In this document: positions 1 to 64,000 of the stretch, piece by piece
How positions within the stretch are numbered: the first letter of the stretch is position 1
Layout of the letters: every line of letters begins with the position of its first letter
Sequence record: MZ443780.1
Reading direction: 5' to 3' (one strand)
DNA: 64,000 nt
Notes under the pieces: model-generated
Database searches by the model: none
What the model was told of the DNA's origin: nothing
Seen by the model: the letters and a program-made list of their open reading frames with translations, nothing else
Translations under genes and position numbers: made by a program

Positions 1-762
1 CATTCCCCATGTAGGAGCAGACACGCCTGGAGTACCACCAGTGATAGGATGATACAAGTTTTGTGTGCCCCAGTAGATAGAGAAGAAAGTGCCGCCTGAG
101 TTGTTGAAGTTGATATTCCTATATGTGACTGCGTACTGCAACCTGTTAGCTGGGATGCCGTTGGCACCCATAACAATGTTACCGTTGCTCGACCATGAAT
201 ACGAAGGACCAGCGACGTTAGTGAACGAGTCCAATGTCTCGGGGTACACAAATACACCCATATTGGTTGTATACATGTTGTTGCCCTGCTGACCGTTAAG
301 CTGCCCGTTAGCAAGAATATTCAGTGTGCGGTCAACACCGTATGCAGCTCTCGCTTGCGGTACACTCTCACCAGACGGCACAGTAATCATACCGAGAGTA
401 TCACTCAGATTGAGAGCAAACTGACGTTCCATGTATCGGTAGCTGGGCATGGTAGGTTGGTTCACAGGAGCAAGTGTTCCTGATACCGTACCGTTATTGC
501 TGGCATACGTATGGCTGACCAAACGAGTGTGTAACCAGCGGCGTGTACCATCAGCACTGACACCGGCTGCAGGGTTAAGCGGAATCTCTCCGTTTGTCGG
601 ATAGTCTCTGGCGCTCGTCACAGATTTTTCAGCACACAACTTAACGAACCCGTTCCATGTCAAAGTGCCCATGTCTGGCTTAGGCGTGGACGCTTCGAAC
701 AGGAACAGGCTTCGTTCTATCATATGCTTTTGAGCGGTACGTTTTGACGGCACAAAAAGCAT
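1..762 (-). CDS. Probable virion/fibre protein, partial (runs off the left edge)
   Basis: Hand-translated open frame from ATG at 762 (MLFVPSKRTAQKH...) to the window edge with no stop; SD-like AGGTAGGTGG upstream; Gly/Asn/Thr-rich. Absent from the ORF track because it has no stop in the window. Confidence 0.7.
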   Translation of the reverse strand, partial: MLFVPSKRTAQKHMIERSLFLFEASTPKPDMGTLTWNGFVKLCAEKSVTSARDYPTNGEIPLNPAAGVSADGTRRWLHTRLVSHTYASNNGTVSGTLAPVNQPTMPSYRYMERQFALNLSDTLGMITVPSGESVPQARAAYGVDRTLNILANGQLNGQQGNNMYTTNMGVFVYPETLDSFTNVAGPSYSWSSNGNIVMGANGIPANRLQYAVTYRNINFNNSGGTFFSIYWGTQNLYHPITGGTPGVSAPTWGM

Positions 763-774
763 ATGCCACCTACC

Positions 775-1371
775 TTAGTACAGAATGACAGTACCAGACT
801 GCGCACTATCAAACGTGATGGTGAGCTGGCTGTTGCTGTCATGTACGATTGACTTAGGTTGAACCTCTTCCGTACCCTGATAGATGCGCACCGCTGGGTG
901 ATAGCCGAGGTTGTGAGTAACAACCCACACAGCTTCATCAGTGAATGATGTGGTGAACGCTACGGTAGGAGTAGGCAGACCGCTTTCGATACCAGACAGA
1001 AGCACAGCAGTACCGGCAACGGGTTCAGGGAACAGCACGATAGTCGTGTTTGCATCCTGAGCTTTGATGGAGGAAGGCTGAACCACTTCGCCATTTTCGT
1101 CGTAGCACTGCACGATAGGCGTAGCAGTATTCATGTTGTGGGCAATTTCCCAGCGAGATGACGCAGATGCCTGAGCATAACGGTACATCGTCATTTGCTG
1201 CGTCAGTGGCACCCAGATAGGCAGAGTTTCGAACTCAACACAGAACATAAGACGCTTGTCCATGAAGATTGCCATGCCGGGCTGCGGGTTCTCAGGCCAG
1301 TCAGTTACTTCTGCGAACTTAAAGTTCTTGATTGAGCCGAACGCTAAGTCTAAGCTCCCGATGACTTTCAT
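775..1371 (-). CDS. Fibre/whisker-associated structural protein with two W-x-x-x-H-N-[LM] beta modules
   Basis: Track ORF 775..1413; the real start is probably MKVIGS at 1371 (AGGAG upstream, and the extra 5' part is a terminator). N-terminus resembles that of 1440..3068. Confidence 0.7.
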   Translation of the reverse strand: MKVIGSLDLAFGSIKNFKFAEVTDWPENPQPGMAIFMDKRLMFCVEFETLPIWVPLTQQMTMYRYAQASASSRWEIAHNMNTATPIVQCYDENGEVVQPSSIKAQDANTTIVLFPEPVAGTAVLLSGIESGLPTPTVAFTTSFTDEAVWVVTHNLGYHPAVRIYQGTEEVQPKSIVHDSNSQLTITFDSAQSGTVILY

Positions 1372-1390
1372 AAATCTTCTCCTGAAAGGT

Positions 1391-1418
1391 AAAAAGGGCA
1401 GGCAGATGCCCACCCTTT
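1391..1418 (-). terminator. Intrinsic terminator
   Basis: Minus strand AAAGGGTGGGC-ATCT-GCCTGCCCTTTTT, just after the stop of 1440..3068. Confidence 0.75.
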
Positions 1419-1439
1419 ATTTTATGCTACTGAGTCGAA

Positions 1440-3068
1440 TTACGCTTCTGGTTCAACGTAGGCGTTAGTACCAGTCACGAAAGCAATTGCGACTTTCTTA
1501 GCAGTAGTCAGCTCAACGCGCAGGCTGTTTGCGTCGATGAACACGATCTCATCAGGAATGATCTGATAGCCGGTGTCGTCAACAACAGTAACGGTACCGT
1601 ACTTCACGCCAGCGTTGTGGGTGAAGGTATGCGCTGTAGCAGCAACATCACCGCTAGCGGTTTTGTCGTACTGATACAGTTTAGCAGCGGCACCACCAGC
1701 AGAAGCTGCGATAGCGTCGTCAACGTATTTCTTGGACGGAACGCTGGTATCTGTCAGCGGGTCGGTACCAGTCAGGGTCAGCGCTTCGACAGAACCACCA
1801 GTCGCGTCGATGAAGCCACCAGCAGTTTTAACCGCAGCAACGTCAACAGCGATTTTGCTATTGGTAGTGTCTTGTTTCAGGCCATCACCCAGAGCGGCCG
1901 CAGCAATCTGAGTGTAGCCAACGCCACCATCAGCAATCGCCAGACCGTCTACAGAACGTGCCAGAGTTGCACCGTCCAGTTTAACGCGAGTAGAACCGGC
2001 GTTATCTTCCAGACCGCCAGCAGCATCCAGCTTCGCAGTTACAGCGTTAGAGGTGATCTGAATACCAGCACCAACAACGACGTTAACAACGTTACCAGAT
2101 TTGTTCAGACCGTCACCGGCGTTGAACTCAGAGGCACCACCGAAGGTAGTCCAAACAGTGCCGTCAAAGCGACGATACTCTTTGATATCTTTGATCCACG
2201 TTACAGCGCCACCAGCTTCGCTGTCAGTCGGGTCAAACACGATCTTGAACGCAGTACCATCGTAGCGCACGATCATGTTATCAACCAGACCGGTGATGCT
2301 ACCGAAGTTCGGGTTGATCTGGTCAGCAGCCAGAATCAGGTACTGCTTGCCAGCTACCAGCTCTGGGTCAAGAGTGCCGTCCTGCTGGATAGCGTCAGAG
2401 TCGTGCAGCCAGTCGATGCCAGCAATCGCGTTTTCGATATCGATCTTACGGGCAGCATCGTTCGGGTTAGCTGGAGCAGCCAGGTTAGCAACGGTGTTAC
2501 CGTTAGCATCGAGGTCACCAGACAGTTGGCCGTTAGCCGCGTTCAGCTTGCCGCCCAGAGCAGTTTCGTTTGCGTTAGCTTTGTTGCTAACAGCAGTGAT
2601 CTGCGACTGGATGTTAGAGCTTGCACCGGACAGATAGCCCAGTTCAGCAGCAGTGACGTTTGAGGTTTGCAGTTCGCTGTCAGCGCCCGCGATAACAACG
2701 CCGTTCTCGGTCAGGCCTGTGATTTTGTCTTGCTTGGTAGAAACAACGGTTTCAACGTGTTTCTTAGAAACAGCAGCGTTGTCAGCAGAAGCAGACTGGT
2801 CAGGACCAGACAGTTCGAGGTCAGCGGTCATCGCCACTGTACCGTCTGCGAGGATAACACCCTCTACAGAACCGCCGCCAGTGCCGAACTCTTTGATTAC
2901 AGTACCGTCGAAGAATTTGTACTTCTTATCGGTGCTGTTATACCAGATACGCGCTTCTTGTGATGCGACCAGATCGCCAACCAGTGGGTCAGTTGCCAGA
3001 ACTTCTGGACGGAAGTTCTTGATCTGTGCGCCTAACATTAAGTCAAGATTACCAGTACGCATTGTCAT
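1440..3068 (-). CDS. Tail/whisker fibre protein
   Basis: 542 aa, Ala/Gly/Asp/Thr-rich; DAARKxD and VSKKYVD fibre-type motifs; AGDGL-type repeats; C-terminal THNAG module. Confidence 0.75.
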   Translation of the reverse strand: MTMRTGNLDLMLGAQIKNFRPEVLATDPLVGDLVASQEARIWYNSTDKKYKFFDGTVIKEFGTGGGSVEGVILADGTVAMTADLELSGPDQSASADNAAVSKKHVETVVSTKQDKITGLTENGVVIAGADSELQTSNVTAAELGYLSGASSNIQSQITAVSNKANANETALGGKLNAANGQLSGDLDANGNTVANLAAPANPNDAARKIDIENAIAGIDWLHDSDAIQQDGTLDPELVAGKQYLILAADQINPNFGSITGLVDNMIVRYDGTAFKIVFDPTDSEAGGAVTWIKDIKEYRRFDGTVWTTFGGASEFNAGDGLNKSGNVVNVVVGAGIQITSNAVTAKLDAAGGLEDNAGSTRVKLDGATLARSVDGLAIADGGVGYTQIAAAALGDGLKQDTTNSKIAVDVAAVKTAGGFIDATGGSVEALTLTGTDPLTDTSVPSKKYVDDAIAASAGGAAAKLYQYDKTASGDVAATAHTFTHNAGVKYGTVTVVDDTGYQIIPDEIVFIDANSLRVELTTAKKVAIAFVTGTNAYVEPEA

Positions 3069-3086
3069 TCTCCTGAGTGCGTGGGA

Positions 3087-3830
3087 TTAGAAGAAGTTAC
3101 TCTCGCAGTCATCAAGGCTGCAACGCAGTGCTTGATACGCAGTGATTCGTTCTTCCGTTAGATTGATATACTTATCATCAATATTGTACTTCACTCTGAC
3201 AGGCACATCGTACCCGTCGAGTAGGCCGTGTCGTTGATACACTTCAAGGCGAAGTACCGGTGCGCTGACCTGTCCGTGTTCCATGATGTTCAGGTCAATT
3301 TTGTCGGCGTAGATGAACGGACGCTCTCGCTTACACATGATGTAATCTATCTCATGCAAATTAAAGAGTGTGAAATTCATATAGCCAATAATGAACTCCG
3401 CAATCAGCCTGAATGTCTCCGACATGTCAGACCGAAACTGTTGTGTGAGAATCAGGTCAACGTGCGGTCGTATCGCTACGCGCATGTCATACCAACTCTC
3501 ACAGAACAGCGCTGGGAAGTCTTCCGGGTGATGGGCCATAAGACCCAACACATCGTTTTCCGTATCTGCGAAAGAGCTTAGGATCTCAGTGGCATCCTCA
3601 TCTGTCTGAATGCCACAACCAGTTGAAATAAAACGACGCTCAATGTCTCTCAACCAAGACTCTGATGCAGATAGGTATTGAAGCAGTGTTTCTCGTGCGG
3701 CAGCCGTGAACTCATGCCTGTTAGAGTCAAGGACTTCTCCAAGCATAAAGGCTTTCGCTTTGTAGAAATCACTATAGCGTTCGGCAGTAAATCGTCTGAA
3801 CCCTATGTTATTCTTCAAATAGCCCATCAT
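3087..3830 (-). CDS. Hypothetical protein (247 aa)
   Basis: Long ORF with a 4-nt overlap to the upstream gene; no recognisable motif. Confidence 0.7.
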   Translation of the reverse strand: MMGYLKNNIGFRRFTAERYSDFYKAKAFMLGEVLDSNRHEFTAAARETLLQYLSASESWLRDIERRFISTGCGIQTDEDATEILSSFADTENDVLGLMAHHPEDFPALFCESWYDMRVAIRPHVDLILTQQFRSDMSETFRLIAEFIIGYMNFTLFNLHEIDYIMCKRERPFIYADKIDLNIMEHGQVSAPVLRLEVYQRHGLLDGYDVPVRVKYNIDDKYINLTEERITAYQALRCSLDDCESNFF

Positions 3831-4345
3831 CGCAATGCCCTCAAATCATTCAACTCCGTGTTGCCTTGAGCATTCGGGGTTGTATAAAGAGAACTGGATA
3901 TGCTCTGCAATCGCAGACCGAGCTTCTCAAGTTCCTGCTGGTTCCCGCCCAACTTATCAAGCACTTCGCGCATAAGGTCGACTGAGCTTTGATGGTCACG
4001 GGACTGCTGAGAGATGATACGTTCAAAGCGCTGCATCGCACGAAGAACAGAGTTCAAGCCCTCTTTCATATCCAAATTATCGACTGGCGCGGAGTCGGAG
4101 ATTGCTTGAATCATCCGCATCATTTGCGCCAAGTCGGCTTGCAGCAGACCATCATCTGGATTGATAGTGGCCGCTGCTGCTTCCAGCTCTGCGTTCCGCG
4201 ACTTCAACTGCTCCAGCTCCTCAAGCTGAGGAAGCAGTTTCAACCAAACGTAGGCACCGCCCGCGATTAGTAGAACAACAGAGAAGACAGTCGCGTAGTT
4301 GGACGCAAGCAACTTGTCTAAAATATCCGCCCACATTATATTCAA
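3827..4345 (-). CDS. Single-pass membrane protein with coiled coil (holin-like or inner-membrane component, unresolved)
   Basis: Hydrophobic segment YATVFSVVLLIAGGAYVWL followed by heptad-like helical sequence. Confidence 0.6.
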   Translation of the reverse strand: MNIMWADILDKLLASNYATVFSVVLLIAGGAYVWLKLLPQLEELEQLKSRNAELEAAAATINPDDGLLQADLAQMMRMIQAISDSAPVDNLDMKEGLNSVLRAMQRFERIISQQSRDHQSSVDLMREVLDKLGGNQQELEKLGLRLQSISSSLYTTPNAQGNTELNDLRALR

Positions 4346-4626
4346 CCCTTACAGGTGTTATCGTTCAGGTCGACGATGACCCGTTCGGCACCTGGTTCGT
4401 TTACGTCAGTGGTTTTGTACGTGTGCGCCATCCGAGGCTTGAACTCTAAGCAGCTTTGCCCGTAACGACCATCGACAACGCAAATGGCCGACAAGCAACT
4501 GACATCTTCCTTGAGAATTAAGTTTTCAGGAGATTGGTTAACACTCCTAACAGCAGTGATCACGAAACCCACCACAGCGAGAGAAATGACAACCACAATG
4601 GCAATCCTAATTCGCTTGGCTTGCAT
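4342..4626 (-). CDS. Small membrane-anchored, Cys-containing periplasmic protein
   Basis: Basic N-terminus (KRIR), hydrophobic helix IAIVVVISLAVVGFVITAV, four Cys downstream; GAGGT SD. Confidence 0.65.
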   Translation of the reverse strand: MQAKRIRIAIVVVISLAVVGFVITAVRSVNQSPENLILKEDVSCLSAICVVDGRYGQSCLEFKPRMAHTYKTTDVNEPGAERVIVDLNDNTCKG

Positions 4627-4661
4627 TTCGGTTTCTACCTCATGGTCCTTTTATATGACTG

Positions 4662-4669
4662 AAATTAGC
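4662..4669 (-). promoter_or_regulatory. Candidate late promoter motif GCTAATTT
   Basis: Same 8-mer at five gene junctions, 25-43 nt before a start codon. Confidence 0.5.
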
Positions 4670-4690
4670 GAACCACTTGAATAAAGGAGG

Positions 4691-5716
4691 TCATTCCTCC
4701 AATACTCCGCTAATCTCCGAGAACATATTTTTGTACACTAAGGAACCATCTAGCTTGTCCAGTCTAGCAACGAGAACATACAGTCTGGGTGACGTGCGGA
4801 TATTAGCCCACGTCTTCTCATTACGGTCAAGTCCACCAAGCATCGGGACAATGACTATGCTGAGATTTTTGTTTGCCCTGACAAAGCCTACGTCAATGTG
4901 CTTCCTGTTTATACTTCTGAACAGCCTGTTGATTGCGTCCAAACCCACAGGCCGATTAAATTCCGTATCACTGACTGTATTGACTAAGCTGATGAGTATC
5001 CCTTTGTCCTTACCCTCGATCTCAAACAACGCAGCTTTCAGGTCAGCAACCGTCGAAGCGGAGAAGTATGAAACATCGTGGTTATAGTCCTTGAGACAAC
5101 TGCCAAGCGCACGGGCAGATTCGATATGCGCAGCATTGTCATCTCTAAGGATATACACAGGAGCGTCTGCTTGGTAAGTCCGAGCAGTCATGAGATTGAT
5201 AAGATCACAAGAGGGCTTGCCTACTGTGGCTAAGCCCTTATTTGCAATGAAAAACTTATCTTTATACACATCGTAAATGTTTGGTGGCATGTACTTCATG
5301 TAATCATCGTCCAGACTAAGAATCATTCGAGGCTTAGTTAACTGGACGACGAGTTGCATACTACGAAGCGATGCCCTATATTCCGTATCAGACAGAACTC
5401 GACTAATCGGAAGGTATTGTACGACAACGAATCGGTCATCAATCGAATCGACAACCGAACGTATGAGCGTACTGCCTAGCGATGGTCCGGCAGAGAATTG
5501 GGTAACGAGCATCAAGCTATCTTCAACTAAGCCTTTAGACTCTGACAGCGTGATACCGTTACCCGTTTGCTTTACCGAACGCTCCCACGTTATTGTGGGG
5601 TCGTCTCGCTGATCGGCATGTACATCAATTGCGCTACACCAGAGACAGGCTCCAAGAATGTAAGCAGCAATACGTTGTCTGGATCTGCTTCTGCCGGGTT
5701 GACGGTTTCCGGCCAT
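4691..5716 (-). CDS. Exported protein with signal peptide; possibly periplasmic-binding-protein-like fold
   Basis: Strong SD GAGGAG; basic n-region, hydrophobic IAAYILGACLWCSAI, VHA|DQ cleavage-like site; alternating alpha/beta pattern reminiscent of ABC substrate-binding domains (impression only). Confidence 0.6.
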   Translation of the reverse strand: MAGNRQPGRSRSRQRIAAYILGACLWCSAIDVHADQRDDPTITWERSVKQTGNGITLSESKGLVEDSLMLVTQFSAGPSLGSTLIRSVVDSIDDRFVVVQYLPISRVLSDTEYRASLRSMQLVVQLTKPRMILSLDDDYMKYMPPNIYDVYKDKFFIANKGLATVGKPSCDLINLMTARTYQADAPVYILRDDNAAHIESARALGSCLKDYNHDVSYFSASTVADLKAALFEIEGKDKGILISLVNTVSDTEFNRPVGLDAINRLFRSINRKHIDVGFVRANKNLSIVIVPMLGGLDRNEKTWANIRTSPRLYVLVARLDKLDGSLVYKNMFSEISGVLEE

Positions 5717-6414
5717 AGGACTTCTCCTCTCTCGTCAGTGACGTAAGGAATGCCTGCCCCTTTGCCCAATCCATGACGCAAAGCCCATACTGTGTCGGCA
5801 TTCTCTTGCACAAACACAAGCCCTTTAACCGTTGCCTCGCCAGTCGCGTTTTCCAGTGCAGTGACGCGCGAAGTAAGTAACTGTGCGTCAGACTGAATAG
5901 TTCGAATCGCAGCGAGGTTCGAGTTAACGCGCTGGTTCATGTTGTTAAACATGGTGAAGAACGAGTTGTTCATCGCCGTGCGAACGCCGTCCGTATAGGA
6001 CTTAGGAATCAGCTCATCGTTGTCAAACGTTGTCACGCCTGTACGAACGAGAACTTTACCGGTAAGACGTCCACCACTTGCGCTGATAATCTGAGGCGCT
6101 GGCAAATCAGCTTCGTCCCAGACTTGAACAGTGGTCATCACCGTGTTGTAGTCAGTCTCTTCCTGCCACGTATTTTTGTACGGAGCAGTAGCAGTCTTAG
6201 ACTTACGGCGCAGAACTTTTTTATAGTTAGCGCTCGTGCCGTCTGCGATAATCCAGAGACCGTTCAGTGGAAAGACATGCGTAACAGGTTCGGCGAACGC
6301 TAAGATGATCATAACGTCTGCGCTTACCTTGTACACGATATTGTTCGACGCTGACAGACCTTGCTGCTGGGCAAGACTAATCAACGTGTCCACGTAGTTA
6401 GTCAACTGGCTCAT
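5590..6414 (-). CDS. Fibre-associated structural protein (short coiled coil plus C-terminal W-x-x-x-H-G-L-G module)
   Basis: LSASGGRLTG and KSYTDG fibre motifs, heptad segment, module shared with 775..1371 and 1440..3068. Confidence 0.7.
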   Translation of the reverse strand: MSQLTNYVDTLISLAQQQGLSASNNIVYKVSADVMIILAFAEPVTHVFPLNGLWIIADGTSANYKKVLRRKSKTATAPYKNTWQEETDYNTVMTTVQVWDEADLPAPQIISASGGRLTGKVLVRTGVTTFDNDELIPKSYTDGVRTAMNNSFFTMFNNMNQRVNSNLAAIRTIQSDAQLLTSRVTALENATGEATVKGLVFVQENADTVWALRHGLGKGAGIPYVTDERGEVLWPETVNPAEADPDNVLLLTFLEPVSGVAQLMYMPISETTPQ

Positions 6415-6883
6415 CCGAGACTCCTAACGTTTTAAGAAGGGTAGAACTTGAATCGGAGAAGGCCTTAGCAATAAGTTTGGCAGCAGCCTTATCGACGACG
6501 AGAGTGCTGATACGCCCTTTTGTATTGCACACGATAGTCTGTGGCGAATACTGCGCGAGAGCAAGGGCGAATAGCAGATGATTACCCAAGTCACCAGAGA
6601 TACTCACTTCAACGTCCAGTTCAGGCACGTAGACATTCTGGTTAATTGTGGCAACAAACTGCGCCAGCACTTCCGGGTCGTGCTCAGGAGGCGCTGTATC
6701 ATATCCTGCTACAAGATCAATCTGACCAGTAGCAGGGTCGTATGCGAAAGCTGATGGGTCACCGAGGATGCGACTGAATAGCTCGTCACTTACCTCGATG
6801 CAGTCATCGTCTGTCTTCTCACGCACACGGCCGACAATCGAGTTATCGGCACGGTTGATTCTGATAATCGGCATATTAATCAC
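6398..6883 (-). CDS. Hypothetical protein, possible fibre assembly chaperone
   Basis: 161 aa directly after a collagen fibre gene; position-based guess. Confidence 0.55.
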   Translation of the reverse strand: MINMPIIRINRADNSIVGRVREKTDDDCIEVSDELFSRILGDPSAFAYDPATGQIDLVAGYDTAPPEHDPEVLAQFVATINQNVYVPELDVEVSISGDLGNHLLFALALAQYSPQTIVCNTKGRISTLVVDKAAAKLIAKAFSDSSSTLLKTLGVSDEPVD

Positions 6884-7697
6884 CTACCGCTGTGTACCAG
6901 AAGTCCCAGCCAGCAGTGTTAGTGCCAGTAGACTTAATGGTGAAGCCACCTAACAAGGCGTTCTCATTCATCGCGCTAGTACCATCCAAGTTGTAGAGCG
7001 TGTATGTCTTCGCTTGGTTGAGTGCAGCATTCACAAACGTAATCTGAATGCTGATACAGCGGTTGATGAATGCCGTGTTAAACACAACGTGAATTGTGTC
7101 TGTGGTTGATGCGTTCACGACTCGACCCATGTTATGAGTAAAGCCAGTGTTCATATCACGGTTGCTGCCAACCCATGCGTTAGGGATAACAGCACCAGTC
7201 ACAGGGTTCAGTGCTTGCGATACACGATACTCGTCGATAGCAGCATCACGACCTGGGCTACCGGTAGGACCAGTAGCGCCAGTAGGCCCAACAGCGCCTG
7301 TGTTGCCAGTAGCGCCTACAGGACCCGTGTTGCCAGTAGGACCGTTGCGGCCACGCGGACCACGAGGGCCCGGGCAACCGTCTTCACCGTCACGGCCATC
7401 GCGTCCGTCAGCTCCGGGAAGACCGCGTAAGCCTTCTTTACCCTGCTTACCTTCGCGGCCAGATTTAAGCTGGTCAGCAGTGGGAAGACCTAGAACGTTT
7501 GATTGACTACCGTCAGGCCAGATGATCGTTAGCGTACCAGTAGTCGTATCGAACTGCGCACCCTGAGAGCCGGGAATCTTTGCAGCTTCTGCTGGGTCGA
7601 TAAACGCAACAGCAGTGGCCGTCTTCTTACCTAACACTTTACCAATGGGGTCAGTGCCACCGTCGATAAGTGCAGGATTAATCTTCGTAAGAGACAT
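6876..7697 (-). CDS. Collagen-like fibre protein
   Basis: Continuous G-X-Y run of about 24 triplets; C-terminal VVFNTAFINRCISIQIT beta domain typical of fibre tips. Confidence 0.85.
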   Translation of the reverse strand: MSLTKINPALIDGGTDPIGKVLGKKTATAVAFIDPAEAAKIPGSQGAQFDTTTGTLTIIWPDGSQSNVLGLPTADQLKSGREGKQGKEGLRGLPGADGRDGRDGEDGCPGPRGPRGRNGPTGNTGPVGATGNTGAVGPTGATGPTGSPGRDAAIDEYRVSQALNPVTGAVIPNAWVGSNRDMNTGFTHNMGRVVNASTTDTIHVVFNTAFINRCISIQITFVNAALNQAKTYTLYNLDGTSAMNENALLGGFTIKSTGTNTAGWDFWYTAVGD

Positions 7698-7708
7698 GGG
7701 CTAAACTC

Positions 7709-7912
7709 CTAACCAGTCAGTGTTGTCCAATCAGGTTGTCCCGATTGTCCGGCTTCTGGGTTTTTGACTTTCGTGTTATTGACAGTCATACGAATCCAAC
7801 GCACACTGCCGTCAGAATCTTGCCACCGGACTTTCGTTCCACCGTATGCTAAATTAGCTACCCATCTGTCTCTGCTCGGGTCTTTGAATGCTAAACGTGC
7901 ATAAGCTGGCAT
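7709..7912 (-). CDS. Small Trp-rich fibre adaptor-like protein (67 aa)
   Basis: Fits the gap between genes with an SD (GGAG); resembles the N-terminus of 10844..12868. Confidence 0.65.
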   Translation of the reverse strand: MPAYARLAFKDPSRDRWVANLAYGGTKVRWQDSDGSVRWIRMTVNNTKVKNPEAGQSGQPDWTTLTG

Positions 7913-7921
7913 AAGCTCTCC

Positions 7922-10801
7922 TTAACTATCCACTTCGTCAGGTTCCCAGCACAGGATAGGTCTGCGCCACACTTGGAATACACCGATAGGGTCTGCACGA
8001 CCTCCATCAATGAAGCAGTCCATAGTGCGACCGCCTGAGTTCCCGCTCTGCATCAACGTCACAAGTCCTTCTGTCCATGACGCACGACCACCGGAGTCAG
8101 CTTCGAACAACCCTTCCCACACCATATCGAAAGCGCCTTTCCACGCATTGAAGTGATGTGATGAATAAGCACCGTCACCAACTGTACACAACACCATGTA
8201 CTGATAATCTTTCACACACGGAATGTTGTAGTTGTTACCACGAGGAACAGAAGTACCGTTAGCGTTGAAGATACACTCCCAGCCAGTACGGTCAGCAGAA
8301 CCTGTAGTCAAGAACAGAGGACGACGAATGATCATCATGATTCCGTTCTCGGTACCGTTGTTACTAGATTTCTCGCAGTACGCATTGCAGCGTAGTGAGC
8401 GGTCAACAGTGAACGTGGTTGAGTTCGAGAAGTCACGGGTGTAGTAGTTCGACCCCCACTTAGGCAGATACTCTGCTGGTGGAACGAAGAAGTGACGTTC
8501 AGCGAGTTCAATCTCACCGTAACGGTCATAGGCAAACACGATGTACTCGTAGCCAGCATCAATTGGAATGTTATGGCCTTGAGTGCCTGGGCCGTTCCAT
8601 TTCCAAACTACCTGCCAATCGTTTGAGTCACGCGTTGCTTCTTCGGTAATCAGATTGTATTTGCGTTCGTAGACGTGCCACACTTTCCCTTCTTCTGTGG
8701 TGTTGATATACAACGAGTTCGGGTCATTGATATTCCCGTTCTCAGTGCCGCAATAAATCTTATGCGACGCACCAGCAGAGTTGTAGATAGTGCCTGACCC
8801 GATTGAACCGAACATATCCCAGTTCATCATCAGGTGAGAGGTACACATTTCGTTCTGGCCGCTACCATCAGAAGTCGTTATGAGATATTCGCACAAGTCT
8901 TTGAACGGATATTTAACGTAACGGTTGTTAGCACGGTTGACGACATGCACCCAGTCATGAGATTGAATCTTAGGCACAGGGAAGCATGGGTTAGTGACGG
9001 ACACGACGAAGGTCTTTGTCTCGTACATAGGCAGCTTCTTGAAACGATTATCTCTGATCGTTACAGTGTGCTCCATGCCCATTGTCGATGCACCGTCTTG
9101 ACGACCAAGCACTTTGTAGTACGACAGATGCGCACTCTTGGTGTTTTCGAACAGGCTGTTAATGCCCATGCTCATGTTACTCTCACGGTCAGTGCCTGTC
9201 ACATACGGATAACCGTTAGTGTCGAAGTCATAGCCGACAGAGAAGTAACTATCAGGGTCAGATGATTTAACGCCACGGTACATTTCGTTCCATGCGTTAC
9301 CTTCGCCCACACCTGGCTCACCAAACAGTGAGTACGCAGCGCGGTACACATACTGCGAACCAGCGTACACACGACTCGATGCACCGATGCGATACATTGC
9401 AGCAGGCAGTCCGCCTTGCAAACGGTTAACGTCAGCAGTATCGTAAGACACGACATAGACGTAATGGTCAGTGCCGATAGCGTTCAGGTAAGCAGCACAC
9501 GCAGCAGCATTCGCAACGCCTGGGTTAGTTCCCTCAGCAGAAGCATGAATGTCGAACGTTCGGCGTTCAACCAGCGCAAGGTCAGACTTACGAATCTTGT
9601 AGACGTTCCAGCCACGACTATCAGTGTATCGTGTGCCATTGAAGATCGTGTACCCTGTATCGCCTGTATCAAGATAGCGCTGATAGCCTACAACGTGCGA
9701 GAAGATTCGGCTACGTGCTTGCAGTGACTGCGCGTTCTCATTCGACCAAGTGACAGACACATCACCGGCAGCCATACGGGCAGCCCAATCGTCAGGCTTG
9801 TACGGGTATGTCGTTACATCGAAGTTCACGCCATACGCATCACCGGGATTCACGCAGCAGTTATCACGATAGATGATTGCAGGGTCGAGCACAACATCGT
9901 CAGGGATATCAACCTGTCCGCAATAGAACTGTTTCCACGTACCGGGCTGACCGCCAATCGTTCCCGGGCCGTTCTGCACTGTGCCTGTGAACTGATATGC
10001 GGCAGAGAGTTCGTAGTTAATCTGGTTATGTAACTGAGCAACGTTAGTCCATGCGATGTGATTGCCAAACGCGTTGACGCTCTTAGCTTTCGCGTTCACG
10101 GTAGACGCAACGTAGGCTTGACCGTTACTGCGAATGCCTAACGGGTTGAAGATAGCATTGAAGTTTACGTTACCTTCGAACGCACCTTTCTGCAACACAA
10201 TCAGGCTCACGCCGTTTCGATGCGCTTCACGCAAGGCATTGAGCATCGCTGTAGGCATACTCTGGTTAGTCGCAGACAGCAGCAGCATTACGCAACTGAA
10301 CTGTTTGAAGTACCGGTAGTCGCCGTTGTAGCCGTAAGCACCAGCGTTAATCTCTTGCCAGCTATGCGCCAGCATGTCGAGAGGCATACGCTGCATGTAG
10401 CCTACAAGCTGTCCCCACGATTCCATCGCTGTGTCATCATTCACAGGCGCAAGGTCTGAGATGACGAGCATTGTGCTGCCCAGCGTGATGTTTGAGTTAT
10501 AGCCGCGTTGCGTAAGCAGATGACGCAGCACACCCATGTTGTTAATGTTCTTATTGCGGTAGTTACCCAGCCAACCGTAGTTAGCATCTACCATAGGACT
10601 TCCATCACGAATGAAGCGTCCATTCATGTAGACAGAGCCAAAGCCGCACACGTATGAGAGCGCATGACCGTCAACAACAAACGAAGTGAAGCGTGAGCTA
10701 TCAACAGGCATTGCGTCTACTGCGGCAATAGATCCATCTCCAGGACTACCGCTGAATACGGGAGTAATGCCTCGCGCATATAAGCAACTTTGTTGCAGCA
10801 T
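7922..10801 (-). CDS. Large fibre/receptor-binding-like protein with an ILEI/PANDER-like (GG-type lectin) domain
   Basis: 959 aa; segment RGWNVYKI...RTFDIHAS...AAYLNAI...VYVVSYD...YRAAYSLFG matches the ILEI/FAM3 pattern from memory. Confidence 0.65.
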   Translation of the reverse strand: MLQQSCLYARGITPVFSGSPGDGSIAAVDAMPVDSSRFTSFVVDGHALSYVCGFGSVYMNGRFIRDGSPMVDANYGWLGNYRNKNINNMGVLRHLLTQRGYNSNITLGSTMLVISDLAPVNDDTAMESWGQLVGYMQRMPLDMLAHSWQEINAGAYGYNGDYRYFKQFSCVMLLLSATNQSMPTAMLNALREAHRNGVSLIVLQKGAFEGNVNFNAIFNPLGIRSNGQAYVASTVNAKAKSVNAFGNHIAWTNVAQLHNQINYELSAAYQFTGTVQNGPGTIGGQPGTWKQFYCGQVDIPDDVVLDPAIIYRDNCCVNPGDAYGVNFDVTTYPYKPDDWAARMAAGDVSVTWSNENAQSLQARSRIFSHVVGYQRYLDTGDTGYTIFNGTRYTDSRGWNVYKIRKSDLALVERRTFDIHASAEGTNPGVANAAACAAYLNAIGTDHYVYVVSYDTADVNRLQGGLPAAMYRIGASSRVYAGSQYVYRAAYSLFGEPGVGEGNAWNEMYRGVKSSDPDSYFSVGYDFDTNGYPYVTGTDRESNMSMGINSLFENTKSAHLSYYKVLGRQDGASTMGMEHTVTIRDNRFKKLPMYETKTFVVSVTNPCFPVPKIQSHDWVHVVNRANNRYVKYPFKDLCEYLITTSDGSGQNEMCTSHLMMNWDMFGSIGSGTIYNSAGASHKIYCGTENGNINDPNSLYINTTEEGKVWHVYERKYNLITEEATRDSNDWQVVWKWNGPGTQGHNIPIDAGYEYIVFAYDRYGEIELAERHFFVPPAEYLPKWGSNYYTRDFSNSTTFTVDRSLRCNAYCEKSSNNGTENGIMMIIRRPLFLTTGSADRTGWECIFNANGTSVPRGNNYNIPCVKDYQYMVLCTVGDGAYSSHHFNAWKGAFDMVWEGLFEADSGGRASWTEGLVTLMQSGNSGGRTMDCFIDGGRADPIGVFQVWRRPILCWEPDEVDS

Positions 10802-10820
10802 GTTATGTCCTTAGATCGAG

Positions 10821-10842
10821 AATAGGGGCCGAAGCCCCTTTC
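10821..10842 (-). terminator. Hairpin, possible weak terminator
   Basis: AGGGGC-TTCG-GCCCCT (UUCG loop) after the stop of 10844..12868; poor U-tract. Confidence 0.5.
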
Positions 10843-10843
10843 G

Positions 10844-12868
10844 TTAAGCAAATACTACGTTGGAAATGCTCAGGTAATCAAGATCGTTCGAGTCACCTCG
10901 GTCACCGCCACCTTGAACACGAAGCCAGATTTCTTGACCTGCAGGTATGTTCACATCAAACGTGAAATACTGATACACGCCACTACTGTTCCTCGGACTC
11001 TGGGCAGCACCTTCACCGGCAGTGCGCTCGTAGATATCAATTGTGTGCCAACCACCGTTCTTGCCGTCATATACCCACGCGAAAGTGATCTGCTTGATAG
11101 GTCGAGTGAAGAAGTTACCCCACTTGAACCAACCATTAACGCCACCCCAGATGTTCATGTAGTTTCCATCACGCGTCCATACTTGAGAAGCGTTAGGAGA
11201 ACCTGTACCACGACCACCAGTCTGCTCCCATGCGTTAGGCTGCCACGGAAGTTCGTCTGAATCAGGAGGCTGTGCGTTACCACCTTCAATCGTCACACAA
11301 CGGTAAGGAACAGTGAAGTCACTCACGTTGATATGTGGCGGCTGAATAGGGCAGTACACGAAGTATGACCAATCACATCCGATAGGTGCAGTCGCACGAA
11401 CTGTTATGTTAGAGCGGAGCACATGCTCAGGGTATTTCCAAAATTCGAGTGTGCCCGTACGTCCCGCAGCAACGATAGAAGTATCGAGTACGTTCATGTC
11501 TTGGTCAAACACTTCGAACTTGGTATCAAACGAGTTCGCGGTACAAACAACAAGCTCGGCGCGAATGTCCGTCTGAGTTCCTAAAGCAAAATTATCTTCT
11601 GTGGTTGGATGACCGGCAGAGTAAACGCTGTAGCTCTGGCAAGGGTGCATGTATTCACGCGCACCACGTTCACCTGGGCAGTACAGGCTGTAGAAGCAAC
11701 TCGCAAGTGAAGCAGCATTACCGAAGTCTTTGCTGACAACACGAACCATGATATCACACGCAACGTTTTGAGGGTCAAAGTAGAAGTACAAATAACCTTC
11801 GCCAGTACGTGCATCGAGCGTTGTCGCTATGCGGCGTCCAGACTGATAGACCTCAATGAAATCGAATGTTTCCCATGATGTGTAGTCGAGATACATCCAA
11901 CCCGCTGTCCAACCGATGAAGTGATAGTATTCGAAAGCGTTAGCATTCTGAATACGTTCAGCGATAGGCCAGACAGTTGCGTGACACGGCGCTGGGAAGA
12001 TTGGGCTGCCGATGTAGTCTGGATGAATGACGTCAGGGAAATTGATAACGTCATACGCAGCCTGACTATCAAGCGCCAACCCACCACGGTCAGACGGTGC
12101 TGCAAGACGTGGCGGATAGACTTCTAAGCTCCAGCCATAACCCTGCGTTGTACGCACACGAACCATGATGCGCATATCAGCAGCGTCAGGGTCGAACTGG
12201 AATTTGATACGCGAACGCCCAGCGAGCTTGCCGCACGTAGAAGCAACACGCACACCCATGTGGTACACATCGACACTCGCACCAGCAGGCGCATACGATG
12301 CGATCATGAGTTCAACGTAGCCCTCAATAGCAGGCATAGCGTAGTACGTTTCAGTGATGGTTGCACCACGTCCGTGTACAGACGCATAAGGCACGTTGGG
12401 GTTAGCATACGTTCCTAGTCCTGCGCGAGAAGCAACACCAGTAGGGTCGTATGATTCGATGGCCTTGATACCGGGTCGATTGATAGATCTACCAGTAGGA
12501 GGAGCAAAAGAGTTGACGAGGCCGAAGCCAGTACGACCAGCATCAGGCAAGTCAAACCCTGCAGGATAGCCTTTAAGGATATCGTACTTCTCACGACCGC
12601 CACTCCCTATGCCATTGCCTGACCCTTTGGTTGTAGACGTCGGACCGCCACCACATGCACCAGTATCGAGATTAGAGCACGGGTCATCGTAAGTAGGGTC
12701 AAACGAGTCATCAATGTGATGCCAACGCTTGCCCCACTGATTACGCACACTGAATTTGTCTGGGCTTAATGGCGTCCAGTCTCCTTCATGTGTGCGTATG
12801 AACATGGGCGTGTCCACACAGTCATGCCAACCGTTATTCGCAGCGTTACGAACGCGAAAACGAGACAT
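10844..12868 (-). CDS. Virion fibre-associated protein with three tandem beta-sandwich-like repeats
   Basis: Three repeats ending ...IMVRVR..WSLEVYPP, ...IMVRVV..YSLYCP and ...ITVRAT..WSYFVYCP. Confidence 0.7.
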   Translation of the reverse strand: MSRFRVRNAANNGWHDCVDTPMFIRTHEGDWTPLSPDKFSVRNQWGKRWHHIDDSFDPTYDDPCSNLDTGACGGGPTSTTKGSGNGIGSGGREKYDILKGYPAGFDLPDAGRTGFGLVNSFAPPTGRSINRPGIKAIESYDPTGVASRAGLGTYANPNVPYASVHGRGATITETYYAMPAIEGYVELMIASYAPAGASVDVYHMGVRVASTCGKLAGRSRIKFQFDPDAADMRIMVRVRTTQGYGWSLEVYPPRLAAPSDRGGLALDSQAAYDVINFPDVIHPDYIGSPIFPAPCHATVWPIAERIQNANAFEYYHFIGWTAGWMYLDYTSWETFDFIEVYQSGRRIATTLDARTGEGYLYFYFDPQNVACDIMVRVVSKDFGNAASLASCFYSLYCPGERGAREYMHPCQSYSVYSAGHPTTEDNFALGTQTDIRAELVVCTANSFDTKFEVFDQDMNVLDTSIVAAGRTGTLEFWKYPEHVLRSNITVRATAPIGCDWSYFVYCPIQPPHINVSDFTVPYRCVTIEGGNAQPPDSDELPWQPNAWEQTGGRGTGSPNASQVWTRDGNYMNIWGGVNGWFKWGNFFTRPIKQITFAWVYDGKNGGWHTIDIYERTAGEGAAQSPRNSSGVYQYFTFDVNIPAGQEIWLRVQGGGDRGDSNDLDYLSISNVVFA

Positions 12869-12877
12869 GTTCTCTCC

Positions 12878-13369
12878 TTAAGGTCTTACCCAGATACTTC
12901 CGGGTGGAATCTCCTGGTCTAACGCCGGATCAGAATCTTGAACGAAGACAGCCACTGTACCGGGATTGCCTGGGGCGCCTGTAGGACCAGTAGGACCAGT
13001 CGGGCCAGCAGGACCACGATTGCCAACGTAACCCTGTTTGCCGGGAGGACCGTCAGTGCCACGAGGGCCCGGACAACCGTCAGTGCCTCGACGACCATCA
13101 GTACCCATAAGACCGTCGATACCATCACGACCGGAAGGACCAACGCCACCAGCAGGACCGTAGCCGATGCTATGAATCGTTGGCAGACCCGAGATTTGCA
13201 GCTTGCCGATGTTCGGGATATTGATAGCGAGCAGACCAGTCAGTGCGTCGAAAGAACCAGATAACTGGCTATCGTCTTCTGACGTGTCTACCGTGATGCC
13301 ACCTTGAGTTGCTACGACAGGACCAGAGGCATTGGCCTTGACTAGCGATATATCAACTTTTTCTACCAC
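12878..13369 (-). CDS. Collagen-like fibre protein
   Basis: G-X-Y run with GTDGCPG; C-terminal VQDSDP...GSIWVRP. Confidence 0.85.
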
Positions 13370-13378
13370 GTTGCCTCC

Positions 13379-14011
13379 TTATGGCCATGTGATGTTTTGA
13401 TCTTTCGTAGGGTCTACCCATATCGTTCCGGCAGCTACGTTCCCAGGGTTAGTAGCACTGACGATGATAGACAGACGACCAGCAGGACCGGCGGGGCCAG
13501 TAGGGCCTGTAGGACCTGTGCTGCCAGTTGCGCCTGTAGGACCTGTACCGCCACGAGGACCAGTAGGGCCTGTAGGACCCATAGGACCAGTGCGACCATC
13601 TGGCCCCGTAGGACCAACAGGACCCGGTAGACCATCACGACCGTCAGGGCCCGGGAGACCTTGCTCACCATCAGGCCCTATGCCACCATCACACCCAGGT
13701 TCTCCGGGAGCACCGTCTCGTCCATCGCGACCGTCTTTACCGTCAGCACCTGTCTCACCTCTACCGCCTTGACGCCCTTCCGGGATATCAGAAGCAGTAG
13801 GGAAACCGCCAACTTTCACTGTCTGACCGTTAGCAAACTTGAGCGTAAGAATACCCGAAGTAGCATCGAATGATGAATCAGCAGTGAGTTCTGACGGTAC
13901 GTTTTCCTCAGATGGGTCTACTGTCAGAGTACCCAACGAAGCACGTACAGGAGTAGACGTAGACGAAGAACCTGCTTGAATGAGGCCAGTTTTTACTTTA
14001 ATCAGACCCAT
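13379..14011 (-). CDS. Collagen-like fibre protein
   Basis: G-X-Y run with GEPGCDG; C-terminal VSATNP...GTIWVDP. Confidence 0.85.
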
Positions 14012-15453
14012 TAGTTTTTCTCCGCTTTCGCAACGATATCCGTGTTGTGTACGAGCACATCACCCACGAAGTAACAGTCAAATGGATCGACGTCGATATC
14101 GACTGTCTGCACTTGATCATCAACGCGGCGCATCTCGTAAACAGCTTGCGGTCCTTTGCGGCCTAAAACAGTTTGTCCAACAGTTACATCACGCGCAGGA
14201 ACATAACGCCATGCAATGCTATCGTAAATCAGAACAGGGTGTTCGTGCGTGAACTTCTGTCCATTGATAACATAGTAGTGGTCTTCTTGTCCATGACGCA
14301 ACGCAACAACGTTCGCATTCACAGGCTTGCCTTTGAGGCTAGGCGATGACCACTGACGGAAGTTCTTAGGCTGATTCGACATACCCAGCAGACTCTCACC
14401 GACGCGAAGATCTTCGACTGCTTTAGATCCTGTTAGCGTGTGAACTACAGAGCCATAAACGATACAGCCGGACGTCGATGTATTCAGCGGGTTGCGCACA
14501 ACAACGGTCAAAGCAGAGCGCACTGTAACAGTAGGACGAGAGGTCTGTCCCATGTCAGTTACGACACAGCTTATAGTGCCTTTGATTGTACGGTCAGCGC
14601 CTAATCCTACACGCAGATAGAAGTTAACAATGCACGTCGAGGTTGTTGTAGCTTGAAGCGTCACACCCTCAGTAGTTGTGATAGACCATTGATACTTATA
14701 CGGACCTAAACCACCACGAGCATTGACAGGCAGATACGCAAGCGATGTAAACACATCAGAGCCTTGCACTGTACGCTGACCTACCATGTACAGGCTTGAC
14801 ACTGACGCAGCAAGAGGTGTTATTGTCGGCAGAGGAGGTGCTGGCGTGACGTTGCTGGTGGGGTAGAGCCACACGAACACTCGACCGTCAGTAGGCTGAG
14901 TAGCAGACTGAACAGCAGTAGTGATTGGCGCAGGACCTGTAGGACCTGTAGCACCCGCTATACAGCTTGGACCGTCATTGCCGCGAGGACCGTCGATGCC
15001 AGTTGGACCTGTTGGACCGTCTGGGCCTGTAGGACCAACAGGACCTTCACGTCCAGTATCGCCCGGAGGACCGTCTTCACCGTCACGTCCGGGGTCACCT
15101 ACAGGTCCTGTCTTGCCTCTGTTACCGATTTTGCCTGGGCACCCATCAGGACCAGTAGGACCGTCTCGCCCATCACGACCATCTCTGCCCGGCGCACCGG
15201 GAGCGCCTCGACGCCCCGGCTTGCCTGTTCCAAACATAGAGATAGTCGGAAGTCCGGGGACGTTTATCACATCACCGTTCTTCTTGATGAATACCAACAC
15301 ACCTGTCTTGCTGTTAAATCTTACGCTTGCGAGTTGCGTTAAAGTAGCAACGTCGGTCGACTCAAACTGCAAGCCCCCGTCAACGCTAACAACGGATTTA
15401 CCTTCGTCGTTAGCAGTTGTTTCGATTTGCGAAAGTTTTAACTGTGTTGTCAT
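14011..15453 (-). CDS. Collagen-like fibre protein with C-terminal Hint (intein-like) domain
   Basis: G-X-Y run, beta domain, then C330-IVYGS...FTHEHPVL...VLVHN470-T471. Confidence 0.85.
14044..14466 (-). other. Hint / mini-intein-like domain (141 aa)
   Basis: Cys1, block-B T-x-x-H (THEH), terminal His-Asn followed by Thr; no endonuclease insert. Confidence 0.8.
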
Positions 15454-17789
15454 TTCGGTTCAACCTTAATGCACAAGTTACCAGAGAGCGTTGACCCATA
15501 GCTTGTGATTTGTGCGTTAGTCACACGAACCTTAGCGATGATATCAATGAAGCCCTGAGGTTGGTTCTCTTTCAACACGGTGAACATCTGCGTAATGCTT
15601 GCGTTCGAATACGCAATCACTTCTGTCAGGCTAGTGTCAGAAGTAACAACGTTGAAGCCCGCGCTGCCAGTACCCTTCAGGCCACGACCGTATTCAGCTT
15701 CTGAGGTGCCAGGCACTTTGAACGACAGAACATATTCGATATGCTCTTTGCCGCTTGTTGGTGCGAACCCTGGGCCGAGTTGACACTGGAAGTCTGCGAT
15801 ACAGGTAAGCATCACACCTTTAGTGAACTCGATACGTTGAGTGATAATCAGTTCTTCCGAGTCCTCAACGTTTTGCTGAATGTTGTACATGTTCTTCGGA
15901 TCAGCTTCTTCGGCAAGCGCCTGAGTGTTACTGATCTTCAATTCAGGCCACGTACCTTCAATCTTAATGCCCTCGCCCTGAATGATTTCAGGAGCAGCGA
16001 TAGGCACGTCGATAGGCGGCAGACCCTGACGTTTGAACATGTAGCCTGTAGGTGTAGGGATAGCGTCGATGATAACACCATCAACAGAACTATCTTTCGA
16101 CCCTACTGCCATTACGTTCTCGAAGATTGTGATCTCAACGAGTGTGTTAGCAGGGATAGGCGAAGTCGTTTTCAACGCGCTGCCAGCAACCGTGAAGTCT
16201 TGCGAGTGCACCGTCAAACCACTCATGGACACAACGCAGTGCGCTTTGTTCAGAGGCGTAGTTGGCAGAGCAAATGTATCAGCATCATAAGGGAAGCGAT
16301 ACTGAGCAACACGAATACGAGTAGACCAGTTGGCGCGTTCTTCATAGCGAGCTACATAGAAAGTGTATTTCTGACCAGAAGGAATTGCTTCGGTCAATGT
16401 GACGCTGTTCCCGTTCGTGAGCTTGTACACGGTTGTAGGCTGCCACGTACTTCCGACAACGCAGAACACCATGTCAACGCTTTCAATCGGCTTGTTACCG
16501 AGTTTGAACTGAGCAGTCTGACCGTCACCAACACCTTCGTATGTTTCAAACAGGACAACGTGACCTTGCGACGGTTCAACACGGAACTGACGCATATCAA
16601 GCTGCATACGCTGTTCAGGGTAAGACGAAAGCAGAAGCTGATCGTCCACAACGCTATACGCAGTGCGCGGCTGGAGAATGCCTGACGTACCAAGCAGCAA
16701 GTCAGTTGAGCTATCGAGAATCTCGGACAGCGTGTAACGTAACTTGTCAGGAGTTGCTGTAGTCACAACAGAACTAAACAGCATCTTGCCTGGTGGAACG
16801 AACAACGTTCCTGTAGTCTGACGAGTACCACCAGCAACAGGTCCCCAATACGGCTGCACGTCTTTACCGCGATAGAGCGCCCACGATTCAGGCACATCGT
16901 TGTTCAGCGGCCACGGGATACCGGCACTCGGAGTTGTTGGGTTAGTGATTCTGCGCCACACAGCAATCGACGTTTGAGCAGACACAAACGGAATAGCATC
17001 GTCCATATTGACGAGCTGACCATTCGTGTATTTGAAGTGACGACAAGCACCTGCGCCTGTTCCAGAGATTGTCTGGACGAGCACAACTTCATTCGCCTTC
17101 AACATCGAGAGGCTTGCGATCTTGAACGTGTTGGCATTGATGAACCCAGCAGAAGTAATCTGTCCGCTAAAGATTCGGTCATGCTCGCTGAATGCCCAGT
17201 AATATGAGCCAGCACCGTAGCGATACGCAGTACCCGGAGAGCGTGTGCCGTCAGAGTTAACGTGCATATCAAGTACGGACACAGCGTTGAACACGTTGTC
17301 GCTCAAGCTAGGCAGATTCTGGAGAGTTGCCACGCTCGGAATCGAGGTGTAGTCCGCCATTTTCACAGCAAGAATCTTTTGGATATCCTGCTGGATGTGT
17401 ACAAGCAAGCTAACACGGCTGATAGAGTTCGGTACAGCAATGATAGGCTCTTCCAGAACAACGTGACCAAACGGTCTGTTGTCAGAGAGCATAATCAGTA
17501 TCTCACCAACTCGTTTCAGCGCTTCACCCGCCAAATATTTGACTTTAATATCGAAGACAAATCGGGCACTGTTCTCGGTAAGAACCTGAACGTAAGACAA
17601 TGCACCCGACGCAAGCTCGCTGCCAAGTAACTGCTCTGGAACCACAGACGGGTTAGAGCCAACAAAGTCACCTGCTTTGAATGCTACTGGAGCTATGGCA
17701 AGTCCACCAGCATTCGCGTTCGCAACGGCCTGTTCTCCCTGAGGCGTTAATCGCAGCGCGTTAACGTAGATAGATTCAGTGGCCATCAA
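15450..17789 (-). CDS. Baseplate wedge / fibre-attachment protein
   Basis: N-terminal LTPQGEQAVANA...AFKAGD resembles tail-collar (P2 gpH-type) N-termini; GDGQTAQF-type modules; follows the wedge genes. Confidence 0.65.
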   Translation of the reverse strand: MMATESIYVNALRLTPQGEQAVANANAGGLAIAPVAFKAGDFVGSNPSVVPEQLLGSELASGALSYVQVLTENSARFVFDIKVKYLAGEALKRVGEILIMLSDNRPFGHVVLEEPIIAVPNSISRVSLLVHIQQDIQKILAVKMADYTSIPSVATLQNLPSLSDNVFNAVSVLDMHVNSDGTRSPGTAYRYGAGSYYWAFSEHDRIFSGQITSAGFINANTFKIASLSMLKANEVVLVQTISGTGAGACRHFKYTNGQLVNMDDAIPFVSAQTSIAVWRRITNPTTPSAGIPWPLNNDVPESWALYRGKDVQPYWGPVAGGTRQTTGTLFVPPGKMLFSSVVTTATPDKLRYTLSEILDSSTDLLLGTSGILQPRTAYSVVDDQLLLSSYPEQRMQLDMRQFRVEPSQGHVVLFETYEGVGDGQTAQFKLGNKPIESVDMVFCVVGSTWQPTTVYKLTNGNSVTLTEAIPSGQKYTFYVARYEERANWSTRIRVAQYRFPYDADTFALPTTPLNKAHCVVSMSGLTVHSQDFTVAGSALKTTSPIPANTLVEITIFENVMAVGSKDSSVDGVIIDAIPTPTGYMFKRQGLPPIDVPIAAPEIIQGEGIKIEGTWPELKISNTQALAEEADPKNMYNIQQNVEDSEELIITQRIEFTKGVMLTCIADFQCQLGPGFAPTSGKEHIEYVLSFKVPGTSEAEYGRGLKGTGSAGFNVVTSDTSLTEVIAYSNASITQMFTVLKENQPQGFIDIIAKVRVTNAQITSYGSTLSGNLCIKVEPK

Positions 17790-17825
17790 AGAACTCCTTG
17801 GGTTTTAACTCTCATAAATTACGAT

Positions 17826-17870
17826 AAAACAAAAAGGGAGCCAGGAACATATAGCTCCGGACTCCCTTTA
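17826..17870 (-). terminator. Intrinsic terminator
   Basis: AAAGGGAG...CTCCCTTTTTGTTTT directly after the stop of 17873..22408. Confidence 0.7.
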
Positions 17871-17872
17871 TT

Positions 17873-20800
17873 TTACTGATATCGCACGGTGATAACTGCG
17901 GAACCGAATGCGCGAGCGTTGGTACGATAAATCAAGACGTTTTCTGTCAGGTTATCATACACCATCTTACCAACAATCGGACCCTTCTTGCCGTTATCAC
18001 CAGTTACAGGCCACTGAGCACCGTCAAACCCTTGCCACCCTTTGTTCACATTACCTGAACCGTCTGCGGCTGCTGAGAAGACAGCTTGACCGTATGACTG
18101 TCTGACAACAAAGTAGCCGTACTCGTCTGTCTTGGTAGAGAGAACGAATTGACCGCCTGTCGTTGAACGTAAACGTGTCGGTAACTGAGCGAGTGCAATA
18201 CTCACACCAGTAATACCGAAAGGTGCAATGCCGAATCGAGGATAGGATGAGTACGCTGTCATGAAGTGCGTTTGCGTCAGGCGCTGCTGCCCTTCAATGT
18301 AAAGCGCTTTGACACCGAACTGCGTGTCGTTCAGCAACGTACCAATAGTCAGGCGACCAGTCTGCGCATTGATAGAGATGCCTTGCACGTCCACCACATC
18401 GCCTTTACTGTTCGTTATCTGCCACAGGCATTTTGCGCTCACATCCTCTTTCACGAACGTACCTGTACGACCGAGCAATGCGTTCATCTGCATTGAACTG
18501 TCATCACGCACATTCGTATAGCCACCAACTGTCAGGTCTTGCGGGAAACCAATGCCGGGGCATGTGATCTCTTGGACGAGACTGATAGTGGTGCGCTGTT
18601 CGGTAATGATACACTCGACTTTAACTTTCTGCGGGTCTTTCGAAGCAGGGAAACGGAACGTACCGTCTTGTGCTAACGTGAACCCACTAACCGAGTCAAT
18701 GACGTTCCACTGGAACTTGACTGAGTTCGCATCAGGCAAACGGCTTGAGCCAGTAGCGCCTGAACGTCGCGTATAGAAAGCAGTGAAGCGATAGTCGGTG
18801 TTCGGACTAATGTTGCCTGGAGGATTCTCGATGTAGCCGTTGAGAATCGTGTTCTGCGTCTGCAACTCAATTGTGCGCGTACCAATGATAGTCTCATCAG
18901 CAAGACTCAATGGGTTTTGCTTGGTGAAGACAGCTCTCAGGTTAATCACACCATCAGACAGTTGCGCCTGGCCGATAAACAGATGACCGTTCAGAGGATC
19001 AATCGACACACCGTCAACGTTTGTCTCATCACCGATAGACCAGATAGCGTCTGTAGTTATGAGTTCGTCATCAGGGTCAATGATAACACGCAGACCGTAA
19101 GGAACGTACCAGCGCCCATTCTCGTAACCGATAGTTGGGTTTCTGTCAGACACATCCCACACAATGTCAGGACCAGTGATGCCAATTTGACGGAGATATG
19201 TGTTAGCCTGCACAAGGAACACAAGCAACGTTTTCTCAATCTGATACTGGTCGCACGTATAACGAGCGCGAATCAGCACAGCACCATTGACGTTCTGACT
19301 AGGCGTGAGTGAACCCTCGGCATCAATCTCTGCCACGCTATCCGTAGTTGGGATAAGCACTGGCGTGTTATTCGGACCAGGCTGCGTGTAATAGTTCTGC
19401 ACGACTGCCCACTCTGAGTCCACTTCGAGATCAAACGTCTTAGGCGTTTCCTCTGCATACGACCCATCGAGTGTACGCATCACGCCACCAGTCTTGTACG
19501 TGTTGACCAGAGTGTATGACTCGGACAGCACATCAGCACTGATTTGCGTTGCACCCTCGATACGACTGTTAACGATGTTGTTGATGCTCTCTTTAGGTGC
19601 AGGCGAAACGATCAGGTCAATCTTATTGCTCACTCGGAAGAATGAGGCAATGACCTGAGTATACGTGTCGTAATCGTATTTGCTCTTACCTGTTTGCAGA
19701 ATAGCACCATCGAAGTATGCTTTGTTCAAGTCAGCGATACTACCAATAGCGTTGAACATTGGCAGCTTACTGACTTTCATTGCACGGAAGTCTTTGTAGT
19801 CGATAGGCGTTCTGCCCTCAACTATTTCAACGACAGACATACCGCTGTATCGACCAGGCGAGAATTGCAGGAACTTATAATCGTCTGTATCTTTATCTGG
19901 CCAGTTGCCTGTCCACTCAGCAGCAGTCACATACTCCTGACTTCCATCCGCATACGTTGCGAGCAGACGCACGAACGTTCGGGTCTTCTCGTACATCGTG
20001 TCTGGACATTCAATCGTAATGCTGTCCACCAGCGAGCGCGTAGGGATGAGTTGCAGATCACGATAGTTGGTGAGATGCGTTCCTTCGAACTCATACTCCA
20101 TGCTGATACGCGCACTACCATGCAGGTCACCCTGATAGTAAAGCACATACTCTTTCACGGTACGCCCCATAACAGGGTCATGCACGTCAATCGTTGACAG
20201 GCTAACGTTAAGCGTTACCCAACGAGCGTAGTCAGGATGGTCAGGGTCAAACTGACTTGGGTCCTGTCCTTGTTCGACAGCTTGTTGCTGCAATCGAATG
20301 GTACGTGCTCGCGCTTCTTCGATAGCACTTGCCGACGGGATGTATTCGACTTTTACTGCGGCAGCGGCAGCATAAGACAGACCGTTATTCCACAGGCACA
20401 CAACAGGCAGCATCAGCGTAGAGCCGCTACTGATTGTTGGGCTTGAACGCAGATCCACAGACTTCGGAATCATGATCGTATCGTTGACGAGAACAATGCG
20501 GTTGAACGTCACCGTGCTGTTACCATCAATGAATGTGAAGTTCAGCGCGTATGCCACAGCATCGCCAGTGACAAGAGGCGCTTCGAACTCACCAGTCTGC
20601 TGATTGACTACAGGCAGAGCGCTTACCTGCGTTGCAGTGTCCGAGCTACTGAACCAGATGCCAAACACTTCGGTGTAAGCAACCACGATCGAAGGGTCAC
20701 GCGCATCAATCTGAGCCTGAGTAGCAGACGCAAGCACATACAGCGCCATTGCTTTAGGTCTAACGATATCACGTTCAACCACAGTCTCAGGAACAACGAG

Positions 20801-22408
20801 GTCAATCGTTGCCAGCTTAATGTCAGGCGCTTTCAGCACAACCTGCTTCACTGTTTCGATTGGCGTTAACTCACCGAACGAAGCATAGATAGAAGTCAGG
20901 TAATCGCCACGCATCACTTTCGACTTGAGGACGTTCTCGACAATCTCCGTGTGCTCGCTGGTGGTACGCGCTTGAGCGATGCCCAGCTTCGAAGTACCGT
21001 CGTTGTATGTCACTGCATACTTGAGCGCAATCTCCTCGCCTTGAGGGATTTCATCATCAACGATAATGCGCAGTTCGGTTGGCACAAGGTCTTTGACGCT
21101 GCGGTTAACATCGAACTCCTGCGTCTTGGACATATCGAACTGTCCTTGGAACGCAACGCTGATATCAATCGTTGTGTCAGCATCGACGCTAGGCAGAGTG
21201 AGTGTCGTACCGTTGAACGTACCGAGAGAAGACGACAGACCAATCATGCCGCTATCGGTAAGCTCTTTCATTGAACCAGTTGCGAGGTACTTGCCATAGA
21301 CACGCACCTTAGCGCTTGCATTGCCATACAGAGTAGGACATTCAATGAGAAGCTCATCAGGGTCAGGCTCAACGCCGATAGGATAGATGCGCGACTCAAG
21401 TAATTGTTGCGTACCGTTGTACGACAGCGTGAGGTTGATAACAGAGATCGCAAGAGGCTCATTGAAGCGCACAGCGTTACCGTCACGCTCTGCAATCCAC
21501 GAACTGTCTTCTACCCACACTTCGACAGTCTGCTCGGTGTTATCGCTGTAACTGACAACGGCACCGAACGTAGTCCATTCGCCACCACGCACGAACTCAG
21601 GCTGGATGAATGCGATAGACTGCTGCAACGGAGCGCCTACAACAAATCGACGAACAGGCTCAACGACAACATGAGCACCGAGATAAATCTTAGAACTCAG
21701 GTTGATTGCCGCATACACGCCTTCTAACACTTCTTCGATAGGAGCCCACTGATAGAACAGGTCGGCAATGCGACGATAGAACATCGCAGAACGCGCAGTG
21801 TATTGCTGAATGTCATTGTTGACAGGCTCAAAGCCTATGTGGTTGAGGAACCAATCTTCTGCTTCCTGCTGCGTCATGCCTACTTCTTGCAGTGCGTTAA
21901 CGATATCCTGCTCTGCGTCTTTTGTGATCGTCAGGTCAAGTCCACCGTCAATCAGTTGCGCATCGACTTCAAGGTTAACCTTGTTCGACTTGTACCACGT
22001 ACCGCCGTCTTGAATGAGAGTACCAAGAGGCGTAGGCACGAACGTCTGATAGTCTGCTGTATACAGGCGAGAAGCATCGAACTGCCCGCCTAACAACATG
22101 CCGACGAACTTAGGCCACTGAGTTGTACCAGATACTTGCTGCCAGTCAGGTAAGCAGTCGATGACACGTTTCAATGAGGGCAAACGATACTGCATCAGGT
22201 CACGCGTGATGTTGATGCCGAGCTGGCGAATACTTTCTTCGGCCAGCTCATTGTTTGTGTCTGCATTGATACGACGAATGTTAAGCAGTTGCTTGATTGT
22301 CTCAAGGTTCTGCTCGTCGTTGTGCCCATCGAGAATCTCGAACAACTCTGCCCATGCTGGGTTGGCTTCAACGAAGTCAATGTTAAAGGCTAGAGTGTTT
22401 GATTTCAC
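17873..22408 (-). CDS. Large baseplate wedge protein with multiple Ig-like repeats
   Basis: 1511 aa following baseplate J-like gene; repeated Ig-like segments (e.g. SINAQTGRLTIG, SIDPLNGHLFIG). Confidence 0.65.
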   Translation of the reverse strand: MKSNTLAFNIDFVEANPAWAELFEILDGHNDEQNLETIKQLLNIRRINADTNNELAEESIRQLGINITRDLMQYRLPSLKRVIDCLPDWQQVSGTTQWPKFVGMLLGGQFDASRLYTADYQTFVPTPLGTLIQDGGTWYKSNKVNLEVDAQLIDGGLDLTITKDAEQDIVNALQEVGMTQQEAEDWFLNHIGFEPVNNDIQQYTARSAMFYRRIADLFYQWAPIEEVLEGVYAAINLSSKIYLGAHVVVEPVRRFVVGAPLQQSIAFIQPEFVRGGEWTTFGAVVSYSDNTEQTVEVWVEDSSWIAERDGNAVRFNEPLAISVINLTLSYNGTQQLLESRIYPIGVEPDPDELLIECPTLYGNASAKVRVYGKYLATGSMKELTDSGMIGLSSSLGTFNGTTLTLPSVDADTTIDISVAFQGQFDMSKTQEFDVNRSVKDLVPTELRIIVDDEIPQGEEIALKYAVTYNDGTSKLGIAQARTTSEHTEIVENVLKSKVMRGDYLTSIYASFGELTPIETVKQVVLKAPDIKLATIDLVVPETVVERDIVRPKAMALYVLASATQAQIDARDPSIVVAYTEVFGIWFSSSDTATQVSALPVVNQQTGEFEAPLVTGDAVAYALNFTFIDGNSTVTFNRIVLVNDTIMIPKSVDLRSSPTISSGSTLMLPVVCLWNNGLSYAAAAAVKVEYIPSASAIEEARARTIRLQQQAVEQGQDPSQFDPDHPDYARWVTLNVSLSTIDVHDPVMGRTVKEYVLYYQGDLHGSARISMEYEFEGTHLTNYRDLQLIPTRSLVDSITIECPDTMYEKTRTFVRLLATYADGSQEYVTAAEWTGNWPDKDTDDYKFLQFSPGRYSGMSVVEIVEGRTPIDYKDFRAMKVSKLPMFNAIGSIADLNKAYFDGAILQTGKSKYDYDTYTQVIASFFRVSNKIDLIVSPAPKESINNIVNSRIEGATQISADVLSESYTLVNTYKTGGVMRTLDGSYAEETPKTFDLEVDSEWAVVQNYYTQPGPNNTPVLIPTTDSVAEIDAEGSLTPSQNVNGAVLIRARYTCDQYQIEKTLLVFLVQANTYLRQIGITGPDIVWDVSDRNPTIGYENGRWYVPYGLRVIIDPDDELITTDAIWSIGDETNVDGVSIDPLNGHLFIGQAQLSDGVINLRAVFTKQNPLSLADETIIGTRTIELQTQNTILNGYIENPPGNISPNTDYRFTAFYTRRSGATGSSRLPDANSVKFQWNVIDSVSGFTLAQDGTFRFPASKDPQKVKVECIITEQRTTISLVQEITCPGIGFPQDLTVGGYTNVRDDSSMQMNALLGRTGTFVKEDVSAKCLWQITNSKGDVVDVQGISINAQTGRLTIGTLLNDTQFGVKALYIEGQQRLTQTHFMTAYSSYPRFGIAPFGITGVSIALAQLPTRLRSTTGGQFVLSTKTDEYGYFVVRQSYGQAVFSAAADGSGNVNKGWQGFDGAQWPVTGDNGKKGPIVGKMVYDNLTENVLIYRTNARAFGSAVITVRYQ

Positions 22409-23868
22409 TGGTTCATTTTCCTTTCGCTATAGATGATGTTAATGCGAAGGTTACGCAGCGCAACGTACTCAAGCACCGTGTTAGGAATGATGTCCTGAAC
22501 AGGGCTTTCGATATTGCAGTAGTCTACTTCTGGACGACGCACAGGACGATCTGGATCTGTCCAGTCGTACAGCACACGGTCTGTTAAGTCAGACAACGCA
22601 AGACGTTTACCGAGAAGACCAGGGCGGCGCTCAAACAGTTTAAGCACGGACGCTTCGAGTGTCGCTTGGTTTGACTCACGGTTACCGGGCGCATCTGCAT
22701 ACAGCGCTACGTTGAGTGTGCAATCGATCTGTAACTTGTCAGGGTTCCACGATTGAACATCGAGCGGGCTATTGAACTGAGCAAGCCAGTTAAGGAATTT
22801 ATTCCACTGCGCAGAAGTAGGGTTAGGGTTGATGCCTCCCCACGTGCTCGTATTGCGAGGAAGTACGCACACACGCACAACGCCTTGCCACTCACGATCA
22901 TTCGGGGCAATCTCTGCTTGACCCTGAACGACAACATCAGCAACGTCTGGATAGAGCGCGATAGCAGCTTTCCACTCGTCACGTCGAATCAGCTTCTTAC
23001 GGCTGCGGCCAACGATTGGTGCGTAGTTGCGATAGTAGTCAACAGGCGTTTCGTCAGAGCCACCGAGAATAGCGCTAACTGTTTTACCCTGCAGCTGTGG
23101 GTTAGACAGACACTGCACTTTGAGGCCGATGCTGTCTGTGTTGCCACTAGCACCGAGAGACTTAATGCCCTGTACGCGCATCGTATAGCCTGCCGGTGGC
23201 TGTGCTCCCCACTGCTCTCCACCGAACTGAATCTCAACGTCACCTTCATCGGTTGTCACGTCAAGGAAGATCTGCTGGTCAGCATACGCTTCAAACAGGC
23301 ACTTGGTGAAACGCTGATACTCAATGCGTGTGCCTGTAGGGTGCTCGAACCAGACGCGTAGATCGTCAGTCAGTTCGAAGTTATTCGTGCCCAGCTTGAT
23401 AGACATGTAATCAATAGGTGTAGGCACAATCTGGCTGAACGTGAACACTTCACCGATGATGAAGTCAACGTTCTTCACTTCGCCCGGTTCCCACTGAGTA
23501 ACCTCTGCAAGCAGCGCATTGAAGTTACCGATAGTGAAAGGCGTGTACTTGTCGTATGACTGTTTGGTCGAAGACAGGTTAGCAACAGAAGCTGTTACCG
23601 TAGATACTGACTTGCGCCCAATGTCCACGCCTAAGTAACGGGCGTTAGCGAGGATTGAAGTGTTACGACGAGCGAGGCGACTGAACGCTTCACGCGCAGC
23701 AATCAAAGACGCATACGCATTCGTCACACCGATATCGCCGAGTGCATCAGCAAGCAATGCAGTCAACGAGCTTACCTGACTGTCTGTCCAGTAGCTGGAC
23801 TTATTGATACGACTCAGGAAGTCTTGTGCAAACTCCTCGTGAGTCATATACGTGTTAAGCATGGACAT
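22405..23868 (-). CDS. Baseplate wedge protein (T4 gp6 / P2 gpJ-like)
   Basis: ARRNTSILANARYLG, GGSDET...YRNYAP and LIRRDEW...YPDV motifs; follows gp25-like gene. Confidence 0.8.
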   Translation of the reverse strand: MSMLNTYMTHEEFAQDFLSRINKSSYWTDSQVSSLTALLADALGDIGVTNAYASLIAAREAFSRLARRNTSILANARYLGVDIGRKSVSTVTASVANLSSTKQSYDKYTPFTIGNFNALLAEVTQWEPGEVKNVDFIIGEVFTFSQIVPTPIDYMSIKLGTNNFELTDDLRVWFEHPTGTRIEYQRFTKCLFEAYADQQIFLDVTTDEGDVEIQFGGEQWGAQPPAGYTMRVQGIKSLGASGNTDSIGLKVQCLSNPQLQGKTVSAILGGSDETPVDYYRNYAPIVGRSRKKLIRRDEWKAAIALYPDVADVVVQGQAEIAPNDREWQGVVRVCVLPRNTSTWGGINPNPTSAQWNKFLNWLAQFNSPLDVQSWNPDKLQIDCTLNVALYADAPGNRESNQATLEASVLKLFERRPGLLGKRLALSDLTDRVLYDWTDPDRPVRRPEVDYCNIESPVQDIIPNTVLEYVALRNLRINIIYSERKMNQ

Positions 23869-24290
23869 TACTGTGACCTCATAGCAAACGTAATTGATTG
23901 TTTGTCTTCGAGCTTAGGACAACGCCATGTGACAACACACACGTAAGTCTGCTCGTATTGATCGCTCATGGTACAGGCTGTCTGCACGTTCGTCACGTCT
24001 TGCGTCAGACCGTTGTATGGGTCTTCGAGTGCGAGGCGCATGTACGTTGCAATCCAGTCTGCTGTAGTCTGGTCGAATGGGTCAAACAGGTATTGATATA
24101 CGTCTGCACCAAAGTTCTCTCGCCACTTGCGGGAACGCTTTCTCGTACCGATTACCATGAGAATCTTCTGGACAATACTGTCCATGTTCTGCACGTTATC
24201 ACGCGGTTCAAGTTGAATCCACGCATTGATATCACAATAGATGCGCTCGCTTAGTGGCACGTCTATCAGTCGAATCCCGATTCCTGCCAT
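23868..24290 (-). CDS. Baseplate wedge subunit (T4 gp25 / P2 gpW-like)
   Basis: SIVQKILMVIGTRKRSRKWRENFGADVYQYLFDP matches the gp25 family pattern. Confidence 0.85.
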   Translation of the reverse strand: MAGIGIRLIDVPLSERIYCDINAWIQLEPRDNVQNMDSIVQKILMVIGTRKRSRKWRENFGADVYQYLFDPFDQTTADWIATYMRLALEDPYNGLTQDVTNVQTACTMSDQYEQTYVCVVTWRCPKLEDKQSITFAMRSQ

Positions 24291-24580
24291 TAGCCAAATC
24301 TCACGTTAGAACTACCATTTGATGCCGTGTCGCCGCAACTGTTAGGGTCACCTGCACGTTGAGCAGGCTTGCCATTGACACGTACACTTGAGCTTGAAGT
24401 AGCACTACCTGTATGTGGTGGTTTCTTCGGTTTCCAGTGCGGTCGATACTTGTCGCCTTGACGAACACTCCCTTTTCCATTAACAAGCACATTAGAAGAT
24501 GCTTGCGCAGGAACGACAGGGAAATAGCCGCTATGTCCAGTAGACAAATCTGTGCCTAAACGAATAGCTTTCTGACCCAT
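24290..24580 (-). CDS. PAAR-family spike tip protein
   Basis: AIRLGTD..TGH, SSNVLVNGK, RQGD..PH, SSSVRVNGKPAQRAGD...CGD...GSSNV. Confidence 0.9.
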   Translation of the reverse strand: MGQKAIRLGTDLSTGHSGYFPVVPAQASSNVLVNGKGSVRQGDKYRPHWKPKKPPHTGSATSSSSVRVNGKPAQRAGDPNSCGDTASNGSSNVRFG

Positions 24581-24581
24581 A

Positions 24582-24704
24582 TCAATTCCCTCTTTTCATT
24601 GCTGGAATCTTAGGAGCTTTGGGCAGTTTGAATGGCGCTGGGCTTAACTTGCGCTTGCCTTTAAGCACGTCTAAGTACAAATTCCAATCAGTAGATCTGC
24701 ACAT
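24582..24704 (-). CDS. Small basic Lys/Pro-rich protein (40 aa), not in the ORF track
   Basis: MCRSTDWNLYLDVLKGKRKLSPAPFKLPKAPKIPAMKRGN*; GAGGAG SD about 7 nt upstream; stop abuts the PAAR start. Confidence 0.65.
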   Translation of the reverse strand: MCRSTDWNLYLDVLKGKRKLSPAPFKLPKAPKIPAMKRGN

Positions 24705-24728
24705 CGCTTAATCTCCTCTGTTAGACAC

Positions 24729-24736
24729 AAATTAGC
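24729..24736 (-). promoter_or_regulatory. Candidate late promoter motif GCTAATTT
   Basis: Immediately after the terminator at 24751-24780, 25 nt before the 40-aa ORF. Confidence 0.55.
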
Positions 24737-24750
24737 TTGATACGCCCCAG

Positions 24751-24780
24751 AAACAAAAACGGGCGACCCGAAGGCCACCC
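24751..24780 (-). terminator. Intrinsic terminator closing the non-coding region
   Basis: GGGTGGCC-TTCG-GGTCGCCC-GTTTTTGTTT. Confidence 0.8.
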
Positions 24781-25985
24781 AGTTCTTGTGCTTGGAATTT
24801 TGTCGCTTATCCCCTTACGCCCGATGCAAGTGCCACACGTCATTAGACGCGGAGCCGGGATGAATGACCGAGAGTAGTGGCGCACGCCACGCCTGTAAGT
24901 GACTCTCGGGACATGATAGCAAGCGACCAAGCATCGCAATTGCTATCAGCGACAACATGAGCAATATCATTATTGTCGTACTCTCTTTAAACGAACTGGG
25001 TACATCATGGTTTTGATCAGACTACTCCGCTGCCCTTTGCCCAACATCACTAGGGTTTCAGTTTCTTCATCTCTTTACCGCCTACGTTGCGGCGAACCGC
25101 GCACAAGAGCAACACATCAAGAGCACACGGCGGAAAATGGGAAAAGTTCCGTATGCGCTAACAGCATCACTCAAGCGAAGGAGGTGGACGTATCGGTGAT
25201 CTGCGGGAGTTGATACACGTTTTAACAATCGCTATCTTTTGTGCATTAAATCGAAACAGGAACGCGATTGCCCGCTAACATTTCCTGATCGATATTTCAC
25301 ACCCGAGTAAGCGGGTTTTCAGCTATGGCAGTACGTCAGCAGATGGCGGCAGACACACTCCATTGAACACTGTTAAGGGCAGTGCCCAACAGGCTGTGAA
25401 CAGCTTTGACCAAACGTAGAGTCGCTCGTCGCCCAACATCACTTGAGTATCTCGTCTACATTCTTTTACTCCCTAACGCCGGTACAAGGAAGTCCGACGC
25501 CATGAGGGTCTGCGGATGTTTATCACTCTAAGACTCTTCCAACTTATCCCCATACGCAGTGAATCGAGTCGTCCGCTGGATAACTCACTGCGTACCCGTC
25601 AATGCGTCGTGCGACATTGAGGAATAGTCGGTGGAAACTTTTATCATGGAGAGTAGATATCTCCCCAATGCACACTGTTATTGCCAGCCAATGTGCATCA
25701 GGCAGCGTAACTGCAAACTGCTATCCCTATAAGAGAGGCCACAACGCTGGTGGTACGTTCCGCCTGTCTACGCGCCTAGAGGCAAATTGCCGTGCCATGT
25801 CTGTGCAAGAATACCAGCTGGGCCTTGTAAGCGTCAGCAGCAGAGCAATAGTCTATCGCGTGGTTGCCGGGGTTATCCTCACGATTACAGAGCGCGAACT
25901 CAAACCGGCTGGAGGCTCGTCACTGATAAACGGCAGCGACAAGTTTAATACCAGACAGCACCCGCTAAGTATACTGTCTGGCTGA
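24781..25985 (-). ncRNA. Candidate large (~1.2 kb) highly structured non-coding RNA, family unassigned
   Basis: No credible ORF; near-continuous inverted repeats (e.g. 25951-58/25974-81, 25553-62/25585-94, 24914-22/24940-48, 24868-75/24902-09, UUCG hairpin 25089-25100); ends at a terminator. Strand inferred from terminator orientation and UUCG loops; 5' end uncertain. Confidence 0.6.
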
Positions 25986-26026
25986 GACATAATGATATTA
26001 CTATCTGCAATTTTTATTTACAGATT

Positions 26027-27790
26027 TTAGAACGCCTTACGCTCAACATTTGAATAAAGTGTATCGTAAGGTTCAGAGTACAGTTCAGGTCCTCGTTGTG
26101 CGCGAATCGTCACGTAACCTGTATGACGGTTAAACGCTGTGATTTCGACTGTAGGCTGTTTAGGCTTGATAGTCGCATAAATCGGAGCATTCAGTGTAGG
26201 CTCGTCTGTCTGAATCTTATTTACAGATTGCAGAGCAGCACCAGAAACAGTCGGCAAGTTGAAACGCAGTTCAGCACGTTTCTGACCGAACGCAGCGCGA
26301 ATCATACCACGCTCCATCTCTACGCCATTCTGTTTGAGGTATGCAGCAATGCGACGAGCAATACCGGTCAACTGGTCACGAGTACGAGGGTCGAATGTAC
26401 CTTCGAAACTGATTGCTTCCGGCGGCTGACGCACGGACAGATGCAGACCAGTGTTGAAGTAACCCTCAGTCAGAAGACGCAGCACTTCTTTTACGACTTC
26501 TTGCGTGTTTGGTTTGATTGCAGCGATGCGCAGCTCAGGCACATCTACTTTGACCGGGTCGCGCAGCTCAGTTTGGTTATCCATGTAACCGAGAGACACA
26601 TGCTTTGCGTTTGCATACGTGTGCTGCAATACGCCAGTAGCACGAATCAGAACAGAGCCGCCTTTAGCAATGTCGTAGAGTTCGTCGCTGGTGGTTGTGC
26701 TGAACAGGTAGTAGTCTGTAGGCACTGCCATGCGATTAACCGCTTCGACTGCTTTGGTCTGTACTTCTTTTACAGTTTTACCGAAGACTATACGACTACG
26801 GTTAGGCTGAGAAGCAGACACAGGGAAGAATGCGCCGTAAACAACTTCGACGTTCTTCTTGATAGGACGCTCAGATGGAACCTTAGTGCCACCAGACAGA
26901 GGAGGCAGCTTCACGCCCACCAGCTTGCCTTTGACGATAGCTTTGTTTTCTTTGAAAGGCTTGAGGCCGTCAATCACTTTCGCCAGATCAGCACCGCTAA
27001 GAATCTTCTCCAGCGGAACAGCGAGGTTCTGCGGCAAATAGTGTTTCTTGCGATACGAGTAGATTACGGTGTCTTTCTTGATCTGAATAGGCGTTGCCAT
27101 ATTGCGACCAATAACACCGACCGGCTGGAACGTGTTTGCTTTGTCGTCAGCGATTGTGCCATAAGCCTTCGTGAACTCAGTCTGGCCGATGATGTTCGCA
27201 GCACGTAAGTGACCACGAATGATAAACACAATCTTCGGTTCGTCTTTCAGGCGCAGCTCGTAGCGGTCACGGTTCAGGTAAACCATGCTGTACTTGTCGC
27301 CTTTCTCCAGTTCGAGATCGTACTCATCGTTAGCGTCATCGACAACGACTTTCTTACCCTGATACGTAGAGTAGGTGCGAGCGCCCGCAGACTCAGAAGC
27401 AATCTCCAGTGCCTTGCCTGTATTAGACAGCGCAACTGCGAAGTCCATAACGGCGGGCATCAGGTCGAATGAAGATGCTACTGCATACGGTTTGCGTTTC
27501 GGACCGAGCTGAACGTGTACTGCACTACTGCTGGACATGAACACGGTATTGCCTGTGTCCTCATGAGTACCAGCGAAGTGCATACCACTAATGCGCTCGA
27601 TGATGTTCGCGTTGAGTGAAGGGAATGCAATATCGCTACCGGCAGTGAAGTCATAAATTTCACCGTTGCGCCATGCGTATGCGACATTGTTCGAACTAAG
27701 ACCTACAAACGCATCACCCAGCTGGCGAATCGTCAGCGGCATAATGCTTAGGTCACGAATGACTCTGTGTTGCTTTTGAATGAGGTTCAT
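26027..27790 (-). CDS. Hypothetical, probably head-associated protein (587 aa) carrying the shared ~60-aa module
   Basis: Long ORF; SESA followed by TYQGKK...LEKGDKYSM...YELRLKDEPKIVF. Confidence 0.7.
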   Translation of the reverse strand: MNLIQKQHRVIRDLSIMPLTIRQLGDAFVGLSSNNVAYAWRNGEIYDFTAGSDIAFPSLNANIIERISGMHFAGTHEDTGNTVFMSSSSAVHVQLGPKRKPYAVASSFDLMPAVMDFAVALSNTGKALEIASESAGARTYSTYQGKKVVVDDANDEYDLELEKGDKYSMVYLNRDRYELRLKDEPKIVFIIRGHLRAANIIGQTEFTKAYGTIADDKANTFQPVGVIGRNMATPIQIKKDTVIYSYRKKHYLPQNLAVPLEKILSGADLAKVIDGLKPFKENKAIVKGKLVGVKLPPLSGGTKVPSERPIKKNVEVVYGAFFPVSASQPNRSRIVFGKTVKEVQTKAVEAVNRMAVPTDYYLFSTTTSDELYDIAKGGSVLIRATGVLQHTYANAKHVSLGYMDNQTELRDPVKVDVPELRIAAIKPNTQEVVKEVLRLLTEGYFNTGLHLSVRQPPEAISFEGTFDPRTRDQLTGIARRIAAYLKQNGVEMERGMIRAAFGQKRAELRFNLPTVSGAALQSVNKIQTDEPTLNAPIYATIKPKQPTVEITAFNRHTGYVTIRAQRGPELYSEPYDTLYSNVERKAF

Positions 27791-27798
27791 ATAAATCC

Positions 27799-28233
27799 CT
27801 AATACGAAACGAGGCGGAATGCGTTCTGCTTGAGCAGGTTGAGATTACCGAGCATCAGGCTATAAGCCATAGTGCCGTATTGCTCGATCAGACTATCAGG
27901 CACAATAGACCCGAAGTAAAGAGCTTTATCTGGTCGAGTGTTAATCTCTTCCCCTACGGACTTCGCCTCATTTGGTACGACGAAGCACCATGGTTCAGCA
28001 ACGTATTTACCCTTTACGTACTGAATCCTATAACCAACAGCGATGTGCTGGCCTTTGGTAGGACGGTACGAGAAAACATCCGTGTTCTGGTTGCGTGACT
28101 TGCGCACAGCAAACAATGCCATAGTGAGAAAGCGCTGTTCAAACTGCGGGATGAACGCGTTGTCTTCGCAAATCTTTTTCAGTACCGCCTCTTGTCGCGC
28201 TTTTGGTAGCGACGAGTAGAGGTTTAAGTTCAT
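27799..28233 (-). CDS. Hypothetical protein (144 aa)
   Basis: ORF in tandem, 4-nt overlap with tmk. Confidence 0.7.
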   Translation of the reverse strand: MNLNLYSSLPKARQEAVLKKICEDNAFIPQFEQRFLTMALFAVRKSRNQNTDVFSYRPTKGQHIAVGYRIQYVKGKYVAEPWCFVVPNEAKSVGEEINTRPDKALYFGSIVPDSLIEQYGTMAYSLMLGNLNLLKQNAFRLVSY

Positions 28234-28835
28234 GGCAGTCGCGCGAGAATTTGACGAACAACATCAGATACCGAATTAACCTCAGTATCAATAACCAAAT
28301 CAAAGCCGCCAGGGACTTCGAGATAGCGTTGATTGTATTGCTCAAACACTTCTTTGGTCTGACGCTTTTCGATGCGGTCTTCACCGCCGATGCGCAGCTT
28401 GCGGCGTTCGACAGACGTTTCATACGTACAGGTCAACAGCACGGTCAAACGCTTCTCAGGAGCGAGTGCTTCCCAAGTGTGGCGATAGATGTGCGCGTTG
28501 ATTTCAGACTCACCGGCCTGATAAACGTAAGTCGATGGATAGCCGCGATCAGAAATGATGATAGTGTCTGGCTCATCTGCGAGAATGCGGTCATAAGCAT
28601 TCATCGTGGAAGAACGCGCTGCGAGGAACAGCATCAGCTCGGTGCGCGGGTCCATACCTTCGTTGAGACTGTTATCATTAGACAACAGAACATCACGGAT
28701 ATGCTCGGCAAGAGGTGTGCCGCCCGGCTCGCGCAATCGCAGAACTTTGTGCCCACGTTGAGACAGAATTTCTGACAGAGCATTACAGACGGTTGATTTG
28801 CCGCCACCTTCAGGGCCTTCGATTAAGAGGTTCAT
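28230..28835 (-). CDS. tmk: Thymidylate (dTMP) kinase
   Basis: P-loop GPEGGGKST, LREPGG, ELMLFLAAR, SDRGYPSTYVYQ. Confidence 0.92.
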   Translation of the reverse strand: MNLLIEGPEGGGKSTVCNALSEILSQRGHKVLRLREPGGTPLAEHIRDVLLSNDNSLNEGMDPRTELMLFLAARSSTMNAYDRILADEPDTIIISDRGYPSTYVYQAGESEINAHIYRHTWEALAPEKRLTVLLTCTYETSVERRKLRIGGEDRIEKRQTKEVFEQYNQRYLEVPGGFDLVIDTEVNSVSDVVRQILARLP

Positions 28836-28844
28836 AGTGATTCC

Positions 28845-29336
28845 TTAGGCGAATCGCCCACCTCGCCATGCGGCTTTGATGAGCAATTTTGCCACGATTT
28901 CGTTCTTCATTGTCTTTCGCTTGGCGTTGCTTTTGACAGATGCAGAGCCGAACTTATTCACGACAATCAGACCACAACCGAGTTCTTTAATTCGGGCTAT
29001 GATGCGTTCACCGTGCGATTCAAACAGGCGCTCGTCAATGATGAAGTACATGCGCATACAGAAAGGCAAATACTTATGCCACTTCTTATCGGTATTGAAG
29101 TCTGCCCAGCAACTCTTTACCTCAGTGATAATCATATCGCATTTGGTATTCAGGCAGAACACGTCAGCCCGTAAGTTACCGTGCTTAATCAGTCCGAGTT
29201 CGACGTGGCACGAATAGCGTTTGTCAATCCAGTAGCGTTGTGCAGCTTCGGTAAGAAAGGCCGTCTTATCAGGACGGCTCATTGACTTGAAAACGGCGGT
29301 TCGAACAGGTTCAGCTTTGCGCCTACTATAAGCCAT
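28845..29336 (-). CDS. MmcB-like PD-(D/E)xK nuclease-fold protein
   Basis: RADV...IITEVKSCWADFNTDKKWHKYLPFC matches the MmcB family pattern. Confidence 0.75.
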   Translation of the reverse strand: MAYSRRKAEPVRTAVFKSMSRPDKTAFLTEAAQRYWIDKRYSCHVELGLIKHGNLRADVFCLNTKCDMIITEVKSCWADFNTDKKWHKYLPFCMRMYFIIDERLFESHGERIIARIKELGCGLIVVNKFGSASVKSNAKRKTMKNEIVAKLLIKAAWRGGRFA

Positions 29337-29784
29337 ACGAGTCGATAATGTCCAGGGCTTGCTCTACGATAGGTCGAAGTTTCTTATCGACTTTGCGCAG
29401 TGCTTTATCCGCTTTGAACCACTTGCGTTCACGCGTCATGGCTTCGTCGTACTCGGTCAGTATAGTCTTGACCTTCATGACGTACCATTCAACGTGTTGC
29501 TCGCGGCCGGTCTTGCCTTTAACATACTTCATGATATCCACGAAGTCTTTCGGCTTACCGAGAACACCAGCTTCTTCCATAGCTTCTTTCAGCGCACTGT
29601 CAAGTGCAGTCATTCCCTTCTCAACGCCGCCTTTGGGTAGTCCCCAGTTTCCGGCGTGAGTTGTGCGAATCAGCAGAATCTCTACTGAACCGTCACGTTT
29701 CTTTCTGTATGGGATAACGCCTGACTGCTTGCGAGGTTTCTTCTCGCTAGGCAGCTTGGCGGACAATGACACTTTGATCATCAT
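29326..29784 (-). CDS. Nudix hydrolase
   Basis: Nudix box WGLPKGGVEKGMTALDSALKEAMEEAG; QSGVIPYR and ILLI resemble the Ap4A/diphosphoinositol-type subgroup. Confidence 0.9.
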   Translation of the reverse strand: MMIKVSLSAKLPSEKKPRKQSGVIPYRKKRDGSVEILLIRTTHAGNWGLPKGGVEKGMTALDSALKEAMEEAGVLGKPKDFVDIMKYVKGKTGREQHVEWYVMKVKTILTEYDEAMTRERKWFKADKALRKVDKKLRPIVEQALDIIDSYGL

Positions 29785-30284
29785 AATGGTTCGAGTCCCC
29801 GTGGCAGATCAACATCCCATGAACCGGCATTGTCTTTCCACAGGCCTTCATTCTGCAACACTTGGTACGCTTCGTACAGTGTCGCGCGTGACAGCACGGA
29901 AAGTTCGTTAATGCCAGCAGCGCCCAGATCGTAGCAGTAGCTACAGCCGGGGAAGTATTGACGACGAGCAGCCTCATACGTGTCAAACACGATGCGACCT
30001 TCTTCGTCTGCTACAACCGCATGAGATGCCATGACGCCTTGACCCAGAACCACAATCTGATAGTTAGGGTGTTTGTTGTAGACACGTTGGATAAAGTAAG
30101 CAGCATCTGCAAACGGACGTGCCACCTGTGCGGCGCGATGACAGTTTTGCTCGACGGCGGATTCTGCGAGAGCGCGAGCGCCAGTCAAGTTCATAGCTGA
30201 GGCAAAGATAAGTGTGGTGAGCGCATGTGGCTCTACAGCAGTGGGGAAGAACTTCGTGCCCCACGCTTGTGATAACGAAAGCAT
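29781..30284 (-). CDS. Hypothetical protein (167 aa)
   Basis: AAGGAG SD; N-terminal MLSLSQA; CHRAAQVA and SHAVVAD give a Cys/His pair of unknown significance. Confidence 0.7.
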   Translation of the reverse strand: MLSLSQAWGTKFFPTAVEPHALTTLIFASAMNLTGARALAESAVEQNCHRAAQVARPFADAAYFIQRVYNKHPNYQIVVLGQGVMASHAVVADEEGRIVFDTYEAARRQYFPGCSYCYDLGAAGINELSVLSRATLYEAYQVLQNEGLWKDNAGSWDVDLPRGLEPL

Positions 30285-30313
30285 GGACGTCTCCTTATAC
30301 GATAGTCTCAGCT

Positions 30314-30321
30314 AAATTAGC
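30314..30321 (-). promoter_or_regulatory. Candidate late promoter motif GCTAATTT
   Basis: Directly after the stop at 30323, 30 nt before the start at 30284. Confidence 0.5.
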
Positions 30322-30322
30322 G

Positions 30323-30613
30323 TCAGTCGCTCGGACAGTTAAGGACTTGCTTGCGATTCTGCATAAAGTCGCGTGGCGCTGGCCCAGAGATAACGACAGC
30401 ATGTTTGACACGATGCTTGGTCGGCTTCTTAGACACATTGCAGCCAGCGTGTGACAGTGCATCGAACGCACGGTCAGTAGCAGGACCTGAAATAACAAGC
30501 GTATGAGCGAAGAAGGGTTTACCAACCTTCTTCATCGTTCTGCCCATCAGTTCGTAAATGCGTTGTGCTTCTTCCGTAGACGGCACAGTGCCGCACCAGA
30601 TATCGAACGTCAT
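30323..30613 (-). CDS. Hypothetical protein (96 aa)
   Basis: Tandem ORF with 4-nt overlap and SD. Confidence 0.65.
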   Translation of the reverse strand: MTFDIWCGTVPSTEEAQRIYELMGRTMKKVGKPFFAHTLVISGPATDRAFDALSHAGCNVSKKPTKHRVKHAVVISGPAPRDFMQNRKQVLNCPSD

Positions 30614-31335
30614 TTCGTGTTCTCCTTGATCATAAGGAGACCATTGAAAATACCGAACTTATCAGTGAAATCGCCGAGGACGTTATGGAGAGAACCACTA
30701 TCACCAGGAGCACCGTAAGGATTAAAACCTGTGATGTTGATTTGCAGATGCGATGAACTGACGGTATCGCGTCCCTTTTCCGATAAGAAAATGGTATTGC
30801 CAGAAAAACGCTGCTTATCAGTAATGAGCACACCCATGTTAGACCACGTACGGGAAGAGGTTTCCAGCACAAAGACAGACGCTTCGAAAAACTCTCGTCC
30901 CAGCTCGGGCTTGATGTCCTCAATGTACTGAGCATCTTCATGGTCAGCAACAACAACGTCCAGCGTAATGAAATCAATCGCATCGCGGCGGTTGCGCAAC
31001 CAGACTTGCATACAGCGCTCAAAGTAGTCAGCCAGCGCACAGCAAATGCAGCTATAGTTCGACGGGTCTTTCTTGGCGCGTGGTATGGCTGTAACGCTGC
31101 GTTCATTGAATTTCCAGCTAATGTGATCAGTTACAAGGGTACCGCTCTGCATCTCAACGTCTTCATCATTAATGAAGAACAGGTTGGTGCGTTGCATAGC
31201 AATGTTGGACATGACGTGGAGAGCACTGCCCTGTAAGCCCAGCGGATGCTGAATCATAACACGGGCAGTAACCACGCGCGGTACGCCACCATCAAGATAT
31301 GCGAAGTTCATGGTGCGATGTAATACAGTGCGCAT
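30610..31335 (-). CDS. Hypothetical protein (241 aa)
   Basis: Tandem ORF after the spike gene, with SD. Confidence 0.7.
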   Translation of the reverse strand: MRTVLHRTMNFAYLDGGVPRVVTARVMIQHPLGLQGSALHVMSNIAMQRTNLFFINDEDVEMQSGTLVTDHISWKFNERSVTAIPRAKKDPSNYSCICCALADYFERCMQVWLRNRRDAIDFITLDVVVADHEDAQYIEDIKPELGREFFEASVFVLETSSRTWSNMGVLITDKQRFSGNTIFLSEKGRDTVSSSHLQINITGFNPYGAPGDSGSLHNVLGDFTDKFGIFNGLLMIKENTK

Positions 31336-31345
31336 GATGCGTCCT

Positions 31346-32134
31346 TTAGTTCAGGTTGATTGTCTGTCCATTTACAGTTACTTCCTGACCCGCTTCAATG
31401 CTCACAGCACCTTTGACGTCCAGCACGTCATCGCCCTTAATTCTGGTAACACGACTGCCACCAATCTCAACAGTCTGATTGCCAACGATCTTGGTGTACT
31501 GATTGCCGGCATCGTTTTTAGGCGTACCCTTAAACTTGATACGCTTCTTAGGGTCAGGTTTGAGAGACTTGGGAGTCATCGTCGGGTCATTCAGAATGTA
31601 GTCAGGGATATCATTCTTCGAACCTGTAATGATCAACTGCTGGTTGCCAACAATCGTCTGGTTAACATCACCCATGATTGTCATGTTGAAGTCACCGCTA
31701 GTCACGAGGAAGTGCTCGTTAGTCAGGCGGTCGATAATCAACTGCGTACCGGTAGACAGACGAACGCCCACACGATGTGGGTAGTTCACCTGAAACTCAG
31801 GCAGCATATCAGCTTGCGTCATGCGCACGTCAGTAGAGTAGATACCTTCATGCAACTGACCGGTAGGGAATTTGACACTGACTTTACCGCCACGCGTAGG
31901 CACGAACTGCGCACCGAACACTGTTCCCTGACTGCCTCCCTTGAGACCTTCGAGATGACCAACAGCAGGACGAATCCACGGAATAGATTCATCAGGGATA
32001 TCGTCAGTTAGTCCCATGATACGCGCACGAATCTGACAGATTTTCTGAGGATCGTTGTTGTCAATAACGATTGCCTCATACGTCATCTGAGGGTCAATGC
32101 CCTTCTTCGCGTTTACTTTGTTGAGTGGAATCAT
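31346..32134 (-). CDS. Baseplate central spike (T4 gp5 / gpV-like OB fold plus beta-helix)
   Basis: YEAIVIDNNDPQKICQIRARI...IPW OB motif; IMGDVNQTIVGNQ and IGGSRVTRIKGDD beta-helix repeats; no lysozyme domain seen. Confidence 0.85.
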   Translation of the reverse strand: MIPLNKVNAKKGIDPQMTYEAIVIDNNDPQKICQIRARIMGLTDDIPDESIPWIRPAVGHLEGLKGGSQGTVFGAQFVPTRGGKVSVKFPTGQLHEGIYSTDVRMTQADMLPEFQVNYPHRVGVRLSTGTQLIIDRLTNEHFLVTSGDFNMTIMGDVNQTIVGNQQLIITGSKNDIPDYILNDPTMTPKSLKPDPKKRIKFKGTPKNDAGNQYTKIVGNQTVEIGGSRVTRIKGDDVLDVKGAVSIEAGQEVTVNGQTINLN

Positions 32135-34026
32135 TTATTCACCCGTGGTAAATACATTTCGAGTTTCTCGCCGTCTGGTGTACCGTGAGTGCCAGAGCCG
32201 TCAACAGTGCCGTCACCAAGAGAGCACAGGAAGTTACGCAAGTTCTCTTCCTGCTGGCGAATAAGCTGCGCAAGGTTCGTGCTTGGGCCGAGTAGCTTGC
32301 TGATAGAGAACGCATCGAGACACTTATCAGGCAGTGCGTCGTCGAGCATACGGTTCATATCTTCCAGTTTGTTACTGACGCAACGCTGGTTGATTTGAGG
32401 ACCGTCGAGATACTCAGCAGGGATATCACCGTTAGCGATGAGACCGTTCACGTCATTCGTGAATCCACCGAGCATGTTCTCCATAGCGTCAATGCGCGAT
32501 GCAAGAGAACCGAGTATGCTGCCCTTGTAGTTGATTGCCAGATTGACGCTCAACTTCTCCAGACTGTTCAACGCGTTACAGATACCTGTCAGGTACTTGG
32601 CCATGTTGAACTCTTGCATCAAGCTATTCAGGTAGTCAGCACCTTCACCGTACTTAGCAGCAAGCTCAGGGAACTTAAACATCTCACTGTCAGTCTGGAA
32701 TTGGTCGAGCATAACGTCCAACTGCAATGAGTGTTGCTGCGAAATCCAGTCGATAGGGTTCGAGCCGTCAAGCGCCTGTTTGATGTTCGAGTTAATCTGG
32801 AACGGACGCAGGACAGATGCCACTGTAGCAAGAGGCGTCTGAATGATGTTCGAGCCACCACCAATGTTCGATGTACCTTCTACCGGCGTGAAGTTACGAC
32901 TCAACAGGAACGCTTCGCTGTACATGCCACCGAAGAATACGCGAGTACGCCCGATAACAACCCACTTGCCTGAGACTTTGATATCAGTCTCTACTTGACG
33001 CTGACCGTTAATCACACCAGCAGCAACGTCAACAACGTCGAACAAGTCAACGTCTGGGCAGCCGCCTAAGATCAGAGCACGAGCAGTCTCGGTGTACGTC
33101 ATCGACTGACGACGATTCGAGTAATACGCCTGCATGTACTTGTCGTGGATGTTGATATCGTTCGACGGGAACGCATAGGCTTTACGTGCACCAGCAATGT
33201 CACCACGAACGTCACTGTTAATGTTCAGCGGGTCACGTCCCTTGACAGACACAGAGGCAAGCTCATTCGTCTTACCACTTGAGTCAGTCCACAACAGCTT
33301 CTCACCGTAGTTGGACATACCGTTGAAGATGCCACTCATCGACTTCGGCCGGAACTCATGCACGTTGTAGATTGGGCTATCGCCAGTTGGCTTATGGTTA
33401 TACAGCCAGTACGCTTTCGGGTCTTCGTCAAAGAGTTTGTTGAGGTCACGCACTACCATGCGCTTATCAGCAGTGATGAACATCTTCGGCAAGGCTTCTT
33501 CGGAGATCCACATGTGCTGTTCGATCTCATGCGCAAACTTCTTAGGAGAGCACGTTGCAGATACCCAGTTCATGATATCTGAGGTCTGTATGTCACCGAA
33601 GTCAGGCGTCAGACCACCGAACGATGCAACCTGTTTGAGAGCGTCGATAGAAGTACCGCGAATGCTAAAGCTACGCGTGTCGAAGATGAATGTAGGCGCG
33701 TCGAGAATACACAGCACGTTAAGCATAGGCGTGTTGCCCTCTGTATATTCGCGCACAGCAAACACAGAGAACGTCAGAGTCGATGCAGACTCCGCATCAG
33801 GGCCCATCACCATAGTTACTTTCGTGCCGTCTACAATCGCATGGGATGATCGTAATACGTTCGTCTGGTCAGAGAGTATGAGCAGAGCGCAGGGTATAGC
33901 GAATGTGTTTTCGTACACATGGACGGAACGAATAAGGTTTGGCATAGACGGCGGTGCTTTGCCGTCTAACAGAAGACCAAAGTAACCTTGGTCCTTTACG
34001 CCACCAGCAGATGCTTGGTCAGACAT
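32131..34026 (-). CDS. Baseplate hub protein (gp27 / gpD-like)
   Basis: Precedes the spike; SGKWVVIGRTRVF...EAFLLSR resembles hub C-terminal strands; helical extension. Confidence 0.6.
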   Translation of the reverse strand: MSDQASAGGVKDQGYFGLLLDGKAPPSMPNLIRSVHVYENTFAIPCALLILSDQTNVLRSSHAIVDGTKVTMVMGPDAESASTLTFSVFAVREYTEGNTPMLNVLCILDAPTFIFDTRSFSIRGTSIDALKQVASFGGLTPDFGDIQTSDIMNWVSATCSPKKFAHEIEQHMWISEEALPKMFITADKRMVVRDLNKLFDEDPKAYWLYNHKPTGDSPIYNVHEFRPKSMSGIFNGMSNYGEKLLWTDSSGKTNELASVSVKGRDPLNINSDVRGDIAGARKAYAFPSNDINIHDKYMQAYYSNRRQSMTYTETARALILGGCPDVDLFDVVDVAAGVINGQRQVETDIKVSGKWVVIGRTRVFFGGMYSEAFLLSRNFTPVEGTSNIGGGSNIIQTPLATVASVLRPFQINSNIKQALDGSNPIDWISQQHSLQLDVMLDQFQTDSEMFKFPELAAKYGEGADYLNSLMQEFNMAKYLTGICNALNSLEKLSVNLAINYKGSILGSLASRIDAMENMLGGFTNDVNGLIANGDIPAEYLDGPQINQRCVSNKLEDMNRMLDDALPDKCLDAFSISKLLGPSTNLAQLIRQQEENLRNFLCSLGDGTVDGSGTHGTPDGEKLEMYLPRVNK

Positions 34027-34028
34027 GA

Positions 34029-34469
34029 TTAGCCCTCAGCATCAAGCTCAATCGCAATGGCTTTCAGTTTGGCAGCAAGGAGTTTGATATCAGCAGACTT
34101 CGCTTGCATATTGAAGCCACCGCGACCAGGCTTGATTTCAGAATCTTTTTGAGTGTTGTACCACTTACGCACTTCAACGACACGGTTACCGGCATCATCG
34201 TTCGCCAGATCCACAGACAGGAAACTATGCGGACCTATTTGGATGCGAAAGGTTTCAGGCTCAGAGGTTTCTTTGCGTGTCTTCTTTTTCTTTTCAGAAG
34301 ACTCAGCTTTCATCTCTGACTTATCTTTCTTCTTTGCCTTCTTCTCTTTCGGGCGCTTGAGTTCAGCCTCGCGTTCACTAAGAGGCTTATCGTGCTTCCT
34401 CTTTTTCTCAACGCTGTCTTTAATCTTCTTCGCTTTAGCGCCTACGATTTTGCCGTTAACCATTGCCAT
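34029..34469 (-). CDS. PC4-like ssDNA-binding-fold protein with Lys/Glu-rich N-terminus
   Basis: FLSVDL...VVEVRKWYNTQKDSEIKPGRGGFNM matches PC4/Sub1 (VDIRxWY...KPxxKGI). Confidence 0.7.
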   Translation of the reverse strand: MAMVNGKIVGAKAKKIKDSVEKKRKHDKPLSEREAELKRPKEKKAKKKDKSEMKAESSEKKKKTRKETSEPETFRIQIGPHSFLSVDLANDDAGNRVVEVRKWYNTQKDSEIKPGRGGFNMQAKSADIKLLAAKLKAIAIELDAEG

Positions 34470-34762
34470 TATATTTGCGTCCTCTTCACTTGTTTGATTG
34501 CTTGGCTCGGACGCTTTTCCGGGATTGCTACCTGCATACCAGCGACCATCTCAGATGGATGGACAAGCGAGTTAGCAATAAGCAGCATCACCCAGTTAGC
34601 GTTCGTGCCATAGTTGATGTGCGACAAGAGTTGAGGGTTCCCTTCCATAGAAGCGTCGATGCGTTTCGGAGGTCCGTACAGAGCCTCGTCAACATCGTTG
34701 AACACTTTCATGGTAAGCGGGTCAATCCCCCACTTGTCGATTACTGCGATTGTTTCAGCCAT
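34469..34762 (-). CDS. Baseplate LysM / gpX / gp53-like protein
   Basis: LSHINYGTNANWVMLLIAN.LVHPSEMVAGMQVAIP. Confidence 0.7.
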   Translation of the reverse strand: MAETIAVIDKWGIDPLTMKVFNDVDEALYGPPKRIDASMEGNPQLLSHINYGTNANWVMLLIANSLVHPSEMVAGMQVAIPEKRPSQAIKQVKRTQI

Positions 34763-35553
34763 TTCTTCAAGTCCTCACGCGTTACAGCAAAGTAGCTACT
34801 GACCTGCAGGATGAAGTCTACGCTGATAGGGTTACCAGTTCCATCTTCCCACACGTTGTCAAAGTTAGCACTCACGCTATCAATGACGCACGGACTCATT
34901 GAGAAGAAATTACCAATATCAACGAAGAACGCTTCACTGTCCTCAAGCACGTTACCGATAGCAGCGTTGGCGGCATCAGCACCTTGACCGGAGGCGGCGA
35001 GTGTTAGCGTTTCCATACTAACAGACTTCAATGGGCTTGGGCCCGGCGGTAACAGAAGGCCACCCTTCTCAGACGGCGCACACAGTGAAAGCAGGTTAAT
35101 CGTTGTATCAACGACTTCGCTTTTCGTATCAGAGTATGCGTCAACGAAGATAGGCAGATCGATAGAGAGATAACTAGGACCTCCCCATACGCGAGCACTT
35201 GCCAACTTGTGCATCGAACTAGCGCCAGCGAATCGCAGCGCTTTGTCCATCATACCCGCGTTGTTACCAATGAACGAACCCACAGCACCAGCAGTACCAC
35301 CAACACCCGCAAGAGCGTTACCGCCCTTTTCAGCGAAATCAGCGAGTGATGTATTGGCAAATGGTGCGTCCCATTGAGATGCGAGACTGAACGTGAAGTC
35401 AGGTGGAATGAAACCTGTAAATTTGATTGTGCCACTCTTGTTGTATATCTTCACACGGTACATGTTATCAACAGAGATAATGTCGTCACGCGACCGTGCA
35501 TTCGATATAGAAGTGGCTTGCCCACCATCGGCGGGCATCAGGTAGTTAGCCAC
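34741..35553 (-). CDS. Tail tube initiator / baseplate-tube junction protein (gp48/gp54-like)
   Basis: Position after the tape measure gene; CVIDSVSANF...PISVDFILQV tube-fold strands. Confidence 0.55.
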   Translation of the reverse strand: MANYLMPADGGQATSISNARSRDDIISVDNMYRVKIYNKSGTIKFTGFIPPDFTFSLASQWDAPFANTSLADFAEKGGNALAGVGGTAGAVGSFIGNNAGMMDKALRFAGASSMHKLASARVWGGPSYLSIDLPIFVDAYSDTKSEVVDTTINLLSLCAPSEKGGLLLPPGPSPLKSVSMETLTLAASGQGADAANAAIGNVLEDSEAFFVDIGNFFSMSPCVIDSVSANFDNVWEDGTGNPISVDFILQVSSYFAVTREDLKKWLKQSQ

Positions 35554-35565
35554 ACAAACTCCTTA

Positions 35566-38283
35566 TCACATATAGCCCATAGTAATCATATTCAGCATCG
35601 GGTCGTCCATAAACACTGGAATCGAATCGAGAGAATGCGTATTACTCTGTCCACCAGATGGACCTCTAGCGCTAGGTCGTGACACAGCGCCACCTTTAGG
35701 TGTGTTAGCAGTCTGTGCTGGTGGTGCGGTAGGTACAGGCATAGCAGGAACTTCTGTTCGAGCAACATCCCCCTCAGTAACTAGAGGTTGTCGATCAACA
35801 GGCGATTCCGGTTGAACAACAGGTTCGATGCGCTTAACATCAGGTGCAGCCGCAGCGACAAGTTCATTCAATCGACGTTCATGTTCCTCAGGAGAAGACT
35901 TAGGCATAACTGGACCGCGGCCTGTAAGATCAGGCAGAGAGTCTTTATTTGCGTCAACTTTGGTATTGCTGTAATCAGTGCCAGTTCCCTTAGGTAAGTC
36001 AGGGAAGCGTTGCGCGATCTTAGCGTCCAGATCCGCGTCTGGGTTATTTACAGCTTTCTTGTTGCGCTCCGCCTCGGCTACCTTGAGCAACACGTCCTTC
36101 TCGTTCTGCGCTCGCGTTGCAACTGATTGCTGCGTTTGCGCTGAACTTGATTTGAAGTAACGGTCGGTCGTAGCGGCTTTATAGTCCTGAATGGTCTTAA
36201 TCAGATCATCGTCGGACATGCCGTTAACGTCTTTGCCTTGCAGTGCATTCGAGATAACGCTTGTACCAGCACCGTACTGAACTGCCGTACTATACAGCAA
36301 CTCTTTAACACCAGCACCACGCTTCGTCAGGTCAATACCCACTTCATTCTGCATCTTCGCAGCAAGCGGCGCATAGTGCGTTCGCGTGATGTAGTCAGAC
36401 TGCGCTTTGTCAAAGTCGGCACCCTGAGTAGCAGCAACGTCTTTATAGACGGAGTTGAACTGCGAGGTTCCCGGAGCAAGACCACCGAAGCGTTGCAAGA
36501 ACGGTTTACCTTCAGGGCTGTTCAGGAAGTTCATCATGCTGCCGTTGTTCGTTGCAAGCTGGTGCTTACCGTAAGACACACCACCAGCATCACCCTGTCC
36601 ACTAGACACAGTGCCAACACCACGGCCGCCTGACTCGAACTGCTCAGACACAGCACCAAGACCGCCCTCAGCAATTGCTTTGTTAGCGATATCGGTTACT
36701 TGCTTACTGTCATAACGTTTAGCAGGTTGCGCTCGCATAGGACCGGCGTAAGTGCCGCCACCGCTACCCATCATGCCGCCCATCATACCCATGAAGCTGA
36801 AAGGCGCTGTAGTAGGTGCAGGGAACTTCGACTTGTCTGCGTTCTCAGCAGTCGTGTCGTTGTACTCGTCCATCTTCTCTTTGCGGTCTTTCTCGCCCTC
36901 AGCAAGCATCTTGTCTGATTCGTCGGTGATCTTGTCAGAGACATATTCACCGATAGAGCTACCGAAGTAATCTCCGAGAATGCCACCGATAGTTGCGCCT
37001 AACGCAGCACCAGCAGCAGTACCCGCTACAGGAACGACAGAACCAAGAACACCGCCAATCCAACCGCCAGCCACTGCACCGAGAGAGCCACCGGTAGCGC
37101 CACCAACGGCAGAGCCAGCAGCCTCTTTCTTAGCCTTAGCTTTCTCTGCATCAGTCATCTCCGTATCAGCGTCGATATGACTGATATTGTTTGCGTACTG
37201 CAAACCATTACCAAGCATTGAGCCTACGACAGGAATCTTCTTCGATGCTCCTGCAAGCAACACAGTCGCACCATCAACAGCGGCGTCCTGCATGATAGAA
37301 GGTACACGCGGTGCTTCGCCTGTAACTTTCTCTTTTGCTGCATCGTCTGCACGTTGTACGTCAGGCGTTTGAGTTACAGGCTGAGGTGCAGTGCTATCTG
37401 GAGACCCTGTGGAAGGAGTCTCAGGCATTCCAGCGCCAGCATTGTTAGCGTTGTCTTGCTCAAACTCCTCTTGTGATTTGTTCTTCAACCACAAGCCACC
37501 AGCAGTTGCAGCAGCTACTCCGGCAAGAGCTAACAGCGCACCAGCTTTACCTTTCAGTCGCGGGAATCGAGAGCGGGGAAGATTGCGCCCCGGGCCCCTG
37601 CGTTGTCCTGCACCCCTGCCGTATCTTCTGCCACGACGATTACGACCACCGGTACGGCGACGACGAGGATTGCGCTCATCAGGACCGAAATCAGGACCGC
37701 CATTATCATTCGAGTCATCTGGGCCTCCATCATCGTTAGCACCAGGAACTCCACCAGCTCCGGGTTGTTGTCCGTGTGGATCTGACTTAGCGCGGTTCTT
37801 CTCTTTGAACGCCTCTTTCTTTTCCCACTCAAGCCAGTCTTCGAGGGCTTTCTGCGTCTTCGTTGAGACTGCGTTACCATCTCGAATAGCTTTGACGATA
37901 TCTTCACCCGACTTCTCACCTGCAATGAACAGGTCTTCGAGTGCCGATTCGACTTCACGTGGGTTAGGCTGCTGCGCTATCGATCGAGGTGTCGCAGACG
38001 CAGTACCTTCATTGACGTAGCGCACACGCTCACGCGCCGACTTCTCACGACGTTCTTTGGCTGCACGGTTCTTAGCACGAGAGCCAGGACCAACGTACAC
38101 AACGTCGTCATCTTCCATCTGCGGATCGTAATCATCGCCTGCAAAATCGAAGCTCGGAGCATCGTTTGCTGCTTTACGTTTACGCTTGCCTTTAGGCATA
38201 CCGGCAACGGAAGACCCAACGTTATCCGCATGTTCGATCATTAGTTCGAGTGCGGACAACTCTCTTTCTTTGGGCTTAGCCAT
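35566..38283 (-). CDS. Tape-measure-like protein with glycine zipper and putative peptidoglycan hydrolase domain
   Basis: Hydrophobic segment, Gly-zipper GAVAGGWIGGVLG...GAALGATIGG, and SEQFESGGRGVGTVSSGQGDAGGVSYGKHQL lysozyme-like motif. Confidence 0.65.
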   Translation of the reverse strand: MAKPKERELSALELMIEHADNVGSSVAGMPKGKRKRKAANDAPSFDFAGDDYDPQMEDDDVVYVGPGSRAKNRAAKERREKSARERVRYVNEGTASATPRSIAQQPNPREVESALEDLFIAGEKSGEDIVKAIRDGNAVSTKTQKALEDWLEWEKKEAFKEKNRAKSDPHGQQPGAGGVPGANDDGGPDDSNDNGGPDFGPDERNPRRRRTGGRNRRGRRYGRGAGQRRGPGRNLPRSRFPRLKGKAGALLALAGVAAATAGGLWLKNKSQEEFEQDNANNAGAGMPETPSTGSPDSTAPQPVTQTPDVQRADDAAKEKVTGEAPRVPSIMQDAAVDGATVLLAGASKKIPVVGSMLGNGLQYANNISHIDADTEMTDAEKAKAKKEAAGSAVGGATGGSLGAVAGGWIGGVLGSVVPVAGTAAGAALGATIGGILGDYFGSSIGEYVSDKITDESDKMLAEGEKDRKEKMDEYNDTTAENADKSKFPAPTTAPFSFMGMMGGMMGSGGGTYAGPMRAQPAKRYDSKQVTDIANKAIAEGGLGAVSEQFESGGRGVGTVSSGQGDAGGVSYGKHQLATNNGSMMNFLNSPEGKPFLQRFGGLAPGTSQFNSVYKDVAATQGADFDKAQSDYITRTHYAPLAAKMQNEVGIDLTKRGAGVKELLYSTAVQYGAGTSVISNALQGKDVNGMSDDDLIKTIQDYKAATTDRYFKSSSAQTQQSVATRAQNEKDVLLKVAEAERNKKAVNNPDADLDAKIAQRFPDLPKGTGTDYSNTKVDANKDSLPDLTGRGPVMPKSSPEEHERRLNELVAAAAPDVKRIEPVVQPESPVDRQPLVTEGDVARTEVPAMPVPTAPPAQTANTPKGGAVSRPSARGPSGGQSNTHSLDSIPVFMDDPMLNMITMGYM

Positions 38284-39128
38284 TATCCACCTCTACGGCC
38301 TCTCTGCGCTGCTAACGCAAGTGCGCGTTGTTCCTCTGCTTTGTTCTTATCGTGAACGTAGGCACTATGCCAGTAAAGCAGTTTATTGATCGTTATATCG
38401 TCCGGAACATAGATGCCTTTAGCTGACGCAAGGTCGAGCGTCATATTCATCATGGACGTGTCAGAGAACACACGGAAGTAACCGAGAATATCAATCGGCG
38501 TTCTGTACGTGTACGTGCGGAAACAACGGTTGCACTTATGCGTTGTCTCAAGCTCACAGCTAACGAACACGTAGTTACCTGCTTCGATTAACTCAACAGG
38601 GTCAGTGTATTCTAAGGTTTGTTCGAGAGGCACATCGCTATCAATGTACATCGCGTTCATAACTTGCGTTCTGTTATGAGTCTCTGCAAGGAGTTCTGCT
38701 TCAACCCAACGCTGAACAGTAGGATGACGCAAGCCTTTAGGAAGCTCGCGCCACTTATGAGTCAGAATCTTCTGGCGCATTACCTCTTCGGTGTTGAGCA
38801 TGTTGCAATCAACTTCGAGGAACTTGCGACCATGAGGCCTGTCGTAATACCGTTCACCGCGCATATCAACGAAGAACGGTTGTGTGCATCGCCACTCATA
38901 CAGACGATGCGACTGCGGCCAACTATTCCTGTCGAACATTGCCAGCATGTAACGGAAGTCTTCGAGGTACATCTCTCTGATCTTCACGTTCGTAAAACGC
39001 TGCAACGTATCAACAAAGAGTTCAGGCAGTTTGTGCTTCTGGGCGTTGAACAGACTAGACATTGCGTTTGCAGTTATCTGGTCGATACGCACATCAGTCC
39101 TGCCTGACGGTACATAGATCTCTAACAT
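38283..39128 (-). CDS. Baseplate hub / tail assembly chaperone (gp26-like), C-terminal CxxC
   Basis: VPSGR N-terminus, CNRC; paralog-like to 39128..39811; upstream of the tape measure gene. Confidence 0.55.
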   Translation of the reverse strand: MLEIYVPSGRTDVRIDQITANAMSSLFNAQKHKLPELFVDTLQRFTNVKIREMYLEDFRYMLAMFDRNSWPQSHRLYEWRCTQPFFVDMRGERYYDRPHGRKFLEVDCNMLNTEEVMRQKILTHKWRELPKGLRHPTVQRWVEAELLAETHNRTQVMNAMYIDSDVPLEQTLEYTDPVELIEAGNYVFVSCELETTHKCNRCFRTYTYRTPIDILGYFRVFSDTSMMNMTLDLASAKGIYVPDDITINKLLYWHSAYVHDKNKAEEQRALALAAQRGRRGG

Positions 39129-39811
39129 CAGTTAACAAACACCGAAGGGTTCAGGTCCCATGTGCGTGTGCTCTTACGTCCACAGTGAGGGCACGGCAGT
39201 TCGATATCTGTCAGCAGACCGTGACGAGAAGCTCTTACCCATTCAGAGAGTTCAAGCCACAGCGTCAGGTCTTGTTGTTCTTCAAGACGTGCGACACTGG
39301 CATCGAAGTTAGGTCCCATGTGCGCTACGTGCCACCCGAACATATCCTCAGAAGCGCGTTCATAGTGACGCATACGAGGCAGGTCGAAGTGCTCATGTTC
39401 TGCGTTAAGCATCGCTACGGTCATTGATGTTTCATCGACAACACCCACGTTGTTTGCAGCGCACGGGAACGTATTGATAGCAGCACCTTCAAGGCGCAAC
39501 TCATTAACGATACCGTCGGAATATTCAAACAGCGGTTTATTGCAGCGCCAGTAAGTACGCAACGGCATCACTGAGTTCATCCACATACGCTGTTGGAAGA
39601 CAAGCGCAAAAGCGTCAGGGATAGTCATCTCTTCCAGCTTAACGTTCAGGCAAGGTGCGAGAGCGTCTAACAGGATGTACTTCATATCCTTCGAGTCGAT
39701 AGCCTTTGCAATAGCTCGGTTCTCTTTGCCACCGAAGCGGCGCATCTCGAATACTTCTGGCAGTTGCGCTTTATAACCACGCGACGGTAAACTCGCTGTT
39801 TGAATTTCCAT
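39128..39811 (-). CDS. Baseplate hub / tail assembly chaperone (gp26-like), C-terminal CxxC
   Basis: LPSRG..Y N-terminus, IPDAFALVFQQR, LPCPHCG. Confidence 0.6.
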   Translation of the reverse strand: MEIQTASLPSRGYKAQLPEVFEMRRFGGKENRAIAKAIDSKDMKYILLDALAPCLNVKLEEMTIPDAFALVFQQRMWMNSVMPLRTYWRCNKPLFEYSDGIVNELRLEGAAINTFPCAANNVGVVDETSMTVAMLNAEHEHFDLPRMRHYERASEDMFGWHVAHMGPNFDASVARLEEQQDLTLWLELSEWVRASRHGLLTDIELPCPHCGRKSTRTWDLNPSVFVN

Positions 39812-39821
39812 TGTTCTTATC

Positions 39822-40334
39822 TCACATCATAGGACGGGAAACATCGAGAGCCATTTGAACAGACCACATTGCTCGGCCACCGGTACCGTTAAGCGTAATG
39901 CTTTGACCGCCGATTGGCCAGCAGTTGCGGAGCTGTTGTTCGCCAACCATTTGCCCTTGGTTGTCGTATAGCTCAATGATAATGTTTTTCTTGTACGCAG
40001 ACGGCAATCTAAAACCGCCAGTGTACGGGTTCTGAATCAAGTTCTGCCACGCAGTCATATACTTCATGACTGCGAGCTTCTGGTCAAGACCAAACAGTAA
40101 GCTGAAACCATCAACGCTCGAACCATGCGGCCAGTTGATTTGCACAGTGGCCACTTCTTTGGACTTTTGTTGATAGACAGAGAACGGCAGGTCTACCTCT
40201 TCACAGGCGAATGGGCTTAACGTGTAATTACCAATTACAGGAAACTCACGTACACGCCACTTGTCTTGCATGAAGGGATCGTCAAGGCCAGGTGCAGATG
40301 AATCATTCAGGTCGTCAAGCGTCGGCAGTGGCAT
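39822..40334 (-). CDS. Tail tube-like protein (second tube paralog)
   Basis: DPFMQDKW...AWQNLI...YKKNIIIELYDNQG...LRNCWP parallels 41063..41575. Confidence 0.75.
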   Translation of the reverse strand: MPLPTLDDLNDSSAPGLDDPFMQDKWRVREFPVIGNYTLSPFACEEVDLPFSVYQQKSKEVATVQINWPHGSSVDGFSLLFGLDQKLAVMKYMTAWQNLIQNPYTGGFRLPSAYKKNIIIELYDNQGQMVGEQQLRNCWPIGGQSITLNGTGGRAMWSVQMALDVSRPMM

Positions 40335-40336
40335 GA

Positions 40337-41011
40337 TTAGTCCTCTACAATAATAAGCACAGGTCTAACTGCATCATCGAACTTGAGGAACGTAGCGCCA
40401 ACCAAATAGCCGCCATTCTCTACCTGTTTGACAACAGCTTTCTCCAGCTCTGTCTCCCACTTGTCACGCTGGTTGGCTTTATAGCCTTCAAACGTTTCAG
40501 TCGCGTCATAGTAGTTATAGGTTCCACCAGTCGGCATAGGGATACGTGCGAGGAACTGCAATCGACCAGCGTTCTTAAACTTAGTCTTGTGCAGTGCTTG
40601 AGTCAGCTTAGTGTCTTCGGCTTTAGAGCCAGGGACAGCTTTGAAGATCTTCTTCGGTTGTGGTTCTTTCGGTGCGGCAGGAAGTTTCTCACGCGCTGGC
40701 GTATTCTTATCAGTCGCTTTCTTCACGCGTATGCCTGACACAGTGCCAGTAAACGGACGACTACGCCCGAGCAGCGAACGTGCAGTAGCAGCATCGACTT
40801 CAAACACTACTGACGGATCATCCTTATGCAGCACATAGAACTTATTGCGCTTCGCAGCCTTGATACCGAACACATCTTTTTCTTCGATATCGGCTTCGTG
40901 CTCTTTGTTCTCAATGCTAACTCTGCGCTTACCTTCGAAGCGATACCAGTCGCAATCTTGAATCGCAATGTCTGGTAGTTTACGTGCGCTTTCGCTCAGT
41001 AGAATAAGCAT
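40337..41011 (-). CDS. Hypothetical protein (224 aa) carrying the shared ~60-aa module
   Basis: MLILLSESA then WYRFEGK...EKDVFG...FYVLHKDDPSVVF. Confidence 0.7.
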   Translation of the reverse strand: MLILLSESARKLPDIAIQDCDWYRFEGKRRVSIENKEHEADIEEKDVFGIKAAKRNKFYVLHKDDPSVVFEVDAATARSLLGRSRPFTGTVSGIRVKKATDKNTPAREKLPAAPKEPQPKKIFKAVPGSKAEDTKLTQALHKTKFKNAGRLQFLARIPMPTGGTYNYYDATETFEGYKANQRDKWETELEKAVVKQVENGGYLVGATFLKFDDAVRPVLIIVED

Positions 41012-41020
41012 AGTGTCTCC

Positions 41021-41056
41021 AAAACGAAAAAGGGCCAGAACGAATCTTGGCCCTTG
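41021..41056 (-). terminator. Intrinsic terminator after the tail tube gene
   Basis: AGGGCCAA-GATTCGTT-CTGGCCCT-TTTTCGTTTT. Confidence 0.75.
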
Positions 41057-41062
41057 TGTTTC

Positions 41063-41575
41063 TTACGATGCGAGTTCGGCGTAGTCGAAGGACCATTCGA
41101 TTGATACCGGAACAGCCTGCGCAGCACCGGAGAACTGCAAGTCAGGAACCTGCTTAGGCCACACACCGTAGATGTTGTACTCTGCTACTACTGAACCGTC
41201 CATATCGAAGATACGGAAGATTGCTTTGGTCGCGTAGTCAGCTTTACGTGCGCCCAGCTGGGTTTGAGTAGCACGAACGAACTGGTGCCATTCTTCCAAC
41301 TGTTTGTACACAGCCATTTCAGAGTTTTCGTTATACTCGGTTGAGAGCGCGTGAGAGAAGATCTTACGACCAGCGTAGTTGAGCTGGTGGCCGAACGCTT
41401 CTTTCAGCACTTCTTCCAGAGTAGAGCCTGGCTTAACACCAGTCTTACAGAACAGGCGCAGAGTACGCGCATAGTCTGTACCGCCAACAGGCGGGTTAGG
41501 GATCAGGAACTCGAAGTTGTCATCGAGTAACGGATCTTTCGTAGACGAAAATTCGTCAAGAGTTACCTTAGGCAT
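41063..41575 (-). CDS. Tail tube protein (T4 gp19-like)
   Basis: Follows the sheath; DPLLDDNFEF, QLEEWH, IFDMDG...YNIYGVWP, SIEWSFD. Confidence 0.85.
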   Translation of the reverse strand: MPKVTLDEFSSTKDPLLDDNFEFLIPNPPVGGTDYARTLRLFCKTGVKPGSTLEEVLKEAFGHQLNYAGRKIFSHALSTEYNENSEMAVYKQLEEWHQFVRATQTQLGARKADYATKAIFRIFDMDGSVVAEYNIYGVWPKQVPDLQFSGAAQAVPVSIEWSFDYAELAS

Positions 41576-41585
41576 CTAAAGCTCC

Positions 41586-43271
41586 TTAGAGTGCGCCAGA
41601 CTGAATGAGTTGCAGCGCGTACTGGATATCGCCAACAGGCGGCACGATAGCAGTTACGTGAATGCGTTTGGTGTAGCGAGTAGGGTCAAGGAACACGTCG
41701 ATGATCAGATCGCCACGCGCTTCGTCTTCTGCGGTGTTGTTTGAATAGTTACAAACAACTTCATACCAGCGTAAACCACGACCGGTCTTAATCGGTTCGA
41801 GGATTGCTTCCATCGCAGACTTCTGGCGCTGTTTCAGAATGTCGTCGTTCGGTTCGAAGACAGCACTCAGGTTGTTAGCGCGAGCAGAAGCGTGAAGCAT
41901 TGCCAGCAGACGACGAATGCCGATATCCTGCAGCGGAGACTTCGTTGTGTAAGTGGTATCAGCACCCCACATGAAGATACCTTCGCCTTCGAAGATCGCA
42001 ATCGGGTTAATCTGGTTGTCTACCAGAATGTCGCGGTCGCCTTGTTTGAAGCGATAGCGCACATCAGTAGCGAAGTCCAGCTTACCACGATTCATACCGC
42101 CAGGTGCCAACCACGATGCTACTTGGTCAGCAGTCAACATGCAGTACGCCATGCACACAGACGCAGGGACATAGAAGTCACGCGCGTTGTCGTTATCACG
42201 GGTCTTAACGTCAGCGTTCGAAAGCGCAGACCAAGAACCGATGATAGAGAACTCTGCTTGCTGGTACGGCTTGTTGCCACGACGATACGCCACAGCGCTA
42301 TCACGCGCTTGCAGACTGACAGGCACACCGTGAGTAGCGATACAGTCCATGCGGCTTTCGGCCAGCGTATCAATCTTGTTCGCAATCACAGGATGCTCAA
42401 GGCCACCGGAACACAGAATGCCAGCCTGAACATCTTCCCAGTCACGATAGTTATCCCACGCGCTAAGAACAGCAGACAGACTCTGGTTAGCGATAGTCGC
42501 ATCAGAGTGGTCAACGTCAATCACAGCACCGTCGCTACCACCAGTGAACTGACCGTTCGGAGCAGTCGGGTTCGTTGGGTCAGCAGGGCCACCGCCGATG
42601 GAGTTAATGACCACATAGTTCGGGTCTTCCAGCAGCTTGTAGTGGTTCGCATTCAGCTTAACGCGAATGTACTTCGAGTTAACGTTGATAACGTCTTCAA
42701 TGAAGAACTGATTGCCCGCTTCGTCTTTGTAGTAGCGCGTTGTAACAGTGTGCGTTTCCAGCGGCGTGAGATAGCCGACTTGGTACACTTTGATCAGGGA
42801 CTTATAGCCCAGAGGATCTGTTACGTCAGGCTCGAACGTGATGTACAGGTTGTTCGCCGCTGCGTACTGAGACAGAGAGTAGATCAGGCAGATATCGCGA
42901 TCAGAGAAAGCGACTTGCTCTGGGTCTGTCAAGCCCGCATTGCCAACAGGACGGCAGGTAGCGAAGTTGTTATAAGTTGTGATAAACACACCTGCGAATT
43001 TCACAGAGAGAGCGACACGCGTGATGTTCAGCTTGGTTGCTTTCGTCATCAAAATCTTTGCGATCTGGACGTTGTTAGCATAAGGACCCGTTGCTGGACC
43101 AAAAAGCGCGTCAATCTCATCTTTAGAGGTAACAGTTGTGTTAACACCTACAGGTCCGCGAGGCATCGGCATAACCAGAGTACACATGCCAAACTGCACA
43201 AGTGACGCTTGGTTGCTGCGGTCATTCTCCTGCGAATAGACCCCCGGAGAGGGGTGATTAGGTTGTAACAT
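41586..43271 (-). CDS. Tail sheath protein
   Basis: PSPGVYSQEND N-terminus, FTGGSDG, WLAPGGMNRG, NQINPI, IGIRRLL...FEPND. Confidence 0.93.
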   Translation of the reverse strand: MLQPNHPSPGVYSQENDRSNQASLVQFGMCTLVMPMPRGPVGVNTTVTSKDEIDALFGPATGPYANNVQIAKILMTKATKLNITRVALSVKFAGVFITTYNNFATCRPVGNAGLTDPEQVAFSDRDICLIYSLSQYAAANNLYITFEPDVTDPLGYKSLIKVYQVGYLTPLETHTVTTRYYKDEAGNQFFIEDVINVNSKYIRVKLNANHYKLLEDPNYVVINSIGGGPADPTNPTAPNGQFTGGSDGAVIDVDHSDATIANQSLSAVLSAWDNYRDWEDVQAGILCSGGLEHPVIANKIDTLAESRMDCIATHGVPVSLQARDSAVAYRRGNKPYQQAEFSIIGSWSALSNADVKTRDNDNARDFYVPASVCMAYCMLTADQVASWLAPGGMNRGKLDFATDVRYRFKQGDRDILVDNQINPIAIFEGEGIFMWGADTTYTTKSPLQDIGIRRLLAMLHASARANNLSAVFEPNDDILKQRQKSAMEAILEPIKTGRGLRWYEVVCNYSNNTAEDEARGDLIIDVFLDPTRYTKRIHVTAIVPPVGDIQYALQLIQSGAL

Positions 43272-43313
43272 CGTGAATCTCCATAAGAATGGGCATCGTG
43301 TAACGACTGTATG

Positions 43314-43321
43314 AAATTAGC
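43314..43321 (-). promoter_or_regulatory. Candidate late promoter motif GCTAATTT
   Basis: Intergenic, 43 nt before the sheath start. Confidence 0.55.
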
Positions 43322-43327
43322 GAGAAC

Positions 43328-43672
43328 TCAATAGCAAACCAGATTAACTCGCTGATCCACGTCACTTACCAGAACTGATTGTGCCATTTGTCCAGTAAAG
43401 ACGAACTGCCCTTCAATGACCATCTGGCCACCAGCGAACTGGAGAATGATAGGCTCTGCGGTATCAATGTACAGCAGCCCTTTAATCTCAGGCACTTGAT
43501 AGCCTTTAGGTCCTACGACGATAGATTGCTGTTGAATCATACCATCCAGCGGAATACCAACGGCGGAGGATTGACGCGAGAGCACAGCATTCTGCCTGTC
43601 GCTTACTGAACGCACACGCGTATCAATGACTAACGTGCGGTCAAGTTTGCGGTACTTCTGACGAGTGTACAT
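43328..43672 (-). CDS. Hypothetical structural protein (114 aa)
   Basis: Tandem ORF between the tail completion-like gene and the sheath. Confidence 0.65.
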   Translation of the reverse strand: MYTRQKYRKLDRTLVIDTRVRSVSDRQNAVLSRQSSAVGIPLDGMIQQQSIVVGPKGYQVPEIKGLLYIDTAEPIILQFAGGQMVIEGQFVFTGQMAQSVLVSDVDQRVNLVCY

Positions 43673-44361
43673 TAATCTTCTTCCTCCTCATCGTCTGGCT
43701 CTACAGCAGCGGCTTTGGGCAAGTCCATGTCGATCTCAATGTCTTCGGTGATTTCACCGTAGTTGTTGATCTTAGCTTGCTCCAGATTGAAACCAATCTT
43801 GGTCTTAATCGTGATTGGAATCTCAAGCTCAAAGCTGCCGGGCGTACTACCGTCATCGAGGTCTTCGATATTAGGCAGCGGGATACTATCACCTTCAACC
43901 TGAACACGCACAGTCCATTCAGCAGTAGGCATGATGATTTTAAAACTAAGCAGCTCAGAGATTGAGGCAATCAGCAACTGTTGGGAGAACAGAAGCGCTT
44001 GGTCAACGTTCATGAACTTAACGAACAACGTACCAGAAAGCGTTACAGGGAAGTAATAGTTCGTCACGACAATAGCGTTCGTGTCGTGCTCACCAATAGC
44101 CCAGCCGCTGCCGTGACGCGATACGTTCTTAGGGTTACCGAGAAGCTCACGGTCGAATGCCATTGTAGGCAGTTTGAACCAACCGTACGGATAGTCAGTG
44201 CTGTAGTTGTTCGTAGCACGAATACCCTGCTTCGGGTTGTTATGCACAGACCAGACGAAACGCTTTAAGTTAAAGCCCTGTCTGAATTGTCGCTGGAAGC
44301 CAAAGATGGTTGCTTTCAACGACGTGCTATTCTTGAGCATACCAGCAAGGTTTGCACTCAT
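43672..44361 (-). CDS. Tail completion / terminator protein (T4 gp15-like)
   Basis: Track ORF 43672..44439; start revised to MSANL at 44361 (GGAG SD; upstream part is a terminator); YYFPVTLSGTL and FELEIPITIKT strands; position between capsid and sheath. Confidence 0.55.
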   Translation of the reverse strand: MSANLAGMLKNSTSLKATIFGFQRQFRQGFNLKRFVWSVHNNPKQGIRATNNYSTDYPYGWFKLPTMAFDRELLGNPKNVSRHGSGWAIGEHDTNAIVVTNYYFPVTLSGTLFVKFMNVDQALLFSQQLLIASISELLSFKIIMPTAEWTVRVQVEGDSIPLPNIEDLDDGSTPGSFELEIPITIKTKIGFNLEQAKINNYGEITEDIEIDMDLPKAAAVEPDDEEEED

Positions 44362-44379
44362 TTTAGGTGCTCCAGATAC

Positions 44380-44409
44380 AAAAAAGGGCAGCCTATTGGC
44401 CACCCTTTT
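44380..44409 (-). terminator. Intrinsic terminator after the capsid operon
   Basis: AAAAGGGTGGCC-AATA-GGCTGCCC-TTTTTT. Confidence 0.8.
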
Positions 44410-44428
44410 GGTTACCCGTAATCGGGTG

Positions 44429-44821
44429 TTAGTCGTCAAGTCGTAAGCGAATCAATGTTGAAGGGGCAGAGGATTCAGAATCAACTTCGTCCTCTTGCTC
44501 GTCTTCTAATTCGTCTTCAACTTCATCATCAGAGTTCAGGCTGATAACTTCGTCGTCGTGTAACGGCTCGGCTACTTCTTCCTCGGCGTTAAGCTCTAAA
44601 GCAGCAGACAGCGCGGCAACGGATTCGCCCATCCCAGAAGCGTTACTCACCGAGTTAACAAGGCACGAAGCCTCGAAGTTATCAGCGAGTTCGCATTCGA
44701 GGAAGTCCTCAGTGTCTGGTGCTACAGAAGCCTGCGCAAGCAAGCGAGCAGCATCAACCCACTGTCCTTCACGCGCTGCGATGATTGCCAGTGCAGCTAA
44801 GGAACCAGTCAAAGTCTTCAT
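44429..44821 (-). CDS. Acidic protein downstream of the major capsid gene
   Basis: 130 aa, Glu/Asp-rich C-terminus, S-V-S and S-E-S motifs; GAGGA SD. Confidence 0.7.
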   Translation of the reverse strand: MKTLTGSLAALAIIAAREGQWVDAARLLAQASVAPDTEDFLECELADNFEASCLVNSVSNASGMGESVAALSAALELNAEEEVAEPLHDDEVISLNSDDEVEDELEDEQEDEVDSESSAPSTLIRLRLDD

Positions 44822-44873
44822 GTTTGGTCCTCAGTTAAGAGGGCAACATTACGCTGCCCTCAATGCACGACAA

Positions 44874-45971
44874 TTATCCGCGTACTGCTTTCGCAACGGA
44901 ACGCACGTTCGCCAGAGTGAAGGAGAAGGTGCTTGACAGCAACCAGCCGCGGTCGGTGTTACCCATGTTCGCGCCGGAAGTCGGGGTAGACTGGGTACCG
45001 CCACGAGTGGTGTACACTGCGTGGTAGTCCTGGTCTGCCAGAACGTACAGCTCACCGTCGTGCAGCACACGGTGCTCTGGAGCGCGGAAGCCGTCAGTTA
45101 CCAGCTCCATACCCAGCAGAGTACCCAGACGGCCGGTAGTGATCAGGTCATACTTAGACACAGGGTCCAGAGCAGAGGTGAACTGATCGTTACCAACGAT
45201 ATCGTTCCAGTAGTCCTGCGCCATCACAGCGGTGCTAACAGGCAGCGGCCAGCTTGACACAGAATTTTTCAGAGTAGACAGCAGACGCGGAGTCAGGTCA
45301 CCGTGAACCCAGGTGATTGGGTTAGCGATACCAACTGCCTGGTCACAAGCAGTTTTCCACAGACGGTCTTCTGCAACCATGATAGATTGCAGGCCATCTT
45401 GCTGCGCGCGGTCCAGCAGGTCGCCGTTGATCTGATCCAGATCCATTTTGCTAACACGGATGTTGGATTTCAGTTCGAACTCAGCAGGCGTGTAAACACG
45501 ACCGCGGAATTGACGGTAACCGTAGTCGGTAGGACCGGTTGCGATGATAGCTTCTGCCTGGTGGATTTTCAGTTCGATACGAGCGATATCGCCTTGACGA
45601 ACGGTAGCACCTTTACAGACCTTGCGCAGCAGGCCGGCACGTTCAGCACGGTCTTCGATAGATGCAACGATAGATGCACCCAGAGAAGCCCACTTCTGGC
45701 CGCTGCCGTCAGCGATAGCTTCCTGGAACAGTTCGATCTTCTCAGCTTCGGACAGGCCGTTGTCGCTAGAGACAGAGTGAACCAGTTCACCAGTTTGGAA
45801 GCTGTTCATCAGCTTGCTGATTTGTCCCAGCAGGTCTTTTTGGCTTGATGCGTTAATCTCACCAGTAGATGAGGACAACGCCAGCTCGCCTTTACCGCCG
45901 AAACGCAGGTCTTCGATAGGGGCGCCAGAACGCAGGGTTACTTTCGCGCCGCGCATTACAGAATTGTTCAT
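44874..45971 (-). CDS. Major capsid protein (HK97 fold)
   Basis: 365 aa after scaffold and decoration-like genes; VAEDRLW, TGRLGTLLGMELVTD; AGGAG SD. Confidence 0.8.
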   Translation of the reverse strand: MNNSVMRGAKVTLRSGAPIEDLRFGGKGELALSSSTGEINASSQKDLLGQISKLMNSFQTGELVHSVSSDNGLSEAEKIELFQEAIADGSGQKWASLGASIVASIEDRAERAGLLRKVCKGATVRQGDIARIELKIHQAEAIIATGPTDYGYRQFRGRVYTPAEFELKSNIRVSKMDLDQINGDLLDRAQQDGLQSIMVAEDRLWKTACDQAVGIANPITWVHGDLTPRLLSTLKNSVSSWPLPVSTAVMAQDYWNDIVGNDQFTSALDPVSKYDLITTGRLGTLLGMELVTDGFRAPEHRVLHDGELYVLADQDYHAVYTTRGGTQSTPTSGANMGNTDRGWLLSSTFSFTLANVRSVAKAVRG

Positions 45972-46030
45972 TAGTTGCTCCTGAGAATAATCTCGTAAGT
46001 TTCAGTTCAAACAGTTACGGTGCGCGACGA

Positions 46031-46738
46031 TTAAGCGCCGTAAGAGGAAGACATTTCGACGATCAGGTAACCACGTTCAGTGGTAGGCGCCTGCTTGATA
46101 ACGCAGCCTTTCAGCACGGTACCGTTACCGCCGATGGTCAGCAGACCGTTCGGGCCGAGGGTTGGGTGGATAACGTTGTCAGCAGACCAGTCAGCAGTCG
46201 GGTCAAACATAGAGGTAGCGATGTTACCCAGTTTGATGTAACCACAACGACCCTGAACGTTAGAAGCCAGGCCACCGATAGGAGCATCAGCAGTGTAAGA
46301 ACGCGCTTCGGTCACAGACAGTTCGTAAGCATACTGGATGCGAACTTTCTTGCCTTCGTCGTCAGCGTGGAAGTACAGGTCAGCACCCTGAACACCGACT
46401 TTACCTTCTGCGGTAGGAGTCGCGCTGGCTTCCTGATCAGCTTTAGCGCCGTCAATTTTAACCAGCAGTGCACCAGCGTCTGGAACGCGAGTTGCAGTGA
46501 ACTTACGAGTCGCGTCGATAGTGAACTCTTCAACGCGGTTCATGTGCGAAGGCGGCATGGAGCGAGCCAGTGCGAAACCAGCAAACACTTCGTTAGCAGC
46601 GCCGGTAGACAGACGCAGGAAGGAGTGACCGCCTTCACGAGCCCATACCAGTGCAACACCTTCTTCGTGGATTACTTCGCCCGGCAGCAGGTCAGCTTCC
46701 TGGGTCTGTACGATATCGGTAGCATTTTGAAACAACAT
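46031..46738 (-). CDS. Head decoration / cement-like protein
   Basis: Between scaffold and capsid genes; EEGVALV...FAGFA...GYIKLG...VIKQAPT pattern; start revised to MLFQN (GGAGA SD). Confidence 0.6.
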   Translation of the reverse strand: MLFQNATDIVQTQEADLLPGEVIHEEGVALVWAREGGHSFLRLSTGAANEVFAGFALARSMPPSHMNRVEEFTIDATRKFTATRVPDAGALLVKIDGAKADQEASATPTAEGKVGVQGADLYFHADDEGKKVRIQYAYELSVTEARSYTADAPIGGLASNVQGRCGYIKLGNIATSMFDPTADWSADNVIHPTLGPNGLLTIGGNGTVLKGCVIKQAPTTERGYLIVEMSSSYGA

Positions 46739-46793
46739 AATCAGTTTCTCCAATGAGAGAGATATGTGAGAGACAAACCTTCACAGGCTGCAA

Positions 46794-48833
46794 TTACTTG
46801 CAGCGCAGGCGAGCGAGTTTATCTTCGAACGATGAGTCAGTGGAAGCTGAACTCTGGGATTCAACGGTTTCTTCTTCCTGAGACAGGAGCTGTGCAGCAG
46901 ACGGCTGTGCTTTAGGAGCAACAGCAGGAGCTTGCTGAACAACGTTGGCACGAGCAGCGGTAACAGTACCGGCAGCCGCGTCGATAGACTCAGAAATTTC
47001 GTTCTGTGCCACTTCGGACTTGGACATCAAGTCGTTAGCTTTGGACAGAGCGACAGTAAGGAAGTCCTTACCGTGAGCGATGAACGCTTGCTCAATCAGA
47101 GCGCGTGGGTCTTTGATACCTGCCGCAGTGAGCGAGCGGGACAGAGAATCCACGATTGGGTTGCTTGCATCGCCCCAGAAGTTTTTGGTGATACCCAACT
47201 GAGCAGCAGACAGAGCAGCAACGAAACGTTCGCTGTGTGCAGCAGTCGCTTCTTCGATAGTTGCTGTGACGTTCGCAGTAGCTTCGCTAATACGAGTGTC
47301 AGATTCTGCCACCAGCAGTTTATCTACCGGCATTTCGATCTGATACGGCATAAAGCCGAATGCTTCACAAGTGCCGGTCACGCCTGTCTGATTCAGAGAG
47401 TGTGATACTGCACGGATGAAATTATCAGATTCGAAACTTTTCGCTGCGTTTTCTTCGCCAACAGCACCAGATACAGAGGCGAACGTTGCGCGAGCGATTG
47501 GCTGGCCATCGTAGTACATGTGTACTGCGGCGACTTTACCAGTTGAACGGCTCAGGCTGACCAGTGAAGGGTCGAGCGTACCGTGCTGCGCCTGTGCAGT
47601 AGACAGGCTATTGAAGACGCGATTAACGACCTTGCTCTCAGAGTCAAACTCGTCTTCTTCGTCGTCGAGATCCAGGTCATCTTCTTCCAGATCGTCTTCG
47701 TCGTCGAGGTCTTCGTCGTCATCGGAGCTAGACTCGGAATCGAAGTCATCTTCTTCAAGATCATCTTCTTCCAAGTCTTCGTCGTCGAGGTCGTCTTCTT
47801 CAAGATCGTCCTCTTCGTCTTCCTCGTCGTCAGAGCTGGATTCAGAGTCAAACTCATCATCTTCCAGATCTTCCATGTCTTCGTCGTCGAGGTCGTCTTC
47901 GTCCAGATCTTCGTCGTCGAGGTCTTCCTCGTCGTCGATATCATCGTCTTCGTCATCGTTAGATGATTCAGAATCGAAGTCGTCATCTTCCTCGTCGTCG
48001 TCCATATCTTCGAGGTCGTCTTCTTCAACGATATCAATATCGCTATCGTCGCCAGACGTTGACGCTTCTACTGGTTCGTCAACCAGCGCAGCAGAGCAAT
48101 GTGCGCAGAACACAGGCTCTTCGTCGGAGCTTACAGTGAACGGCTGGTCGCATTTAGCGGAGCAGCTATACATGTGAGCTTCAACTTCACCGTTAGTCGC
48201 GGCAGAAGACAGCGCGGTAACAGCTTCAGGAGATTCCTGAGGTTCGCAGCTATCAACAGCCTGGCCGGTGTACGGGTCGAAGTTTGCAGCAACAGCAGCA
48301 TTAAAGCTACCAGTGCTAGACACGGCGGTAAACGCGTGTGCGTTGCTCAGTGCCTGTGCGAAGTTGCGTTGAGCTTCTTCGGCGGTAGCGCCTGTAGCAA
48401 CCAGACCAGCGTGTTCAACTTGCTCGTCCGCAGCAGCGGATTCAGCCAGGAACTGAGTAACACGCTCGTCGGTGATTTCAGACAGGTCAGCAGAGCACGA
48501 TGGGCAGCAGCCCTGTACCAGAGCAGAGCTATCAGAGATAACGTGGCTACCACAACCATCAAGACAGATGGTGTAATGAGCTTTCACATCACCAGCAGAA
48601 GACTGCGACTGGACTTCGGCGCGCTCAACCAAATCAGGATGCTCTTCCAGCAGCTCATTGCCGCCTTTCGGATTGTAGAGGTCAGCGCCACTCTGCGAAG
48701 CAAAGCCTACACCGTCAGAGGACCCGAAAATCATCAGGTTCTGTCCGAGTGCAGTACGGCGAAAGTTCTCTACTGCCTGATTATGGTTTTTACCGACACA
48801 CAGGATACCCGCGAGTTGGGTAATCTTTGGCAT
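46794..48833 (-). CDS. Prohead scaffold / core protein with CxxC motifs and a long acidic tract
   Basis: Start probably MPKIT at 48833; CLDGC, CPSC, CSAKC, CAHC; about 120-residue Asp/Glu tract; Ala-rich helical C-terminus; upstream of the capsid gene. Confidence 0.7.
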   Translation of the reverse strand: MPKITQLAGILCVGKNHNQAVENFRRTALGQNLMIFGSSDGVGFASQSGADLYNPKGGNELLEEHPDLVERAEVQSQSSAGDVKAHYTICLDGCGSHVISDSSALVQGCCPSCSADLSEITDERVTQFLAESAAADEQVEHAGLVATGATAEEAQRNFAQALSNAHAFTAVSSTGSFNAAVAANFDPYTGQAVDSCEPQESPEAVTALSSAATNGEVEAHMYSCSAKCDQPFTVSSDEEPVFCAHCSAALVDEPVEASTSGDDSDIDIVEEDDLEDMDDDEEDDDFDSESSNDDEDDDIDDEEDLDDEDLDEDDLDDEDMEDLEDDEFDSESSSDDEEDEEDDLEEDDLDDEDLEEDDLEEDDFDSESSSDDDEDLDDEDDLEEDDLDLDDEEDEFDSESKVVNRVFNSLSTAQAQHGTLDPSLVSLSRSTGKVAAVHMYYDGQPIARATFASVSGAVGEENAAKSFESDNFIRAVSHSLNQTGVTGTCEAFGFMPYQIEMPVDKLLVAESDTRISEATANVTATIEEATAAHSERFVAALSAAQLGITKNFWGDASNPIVDSLSRSLTAAGIKDPRALIEQAFIAHGKDFLTVALSKANDLMSKSEVAQNEISESIDAAAGTVTAARANVVQQAPAVAPKAQPSAAQLLSQEEETVESQSSASTDSSFEDKLARLRCK
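47640..48010 (-). repeat. Coding low-complexity repeat: four acidic units each ending F-D-S-E-S
   Basis: DDDFDSESSN, DDEFDSESSS, DDFDSESSS, DEFDSESK separated by (DEDL/EEDDL)n. Confidence 0.85.
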
Positions 48834-48911
48834 GGTTAAAACCCTCATAGAATTTATAGTCGTTGAATCGACAGGTTAAAATTAAGATATGCAGAAAAAA
48901 TCAAGGAATTT

Positions 48912-50054
48912 TTAAATTTTTCTGCTATCAATGTCAGCTTGTGGAATATAGCGATTTTCGAAGTATTTCGAGACAACTTCTACGCCATTTAAGGTGTATA
49001 CGTTGCGTAAACTATATCCCCAAACCATCAGTTCTGCGAGCGTTGCGAAGTGCTCCGTAGGGACCGTTTTAATGGTACGTGCGGTCAGAGAATCTGGGTG
49101 GATTTTCTTGCCGCGAATGGCCTGATCGAACTTCATACGGTCTACGTTACGCAGCATCGTATCGTCCACAAAGTGGGCTAATTCGTGCGTAATAACGTGT
49201 GCCATACTCAGGCTATTATACCCACCAAGCAACTGTACTAACTGCGCTGGATGGATTGAAATCGCACCATACAGGAAGCCATGCACACGGTACGTAGCGA
49301 TATGACTACCACCACTATCCGAGTTAGCTTTCAGAACGCCAACATACAGACGGTCGAAGGGCAGTGCAATGTTCAGGCCAACGCCGGGCATCACGTTTTC
49401 CTGAATGTCTTTGAGCACATAATCAGGAGGACTGACGCCATTCTTTTCGAACGATATCCCCGGCACACGCAGCTCATCCATACCTTTAACTTCAAGGTGG
49501 ACTCTACCACATTTCTTAACAGGCTTGACAGCGTAGTTATTTGGTGTGCCGCCTGGGTAAACAGCAGAGGCATAACGCAGCGCTTTCATGTTGCCGAAAT
49601 CGACTTCACCTAAACGCTGAACCTGACGTGCTTTCATGCTGTCAGTTGTATCGTCATCACCTGCAACAGGCATTGGTGGGAGTTTATCGAGGGGTACGTT
49701 GACTTTCGAAGGAGGCAGAGGTTCTGGCGCAGGCTTCTTGACAACGGTAGGCTTAGCCTTTGGTTTAGACGCTTTCTTTTCTTCTTCGTAAGGCGTGAAG
49801 TTGAAGTCAGGCTTAAACAGCGCGTCAGGCTTCGCAGTGAATGGCCGGCTGGTGGTAGCAATCATGTCACCATCAACGCCACTGATCGCAGCAGCACGAT
49901 CATATTTAGGGTGAGCTATGTAGTACAGGTCGCTATTGACTTGAAGCAGACCCACGACCTCACGCGGCTGCATACGAATGCCGTTTGAGATCATGGTGTC
50001 GTTACCCAGATAGCGATAGTACGAATAGTCTAAGATAGATAGACCTTCCGCCAT
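48912..50054 (-). CDS. Putative zincin metallopeptidase with N-terminal shared module
   Basis: VITHELAHFVD (HExxH) and downstream EHFATLAE; Pro/Lys linker; N-terminal YYRYLG...REVVGL...YYIAHP module. Confidence 0.7.
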   Translation of the reverse strand: MAEGLSILDYSYYRYLGNDTMISNGIRMQPREVVGLLQVNSDLYYIAHPKYDRAAAISGVDGDMIATTSRPFTAKPDALFKPDFNFTPYEEEKKASKPKAKPTVVKKPAPEPLPPSKVNVPLDKLPPMPVAGDDDTTDSMKARQVQRLGEVDFGNMKALRYASAVYPGGTPNNYAVKPVKKCGRVHLEVKGMDELRVPGISFEKNGVSPPDYVLKDIQENVMPGVGLNIALPFDRLYVGVLKANSDSGGSHIATYRVHGFLYGAISIHPAQLVQLLGGYNSLSMAHVITHELAHFVDDTMLRNVDRMKFDQAIRGKKIHPDSLTARTIKTVPTEHFATLAELMVWGYSLRNVYTLNGVEVVSKYFENRYIPQADIDSRKI

Positions 50055-50055
50055 A

Positions 50056-50835
50056 TTACGCCATCCTTAACAGGTGCTCTTTGTAGGTTGCGGCACATGC
50101 GAATGCCGGGTCGTCTACGCTACTGCACTCAAAGCCTGTCAGGAGTTTGCAGTCACGATAGACCAGACGCCCTGTACGTGCATCGAGATACGTAGGCTTG
50201 TTGAACGCTGTATGCGAACAGAAGTTACGCGCACGAGGTGTTACCAACTGACCACAGATACTGCATTTATATGCACGGTAGGTTGTGCCTTTGCTGTACG
50301 TGTTCAGTTCACCGCTCATGATTCGGTCGCAGCGCTCTTTGCAGCGTGTACGGTCGAATGCAAGCAGCAACGTCAGACGTGCGTGGTCGCCACGGAAGTT
50401 CTTGAGCTTCGACAGGTTAGAGTCAAAGATCATGCCCATAGCTTGACGGTAGTCTTTGTTGTTGTGCTCGATGAACGTCGGCTTACCGATGAACGTCTGA
50501 TACGCAAGGCGTCCTTGGTCAGGGTTGAACGTCAACCATTCTTGCAGACTAAACGCATCACCGTTCGTGTTCGGAAGTTCTGTGATGTTCACAGGAACAG
50601 GCACGATGATATAGTCGCGGATATCGCGTGACGTGTTGTACTGCTCGGCAGCTTTAGGCAACCACACGTTCACGTCGAGGTTAAAAGAGCCAGTCTGAAT
50701 ACCGAAACGCGAAGCATCCACACGAATAGACTTAGCTGTTTTGCTAACGTCTTCCTTGTGAAGGTCAATCGCGTTCAGTCCGACTAAGCCCATGTCCGAG
50801 GTATCAAACGACTCGGAACGAATGGACTGATCCAT
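50056..50835 (-). CDS. Prohead (capsid maturation) protease, HK97/assemblin-like with a Zn-finger insertion
   Basis: Start probably MDQSIR at 50835; PNTNGDAF, IEHNN (His), TYSKG (Ser), CSICG...FCSH, FECSSVDDPAF. Confidence 0.75.
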   Translation of the reverse strand: MDQSIRSESFDTSDMGLVGLNAIDLHKEDVSKTAKSIRVDASRFGIQTGSFNLDVNVWLPKAAEQYNTSRDIRDYIIVPVPVNITELPNTNGDAFSLQEWLTFNPDQGRLAYQTFIGKPTFIEHNNKDYRQAMGMIFDSNLSKLKNFRGDHARLTLLLAFDRTRCKERCDRIMSGELNTYSKGTTYRAYKCSICGQLVTPRARNFCSHTAFNKPTYLDARTGRLVYRDCKLLTGFECSSVDDPAFACAATYKEHLLRMA

Positions 50836-50845
50836 CGTGTTCTCC

Positions 50846-51256
50846 CTATTGGAATTTGTCGATATTGTTGCGCGTATTAGCCAGACGCACGTTACCCTCA
50901 TCTGCTTGGAAGCAGTCAAGGTTGTCAGAGCTATTCAGCCAATAACGCAAGCGGCCATTAGAAATTACTGCACTTTCAACAAATGCAGGTACTTCAAAGC
51001 CATCTTTTGTTTTGACATAGACCTCGACGCCGGGATAGAAAACGTCGAAGGACTTGGTGCTGAATATAGGCTGCACTATATCGCACTCACGAACAGGGTG
51101 CTGCGCATAGCGGCTTTGAATCATATAGATCGCCTCATCCTTGTTAATCAGGATAGAGTTGATCGTGCCACGTAGCGTACAAGGCGAACAATACTCAGAC
51201 GGTACGTTGAATGAAACAATGTCAGCGATGTTGTATGCAAAAGAGAACTGTGCCAT
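50846..51256 (-). CDS. Hypothetical protein with two small beta-barrel (SH3-like) repeats
   Basis: YNIADIVSF...GTINSILI...IYMI and FYPGVEVYV...FVESAVI...RYWL. Confidence 0.6.
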   Translation of the reverse strand: MAQFSFAYNIADIVSFNVPSEYCSPCTLRGTINSILINKDEAIYMIQSRYAQHPVRECDIVQPIFSTKSFDVFYPGVEVYVKTKDGFEVPAFVESAVISNGRLRYWLNSSDNLDCFQADEGNVRLANTRNNIDKFQ

Positions 51257-51257
51257 G

Positions 51258-52139
51258 TTAACCTCTCAGTGCACCACGCGCCCATGACTTAGCCAACGCA
51301 AGAGTCATACGTGCAGGGTTATGCAGTTTGACTTCCCCTTTGTGGACAGCGGTGAAAGGCTCGTGTGCGTTCTGACCGCGACCAGAGCGATAGGCAGCTT
51401 CGTTGAAACCATCGAACAGGGTAACTACCCAGCCCGTAGATTTCTCAGAGCACTCACCACATGCTTTATCCCACACAATCTTACCGCACACACGGCCACC
51501 AGCATTGACTGCATAGCTGATTTGCTCAGTGCCTTTGTAGACGTCTTGGGACTTGAGTGTCTTAAACGTCACACGGGAAGACGACTCGGAGCGTGGCACC
51601 ATCTTCTCTTTCATCGACTCGATATCAAGCGATGACCAGAAAGACTCAAACAGCGCGGCAAACTTCTGCTCAATAGGCAGGTCTACCGCGTTGATTTGTG
51701 CAATGGTGCTGGAGCTATCAGCGAGCACACGGTTGAGGAAGTAGCCACCGAGAATAACAGGCATCTGTGTGCCTTGCGTTCCGGTAGTTAAGCCAGACTT
51801 CTTGCAGTAGATTTCTGACAGGCCGACAGCAAGACGCGCAAGAGTCATGAACGTTTGCTTCTCGGTGCTGCCAGCAACCTCTGTGTAGATACGCGCAGCA
51901 ATAGCAGGTACGACAGTGCGCTTTGCCACGCTCAGGATATCTTCTGGCTTAATCTCTTGCCCCAGCTTCTTCTTCGCAGCCAGTTCGAATGCGTTAATCA
52001 GGCTGGCTTTGTTCGCTGGTGTCAGAGACTCGCTCAACTTCATAGTTGTCTGCTCGGAGCTGTTCACCAGACCTTGCCGGGGTTTCTTCTCCAGACGACG
52101 AACCCCCGACGTCGATCTCATTAGTCGCTTCACTGTCAT
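51258..52139 (-). CDS. Hypothetical, probably head-associated protein
   Basis: Track ORF 51258..52175; start at 52139 (AGGA SD) or 52043; several S-x-S motifs. Confidence 0.65.
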   Translation of the reverse strand: MTVKRLMRSTSGVRRLEKKPRQGLVNSSEQTTMKLSESLTPANKASLINAFELAAKKKLGQEIKPEDILSVAKRTVVPAIAARIYTEVAGSTEKQTFMTLARLAVGLSEIYCKKSGLTTGTQGTQMPVILGGYFLNRVLADSSSTIAQINAVDLPIEQKFAALFESFWSSLDIESMKEKMVPRSESSSRVTFKTLKSQDVYKGTEQISYAVNAGGRVCGKIVWDKACGECSEKSTGWVVTLFDGFNEAAYRSGRGQNAHEPFTAVHKGEVKLHNPARMTLALAKSWARGALRG

Positions 52140-53244
52140 TTGATTGTTCCTGAGTAGTAGGCTGCAAGTAGGCAAGCAGCCCGGAGTTCTGAATTGCCTC
52201 GTTCAGGTCTTCGCCACGGTGCGTGGTGAGCTGTGCGAGATAGTTAAGAGCCGGTTGGACCATACCGAGGTTGCGACAGCCCCAGTAGGCTAAGTCGTAG
52301 CACATGTCTAAATTAATAGAGGTTTGGTCGAACAAGAAACTTTTTGGATTCTGCTTAACAGCGTCGATGCCCTGAATAGCAAAGCCTACAGCATTCATCA
52401 TATCGTCACGACGATAGAAGATATCAGCAAGCATCGCATAGCATTCAACGCGATCAGGTCTTGCAGCAATCGCACGGTAACAGGCAAAGATAGACTCCTG
52501 CGTGTAACCGCTTTTAAACTCTGCTTTCGCCAGTTCGAGGTTTGCAATCGCAACGTAGTCAGACCATTTAGCGATACCTGCGAGGCGTGCTACTTCGGCG
52601 CGAGCCATATCGAGCATATCGAAGTGGTTGCCGTAGTTAACAGCATAGCAGAGTTCACGCGCGTAATAGAAACTGCAACGGTCATCATGCGGGTAGCTAC
52701 CTACATCCAGACCAAGCTCCAACAGATAGTTGCGCTCTTTCTCCGTGTCAGGATAATGGTCAGTAGCAAACGTTGCTTCGACTGTACGCAGTCTCTGGTC
52801 AGGCTTACGCGACGACAGGACTTCGTGCGCACGGTACTTCCAGAAGTAAGAGCGACGACGATACGCTTTCATCTGCTGGTAGTGACTATCACCGTTGCGC
52901 ATCAGAATCCAAACTGCTTCGGCGTGTTTAATGTGTTTCGTATTGCGTAGCGTTTCAACCCAATTAGGATCATCGAAACGTTCGTCAATGTCGAGCCACA
53001 CAACGAGGTCATCCTCTGTGAATGGCGTAGCGGCCAGCTCCCTGCTTGCACCCAGATTGCGTTCATCTGACACATCAAACGAGTGATAGATGTTTGGGTG
53101 CTGGAATGCTGCGATGATGTTTGTGGTATTGTCCGTGCTGCCTGTATCAACGATACTGATCGCATCAGCAGCAGCAACGTGTTTCAACCACTCACCGATA
53201 TTCTTTTCTTCATTACGGCAGATAGCCGCTACGCAAATTCTCAT
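51994..53244 (-). CDS. GT2-family (GT-A) glycosyltransferase with helical TPR-like C-terminus
   Basis: AAICRNEEKNI, IVDTGSTDNT, VWLDIDE (DxD), YRAHE; helical repeats FYYAREL...YRAIAARPDRVECY. Confidence 0.85.
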   Translation of the reverse strand: MRICVAAICRNEEKNIGEWLKHVAAADAISIVDTGSTDNTTNIIAAFQHPNIYHSFDVSDERNLGASRELAATPFTEDDLVVWLDIDERFDDPNWVETLRNTKHIKHAEAVWILMRNGDSHYQQMKAYRRRSYFWKYRAHEVLSSRKPDQRLRTVEATFATDHYPDTEKERNYLLELGLDVGSYPHDDRCSFYYARELCYAVNYGNHFDMLDMARAEVARLAGIAKWSDYVAIANLELAKAEFKSGYTQESIFACYRAIAARPDRVECYAMLADIFYRRDDMMNAVGFAIQGIDAVKQNPKSFLFDQTSINLDMCYDLAYWGCRNLGMVQPALNYLAQLTTHRGEDLNEAIQNSGLLAYLQPTTQEQSNDSEATNEIDVGGSSSGEETPARSGEQLRADNYEVERVSDTSEQSQPD

Positions 53245-53260
53245 ACATGCCTCATTTGGG

Positions 53261-54184
53261 TTATACTAAAATGTTGCCGCTATCCCACCAGCGCTTGCCG
53301 TAGATATCAGACAGGCGATAGTCAAGAATGAGTGGCTGGTCAAGATCGACTTGCGTTATGTAACGCTGTAAGTACGGACTCCAAACTGTTTTCTCCTCAG
53401 TGTAGAGTCGTATCTCCAATTCAATGTCGCCTTGAGAGTTCTTCGGTACGAACGGATGAGAGTAGTCCCCATCAAAGCCTGCACCGAGTGAGTCGTCAAA
53501 GTATGTGTACGCACGAATTTCTTCTGCGCTGTTAATCAGCGTCGGTGAGTACACTTGACGGTTGTAATACGAGGTGTAATCAGCAACAGTCGCTTGCATG
53601 ACAGTGCGGCGCTTATAGATACGCGTCACACCTTTGCTGTCTGTCTCAGCGCGGTACTGGTTGTAATACCAGCGAATCTCCGCAAACTTAACAGGCTTCA
53701 ACTGTGGCTGACCTGCTGCATACTGCATGAACGGCTTCGCAGTGAAACGATGGTACGTCTTCTGCGTGTTCAATCTGTAGAGCAGAATCTGGTACGTGTA
53801 CCACTGATAAACATCAAGGGTGATCGTACCGCTATCTGATTGCTGCGTACCGTTAGTGAGAATGTAAGAGAAACAGTCTGCACCAACGTAACCGCTGCGT
53901 GGGTTATAGAGGAACGCATCGTTGAAGTAGTTCAGTCGCACTGTGCCCACCATCGGGTCGTTAACCTTGATAGCAGCAAGACGACAGCCCCTTTGAGCTG
54001 GCACCTTATCGAGCACACCCTCTGTCGGGCTATGCAGCGTCACTTCATCACGAGCGCCTTGTAAGATCTTTTCGAGTGTGATTTCAGTTTGACCTGAGTT
54101 ACGCACTCGCACTGTCAGGTTCGGAGCTAATGGTTTGTAGTTACGCCAGTAGTCGAACGTACAAGGCAAAGAGAGCATAATCAC
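53261..54184 (-). CDS. Virion protein with bacterial Ig/cadherin-like domain
   Basis: FLYNPRSGYVGADCFSYILTNG...SGTITLDV matches the Ig-like/cadherin-like pattern. Confidence 0.65.
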   Translation of the reverse strand: MIMLSLPCTFDYWRNYKPLAPNLTVRVRNSGQTEITLEKILQGARDEVTLHSPTEGVLDKVPAQRGCRLAAIKVNDPMVGTVRLNYFNDAFLYNPRSGYVGADCFSYILTNGTQQSDSGTITLDVYQWYTYQILLYRLNTQKTYHRFTAKPFMQYAAGQPQLKPVKFAEIRWYYNQYRAETDSKGVTRIYKRRTVMQATVADYTSYYNRQVYSPTLINSAEEIRAYTYFDDSLGAGFDGDYSHPFVPKNSQGDIELEIRLYTEEKTVWSPYLQRYITQVDLDQPLILDYRLSDIYGKRWWDSGNILV

Positions 54185-56127
54185 TCCAGTTTGTATTTGC
54201 TCTTGAACTCCGCGATACTCATAACAGGGATGCCTTTGTCCATCGCTTTCTGGAGTTTCGCAGAACCAGATCCAGGGTCTTTAGCAATCAGGATTGTCGT
54301 GTCAGCTTTCATGCTGTCAGTCGCAACGCCGCCGAGTTCAGTGATACGCTGCATCAGGTCGCGGTCACGCACACCAGTGAATGCCACGTTGACGCCTTTG
54401 AGCTTGCTGCTGGTGACTTTCACTTTCTTCGGTGCAACGAGCGTCACATCCATTTCGACTGCCATGAGATAGGACTTAACAGCAGCATCAGCAATCTGCG
54501 GAGCCAGCTTGTCTACCCCGTGCATACCGCTAATCTTGAGAGTCAGATCAGCAGTCTTACCTTTCTTGAGATATTGCTCAAGGTTAGGAATGGCATCAAC
54601 AACCTTGTCGAATGTCGTGTTAGCGCCGCGCATGAAGAATGACGCAGTAGCTTTAAGCCACGTATTCATCGGCACGCCAGCTTTCAACGTCTTCAGGTCT
54701 TTCGCTAACTGACGACCGCGAGAGTCACCAACGATTTCACGCAGTGATGCCATAGGCGTCATGAACAATTGTTGAGGCGTTTTAATGCCAGAAGCAACGA
54801 GCAACTTACAGGTGCTTGGACCTGTGTTCGCAATATCAAGTCCGCGCAGGAACGAACCGAGAAGACGAGCATCAGCAACAGAGGACTTCGCTTTGACAAC
54901 GAACTCTACACCGTTAATCTTGTACGGTACGTCAGGCAGCTTAGGCTTCTTAGCAGGCTTGAGAATCTCCATGATGTATGGGATTACCTTGCCACTTCGA
55001 ATCAACTTAACCTTAGCGCCAATGCCTAACGGTCGTTTAGGACCAAGCACTGCACCTTTCTTCTTCGGCTTGAGATAGCCGTGCTCAACGTAGAAACCGT
55101 TGTGCGCAGAAGCACGTTCAACAGTCACACCGCCGGGCATGATTGTTGGCGGGAAGATTGCAACAGGCGCGAGCACACCGTACTTCGACTCTTGGTAGAT
55201 AACGTCTTTGACAGTCACAATAACCGTGTCAGACTCAACGTTCATTTTGAACTTGAACGCGTGACGTGGGTTACTGGCAGTTGCTTTAGGCGTAGGAATA
55301 TCACGGGTCATTACGATCCCATCAAGTTCATACTTCGCCTTAGCAATACGTTTGTCCAACCACGGGATGAGTTGTTCTTCGTCATCAAAACGCAGAGGAC
55401 CGAAGTGACGAACGACTTCGAATCCCCATTTGTCTAACAGCTTGAACTGACTGGACTGCTTGAGAGTAGCACCTTTACCAGCAAGTATGCCGAAGCACAC
55501 CATGTGGACGTACTTGAACTCTTTCGCAGTCTCGAAGTTACGGACCAACCCTGACGCAGCGTTACGCGCAGCTTTGAAGCGACCACCAGCAGACTCATGC
55601 AGCTTTGCCATGAACGTCTTATACGGGATAAGCGCCTCACAGCGAAGCACCACTTCACCCTTCTCAGGAATCTTTTGGGGGATGCGCATCGAAGGTAAGT
55701 GCTGAGACACGTCTTTGCCGTGAGTAGCGTCACCACGAGTATACGCTTTGACAGGCACGCCTTTCTGGTACACGATCTCAATACTCAGACCGTCCAGCTT
55801 ATCTGTCAGCATCCACTCAACGTCTTCTGCAAGAGCTTTGGACAATTGTTTGCCGCCGAGAGCATACTGGTCAAGACTTGCCATTGGTACAGGCAGCTTA
55901 ACATCAGAATCATCACGCGCACCAATCTTACGCGCCAGCTTTGACTTAGGCCAGCGTGTGTCGATGTAGTTACGAATGTGATCATACACTGCATCTGATA
56001 CAAGACCTTCAGAATCAGTGTGGAACGCATCATCAAGATGCGCCACAAGTTTCGTTGCCTGAGTCAGATTGAGCGTGTCGAGAACCTTGTTAGGATTCTT
56101 CTCTAATCGCTTCAAAGAGATTTGCAT
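54181..56127 (-). CDS. ligA: NAD-dependent DNA ligase
   Basis: SDAVYD (Ia), TDKLDG (motif I), TRGD..GKDV, RNAASG, ELDGIV, AFKF, VIRSGKVIP-like OB segment (LIRSGKVIP), C-terminal BRCT (VAFTG...KLQKA). Confidence 0.95.
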   Translation of the reverse strand: MQISLKRLEKNPNKVLDTLNLTQATKLVAHLDDAFHTDSEGLVSDAVYDHIRNYIDTRWPKSKLARKIGARDDSDVKLPVPMASLDQYALGGKQLSKALAEDVEWMLTDKLDGLSIEIVYQKGVPVKAYTRGDATHGKDVSQHLPSMRIPQKIPEKGEVVLRCEALIPYKTFMAKLHESAGGRFKAARNAASGLVRNFETAKEFKYVHMVCFGILAGKGATLKQSSQFKLLDKWGFEVVRHFGPLRFDDEEQLIPWLDKRIAKAKYELDGIVMTRDIPTPKATASNPRHAFKFKMNVESDTVIVTVKDVIYQESKYGVLAPVAIFPPTIMPGGVTVERASAHNGFYVEHGYLKPKKKGAVLGPKRPLGIGAKVKLIRSGKVIPYIMEILKPAKKPKLPDVPYKINGVEFVVKAKSSVADARLLGSFLRGLDIANTGPSTCKLLVASGIKTPQQLFMTPMASLREIVGDSRGRQLAKDLKTLKAGVPMNTWLKATASFFMRGANTTFDKVVDAIPNLEQYLKKGKTADLTLKISGMHGVDKLAPQIADAAVKSYLMAVEMDVTLVAPKKVKVTSSKLKGVNVAFTGVRDRDLMQRITELGGVATDSMKADTTILIAKDPGSGSAKLQKAMDKGIPVMSIAEFKSKYKLE

Positions 56128-56166
56128 GATTTTCTCCGATCGTCATTAACACTGGTATTTACAGCA

Positions 56167-58014
56167 TTAAGAGGCGATTGGGTCCTTGTTAACAGGGAAG
56201 TCTTCGGTCATGTCGAGCACACGATTGAACAGCTTCGGTGCCATGTCCTTGACGTGTTCTGCGTAGTCAAACAGGTTCTGCTTACGCGCACGGTTCACAC
56301 GCACCTGACGAACTTCATCTGGGCTGTTCGTGATATCGTACACTGTGTAGATAACGATGTTATCTGAGGCAGAGTGCGTACTGACCTTCAATACTACCCA
56401 GTCGCGTTTGAGTTTCGCATCTGCTCTGAATTGCAGCACGTCACCTTCTTCTGCTTCCTCGGCGCGATGCTGAGGAGTAGACTTGTTAGCGGCAGCAATC
56501 TTCTTCGCAGTCTCACGCGCTTCCTTCTCGGCAGCAGCAACGTCAGAGTCGGTATCTTCTTCGGCAGAGGTTTCATCTACCGCATCGGCGGCATCAGCAT
56601 CCTCGTCCTCTGAGTCGCCATCTTCACCTTCATCGTCAGTTGTTCCGTCGTCAGACTCGGCATCATCCACAGATCCATCGTCTTCGGAATCGTCTTCCCC
56701 ATCTTCTGCATCATCAGCACCTGTATCGCTATCGTCAGTGTCTTCTTCTGCATCTGGGTCTTCCTCTTCTTCGGGATCGACTTCTTCTTCGCCGTCAGTA
56801 TCTTCCTCTTCAGGTTGAGGTGCAGGCTTCTTGCCTTTAGCGCGAACTTTAGGTGGCGGAGCGTCTTCTTCGTCGTCATCAGGCTCGTCAATGTCTGACA
56901 GGTCGAGTGCAGGTTCTTCATGGTCAGCAGAGTCATCGCCACCAAACAGAGAGCCTACAGAATCTTCGATGTTAAACACATCGCCTGAGAACGGACTACG
57001 TGCGAGAATGTCTTCCAGCTTCTGCTCGTCGAGGTCAAGATCGATTTCGACTTCTTCGATTGCGTCGTCCAGAATTTCTTCTTCAATGACACGCATACGC
57101 TTGCCACGTCTGTCCGTATTGTCCTCATAGACAGTACGCACTTCGGCTTTAGGAGCTTCAATTTCACCGCTACGCACTTTCGAGCGCAGGTCTTTCATCT
57201 CGGCAGCACGTTCCTGAGCTTTCTTACGCGCTTCTTTCTGGAGTTCTTTGCGTTGTTGCTTCTGCTCCAGAACCTTAGCGTTGTTAGCGAGGCGTTGAGC
57301 TTCTTCCTCTTCTGCCTGACTGCGACGACGAGCACGGCGTACTAACTTGCGATAGTTTTTGAGCGTGTCAACATCGACAGTACCTTTCGGCCAATCATTG
57401 AAAGGCAGGATGTTTGTATCATGCACAATCAGATCGTACTGCGCGTCATCAACTTTCAGGAACAGACCGTCAGTGTTAATGACAACACCGCCTTTACCTG
57501 GGCGTAAGAAACGAACACCAATCATGTCGTTCTTGTAGAGCTTCGTCATACCCTTTGAAGTCTTCACTGGGTATTCAGAGCTTGCCACCATGCGCCACTG
57601 GTAGTTATCGAAGTCAACACCGTATACGGCTTCTGACTTGACTTTACGCGGTGAGAATCTCGCAGCATCGAACTGCACACGGTTCAGTTGTCGCTGCATC
57701 GTTTGAGCACCGGCAACCTTTGTGCGCTTACCATCACGATTAACGACGTCAGGTACTTTACGCAGCTTCGATGCACGTTCCATCAAGAATAGTCCAGTAG
57801 ACTTATCAAGAGGGAAGTCAACATGTGGCATATCAGGGAAAATCAGAGTGTAGCGTCCGCCATTACGCAGCGGGAGAATACCGAAGATATCTCCGTCACG
57901 AATCATGCGCTTATGAGTTCGTTGGGATACTTCTTTTCCGCGTGAGCCTGTGTACTTCATCCACGCGTACTTCGATACGGCATCTTGATATGATGCGGAT
58001 ACGGAAAGTATCAT
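56167..58014 (-). CDS. Hypothetical protein with two copies of the shared module, a coiled coil and a long acidic tract
   Basis: Start probably MILSVSA at 58014; WMKYTG...DGDIFG and WRMVAS...NDMIGV; Asp/Glu-rich about 150 aa. Confidence 0.7.
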   Translation of the reverse strand: MILSVSASYQDAVSKYAWMKYTGSRGKEVSQRTHKRMIRDGDIFGILPLRNGGRYTLIFPDMPHVDFPLDKSTGLFLMERASKLRKVPDVVNRDGKRTKVAGAQTMQRQLNRVQFDAARFSPRKVKSEAVYGVDFDNYQWRMVASSEYPVKTSKGMTKLYKNDMIGVRFLRPGKGGVVINTDGLFLKVDDAQYDLIVHDTNILPFNDWPKGTVDVDTLKNYRKLVRRARRRSQAEEEEAQRLANNAKVLEQKQQRKELQKEARKKAQERAAEMKDLRSKVRSGEIEAPKAEVRTVYEDNTDRRGKRMRVIEEEILDDAIEEVEIDLDLDEQKLEDILARSPFSGDVFNIEDSVGSLFGGDDSADHEEPALDLSDIDEPDDDEEDAPPPKVRAKGKKPAPQPEEEDTDGEEEVDPEEEEDPDAEEDTDDSDTGADDAEDGEDDSEDDGSVDDAESDDGTTDDEGEDGDSEDEDADAADAVDETSAEEDTDSDVAAAEKEARETAKKIAAANKSTPQHRAEEAEEGDVLQFRADAKLKRDWVVLKVSTHSASDNIVIYTVYDITNSPDEVRQVRVNRARKQNLFDYAEHVKDMAPKLFNRVLDMTEDFPVNKDPIAS

Positions 58015-58047
58015 GTTATTATCTCTATGTTGTACAAACACTCGTTG

Positions 58048-58055
58048 AAATTAGC
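58048..58055 (-). promoter_or_regulatory. Candidate late promoter motif GCTAATTT
   Basis: Directly after the hairpin at 58067-58092, 34 nt before the start at 58014. Confidence 0.55.
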
Positions 58056-58066
58056 TTGCGCAAGGG

Positions 58067-58092
58067 TAAAGCGGGGATTAACCCCCGCTTAA
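58067..58092 (-). terminator. Hairpin/terminator overlapping the stop codon of 58078..62211
   Basis: AAGCGGGG-GTTAAT-CCCCGCTT; the TAA stop lies in the loop; short U-tract. Confidence 0.6.
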
Positions 58093-61000
58093 ATATCCTC
58101 TAGCGGCACAGGACATAGAACCGCAAGATTCTTCACACACGGTGATCTGCGCCCACGTCCAGTAACCGTTAGGCTGCTGGATAGCATACACCACAGAAGG
58201 ATCGAAGCCCCAGACTTGGGTAGCGTTCTGCAACGCTGCAAGTTCCGTAGCGAAATAGCCCTCTTCAAGAGGCTTATCAATCGAACCGTGGTTAGGCTCT
58301 ACTGTCCACGCTTCAACTACAGGCGCTGTAACAGCATAGACCGTCGTGCTAGCTTTTCGTGTCTTCTGAATCTCAACACGAATAGGCTTAGGCGTAACAG
58401 GATTACCAACCTGACGAGCAACGCGAATCACTCTGTCAGTATTGACCTGCTGGCCTTCAAGCTGATCTGTTTTACCAGACTGACTTGACTGGATGAACTG
58501 CCCCTCAATCAGATGCCTGTAGACAGTAGACGTATCGACTGTTTGAGGGTCGAACGCTTCATGGTCTGCGGCAACTGCTTTGAGATGATAGAAGTCGCTC
58601 GGTGCCGGTGCTACTGGGTACTGAACAGGCTCTTTCATCCACTGAGCATCTGCTGGTTCGTAGTGGTAGTATACCGGAGCTGGCATACGACGAACAAACG
58701 GAATCTCAGGAATAAACAACACAGCAGGGTGATAGATCGGGTCAACGTACTTAGCAGTGTGCGCATCTACTCGATACGTCACAGTTGCCGGTACCCACTG
58801 CGGTCTAGCCCAACCAATCTGATACACAGCACTTGGTGAAACGTACTTAGCATCAGTCATCTCCTGCCTGAACAGTCCACCAAGAGAGGCATTACGAGGC
58901 TCTGTTGGTCCAGCATAATACAGACCGAGACCATCAACCTTATGCGGTGCAAGCGCATCAGCTTTATATGCAGCACTGTCCTTAGTGTAGCGTGGCAGAA
59001 TCTGATCAGACTTCGCCTTGACTGACGTGCGATACTCAGGGCTTCTCAAGTCGAAATACTGAGGCTCGTTGTCCAGATGTTCGATGAAGGTGTTGATGAA
59101 CGTATCATTAACAACATACAGCGCTTCGGTGAAGTCTGGCCAGAACGTGTCGGCTACAACATCAGCACCTACCGTAGCTTCGAACAGTGGGAACTCGTCC
59201 TCGGTATCTTTCTGTCCTACAGTCAGTTCAAACAGTGGGAACGTGTCAGCAGTCAGCGCCTCAGTCTTATCGACAAACTCAGGCAAAGGCATTGTCGTAA
59301 CAACGTCCTTCTGACCTTGAGTAAGTTCGAACAAGTCAAACTTGTCGAGCACGATATCAGACTGAGCAATCAGGTCGAACATGCGGAAGTTATCCACAAA
59401 GTCCTTGTTGCCTGTATCGAACTGAGGACCAGCAGCGTACTGAGCGTCTACAGCGCTACCTGTTTCGATAACGCGATTGATAGAGTCACCAATATGCGTC
59501 TGAGCATCAGAGAAGTCCAGCCACTGGAGTTGAGTGTCAAGCTCTGGGTCGTACACAGGTGTCAGGTTAACGTTGTGCGTACCTGCACTGATATACGTCG
59601 TATCAATAACGGTCACAGCCTCCGCAACAGCAGCAACATGCGTCACGTCAAAGATCTGCACAGAGTCAGTGGCATACGCAGTGTAGGACGGATCTACCGT
59701 CATGTCGTACAGCCAACCGAACGGTGCATTGCCGAACATCAGCGTATGAGGCTGATCGTGTGACGGCAACCCATAGATCTTGAGCATCGTGTCAGCACAC
59801 TCAAACGGACCGATGACAAGGTCCTGCTCTTTGTATACACCACGCGAGTCAAGCTCTTGCACGACACGCACACCATCAACGTCCAGTAACATGCCAGCAG
59901 GAACTGTCATGTACGTCCAGAAGTTATCTGGGATGTTGTCGATGAACAATGTGCCGCTATCACCCATGACATAACGCTCTGCGCGTTTAGTCGGTGCTGG
60001 TGTTCCTAACCATTGTGCGTCTGCCCACACGTACCATTCATAGCTGTACTGATCAGAGTGGAACTTGATCGTGTACTGCTTGTTTTCAGTAGGCGTGAAC
60101 TTAATGCTGGTGGTTCCATCTACAGGCAGCGTGATGGTCTGACTGCCATTCGCAAACACAGCGTCAGTAGCAGTGATTGTCAGCGTCAGAGGAATCGTAC
60201 CCGTGTTACGCAGCACATCAGACTGAACCAGTTTGCCGACAGGCATATACGCCCAATGGCGGCCAACGTCAATCTGTCCTTCAACTATCGTGAACAGACC
60301 GAAGCTGGAGCTGCCTTGACCTACGTGCACCTCGATGCGCGTTGTGTCGTTATTGTGCAGGACTTCAAAGCCGAGTTTCTGATTGTTGCGAATGAGCACA
60401 GGCATTGCTGTCTCTACACCATTCACAAAGATCTTAACGCGGTCGTAATCTTCTACACCATCCACCAGCACACTGACAGGCACAGCAACGTTGATGCCAC
60501 TGATAGTGACGTCTTCGGTGCGGTTCCATGTGTCGTTGTCGATGCCGAGAATGTTCTGCCACACGAATGGGTTTGGCGTATCATCAGCTTTCATCTCGAA
60601 CTGATAGACAGATCGACCGATAGAAATCGGGAACGATGTGCTGGTGATGTACGCGTGGCTTAACGTAATCGTGACTTCTTGCCCGTCATATACTTTCGTC
60701 ACAGGCACGGTTGTCGTTGTTTCTACAGGCACACCGTTAACGATATCAGTAGTGGTTTCTTCAATCGTTGCAGCGACAGTCACGCCGGCAGGAGCAGTGA
60801 TAGGCAGACCAATATCAGGGTCTCCTGCATCTACTGTCACTTTGAACGTAACAGACGAACCCAAGTCGATAGCACTCAGGTCAGGCATGTTCACCGTGTA
60901 GTCACGAATAGCAAGATGTTTCAGACCAGTAGTAGGACGCGCTGCGTAATAGAACAGGCGGTCATATGTGTCGTCTTGCTTGTATGGAGGTGTGATGAGT

Positions 61001-62211
61001 TCAACGTAAGGCCAACCAGAACGTGTCTGAGTAGGGCTGTCAGTCGAAGCGAAGTCAAACAGCGCATTGCTACCGTTCGTGTCCATACCAGCAACGAGTT
61101 TGCCGCCAGTATCTGTCCATGCAGCAGTCGTGTTAAACACAACAAGGTCGTTTGCAACAAGAGGACGCGCTGCAACGTTCTGCACGTTATCACGAAGGTT
61201 GAACTGGTAGATGTTCGTGCCGTCATGCCCGAGAACAAGCACAGAGCTTGGAACAAATTGATACCAGAAAACGGACGCAGGCGCAGCAGAAGTATTGCCA
61301 CCCACCAACTTACCGTCAAGTGTTGACAGCACATCGTAACTGTCTGAGCCATTAACGTAAAACTGATCTGACTTAACAGACGTTTCAACGAAGCTGGCAT
61401 TCAGGTAGTGCGCACGTCCATCAAGGTCAAACGCAACATAACTATCGACAGTGTTTGTGCCTACGCCAGCACGACGACACACAACGCGACTGACTTTGTA
61501 GCCGAGCTGTTTAGGTTCACCGAACTGCGTCATCGCCTCATCAAGCACATCGACCTGACCTGACGTGTGGAAGACGACAGCGCTACGTTTACCTGTAGAG
61601 TCGTAACTGACTTTATAACCAGCGATATCAACGTCATACATACCGCCGAACACTTTCGTATTCGATACATCACCATCAGTGTGAATGTAATACAGCATAC
61701 GTGCTGCACGGTCGTGGACGATTGAAACAGGCTTGGTTAAATCGAAGAAGGTGGATTCGAAGTCCGAGAACTTCGCTACAGCCGATTGCTGCATGTCTTG
61801 AACAGTGGGGATGCGAACGCCACCACCAAGCACAAGACCGCCATACGTAGGATTGATTGCAGCGCCCAAAGGCAACGCATCCATACCTTTTGTCACCAGA
61901 CGATAGTCCAGCTCTTTCGTTTGCGGTCTAACAAAGATGCGCGACATAGAATGCACAAGCACCCACAAGTCACCGTCTTTGTAATACAACAAAACAGGCT
62001 GAGTAGCAGAGGCAGCAACCGTTACGTTAGCCAGAAGACTAATCGGGTACACTGAACCTGAACTCGGTGCGATATCCTTTTCTGTGGTGGCATCAGCAAA
62101 CGTACCGCCAACAACACGGAACGTTAGTGTGTCAGTATGACTAGCGATAGTGATATCGTTTTGCCACGACTGAGCACCAGTAGCTGATACAACAGGAATC
62201 ATTTCAGCCAT
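58078..62211 (-). CDS. Large virion structural protein (1377 aa) with propeller-like, Ig-like and short periodic repeats
   Basis: ADDTPNPF and NGVETAMPV Ig-like segments; ~15-16-aa repeats in the C-terminal third; Cys-rich C-terminus. Confidence 0.7.
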   Translation of the reverse strand: MAEMIPVVSATGAQSWQNDITIASHTDTLTFRVVGGTFADATTEKDIAPSSGSVYPISLLANVTVAASATQPVLLYYKDGDLWVLVHSMSRIFVRPQTKELDYRLVTKGMDALPLGAAINPTYGGLVLGGGVRIPTVQDMQQSAVAKFSDFESTFFDLTKPVSIVHDRAARMLYYIHTDGDVSNTKVFGGMYDVDIAGYKVSYDSTGKRSAVVFHTSGQVDVLDEAMTQFGEPKQLGYKVSRVVCRRAGVGTNTVDSYVAFDLDGRAHYLNASFVETSVKSDQFYVNGSDSYDVLSTLDGKLVGGNTSAAPASVFWYQFVPSSVLVLGHDGTNIYQFNLRDNVQNVAARPLVANDLVVFNTTAAWTDTGGKLVAGMDTNGSNALFDFASTDSPTQTRSGWPYVELITPPYKQDDTYDRLFYYAARPTTGLKHLAIRDYTVNMPDLSAIDLGSSVTFKVTVDAGDPDIGLPITAPAGVTVAATIEETTTDIVNGVPVETTTTVPVTKVYDGQEVTITLSHAYITSTSFPISIGRSVYQFEMKADDTPNPFVWQNILGIDNDTWNRTEDVTISGINVAVPVSVLVDGVEDYDRVKIFVNGVETAMPVLIRNNQKLGFEVLHNNDTTRIEVHVGQGSSSFGLFTIVEGQIDVGRHWAYMPVGKLVQSDVLRNTGTIPLTLTITATDAVFANGSQTITLPVDGTTSIKFTPTENKQYTIKFHSDQYSYEWYVWADAQWLGTPAPTKRAERYVMGDSGTLFIDNIPDNFWTYMTVPAGMLLDVDGVRVVQELDSRGVYKEQDLVIGPFECADTMLKIYGLPSHDQPHTLMFGNAPFGWLYDMTVDPSYTAYATDSVQIFDVTHVAAVAEAVTVIDTTYISAGTHNVNLTPVYDPELDTQLQWLDFSDAQTHIGDSINRVIETGSAVDAQYAAGPQFDTGNKDFVDNFRMFDLIAQSDIVLDKFDLFELTQGQKDVVTTMPLPEFVDKTEALTADTFPLFELTVGQKDTEDEFPLFEATVGADVVADTFWPDFTEALYVVNDTFINTFIEHLDNEPQYFDLRSPEYRTSVKAKSDQILPRYTKDSAAYKADALAPHKVDGLGLYYAGPTEPRNASLGGLFRQEMTDAKYVSPSAVYQIGWARPQWVPATVTYRVDAHTAKYVDPIYHPAVLFIPEIPFVRRMPAPVYYHYEPADAQWMKEPVQYPVAPAPSDFYHLKAVAADHEAFDPQTVDTSTVYRHLIEGQFIQSSQSGKTDQLEGQQVNTDRVIRVARQVGNPVTPKPIRVEIQKTRKASTTVYAVTAPVVEAWTVEPNHGSIDKPLEEGYFATELAALQNATQVWGFDPSVVYAIQQPNGYWTWAQITVCEESCGSMSCAARGYLSGG

Positions 62212-62234
62212 TGTTCACCTCACGATGCGGAAAC

Positions 62235-62259
62235 TAAAAAGGGCGCCCGAAGGCACCCT
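62235..62259 (-). terminator. Intrinsic terminator
   Basis: AGGGTGCC-TTCG-GGCGCCCT-TTTTAG. Confidence 0.8.
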
Positions 62260-62266
62260 GTGAGGA

Positions 62267-63445
62267 TTAGGCTCCGGCGCCTTCTGGGGCTTTATAGCCT
62301 TTCAGGAAGAAGATACGCATACCGGTGTTGTTCGGACTGTTAGCAGTCAGAGCTTTATAGGTACGCTTCTTCGGCGTGCTGCCGTCATCTTCCATTTCGT
62401 TGTACACCTGCACGTCAATTTCGGTGCCGTTAGAAATAACGTCAGCAGACGCATAACCAACGATATCCATTTCGTACGGGTAGCTGTAACGCTGAGTGTT
62501 AAAGCCCGCAGGCAGACGGAAATCGAAGTGGTTATCTTCGGAGAACGGAACCATCTGATACGGGTTGATAACAGCAGAGCTATCAGCACTGTGTACGTGT
62601 GCAGGTGCTGGGATAGTTGGTGCGTTCACGTCAGATTCACGCACGGTGAAGCGCATGATCTGGAATGAACCCGGGCTGTACGTTACTGGGCGCACTTCGA
62701 TATCGTTGTTGATTGAACCGCCACCGTTCACGCTGAACATACAGAACAGCGGAGCTTTGCCGTCAACGACAACAGTACCATCGGAGTTGATAGCACGTTG
62801 AACAACGAGCCACGCAGCACGGCAACCATCAGAGTCACGGCCTTCAACACCGATATGCAGAGCGAAGCCGTGGTCAGTGAAGGACAGGTGATACGTGAAC
62901 GGAGTAGCTTCCGGGTCAGCCCAAATCAGACTGTCTGGGTTAGTCTGACCTGCGGTGGCGGTGGTGGCGTTCGTTGGGTAAGCCATAGTACCACCGTAAT
63001 AAACGGAGGTGTTTGGGCCCACGACACCACGATGATAGAAGCACACATCGTTATCGCCAGCAGCACCTTGGTTGCCAGTGAAACGCGCACCAATCTGACC
63101 AGCGTACTCAGGTACACCAGAAGCGTTGATAGCAGCAGAACCGGTCTTAGCAACAGTGCCTGTGTCAGAAATCTGCTCAGGTGCAGCACAGAACAGGTTA
63201 GTACGCTTCTCTGTACCCTTCATCGCTAAACGCCAGCGCTGTTTACCAACACCAGTACCAGCCAGTGGGTCGATAGTAGCTGTAGCTTCTACGACGAACG
63301 ACGCAAGGTCAGTCGTTGGCAGAGAGGACGCGATAGTTCCGTTGTAGCTCACCAGCTGGAAGCCGTTAGCGATCATGTCCTCAAGGATTGAACGCCACAT
63401 CTTCAAGTTGCTGGTGAAACCAGATTTAACAATCAGTTTGTTCAT
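62267..63445 (-). CDS. Virion structural protein (392 aa), paralog of 63465..64000
   Basis: WLVVQR, PLFCMFS, INPYQ, NTQRY, GYASADV, GMRIF motifs shared with the neighbour. Confidence 0.75.
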   Translation of the reverse strand: MNKLIVKSGFTSNLKMWRSILEDMIANGFQLVSYNGTIASSLPTTDLASFVVEATATIDPLAGTGVGKQRWRLAMKGTEKRTNLFCAAPEQISDTGTVAKTGSAAINASGVPEYAGQIGARFTGNQGAAGDNDVCFYHRGVVGPNTSVYYGGTMAYPTNATTATAGQTNPDSLIWADPEATPFTYHLSFTDHGFALHIGVEGRDSDGCRAAWLVVQRAINSDGTVVVDGKAPLFCMFSVNGGGSINNDIEVRPVTYSPGSFQIMRFTVRESDVNAPTIPAPAHVHSADSSAVINPYQMVPFSEDNHFDFRLPAGFNTQRYSYPYEMDIVGYASADVISNGTEIDVQVYNEMEDDGSTPKKRTYKALTANSPNNTGMRIFFLKGYKAPEGAGA

Positions 63446-63464
63446 GAGTTGTTGTCCCCTTTAA

Positions 63465-64000
63465 TTAAGCCGCGTCGCCAGTGCCGATAGGAAGCATCAG
63501 ACGCATACCACGGTTGTCTTTACCGTTAGCGTTCATGCCAAGGTATTTGGTTTTGTTCGTCGCTTTCAGAGGGTTCAACTGAACTTCTGAGCCAGCAGAG
63601 AGAACGTCAGCAGAGGTGTAACCCAGCATGTCCAGTGTAGCGAAGTACACATAGCGCTGAGTGTTGATCATCTGCGGGAACAGAACGATAGCACGGTTGC
63701 CCTCTGCGATCATAACCTGCTGGAGCGGGTTAATGATAGGTGCAGTGTCCGGAGTAGGCTGCACAGCAGACTTAGGCTCGGTAGCAGCGAAGATACCCTC
63801 TTCGATTACAGTGTAGCGCAGAGCAGCTTCTGGCTTGAGCGTATCAGGGTCGCCAGCAAGGCCGCCACCGCAAGAGAAGATAGCAAACAGCGGGCTATGA
63901 TCGCCTGGGGTAGTATCGCCAGCTTGTACGCCACGCTGAACAACGAACCAGCTAAACGCTGTACCTTTGTTGTCGAAACCTTCTGCGTTGATATGCAGAG
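63465..64000 (-). CDS. Virion structural protein, partial (starts beyond the right edge)
   Basis: The frame of track ORF 63465..63764 stays open to the edge (LHINAEGFDNKG...WFVVQR...NTQRY...GYTSADV...GMRLM). Confidence 0.75.
   Translation of the reverse strand, partial: LHINAEGFDNKGTAFSWFVVQRGVQAGDTTPGDHSPLFAIFSCGGGLAGDPDTLKPEAALRYTVIEEGIFAATEPKSAVQPTPDTAPIINPLQQVMIAEGNRAIVLFPQMINTQRYVYFATLDMLGYTSADVLSAGSEVQLNPLKATNKTKYLGMNANGKDNRGMRLMLPIGTGDAA

Follow-up and report, generated by a model that had tools for sequence, protein, structure and literature searches.

A giant structured RNA without a match among known RNA families, conserved between two genes of Erwinia phage pEa_SNUABM_40 and related jumbo phages

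Genomic context and organisation of the locus

The DNA analysed, hereafter the window, is a 64,000-nucleotide stretch of the genome of the jumbo phage pEa_SNUABM_40 (genus Alexandravirus; MZ443780.1), which infects Erwinia. Between the stop codon of a gene encoding a 587-aa protein (26027) and the genes for a 40-aa ORF and a PAAR protein (24704/24580), no conserved long ORF is found, and all genes are co-oriented. The interval lies at the border between nucleotide-metabolism genes (dTMP kinase, MmcB-like) and baseplate genes, and not inside the morphogenesis region, as the initial annotation had placed it; nor is it the only gap over 100 nt, as had been claimed, since another annotation gap of 290 nt lies at 5300-5589. 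The features of the locus are as follows.

24749..26005 (-), predicted transcript of the large structured RNA (~1.25 kb); the 5' end is inferred and the 3' end is at the terminator U-tract
25994..26026 (-), promoter-like motif AATCTGTAAATAAAAATTGCAGATAGTAATATC, directly after the stop of the 587-aa gene
25950..25982 (-), 5'-terminal hairpin of ~12 bp with the conserved loop (A)CUUAGCGGG
25596..25943 (-), 5' domain with hairpin H4 (25916-25943) and a multi-branched domain (helices 5-22), including the invariant CCUCCAGC, UGUAAU and AACCCC stretches and a paralogue of the module-1 hairpins at 25665-25714
25553..25594 (-), hairpin H23/H24, the loop of which, GCGGA (25576-25572), can pair with UCCGC (25516-25512) in a pseudoknot-like manner
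25358..25527 (-), module 1, with AGUGAUAAACAUCCGCAG, helices 28-34, the invariant motif GAUACUCAAGUGAUGUUGGGCGACG (25427-25451) and a hairpin with the invariant loop UGCCCUUAACA (25371-25381)
25015..25204 (-), module 2, with the invariant GCAGAUCACCGAU (25204-25192), single-stranded CCUCCUUCGCU (25184-25174), helices 43-49, the GCGG-UUCG-CCGC hairpin, AGGCGGUAA and a second copy of the AGUGAUGUUGGGC motif (25033-25059)
24815..24970 (-), small ORF of 51 aa with an N-terminal hydrophobic helix, the mRNA of which is itself folded into covarying hairpins (helices 50-57, 24809-24985)
24749..24786 (-), intrinsic terminator (GGGUGGCC-UUCG-GGUCGCCC plus a U-tract)
24729..24736 (-), GCTAATTT, a second promoter-like element heading the 40-aa ORF/PAAR/baseplate genes, outside the RNA unit
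24582..24704 (-), 40-aa ORF, present in only some relatives and not part of the RNA
25602..25985 (+), CDS annotated in GenBank (127 aa), antisense to the RNA and judged spurious

Conservation of the element

Homologous gaps of ~1.3 kb lie at the same site, between the 587-aa gene and the PAAR gene, in all Alexandravirus genomes and in Sasquatchvirus, and 46 phage records hold the element, one copy each. A nucleotide profile search with nhmmer gave a full-length hit in phage Y3 (E = 4e-138), and a covariance model built on module 1 (R1) hit the syntenic site in five other lineages, with 90.6 bits in S34, 42.6 in Y3, 25.6 in JA33, 22.4 in JA29 and 18.1 in SNUABM_5; covariance-model hits extend the distribution to Salmondvirus and Rivsvirus. 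Model R1 found nothing significant in Yoloswag, and it was not applied to the Yersinia phage, the record of which is split inside the region. A scan of genome contigs with a motif pattern gave 20 hits in unrelated phyla, which were taken as chance and not followed up, while a scan with the motif of the distant genera found only the known isolates plus one metagenome contig. The carriers infect Erwinia, Dickeya and Yersinia.

Covariation, strand and coding capacity

The absence of covariation, a folding energy no better than that of controls, a strong Rfam hit and function as a DNA element had each been named beforehand as outcomes that would count against a structured RNA, and each was examined. 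In an alignment of 14 sequences (51-93% identical), 360 predicted pairs in 58 helices are 92.9% canonical, against 35-42% when the partners are slid, and 151 pairs show compensatory double changes, against 34-58 when slid; 0 of 500 shuffles reach any of these measures. The 1 kb outside the ORF alone contains 271 pairs, of which 123 have double changes, again with 0 of 500 shuffles reaching this. The structure was predicted on the same alignment that was used for counting and only about 8 independent lineages are available, but the first concern is mitigated by a held-out test, in which a structure predicted from one clade holds in 80% of cells in the other clade, against 36-42%, with 138 pairs doubly changed. 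G-U pairs make up 13.9% of cells, so the mirrored structure on the other strand drops to 80.8%, which fixes the minus strand as the RNA strand. No codon periodicity was detected, the period-3 ratio being at most 1.3, against 9-29 in the neighbouring gene. Together, the compensatory changes, the strand-specific G-U pairs and the lack of a coding signature are those of a structured non-coding RNA.

The folding-energy evidence is weaker than the initial annotation implied. The full-length minimum free energy z-score is -4.4 to -4.5 in three lineages, against -0.3 to -1.4 for coding controls, but the first 1000 nt give only z = -1.6, and 250-nt windows average -0.8, against -0.5 in coding sequence, so that local z-scores do not distinguish the region from coding sequence.

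The observation of a large, densely base-paired gap held, and of the individual helices proposed at first that were checked, four were recovered. The 10-bp stem 25553-62/25585-94 is helix 23, all 10 of its 10 pairs showing double compensatory changes; 24914-22/24940-48 is part of a 13-bp helix 52 with 6 covarying pairs; GCGG-UUCG-CCGC (25100-25089) is helix 47, 100% paired; and the G-U-rich 12-bp helix 25330-25359 is helix 35. The proposed long-range 8-bp pairing of 25101-08 with 24784-91 is rejected, since those bases pair elsewhere (helix 45 and the terminator) and do not covary. The description of the whole interval as non-coding holds for about 1.03 kb only, because the last ~160 nt carry the conserved 51-aa ORF.

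The CDS annotated in GenBank on the plus strand has 1-7 stops in every frame in 11 of the 13 relatives and no period-3 signal; spurious CDS are called across this element in several GenBank records, on either strand, and the present analysis corrects these annotations.

Structural architecture of the RNA

A long 5'-terminal hairpin (6-14 bp) forms in all 9 homologues folded, with different stem sequences, and has z = -4.2 in the window; its conserved loop is kept in the seven Alexandravirus sequences but not in the two most divergent. In the 5' domain, helices 4, 7, 11-13, 15 and 18 have 3-9 covarying pairs each. The pairing of the H23/H24 loop covaries as GCGGA/UCCGC, GCGGG/CCCGC and GCAGG/CCUGC. 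In module 1, helices 28, 30 and 34 have 7-8 covarying pairs each. Paralogy of module 2 to module 1 is indicated by a local alignment (z = 6.6) and by an R1 hit (E = 0.016), and a further R1 hit lies at 25665-25714 (E = 0.003); the RNA is built from two or three tandem paralogous modules with invariant loops; the Yersinia phage has two ~275-nt units with an alignment z of 21.8. A CCUCCUU motif resembling an anti-Shine-Dalgarno sequence is invariant in Alexandravirus but absent in Y3; it is therefore not a universal feature, and no function is assigned to it.

The small ORF is open in all 18 homologues at 47-53 aa, with in-frame indels and an AGGAG Shine-Dalgarno in most, and it is conserved at the protein level in Y3, Yoloswag, SNUABM_5 and JA33/JA29; searches against Pfam and PHROG placed it in no family. 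No supported base pairs link the 1-kb body to the ORF segment. The terminator was found by a scan, with its UUCG hairpin at 24781-24760; helix 58, which forms it, is 98.9% paired, and its loop varies between UUCG and AUUA.

Comparison with known RNA families and systems

Searches of 4,227 Rfam 15 families, including GOLLD, ROOL, OLE, HEARO, raiA, RNase P, tmRNA, rRNA, group I/II introns and riboswitches, returned no match at the gathering threshold in the whole window; at permissive thresholds (E < 10), only 5 chance-level hits of 15-21 bits (E = 0.4-5) were seen in the region, and five homologous loci gave no hits with E < 1. No tRNA or tmRNA was found in the 64-kb window. Literature searches revealed no report of this RNA.

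The GOLLD and ROOL RNAs of prophages and phages of Firmicutes are likewise phage-borne, many hundreds of nucleotides long, with dozens of covarying helices and unknown function, and were found first by comparative genomics; cryo-EM shows that they self-assemble into multimers (bioRxiv 10.1101/2024.12.08.627333). The present element matches neither Rfam model, has no neighbouring tRNAs, whereas GOLLD and ROOL are frequently associated with tRNA genes, is carried by lytic jumbo phages of Gram-negative Enterobacterales, is longer (~1.0-1.25 kb), and has tandem paralogous modules and a small ORF at the 3' end; RNA-only multimeric assembly, a property of GOLLD, ROOL and OLE, was not assayed here. 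OLE RNA and its membrane partner OapA offer a parallel, in that a large structured RNA gene lies immediately next to a gene for a small membrane protein in conserved synteny, suggesting a membrane-associated ribonucleoprotein; this comparison is not a test, and no interaction has been shown here. OLE is chromosomal in extremophilic Firmicutes, its model gives no match, and the protein found here is a single-pass 51-aa peptide with no Pfam family.

The 3' ORF segment alone resembles type I toxin mRNAs such as hok/sok, having a ~50-aa hydrophobic peptide encoded in a tightly folded mRNA, helices that covary inside the coding region and a sequestered ribosome-binding site. There is no match to any Pfam family, including Hok/Gef, and no convincing Rfam antitoxin RNA (the fstAT hit has E = 5.2); as an antisense RNA was not looked for and toxicity was not measured, these observations do not settle whether the segment belongs to such a system, and the 1-kb upstream body has no counterpart there. 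Sponges such as CsrB/RsmB also present the same loop sequence several times on one RNA by means of a repeated structural unit, but a CsrA-type sponge is unlikely, since GGA motifs are not enriched (14 in 1286 nt, against about 21 expected), there are only two or three repeats of a large (~300-390 nt) module, and no Rfam match was found.

Possible function and alternative interpretations

The core of the initial interpretation, a new large structured RNA on the minus strand that starts after the AT-rich motif, ends at the UUCG terminator and belongs to no known family, is supported. The analysis itself demonstrates that the ~1.25-kb interval is a gene for a very large, highly structured RNA read from the minus strand; that selection acts on its base pairs, and not on a reading frame or on double-stranded DNA; that the RNA has a 5' hairpin, a branched 5' domain and two or three tandem paralogous modules, each displaying invariant unpaired sequences (AAGUGAUGUUGGGCGA twice, UGCCCUUAACA, and CCGCAGAYC twice); and that the 3' ~240 nt fold on their own and contain the conserved 51-aa membrane-protein ORF followed by the intrinsic terminator. 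What follows is deduced from this evidence and is less certain. The element is probably a separate transcription unit, as the AATCTGTAAATA motif that heads it lies just after the upstream gene, following or bracketing a terminator-like hairpin in the sister genera, and the baseplate genes downstream have their own GCTAATTT element; a terminator is present, but the promoter is only a conserved motif in a suggestive position, and with no expression data of any kind, the transcript ends, abundance and timing are all inferred and the independence of the unit is left undecided. The 1-kb body would work in trans as a folded RNA, most likely as a scaffold that binds a phage or host protein through the repeated invariant loops, or that self-assembles, and it may act together with the co-regulated small membrane protein encoded next to it. 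The ORF segment would be a structured mRNA whose Shine-Dalgarno is sequestered, which would time or limit translation. The probability of this reading is estimated at about 0.6; the function is unknown, the suggested roles as virion RNA, decoy or scaffold were not tested, and nothing identifies a binding partner.

The main alternative, considered unlikely but not excluded, is that the 1-kb structure is a giant cis-acting leader, the 5' untranslated region of the small membrane-protein mRNA, controlling when and how much of the protein is made, for example by folding kinetics, processing or alternative pairings. In Alexandravirus the small ORF has no promoter-like motif of its own, and in Alexandravirus and Sasquatchvirus the only such motif upstream of the ORF is the one at the RNA start; the Shine-Dalgarno and start codon are enclosed in helix 50, mutually exclusive covarying pairings exist around CCCGC 25207-25203, and the adjacency of RNA and ORF is conserved in six genera. 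Set against this are the lack of supported pairs between the body and the ORF segment and the situation in Yoloswag and JA33, where the ORF has its own copy of the motif and is separated from the RNA by other genes; moreover, cis-regulatory leaders of this size and complexity, with about 45 helices and duplicated modules, are not known. It is still less likely that the element is the structured 3' untranslated region of the 587-aa gene's mRNA, or a processed product of it, lacking a promoter and serving mainly to stabilise or terminate that transcript. In the window the motif starts 1 nt after the stop codon with no terminator between them, and all genes are co-oriented, but a terminator-like hairpin with a U-tract separates the 587-aa gene from the motif in Yoloswag and SNUABM_5, while in JA33 the hairpin follows the first copy of the motif and a second copy lies beyond it; the motif recurs in front of the small ORF elsewhere, and a 1.2-kb element with 120+ covarying pairs and invariant loops seems far more than stabilisation needs.

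Two further readings are very improbable. A DNA-level element, such as a replication origin, a packaging site or a set of protein-binding iterons, might be suggested by the internal repeats and invariant short motifs, which could be binding sites; however, compensatory changes preserve pairing, the G-U pairs are mismatches on the other strand, no AT-rich or skew anomaly and no tandem iterons were found, and a promoter-like motif and a terminator bracket the element. Decayed or unrecognised coding sequence, a self-splicing intron or another mobile element might explain why different annotators called short ORFs here, but these ORFs are not conserved, there is no period-3 substitution pattern, and Rfam finds no group I or group II intron; the flanking genes are complete and of constant length in all relatives, and no reverse transcriptase or homing endonuclease is nearby.

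Perhaps, and this remains a tentative suggestion somewhat less likely than not, the element represents a previously undescribed class of giant (1.0-1.25 kb) ornate RNA specific to a clade of Enterobacterales jumbo phages and built from tandem paralogous modules, which folds or assembles into a higher-order particle during infection, either alone or with the co-regulated 51-aa membrane protein or another phage or host protein; it would be the first such RNA in genetically tractable Gram-negative phage-host pairs. Very few bacterial or phage RNAs longer than 600 nt are known apart from rRNA and introns, and the functions of GOLLD, ROOL and OLE are open questions. The present element adds a new and even larger family, supported by more than 120 covarying base pairs in the non-ORF body, in cultured lytic phages of Erwinia amylovora, Dickeya solani and Yersinia, which can be grown, engineered and purified, making the function of a giant ornate RNA directly testable by deletion, pull-down and cryo-EM.

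Neighbouring protein and promoter-like elements

For the upstream 587-aa protein, domain searches found only a KMPT-N domain and no PDB relatives; the AlphaFold model was poor (pLDDT 53), and Foldseek gave nothing below E = 0.02. Homologues of the 40-aa ORF lie upstream of the PAAR gene in Yoloswag and SNUABM_5, but the ORF is absent from most Alexandraviruses.

The AT-rich motif at 26026-25994 is invariant in Alexandravirus and in 13 of 14 lineages, and nearly unique in the 64-kb window. Its AATCTGTAAATAnnAATT core follows the 587-aa homologue, after a terminator hairpin, in Yoloswag and SNUABM_5, while in JA33/JA29 it abuts the stop of that gene and the hairpin lies downstream of it; the core also heads the small ORF in some genera. 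Its function as a promoter is inferred and was not assayed, and a sigma-70 promoter scan found no minus-strand promoter; phage-encoded sigma factors have been reported for PaBG and its 'Lupandier' group, in which AD1, the JA phages, Y3, Yoloswag and Alexandra were placed (PMC7412058). The GCTAATTT element occurs in six copies in the window, all on the minus strand, against 1.3 expected, and four of these lie just upstream of genes; the two motifs represent two candidate promoter classes for this phage group.

Genomic context and conservation of the intergenic region

Over the region, the window is 100% identical to Erwinia phage pEa_SNUABM_40, a 267-kb jumbo phage of the genus Alexandravirus. 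All genes around the element lie on the minus strand. Upstream, in the direction of transcription, are the genes of a MmcB-like protein, a dTMP kinase, a 144-aa protein and a 587-aa protein, whose only recognisable part is a KMPT-N domain; downstream are a 40-aa ORF, the gene of a PAAR spike-tip protein and baseplate wedge genes. The 40-aa ORF (24582-24704), directly upstream of the PAAR gene, is present in only some Alexandraviruses, but has protein homologues at the same place in Yoloswag and SNUABM_5, and is probably a real accessory gene. The element therefore sits at the border between a nucleotide-metabolism block and the baseplate block, and not inside the morphogenesis genes, where the initial annotation had placed it.

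The gap that the initial annotation had observed is real. No ORF of any length is conserved across 24971-26026, and the 127-aa plus-strand CDS annotated in GenBank at 25602-25985 carries stops in every frame in 11 of the 13 relatives. It is not, however, the only gap over 100 nt, as had been claimed, since a 290-nt stretch at 5300-5589, the content of which was not analysed, has no annotated gene in the GenBank record either. A blastn search found the region in 46 phage records, once per genome, at 60-80% identity in most of them. In every Alexandravirus the same ~1.3-kb gap lies between the 587-aa gene and the PAAR gene, and the same is true of a sister group (SNUABM_34, _14, _7) and of two metagenome lineages. 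Pairwise identity among 14 non-redundant copies ranges from 51 to 93%. The neighbouring gene is 69-84% identical at the nucleotide level, with the usual third-codon-position excess, whereas the gap shows no period-3 signal at all (ratio at most 1.3, against 9-29 in the gene).

Evidence for a conserved RNA structure

Absence of covariation had been named in advance as grounds for rejecting a structured RNA. RNAalifold, applied to the alignment of the 14 sequences (A1), gave 360 pairs in 58 helices. Standard pairs are formed in 92.9% of cells, against 35-42% when the 3' partners are slid by 1-3 columns; 151 pairs have changes on both sides, against 34-58 when slid; and the covariation score is 0.305, against 0.04-0.09 when slid. 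None of 500 column shuffles reached any of the five measures, and thirty-one helices have at least two compensatory pairs. Restricting the count to the ~1 kb upstream of the small ORF gave 271 pairs, 92.1% paired, 123 with double changes, again with 0 of 500 shuffles.

Because the structure was predicted on the same alignment, a held-out test was conducted. A structure predicted from the seven sequences of the window's clade is kept in 80% of cells in the seven other sequences, against 36-42% when slid, and 138 of its pairs are doubly changed there; the single-sequence MFE structure of the window itself is kept in 75% of cells in the others. A 5' hairpin that the alignment had scrambled forms in all nine homologues folded separately, with unrelated stem sequences; its loop is conserved in the seven Alexandravirus sequences, but not in the two most divergent ones.

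Of the paired cells, 13.9% are G-U or U-G, and the mirrored structure on the plus strand falls to 80.8% paired. The full-length MFE z-score is -4.5 on the minus strand and -1.1 on the plus strand. The RNA is therefore on the minus strand, co-directional with the genes.

Folding energy, another criterion set beforehand, gave a less uniform picture. The full-length z-score is -4.4 to -4.5 in three divergent lineages, while four coding controls of equal length gave -0.3 to -1.4. However, the first 1000 nt gave only -1.6, and windows of 250 nt average -0.8, against -0.5 in coding sequence; much of the excess comes from the 3' 250 nt. The case rests on covariation, not on stability.

Boundaries of the element

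The 33-nt sequence AATCTGTAAATAAAAATTGCAGATAGTAATATC begins one base after the stop codon of the 587-aa gene; it is unique in the window and invariant in Alexandravirus. Its core, AATCTGTAAATAnnAATT, follows the 587-aa homologue in Sasquatchvirus, Yoloswagvirus, Rivsvirus, Salmondvirus and a Yersinia phage. In Yoloswag and SNUABM_5 it comes after a terminator-like hairpin; in JA33/JA29 the first copy abuts the stop codon, the hairpin follows it, and a second copy lies beyond. The core recurs in front of the small ORF in Yoloswag and JA33. Phage-encoded sigma factors have been reported for the group in which the study of phage PaBG places these phages (PMC7412058); a phage-specific promoter is therefore the natural reading, but this is inference. 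A second AATCTGTAAATA lies inside the 587-aa gene (26216-26227, minus strand), about 200 nt upstream of the RNA start motif, with no known significance.

An intrinsic terminator lies at 24786-24749; its stem is 98.9% paired and its loop varies. Thirteen bases further on lies GCTAATTT, a motif that occurs six times in the window (4662, 7851, 24729, 30314, 43314 and 58048, minus strand), always on the coding strand, against 1.3 expected. Four copies lie in short spacers just upstream of genes, and the motif probably represents a phage promoter class distinct from the AATCTGTAAATA motif. The baseplate genes thus appear to have their own start signal, and in this reading the RNA unit stands alone.

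Architecture of the predicted RNA

From 5' to 3' (minus strand), the RNA contains the following elements:
25982-25950, a terminal hairpin
hairpin H4
25915-25596, a branched 5' domain
hairpin H23, in which all ten pairs covary
25527-25358, module 1
a G-U-rich hairpin
a small branched domain
25204-25015, module 2
the ORF segment

Modules 1 and 2 share CCGCAGAYC, a purine-rich GUAAARGA stretch and the nearly identical loop AGUGAUGUUGGGCGA, 392 nt apart, and their local alignment gives z = 6.6. The two-hairpin end of module 1, including the invariant loop UGCCCUUAACA, has a paralogue in the 5' domain, which is scored at E = 0.003 by R1, a covariance model built from module 1, and aligns with z = 5.4. 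In Yersinia phage fHe-Yen9-02 the duplication is plain, and two ~275-nt tandem units align with z = 21.8; the GenBank record of this phage is linearised inside the homologous RNA region (loci L073, 1-663, and L074, 2083-3079), and seven CDS of 30-63 aa are called across it, most of them probably spurious.

Two further helices outside the nested model covary. One is GCGGG/CCCGC (25275-25271 with 25207-25203, four variants), which competes with helix 37; the other is GCGGA/UCCGC (25576-25572 with 25516-25512), a loop-to-strand pairing. In the former region (25304-25299, 25275-25271 and 25210-25203), CCCGC can pair with either of two upstream G-rich strands, and both alternatives covary; this may be a conformational switch. 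The RNA also contains invariant unpaired stretches; one of them, CCUCCUUCGC, resembles the anti-Shine-Dalgarno sequence, but it is lost in Y3.

The small ORF

Positions 24970-24815 encode 51 aa with a hydrophobic N-terminal helix. The frame is open in all 18 homologues at 47-53 aa, despite in-frame indels of 3 and 15 nt, and an AGGAG lies 5-7 nt before the ATG in most of them. Recognisable protein homologues, with the same N-terminal helix and a shared AHVRGMW end, exist in Yoloswag, SNUABM_5, JA33/JA29 and the S34 group, while Y3 keeps the helix but ends ...HSLRV, like the Alexandraviruses. It is therefore a real gene, although it matches no family. Its mRNA is itself folded into helices with 2-6 compensatory pairs each, and these helices drive amino-acid changes in the C-terminal half; no supported pairing connects this segment to the 1-kb body. 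Between the RNA body and the small ORF (A1 columns ~1150-1175), most relatives (loci L002-L007, L045 and L030 of the alignment) carry a perfect palindrome, ACAUUUGCAAAUGU, followed by UUUU, which the window itself lacks; it could be a weak internal terminator or an operator.

Comparison with known RNAs and interpretation

A strong match to a known Rfam family had been stated beforehand as an outcome that would count against a new RNA. Searches of Rfam 15 gave nothing at gathering scores, only chance-level hits at E up to 10 in the region, and nothing below E = 1 in five homologous loci. Full-text searches found no description of the element. GOLLD, ROOL and OLE are the nearest in kind, being large ornate RNAs of unknown function, and the adjacency to a membrane-protein gene recalls OLE and OapA, but every membership feature that could be tested failed. 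The interpretation of the element in the initial annotation as a new large structured RNA is supported: this is a genuine, new and very large structured RNA family, to which no function has been assigned and which is highly worth experimental follow-up.

The analysis demonstrates a fold selected at the RNA level, modular duplication, invariant loops, a bracketing terminator and a co-located conserved small ORF. The existence of its own promoter, and action in trans as a scaffold or ribonucleoprotein RNA, are inferences. Trans action is suggested by a size and complexity beyond any known cis-regulator, by repeated identical loops, which suit multivalent binding or self-association, and by structural and, in sister genera, transcriptional independence from the ORF. 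The main rival is a giant leader for the small ORF, whereas readings of the element as a DNA element, a pseudogene or an intron are effectively excluded.

Breadth of the family

An nhmmer search aligned the whole RNA in Sasquatchvirus Y3, which is 58% identical (E = 4e-138). Model R1 hit the syntenic position on the right strand in the S34 group (90.6 bits), Y3 (42.6), JA33 (25.6, E = 3e-5), JA29 (22.4) and SNUABM_5 (18.1, E = 0.003), while the result for Yoloswag is not significant. Two contigs of one IMG/VR metagenome (3300013825, contigs 9 and 7; the end of locus L028 and the start of L030) end and begin inside the RNA and overlap by about 100 nt, which is an assembly break, possibly caused by the internal repeats. 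In the more distant genera, other small genes lie between the RNA and the membrane-protein ORF; in the sister-genus loci L068 (5985-6775), L069 (6031-6661), L070 (6013-6324) and L071 (6280-6591), small proteins sharing the motif SAEKSAGLRKLLEA(K/Q)DC are inserted there, sometimes twice.

Follow-up and report, generated by a model that had tools for sequence, protein, structure and literature searches.

Among the closest described systems are the internal proteins of phage T4 and the packaged anti-defence proteins. The T4 internal proteins (IPI-III, Alt) carry a capsid targeting sequence of ~10-19 residues, which ends in [LI]-x-E and is removed by the gp21 prohead protease; the prohead proteases of T4 and phiKZ cut after Glu. 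The polyvalent or packaged anti-defence proteins (T4 IPI*, P1 DarA/DarB; the "polyvalent proteins" of the Aravind laboratory) have diverse effector domains, zincin peptidases included, which presumably accompany the DNA and act first in the host. A third point of reference is a domain: Pfam PF20294, KMPT-N ("KTSC and Metallopeptidase N-terminal fusion domain"). As far as could be found, its entry gives neither a function nor a fold nor a census of partners; none of the papers searched mentions KMPT-N, and no published function was found.

The DNA considered here (the window) is a stretch of 64,000 nucleotides from record MZ443780.1, and it is 100% identical to pEa_SNUABM_40, an Erwinia jumbo phage (Alexandravirus). 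A sequence-only reading had proposed that one undescribed module of ~60 residues occurs five times in four otherwise unrelated proteins. The module is not new: it is KMPT-N, and orthologues already carry this name in UniProt. The observation itself is confirmed. PF20294 matches exceed the gathering cut-off of 28.9 bits in all four ORFs, with whole-protein scores of 70, 74, 63 and 93 bits and E-values of 1e-17 to 1e-26, and profile-profile comparison (hhalign) supports the relationship between the KMPT-N families at ~97%. Four of the five listed copies are above the cut-off; the fifth, a diverged repeat, is homologous by profile-profile comparison. By BLAST, the four carriers are unrelated outside the module. 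The suggested HMM search of the genome, run with a custom HMM, recovers the same four ORFs, and a six-frame PF20294 scan of the nearest complete genome gave no match above the cut-off outside them. As for the pattern that had defined the copies ([WY]-x-x-[YF]-x-G, [GKR]-[DE]-x-[FYVI]-[GS], [YF]-x-[LVI]-x-x-x-D-x-P-x-x-x-F), the strings YSTYQG/GDKYS/YELRLKDEPKIVF, WYRFEG/KDVFG/FYVLHKDDPSVVF and WMKYTG/GDIFG/YTLIFPDMPHVDF are found as written, and the peptidase copy (YYRYLG/REVVG/YYIAHPKYD) fits only in part.

Does the "degenerate" second copy of the 615-aa protein belong to the same family? It was missed by Pfam and by the custom HMM. Profiles of 33 diverged family representatives answer the question: hhalign aligns this copy with the first-domain profile at 97.4% (E 1.5e-11, 73 columns), and with a profile built solely from the other protein families at 96.1% (E 3.3e-9). 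The region is conserved across the 33 representatives and in PaBG_00217, and the orthologues of this protein begin at the same ATG.

The peptidase is a more complex case. Its N-terminal copy is firmly related to the other families (hhalign 97.4%, E 1.5e-11). Pfam also matches residues 212-275, a stretch absent from the earlier list; the match recurs in four genomes (this phage, Yoloswag, SNUABM_5, JA11), with custom profiles giving a probability below 2%. In the AF2 model this stretch forms one helix and three strands and directly precedes the HExxH helix, and both stretches have a VG-x-L-x-x-NSD hairpin, their elements being arranged as strand-strand-strand-helix. In this phage, KMPT-N is certain five times in four proteins, and one stretch is doubtful (Table 1).

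Table 1. Coordinates of the KMPT-N proteins, their parts and head genes given as context in the window.
Feature	Position	Strand	Support or remark
587-aa protein: N-terminal domain (1-127), S-x-S-A, KMPT-N, 370-aa C-terminal domain	26027..27790	-	phrog_32352
Internal KMPT-N copy, residues 140-201	27188..27373	-	PF20294 E 2e-19, 70 bits; also custom HMM
S-E-S-A motif, residues 132-135, just upstream of internal KMPT-N	27386..27397	-	sequence reading
224-aa KMPT-N protein between two tail-tube paralogues	40337..41011	-	phrog_36535
KMPT-N domain, residues 20-84	40760..40954	-	PF20294 E 1e-20
S-E-S-A motif, residues 6-9, N-terminus MLILLSESA	40985..40996	-	sequence reading
S-V-S-S, residues 66-69 of major capsid protein 44874..45971; candidate maturation cleavage site	45765..45776	-	
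684-aa acidic protein rich in hydrophobic-x-S-x-S-[SAG]; candidate scaffold/core protein	46794..48848	-	nine motifs vs 0.46 expected
380-aa zincin peptidase	48912..50054	-	HELAH motif, fold match
N-terminal KMPT-N copy, residues 8-74	49833..50033	-	Pfam ~50 bits (residues 10-66)
Second Pfam KMPT-N stretch, residues 212-275, homology uncertain	49230..49421	-	Pfam ~50 bits
HELAH zinc-binding motif, residues 290-294	49173..49187	-	invariant in 15 orthologues
Prohead (head maturation) protease	50056..50835	-	phrog_18299, E 5e-126
615-aa protein, highly acidic, two KMPT-N copies	56167..58014	-	ATG at 58014
KMPT-N copy 1, residues 16-80 from ATG	57775..57969	-	PF20294 E 3.4e-17
S-V-S-A motif, residues 4-7, N-terminus MILSVSAS	57994..58005	-	sequence reading
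Diverged KMPT-N copy 2, residues ~132-205	57400..57621	-	hhalign vs first-domain profile

The sequence-only reading had also placed an S-x-S-A motif shortly before the module in three proteins, and it is present in each. Across the family, [ILV]-S-x-S-A precedes KMPT-N in 73 of 104 representatives (70%), versus 3.8% of random 29-residue windows; the residue after S-x-S is alanine in 63 of the 73, and x is Glu in 14. In the 224-aa family (33 members), S6, S8 and A9 are invariant or almost invariant and rank among the most conserved positions. The motif is mostly at the extreme N-terminus, and it is retained at internal copies, for instance in P0001-like and Tad6-fusion proteins, where the sites coincide exactly with domain borders; the S-E-S-A region of the 587-aa protein aligns with the N-terminus MELAIASD of its PaBG homologue. 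KMPT-N and its upstream motif are one unit. A T4-type propeptide ending in [LI]-x-E was considered and rejected, given the consensus, the few Glu at x and the ~20 representatives with an internal unit. It is just as possible that the motif is a strand within the structure of the KMPT-N domain.

A search of 1.84 billion proteins returned 107 KMPT-N representatives, of which 2 are spurious repeat proteins and 105 genuine cluster representatives, so the family is small; the contigs of ten that were checked measure between 4 and 247 kb. The domain, mostly N-terminal across the family, is confined to one jumbo-phage clade, the "Lupandier" group and its metagenomic relatives. Its fusion partners are SprT-like (7), Tad6 (7), KTSC, SAP and another zincin peptidase: PaBG_00089, for example, combines KMPT-N with SprT-like, and PaBG_00107 with KTSC (E 8e-9). 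In the window, the only metallopeptidase fused behind an N-terminal KMPT-N is the zincin, and the other three proteins have different partners. Judged by these domains (Tad6 anti-Thoeris, SprT-like peptidase, KTSC, SAP), the cargo types look effector-like; Tad6 is an immune inhibitor family, as experimentally shown (PMC13728456).

The 587-aa protein is the positional equivalent of PaBG_00089, with BLAST similarity confined to the KMPT-N unit. Its C-terminal domain and the one in the Tad6-KMPT-N fusions are homologous (hhalign 95%, E 3.9e-8), and these proteins occupy the same genome position, after dTMP kinase; domain and position are all that they have in common. Two candidate identities were discarded: Tad6 (PF25188) as the N-terminal domain, with no match even at E 10 and only 15% by hhalign, and a SprT-like peptidase (PF10263), there being neither HExxH nor a Pfam match for PF10263. 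The C-terminal domain of the 224-aa protein has no Pfam match, and the neighbouring genes encode the tail tube (phrog_45) and the sheath (phrog_23).

According to the only copy modelled with confidence, the N-terminal one of the peptidase, KMPT-N appears to be a small SH3-like beta-barrel plus a C-terminal helix, ~65-70 residues in all. AF2 gives residues 1-90 a pLDDT of ~80-89, and a second model has a pLDDT of 42. SH3 domains dominate the structural matches, which are in the weak range with VIA (Z 4-5.1, rmsd 2.2-3.6 Å, 55-75 residues); Foldseek gives TM 0.5-0.6 normalised by target length, with no match below E 0.08. One family member has a weak SH3_2 Pfam match, and the domain has conserved aromatics (W-Y-x-Y-x-G, G-D-x-F-G). 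The barrels matched are eukaryotic SH3, bacterial SH3b, FeoA, the DtxR C-terminal domain and the TraI translocation-signal domain 4l0j. Their topology is like that of the modelled copy over ~60-67 aligned residues, with scores that support a common arrangement only; the sequences show no similarity, and an additional C-terminal helix and strand sets KMPT-N apart.

As to what the unit does for such different proteins, the setting offers some hints. The KMPT-N genes are part of late structural operons, and the gaps that separate them from the protease and tail-tube genes measure 1-2 nt; the prohead protease gene is 1 nt upstream of the peptidase gene, and its product has an S-x-S motif at its conserved N-terminus, MDQSIRSESF. 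Over the whole genome, hydrophobic-x-S-x-S-[SAG] occurs 69 times versus 23.5 expected. The 684-aa protein occupies the scaffold position, with protease/peptidase on one side and, on the other, a virion protein and the major capsid protein. In the latter, LVHS-x-S-[SAG] stands at ~19% of the protein, where the maturation cut is expected, and both Ser are invariant in relatives; the PaBG capsid protein is shortened by ~20% on maturation (PMC7412058).

The sequence-only reading had suggested a capsid-lumen targeting or docking domain that loads diverse cargo for co-ejection. In line with this, a plausible candidate role, put forward tentatively, is that the KMPT-N proteins are loaded into the head, with S-x-S as a site of the maturation protease. 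Indirectly, this is favoured by the mostly N-terminal place of the domain, by its conserved leader motif and the recurrence of that motif in head proteins, and by the effector-like partners. The motif would be recognized or cleaved by the prohead protease, and its carriers would be incorporated into the prohead ahead of DNA packing. The basic KMPT-N barrel would act as an adaptor that keeps varied cargo attached first to the acidic core or scaffold, then to DNA. This cargo would comprise peptidases (zincin and SprT-like), immune inhibitors of the Tad6 type, DNA-binding KTSC and SAP domains and the acidic 615-aa protein, and it would exit the capsid along with the genome. Where the unit is internal, a cut at S-x-S-A would release the N-terminal domain.

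The evidence on this role is divided. In Lu11 and PaBG, the motif is absent both from the capsid protein and before the KMPT-N domains, a joint absence that speaks for a link with maturation. NCTB has clean S-x-S-A tags without a clean S-x-S in its capsid protein, which counts against it. With Glu at x in so few of the motifs, cleavage there would be a new specificity. The three KMPT-N homologues of PaBG are not among the 14 Coomassie virion bands identified in a shallow survey (PMC7412058). In addition, the leader MEIxVSLS begins at least 8 other unrelated ORFs without KMPT-N, so that the address may lie in the tag and not in the domain; KMPT-N itself may be unrelated to addressing.

What else could the domain do? 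It might bind or tether nucleic acid, probably DNA, for enzymes that work in the infected cell, without any packaging role; the S-x-S leader, if an address, would be independent of it. The small SH3-like barrel has basic cores (median pI 9.7 over 108 domain cores), its DNA-linked partners include SprT-like peptidases, SAP and KTSC, called DNA-binding by Aravind's group (PMC9503650), and in this phage as in PaBG, KMPT-N genes adjoin genes for DNA ligase, dTMP kinase and MmcB-like proteins. Two cores of this phage, however, are not basic (pI 5.8 and 6.9), DNA binding would be of no evident use to the Tad6 fusions or to the highly acidic 615-aa protein, and the tight coupling to S-x-S-A, even at internal copies, is left unexplained. 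This explanation is considered unlikely.

The unit may also serve the phage peptidases themselves: putative pairing between KMPT-N domains would bring S-x-S-A sites of the other KMPT-N proteins to the zincin of this phage, or to the SprT-like enzyme in relatives, for trimming or separation of the domains as in polyprotein processing. Two unrelated zincin families bear the unit at their own N-terminus, and all seven genomes examined (this phage, PaBG, NCTB, JA11, Yoloswag, SNUABM_5 and Lu11) encode one KMPT-N peptidase beside several non-peptidase KMPT-N proteins; the exact fit of internal sites to domain borders agrees as well. That the enzyme is a zincin follows from HExxH on a helix after a beta-sheet and from the fold match, residues 184-353 resembling minimal zincins (selecase, acel_2062, YbeY, LTA4H, Wss1/SPRTN; Z 4.2-6.2). 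Its catalytic half and the C-terminal 80 residues are poorly modelled, though, and its third zinc ligand in this phage is Asp instead of His. Moreover, capsid and scaffold-position proteins without KMPT-N are enriched in S-x-S too, a sign of the prohead protease instead. A recognition device of this kind is given a slim chance. Finally, an SH3-like adaptor that localises phage effectors in the cell through a host component (the envelope, the nucleoid or a peptide, for instance a proline-rich one) would suit the fold with its conserved aromatics and the effector-like partners, Tad6 among them (PMC13728456). It is considered very improbable: conservation over hosts as different as Erwinia, Dickeya, Pseudomonas and those of marine and cyanobacterial samples (PMC7412058) fits a phage-internal partner better and the coupled S-x-S-A motif has no place in it.

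Returning to loading into the head, the comparison with T4 reveals both likenesses and differences. In both cases an N-terminal element is common to unrelated proteins of a large myovirus, and the gp21-type prohead core protease has a counterpart annotated as such in phage Y3. Both have effector-like proteins as cargo or candidate cargo, which for KMPT-N include an anti-defence domain. Unlike the T4 targeting sequence, the KMPT-N unit consists of a 6-8-residue S-x-S-A leader and a ~65-residue folded domain that would stay on the putative cargo, and it also occurs internally.

With respect to PF20294, the architectures match the family name, KMPT-N being N-terminal to a zincin here and to SprT-like or KTSC in PaBG; the second repeat in the 615-aa family escapes the Pfam model, which also leaves out the upstream S-x-S-A motif. 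As for the polyvalent and other packaged proteins, these are single small or giant multi-domain proteins, whereas KMPT-N is one small adaptor domain spread over several separate mid-sized proteins.

What the sequence-only reading had presented as an undescribed module is the curated Pfam family PF20294 (KMPT-N, "KTSC and Metallopeptidase N-terminal fusion domain"), after which UniProt orthologues are already named; as a family, KMPT-N is already known. The module itself is real, and the motif strings proposed for it are found in the sequences as written. PF20294 matches all four proteins, with E values of 2e-19 (587-aa protein), 1e-20 (224-aa protein), 3e-17 (615-aa protein) and 1.5e-26 (380-aa zincin peptidase). 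When the nearest complete genome was scanned in six frames, its matches above the cut-off of 28.9 bits were limited to these four ORFs, and an HMM built here from the copies and their orthologues returned the same four proteins and nothing further.

The second copy of the 615-aa protein, previously called degenerate, lies at residues ~132-205 and was detected neither by Pfam nor by the HMM built here. It is strongly conserved among 33 diverged members of the 615-aa family (NYQWRK ... GDxFGxRF ... GG ... YDxL ... LP), and its profile aligns with that of the first domain of the same family (hhalign 97.4%, E 1.5e-11, 73 columns) and with a profile of the other protein families only (96.1%, E 3.3e-9), so that it is homologous and all five copies stand. 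The C-terminus of this protein was ruled out as the site of a third KMPT-N-like copy (hhalign ~1%). Pfam also assigns KMPT-N to an extra stretch of the peptidase, residues 212-275 (~50 bits), and does so again in the Yoloswag, pEa_SNUABM_5 and JA11 phages; the profiles built here did not recover it. In the AF2 model this stretch forms a helix and three strands directly before the HELAH helix and, because of that position, it is assigned to the catalytic domain; its standing as a further copy is doubtful.

Other searches added little: with the 224-aa protein as query, a word-based protein search gave orthologues only; among phage records, tblastn of two of the copies reached the same clade only; and ESM Atlas gave no usable match. 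The name KMPT-N was not found in any paper of the literature collection searched, and no published function was found; Iyer et al., in their survey of jumbo phages (PMC7824862), mention partners only, namely SprT-like peptidases, possibly directed at host proteins, and KTSC.

Where, then, does the family occur? The stretch 40000-50000 is 100% identical to pEa_SNUABM_40 and 99.9% identical to pEa_SNUABM_3, Erwinia jumbo myoviruses of ~266 kb each, the latter in the genus Alexandravirus. The "Lupandier" group of Evseev et al. takes in these Erwinia phages, its members being Lu11, PaBG, NCTB, the Dickeya JA and AD1 phages, and Erwinia Y3, Yoloswag and Alexandra (PMC7412058). A census with a profile of 11 copies against 1.84 billion representatives (E ≤ 1e-3) yielded 107 proteins; two are spurious repeat proteins, and Pfam KMPT-N is present in 102 of the remaining 105. 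The contigs of ten representatives were looked up (4 to 247 kb, ocean samples among them). The family is confined to a single clade of giant phages. BLAST clustering with KMPT-N masked separated the 615-aa type (34 representatives), the 224-aa type (24), proteins with an N-terminal domain, KMPT-N and a C-terminal domain (9), SprT-like proteins (7), the 587-aa type (5), the 380-aa zincin type (3), and small groups and singletons (23).

Tad6 (PF25188) is present in seven of the nine three-domain proteins, with E values down to 4.7e-62; experiments have shown this phage protein to inhibit type I Thoeris, and it binds ThsB (PMC13728456). KTSC was confirmed as a partner in PaBG_00107, and SAP is another. 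The C-terminal domains of the 587-aa protein and of the Tad6 fusions are homologous (hhalign 95%, E 3.9e-8, 130 columns); one fusion (metagenomic contig L067:2945-4678) is, like the 587-aa gene, preceded by MmcB-like and dTMP-kinase genes, and PaBG carries an SprT-like KMPT-N protein in the same slot. This slot appears to swap its effector domain between phages. The N-terminal domain of the 587-aa protein was rejected as Tad6, the first 135 residues having no Tad6 signal, and the protein was also rejected as an SprT-like peptidase. The C-terminal domain of the 224-aa protein has no match to KTSC at E 1, though its PaBG counterpart is KTSC. As for the 615-aa protein, its pI as a whole is 4.5, and its Asp/Glu stretch could be a DNA mimic or charge partner. 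Almost every gene of the region lies on the minus strand.

Positions of the genes, sites and stretches discussed
Feature	Position	Strand	Remarks
Stretch beside the 587-aa gene	24751-26026		~1.2 kb downstream of the 587-aa gene; no long minus-strand ORF, mostly no annotated CDS
587-aa gene	26027..27790	(-)	comes after NUDIX, MmcB-like and dTMP-kinase genes
NUDIX hydrolase	29326-29784	(-)	starts MMIKVSLSAK; leader type that also opens seven or more unrelated ORFs elsewhere in the genome
224-aa gene	40337..41011	(-)	flanked by two tail-tube paralogues, after the sheath gene
Major capsid protein	44874-45971	(-)
Capsid LVHS-V-S-S	45765-45776	(-)	residues 63-69, at 19% of length
684-aa acidic protein (phrog_20988, "ATPase")	46794-48848	(-)	between peptidase/prohead protease and capsid genes, scaffold position
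380-aa gene (zincin peptidase)	48912..50054	(-)	begins 1 nt past the prohead protease gene; then 684-aa acidic protein, virion structural protein, major capsid protein
Residue 298 of the 380-aa peptidase	49161-49163	(-)	Asp (HELAHFVDD), four positions past HELAH; His in at least 90% of orthologues
Prohead protease	50056-50835	(-)
615-aa gene	56167..58014	(-)	length from ATG common to all orthologues; adjoins NAD-dependent DNA ligase
Asp/Glu stretch of the 615-aa protein	~56500-57150	(-)	residues ~290-500; ~200 residues nearly all Asp/Glu, preceded by a Lys/Arg/Glu-rich helical stretch

The short S-x-S-A motif is demonstrably coupled to KMPT-N. Its presence upstream of the module, earlier remarked in three proteins, holds throughout the family: S-x-S-[ASGTV] stands directly upstream of KMPT-N in 73 of 104 representatives, against 3.8% of random 29-residue windows. 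Among these 73, the motif lies inside the first 12 residues in 52 (M-L-I-S-L-S-A type), the second Ser is followed by Ala in 63, the first is preceded by I, L or V in 46, and x is L, E or I in 49; the representatives that lack it are mostly A-for-S variants. Internal units, in the 587-aa type and in the Tad6 fusions, keep the motif; LEIASESA, the internal stretch in the 587-aa protein, aligns with MELAIASD, the N-terminus of PaBG_00089. In the 224-aa family, Ser6, Ser8 and Ala9 rank among the most conserved positions. The [LI]-x-E rule of the T4 protease was rejected as an explanation for the motif, because Glu is a minority at x.

The same kind of motif recurs elsewhere in the phage. At least eight unrelated ORFs, most without a known family, begin with MEI[QYF]VSLS or a close variant, and the proteome holds 69 instances of hydrophobic-x-S-x-S-[SAG], where shuffling predicts 23.5. 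The 684-aa acidic protein alone holds nine of these (0.46 expected), three DDxFDSESS repeats among them, and looks like a scaffold or core protein with many cuts. In the major capsid protein, both Ser of LVHS-x-S-[SAG] are invariant in the Alexandra, Y3, Yoloswag, SNUABM_5 and JA11 relatives, while x is variable and indels occur in the flank, in the manner of a linker. Maturation removes ~20% of the PaBG capsid protein (PMC7412058), and the capsid motif is a candidate maturation cleavage site with non-Glu specificity. A motif of this kind also stands at the N-terminus of the prohead protease, whose start, M-D-Q-S-I-R-S-E-S-F, is kept in 14 relatives. Lu11 and PaBG have neither S-x-S at the capsid position nor a clean S-x-S-A before KMPT-N, and NCTB is intermediate; in the PaBG proteome the motif is not enriched (44 observed, 34 expected) and leaders of the MEIxVSLS type are absent. 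A shared protease site would give such co-variation of the capsid and KMPT-N motifs, which is seen here across few lineages.

How might these observations be connected? A chain of events can be proposed that is a serious possibility, if somewhat short of a probable one. The prohead protease would act at S-x-S and, if this is its site, the KMPT-N proteins would be located in the prohead; there the basic KMPT-N barrel would anchor them to the acidic core or, at a later stage, to DNA, and they would leave with the genome at ejection. The prohead proteases of T4 and phiKZ cut after Glu, and the minority share of Glu at x counts against the protease-site step. Against head loading counts the presence of the leader on proteins without KMPT-N, so that the domain may serve another purpose, as does the virion proteome of PaBG, a shallow one, in which its KMPT-N proteins are not listed (PMC7412058).

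In the AF2 model of the 380-aa protein, built with 15 orthologues, residues 1-90 (pLDDT ~80-89) form six short strands, then a helix, then a strand. An exhaustive VIA search with residues 8-74 gave the OSF SH3 domain (Z 5.1, rmsd 2.2 Å over 60 residues), followed by SH3b (Z 4.8), the TraI translocation-signal domain (Z 4.2) and FeoA (Z 4.0); Foldseek against the PDB gave no match below E 0.08 and a list filled by SH3 domains (TM 0.5-0.6 normalised by target length), and one family member has a weak SH3_2 Pfam match. From these matches KMPT-N is read as an SH3-like barrel, with weak scores. For the 615-aa protein, the model of residues 1-240 (pLDDT 42) is informative for the order of secondary structure only.

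The domain cores are basic (median pI 9.7, quartiles 9.0-10.1, n=108), but not in two copies of this phage itself, at 5.8 and 6.9; that the domain is a DNA-binding tether, as might be proposed beside such values, is unlikely. Less likely still is a role in recruitment for the phage's zincins, which would act at S-x-S-A. Residues 184-353 of the 380-aa protein match minimal zincins in VIA (selecase, acel_2062, YbeY, LTA4H and Wss1/SPRTN, Z 4.2-6.2), and searching PDB sequences with the peptidase profile gave nothing significant; residue 298 is a possible candidate for the third zinc ligand. An SH3-like adaptor that binds the host is the most improbable of these.

The boldest reading, and a less likely one than the chain above, is that S-x-S-A and KMPT-N together are a modular head-loading cassette of this jumbo-phage clade, in which the protease would cut S-x-S and the basic SH3-like barrel would dock varied cargo such as Tad6 and zincin peptidases within the prohead for co-injection. 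The existence of KMPT-N is not news; it is the coupled motif, the effector-like partners and the confined distribution that make its function testable, and the motif also marks the expected cleavage position of the capsid protein and the protein in scaffold position. The partners take in a demonstrated Thoeris inhibitor and two peptidase families. Should the domain turn out to bind DNA or to recruit substrates of a peptidase, it would be an accessory domain of the ordinary kind. If head loading is true, these phages would offer a sequence rule to predict injected anti-defence effectors, and fusion to the cassette could serve to load foreign proteins into capsids. Cleavage at S-x-S, if real, would represent a specificity unlike the Glu rule of the T4 and phiKZ prohead proteases.
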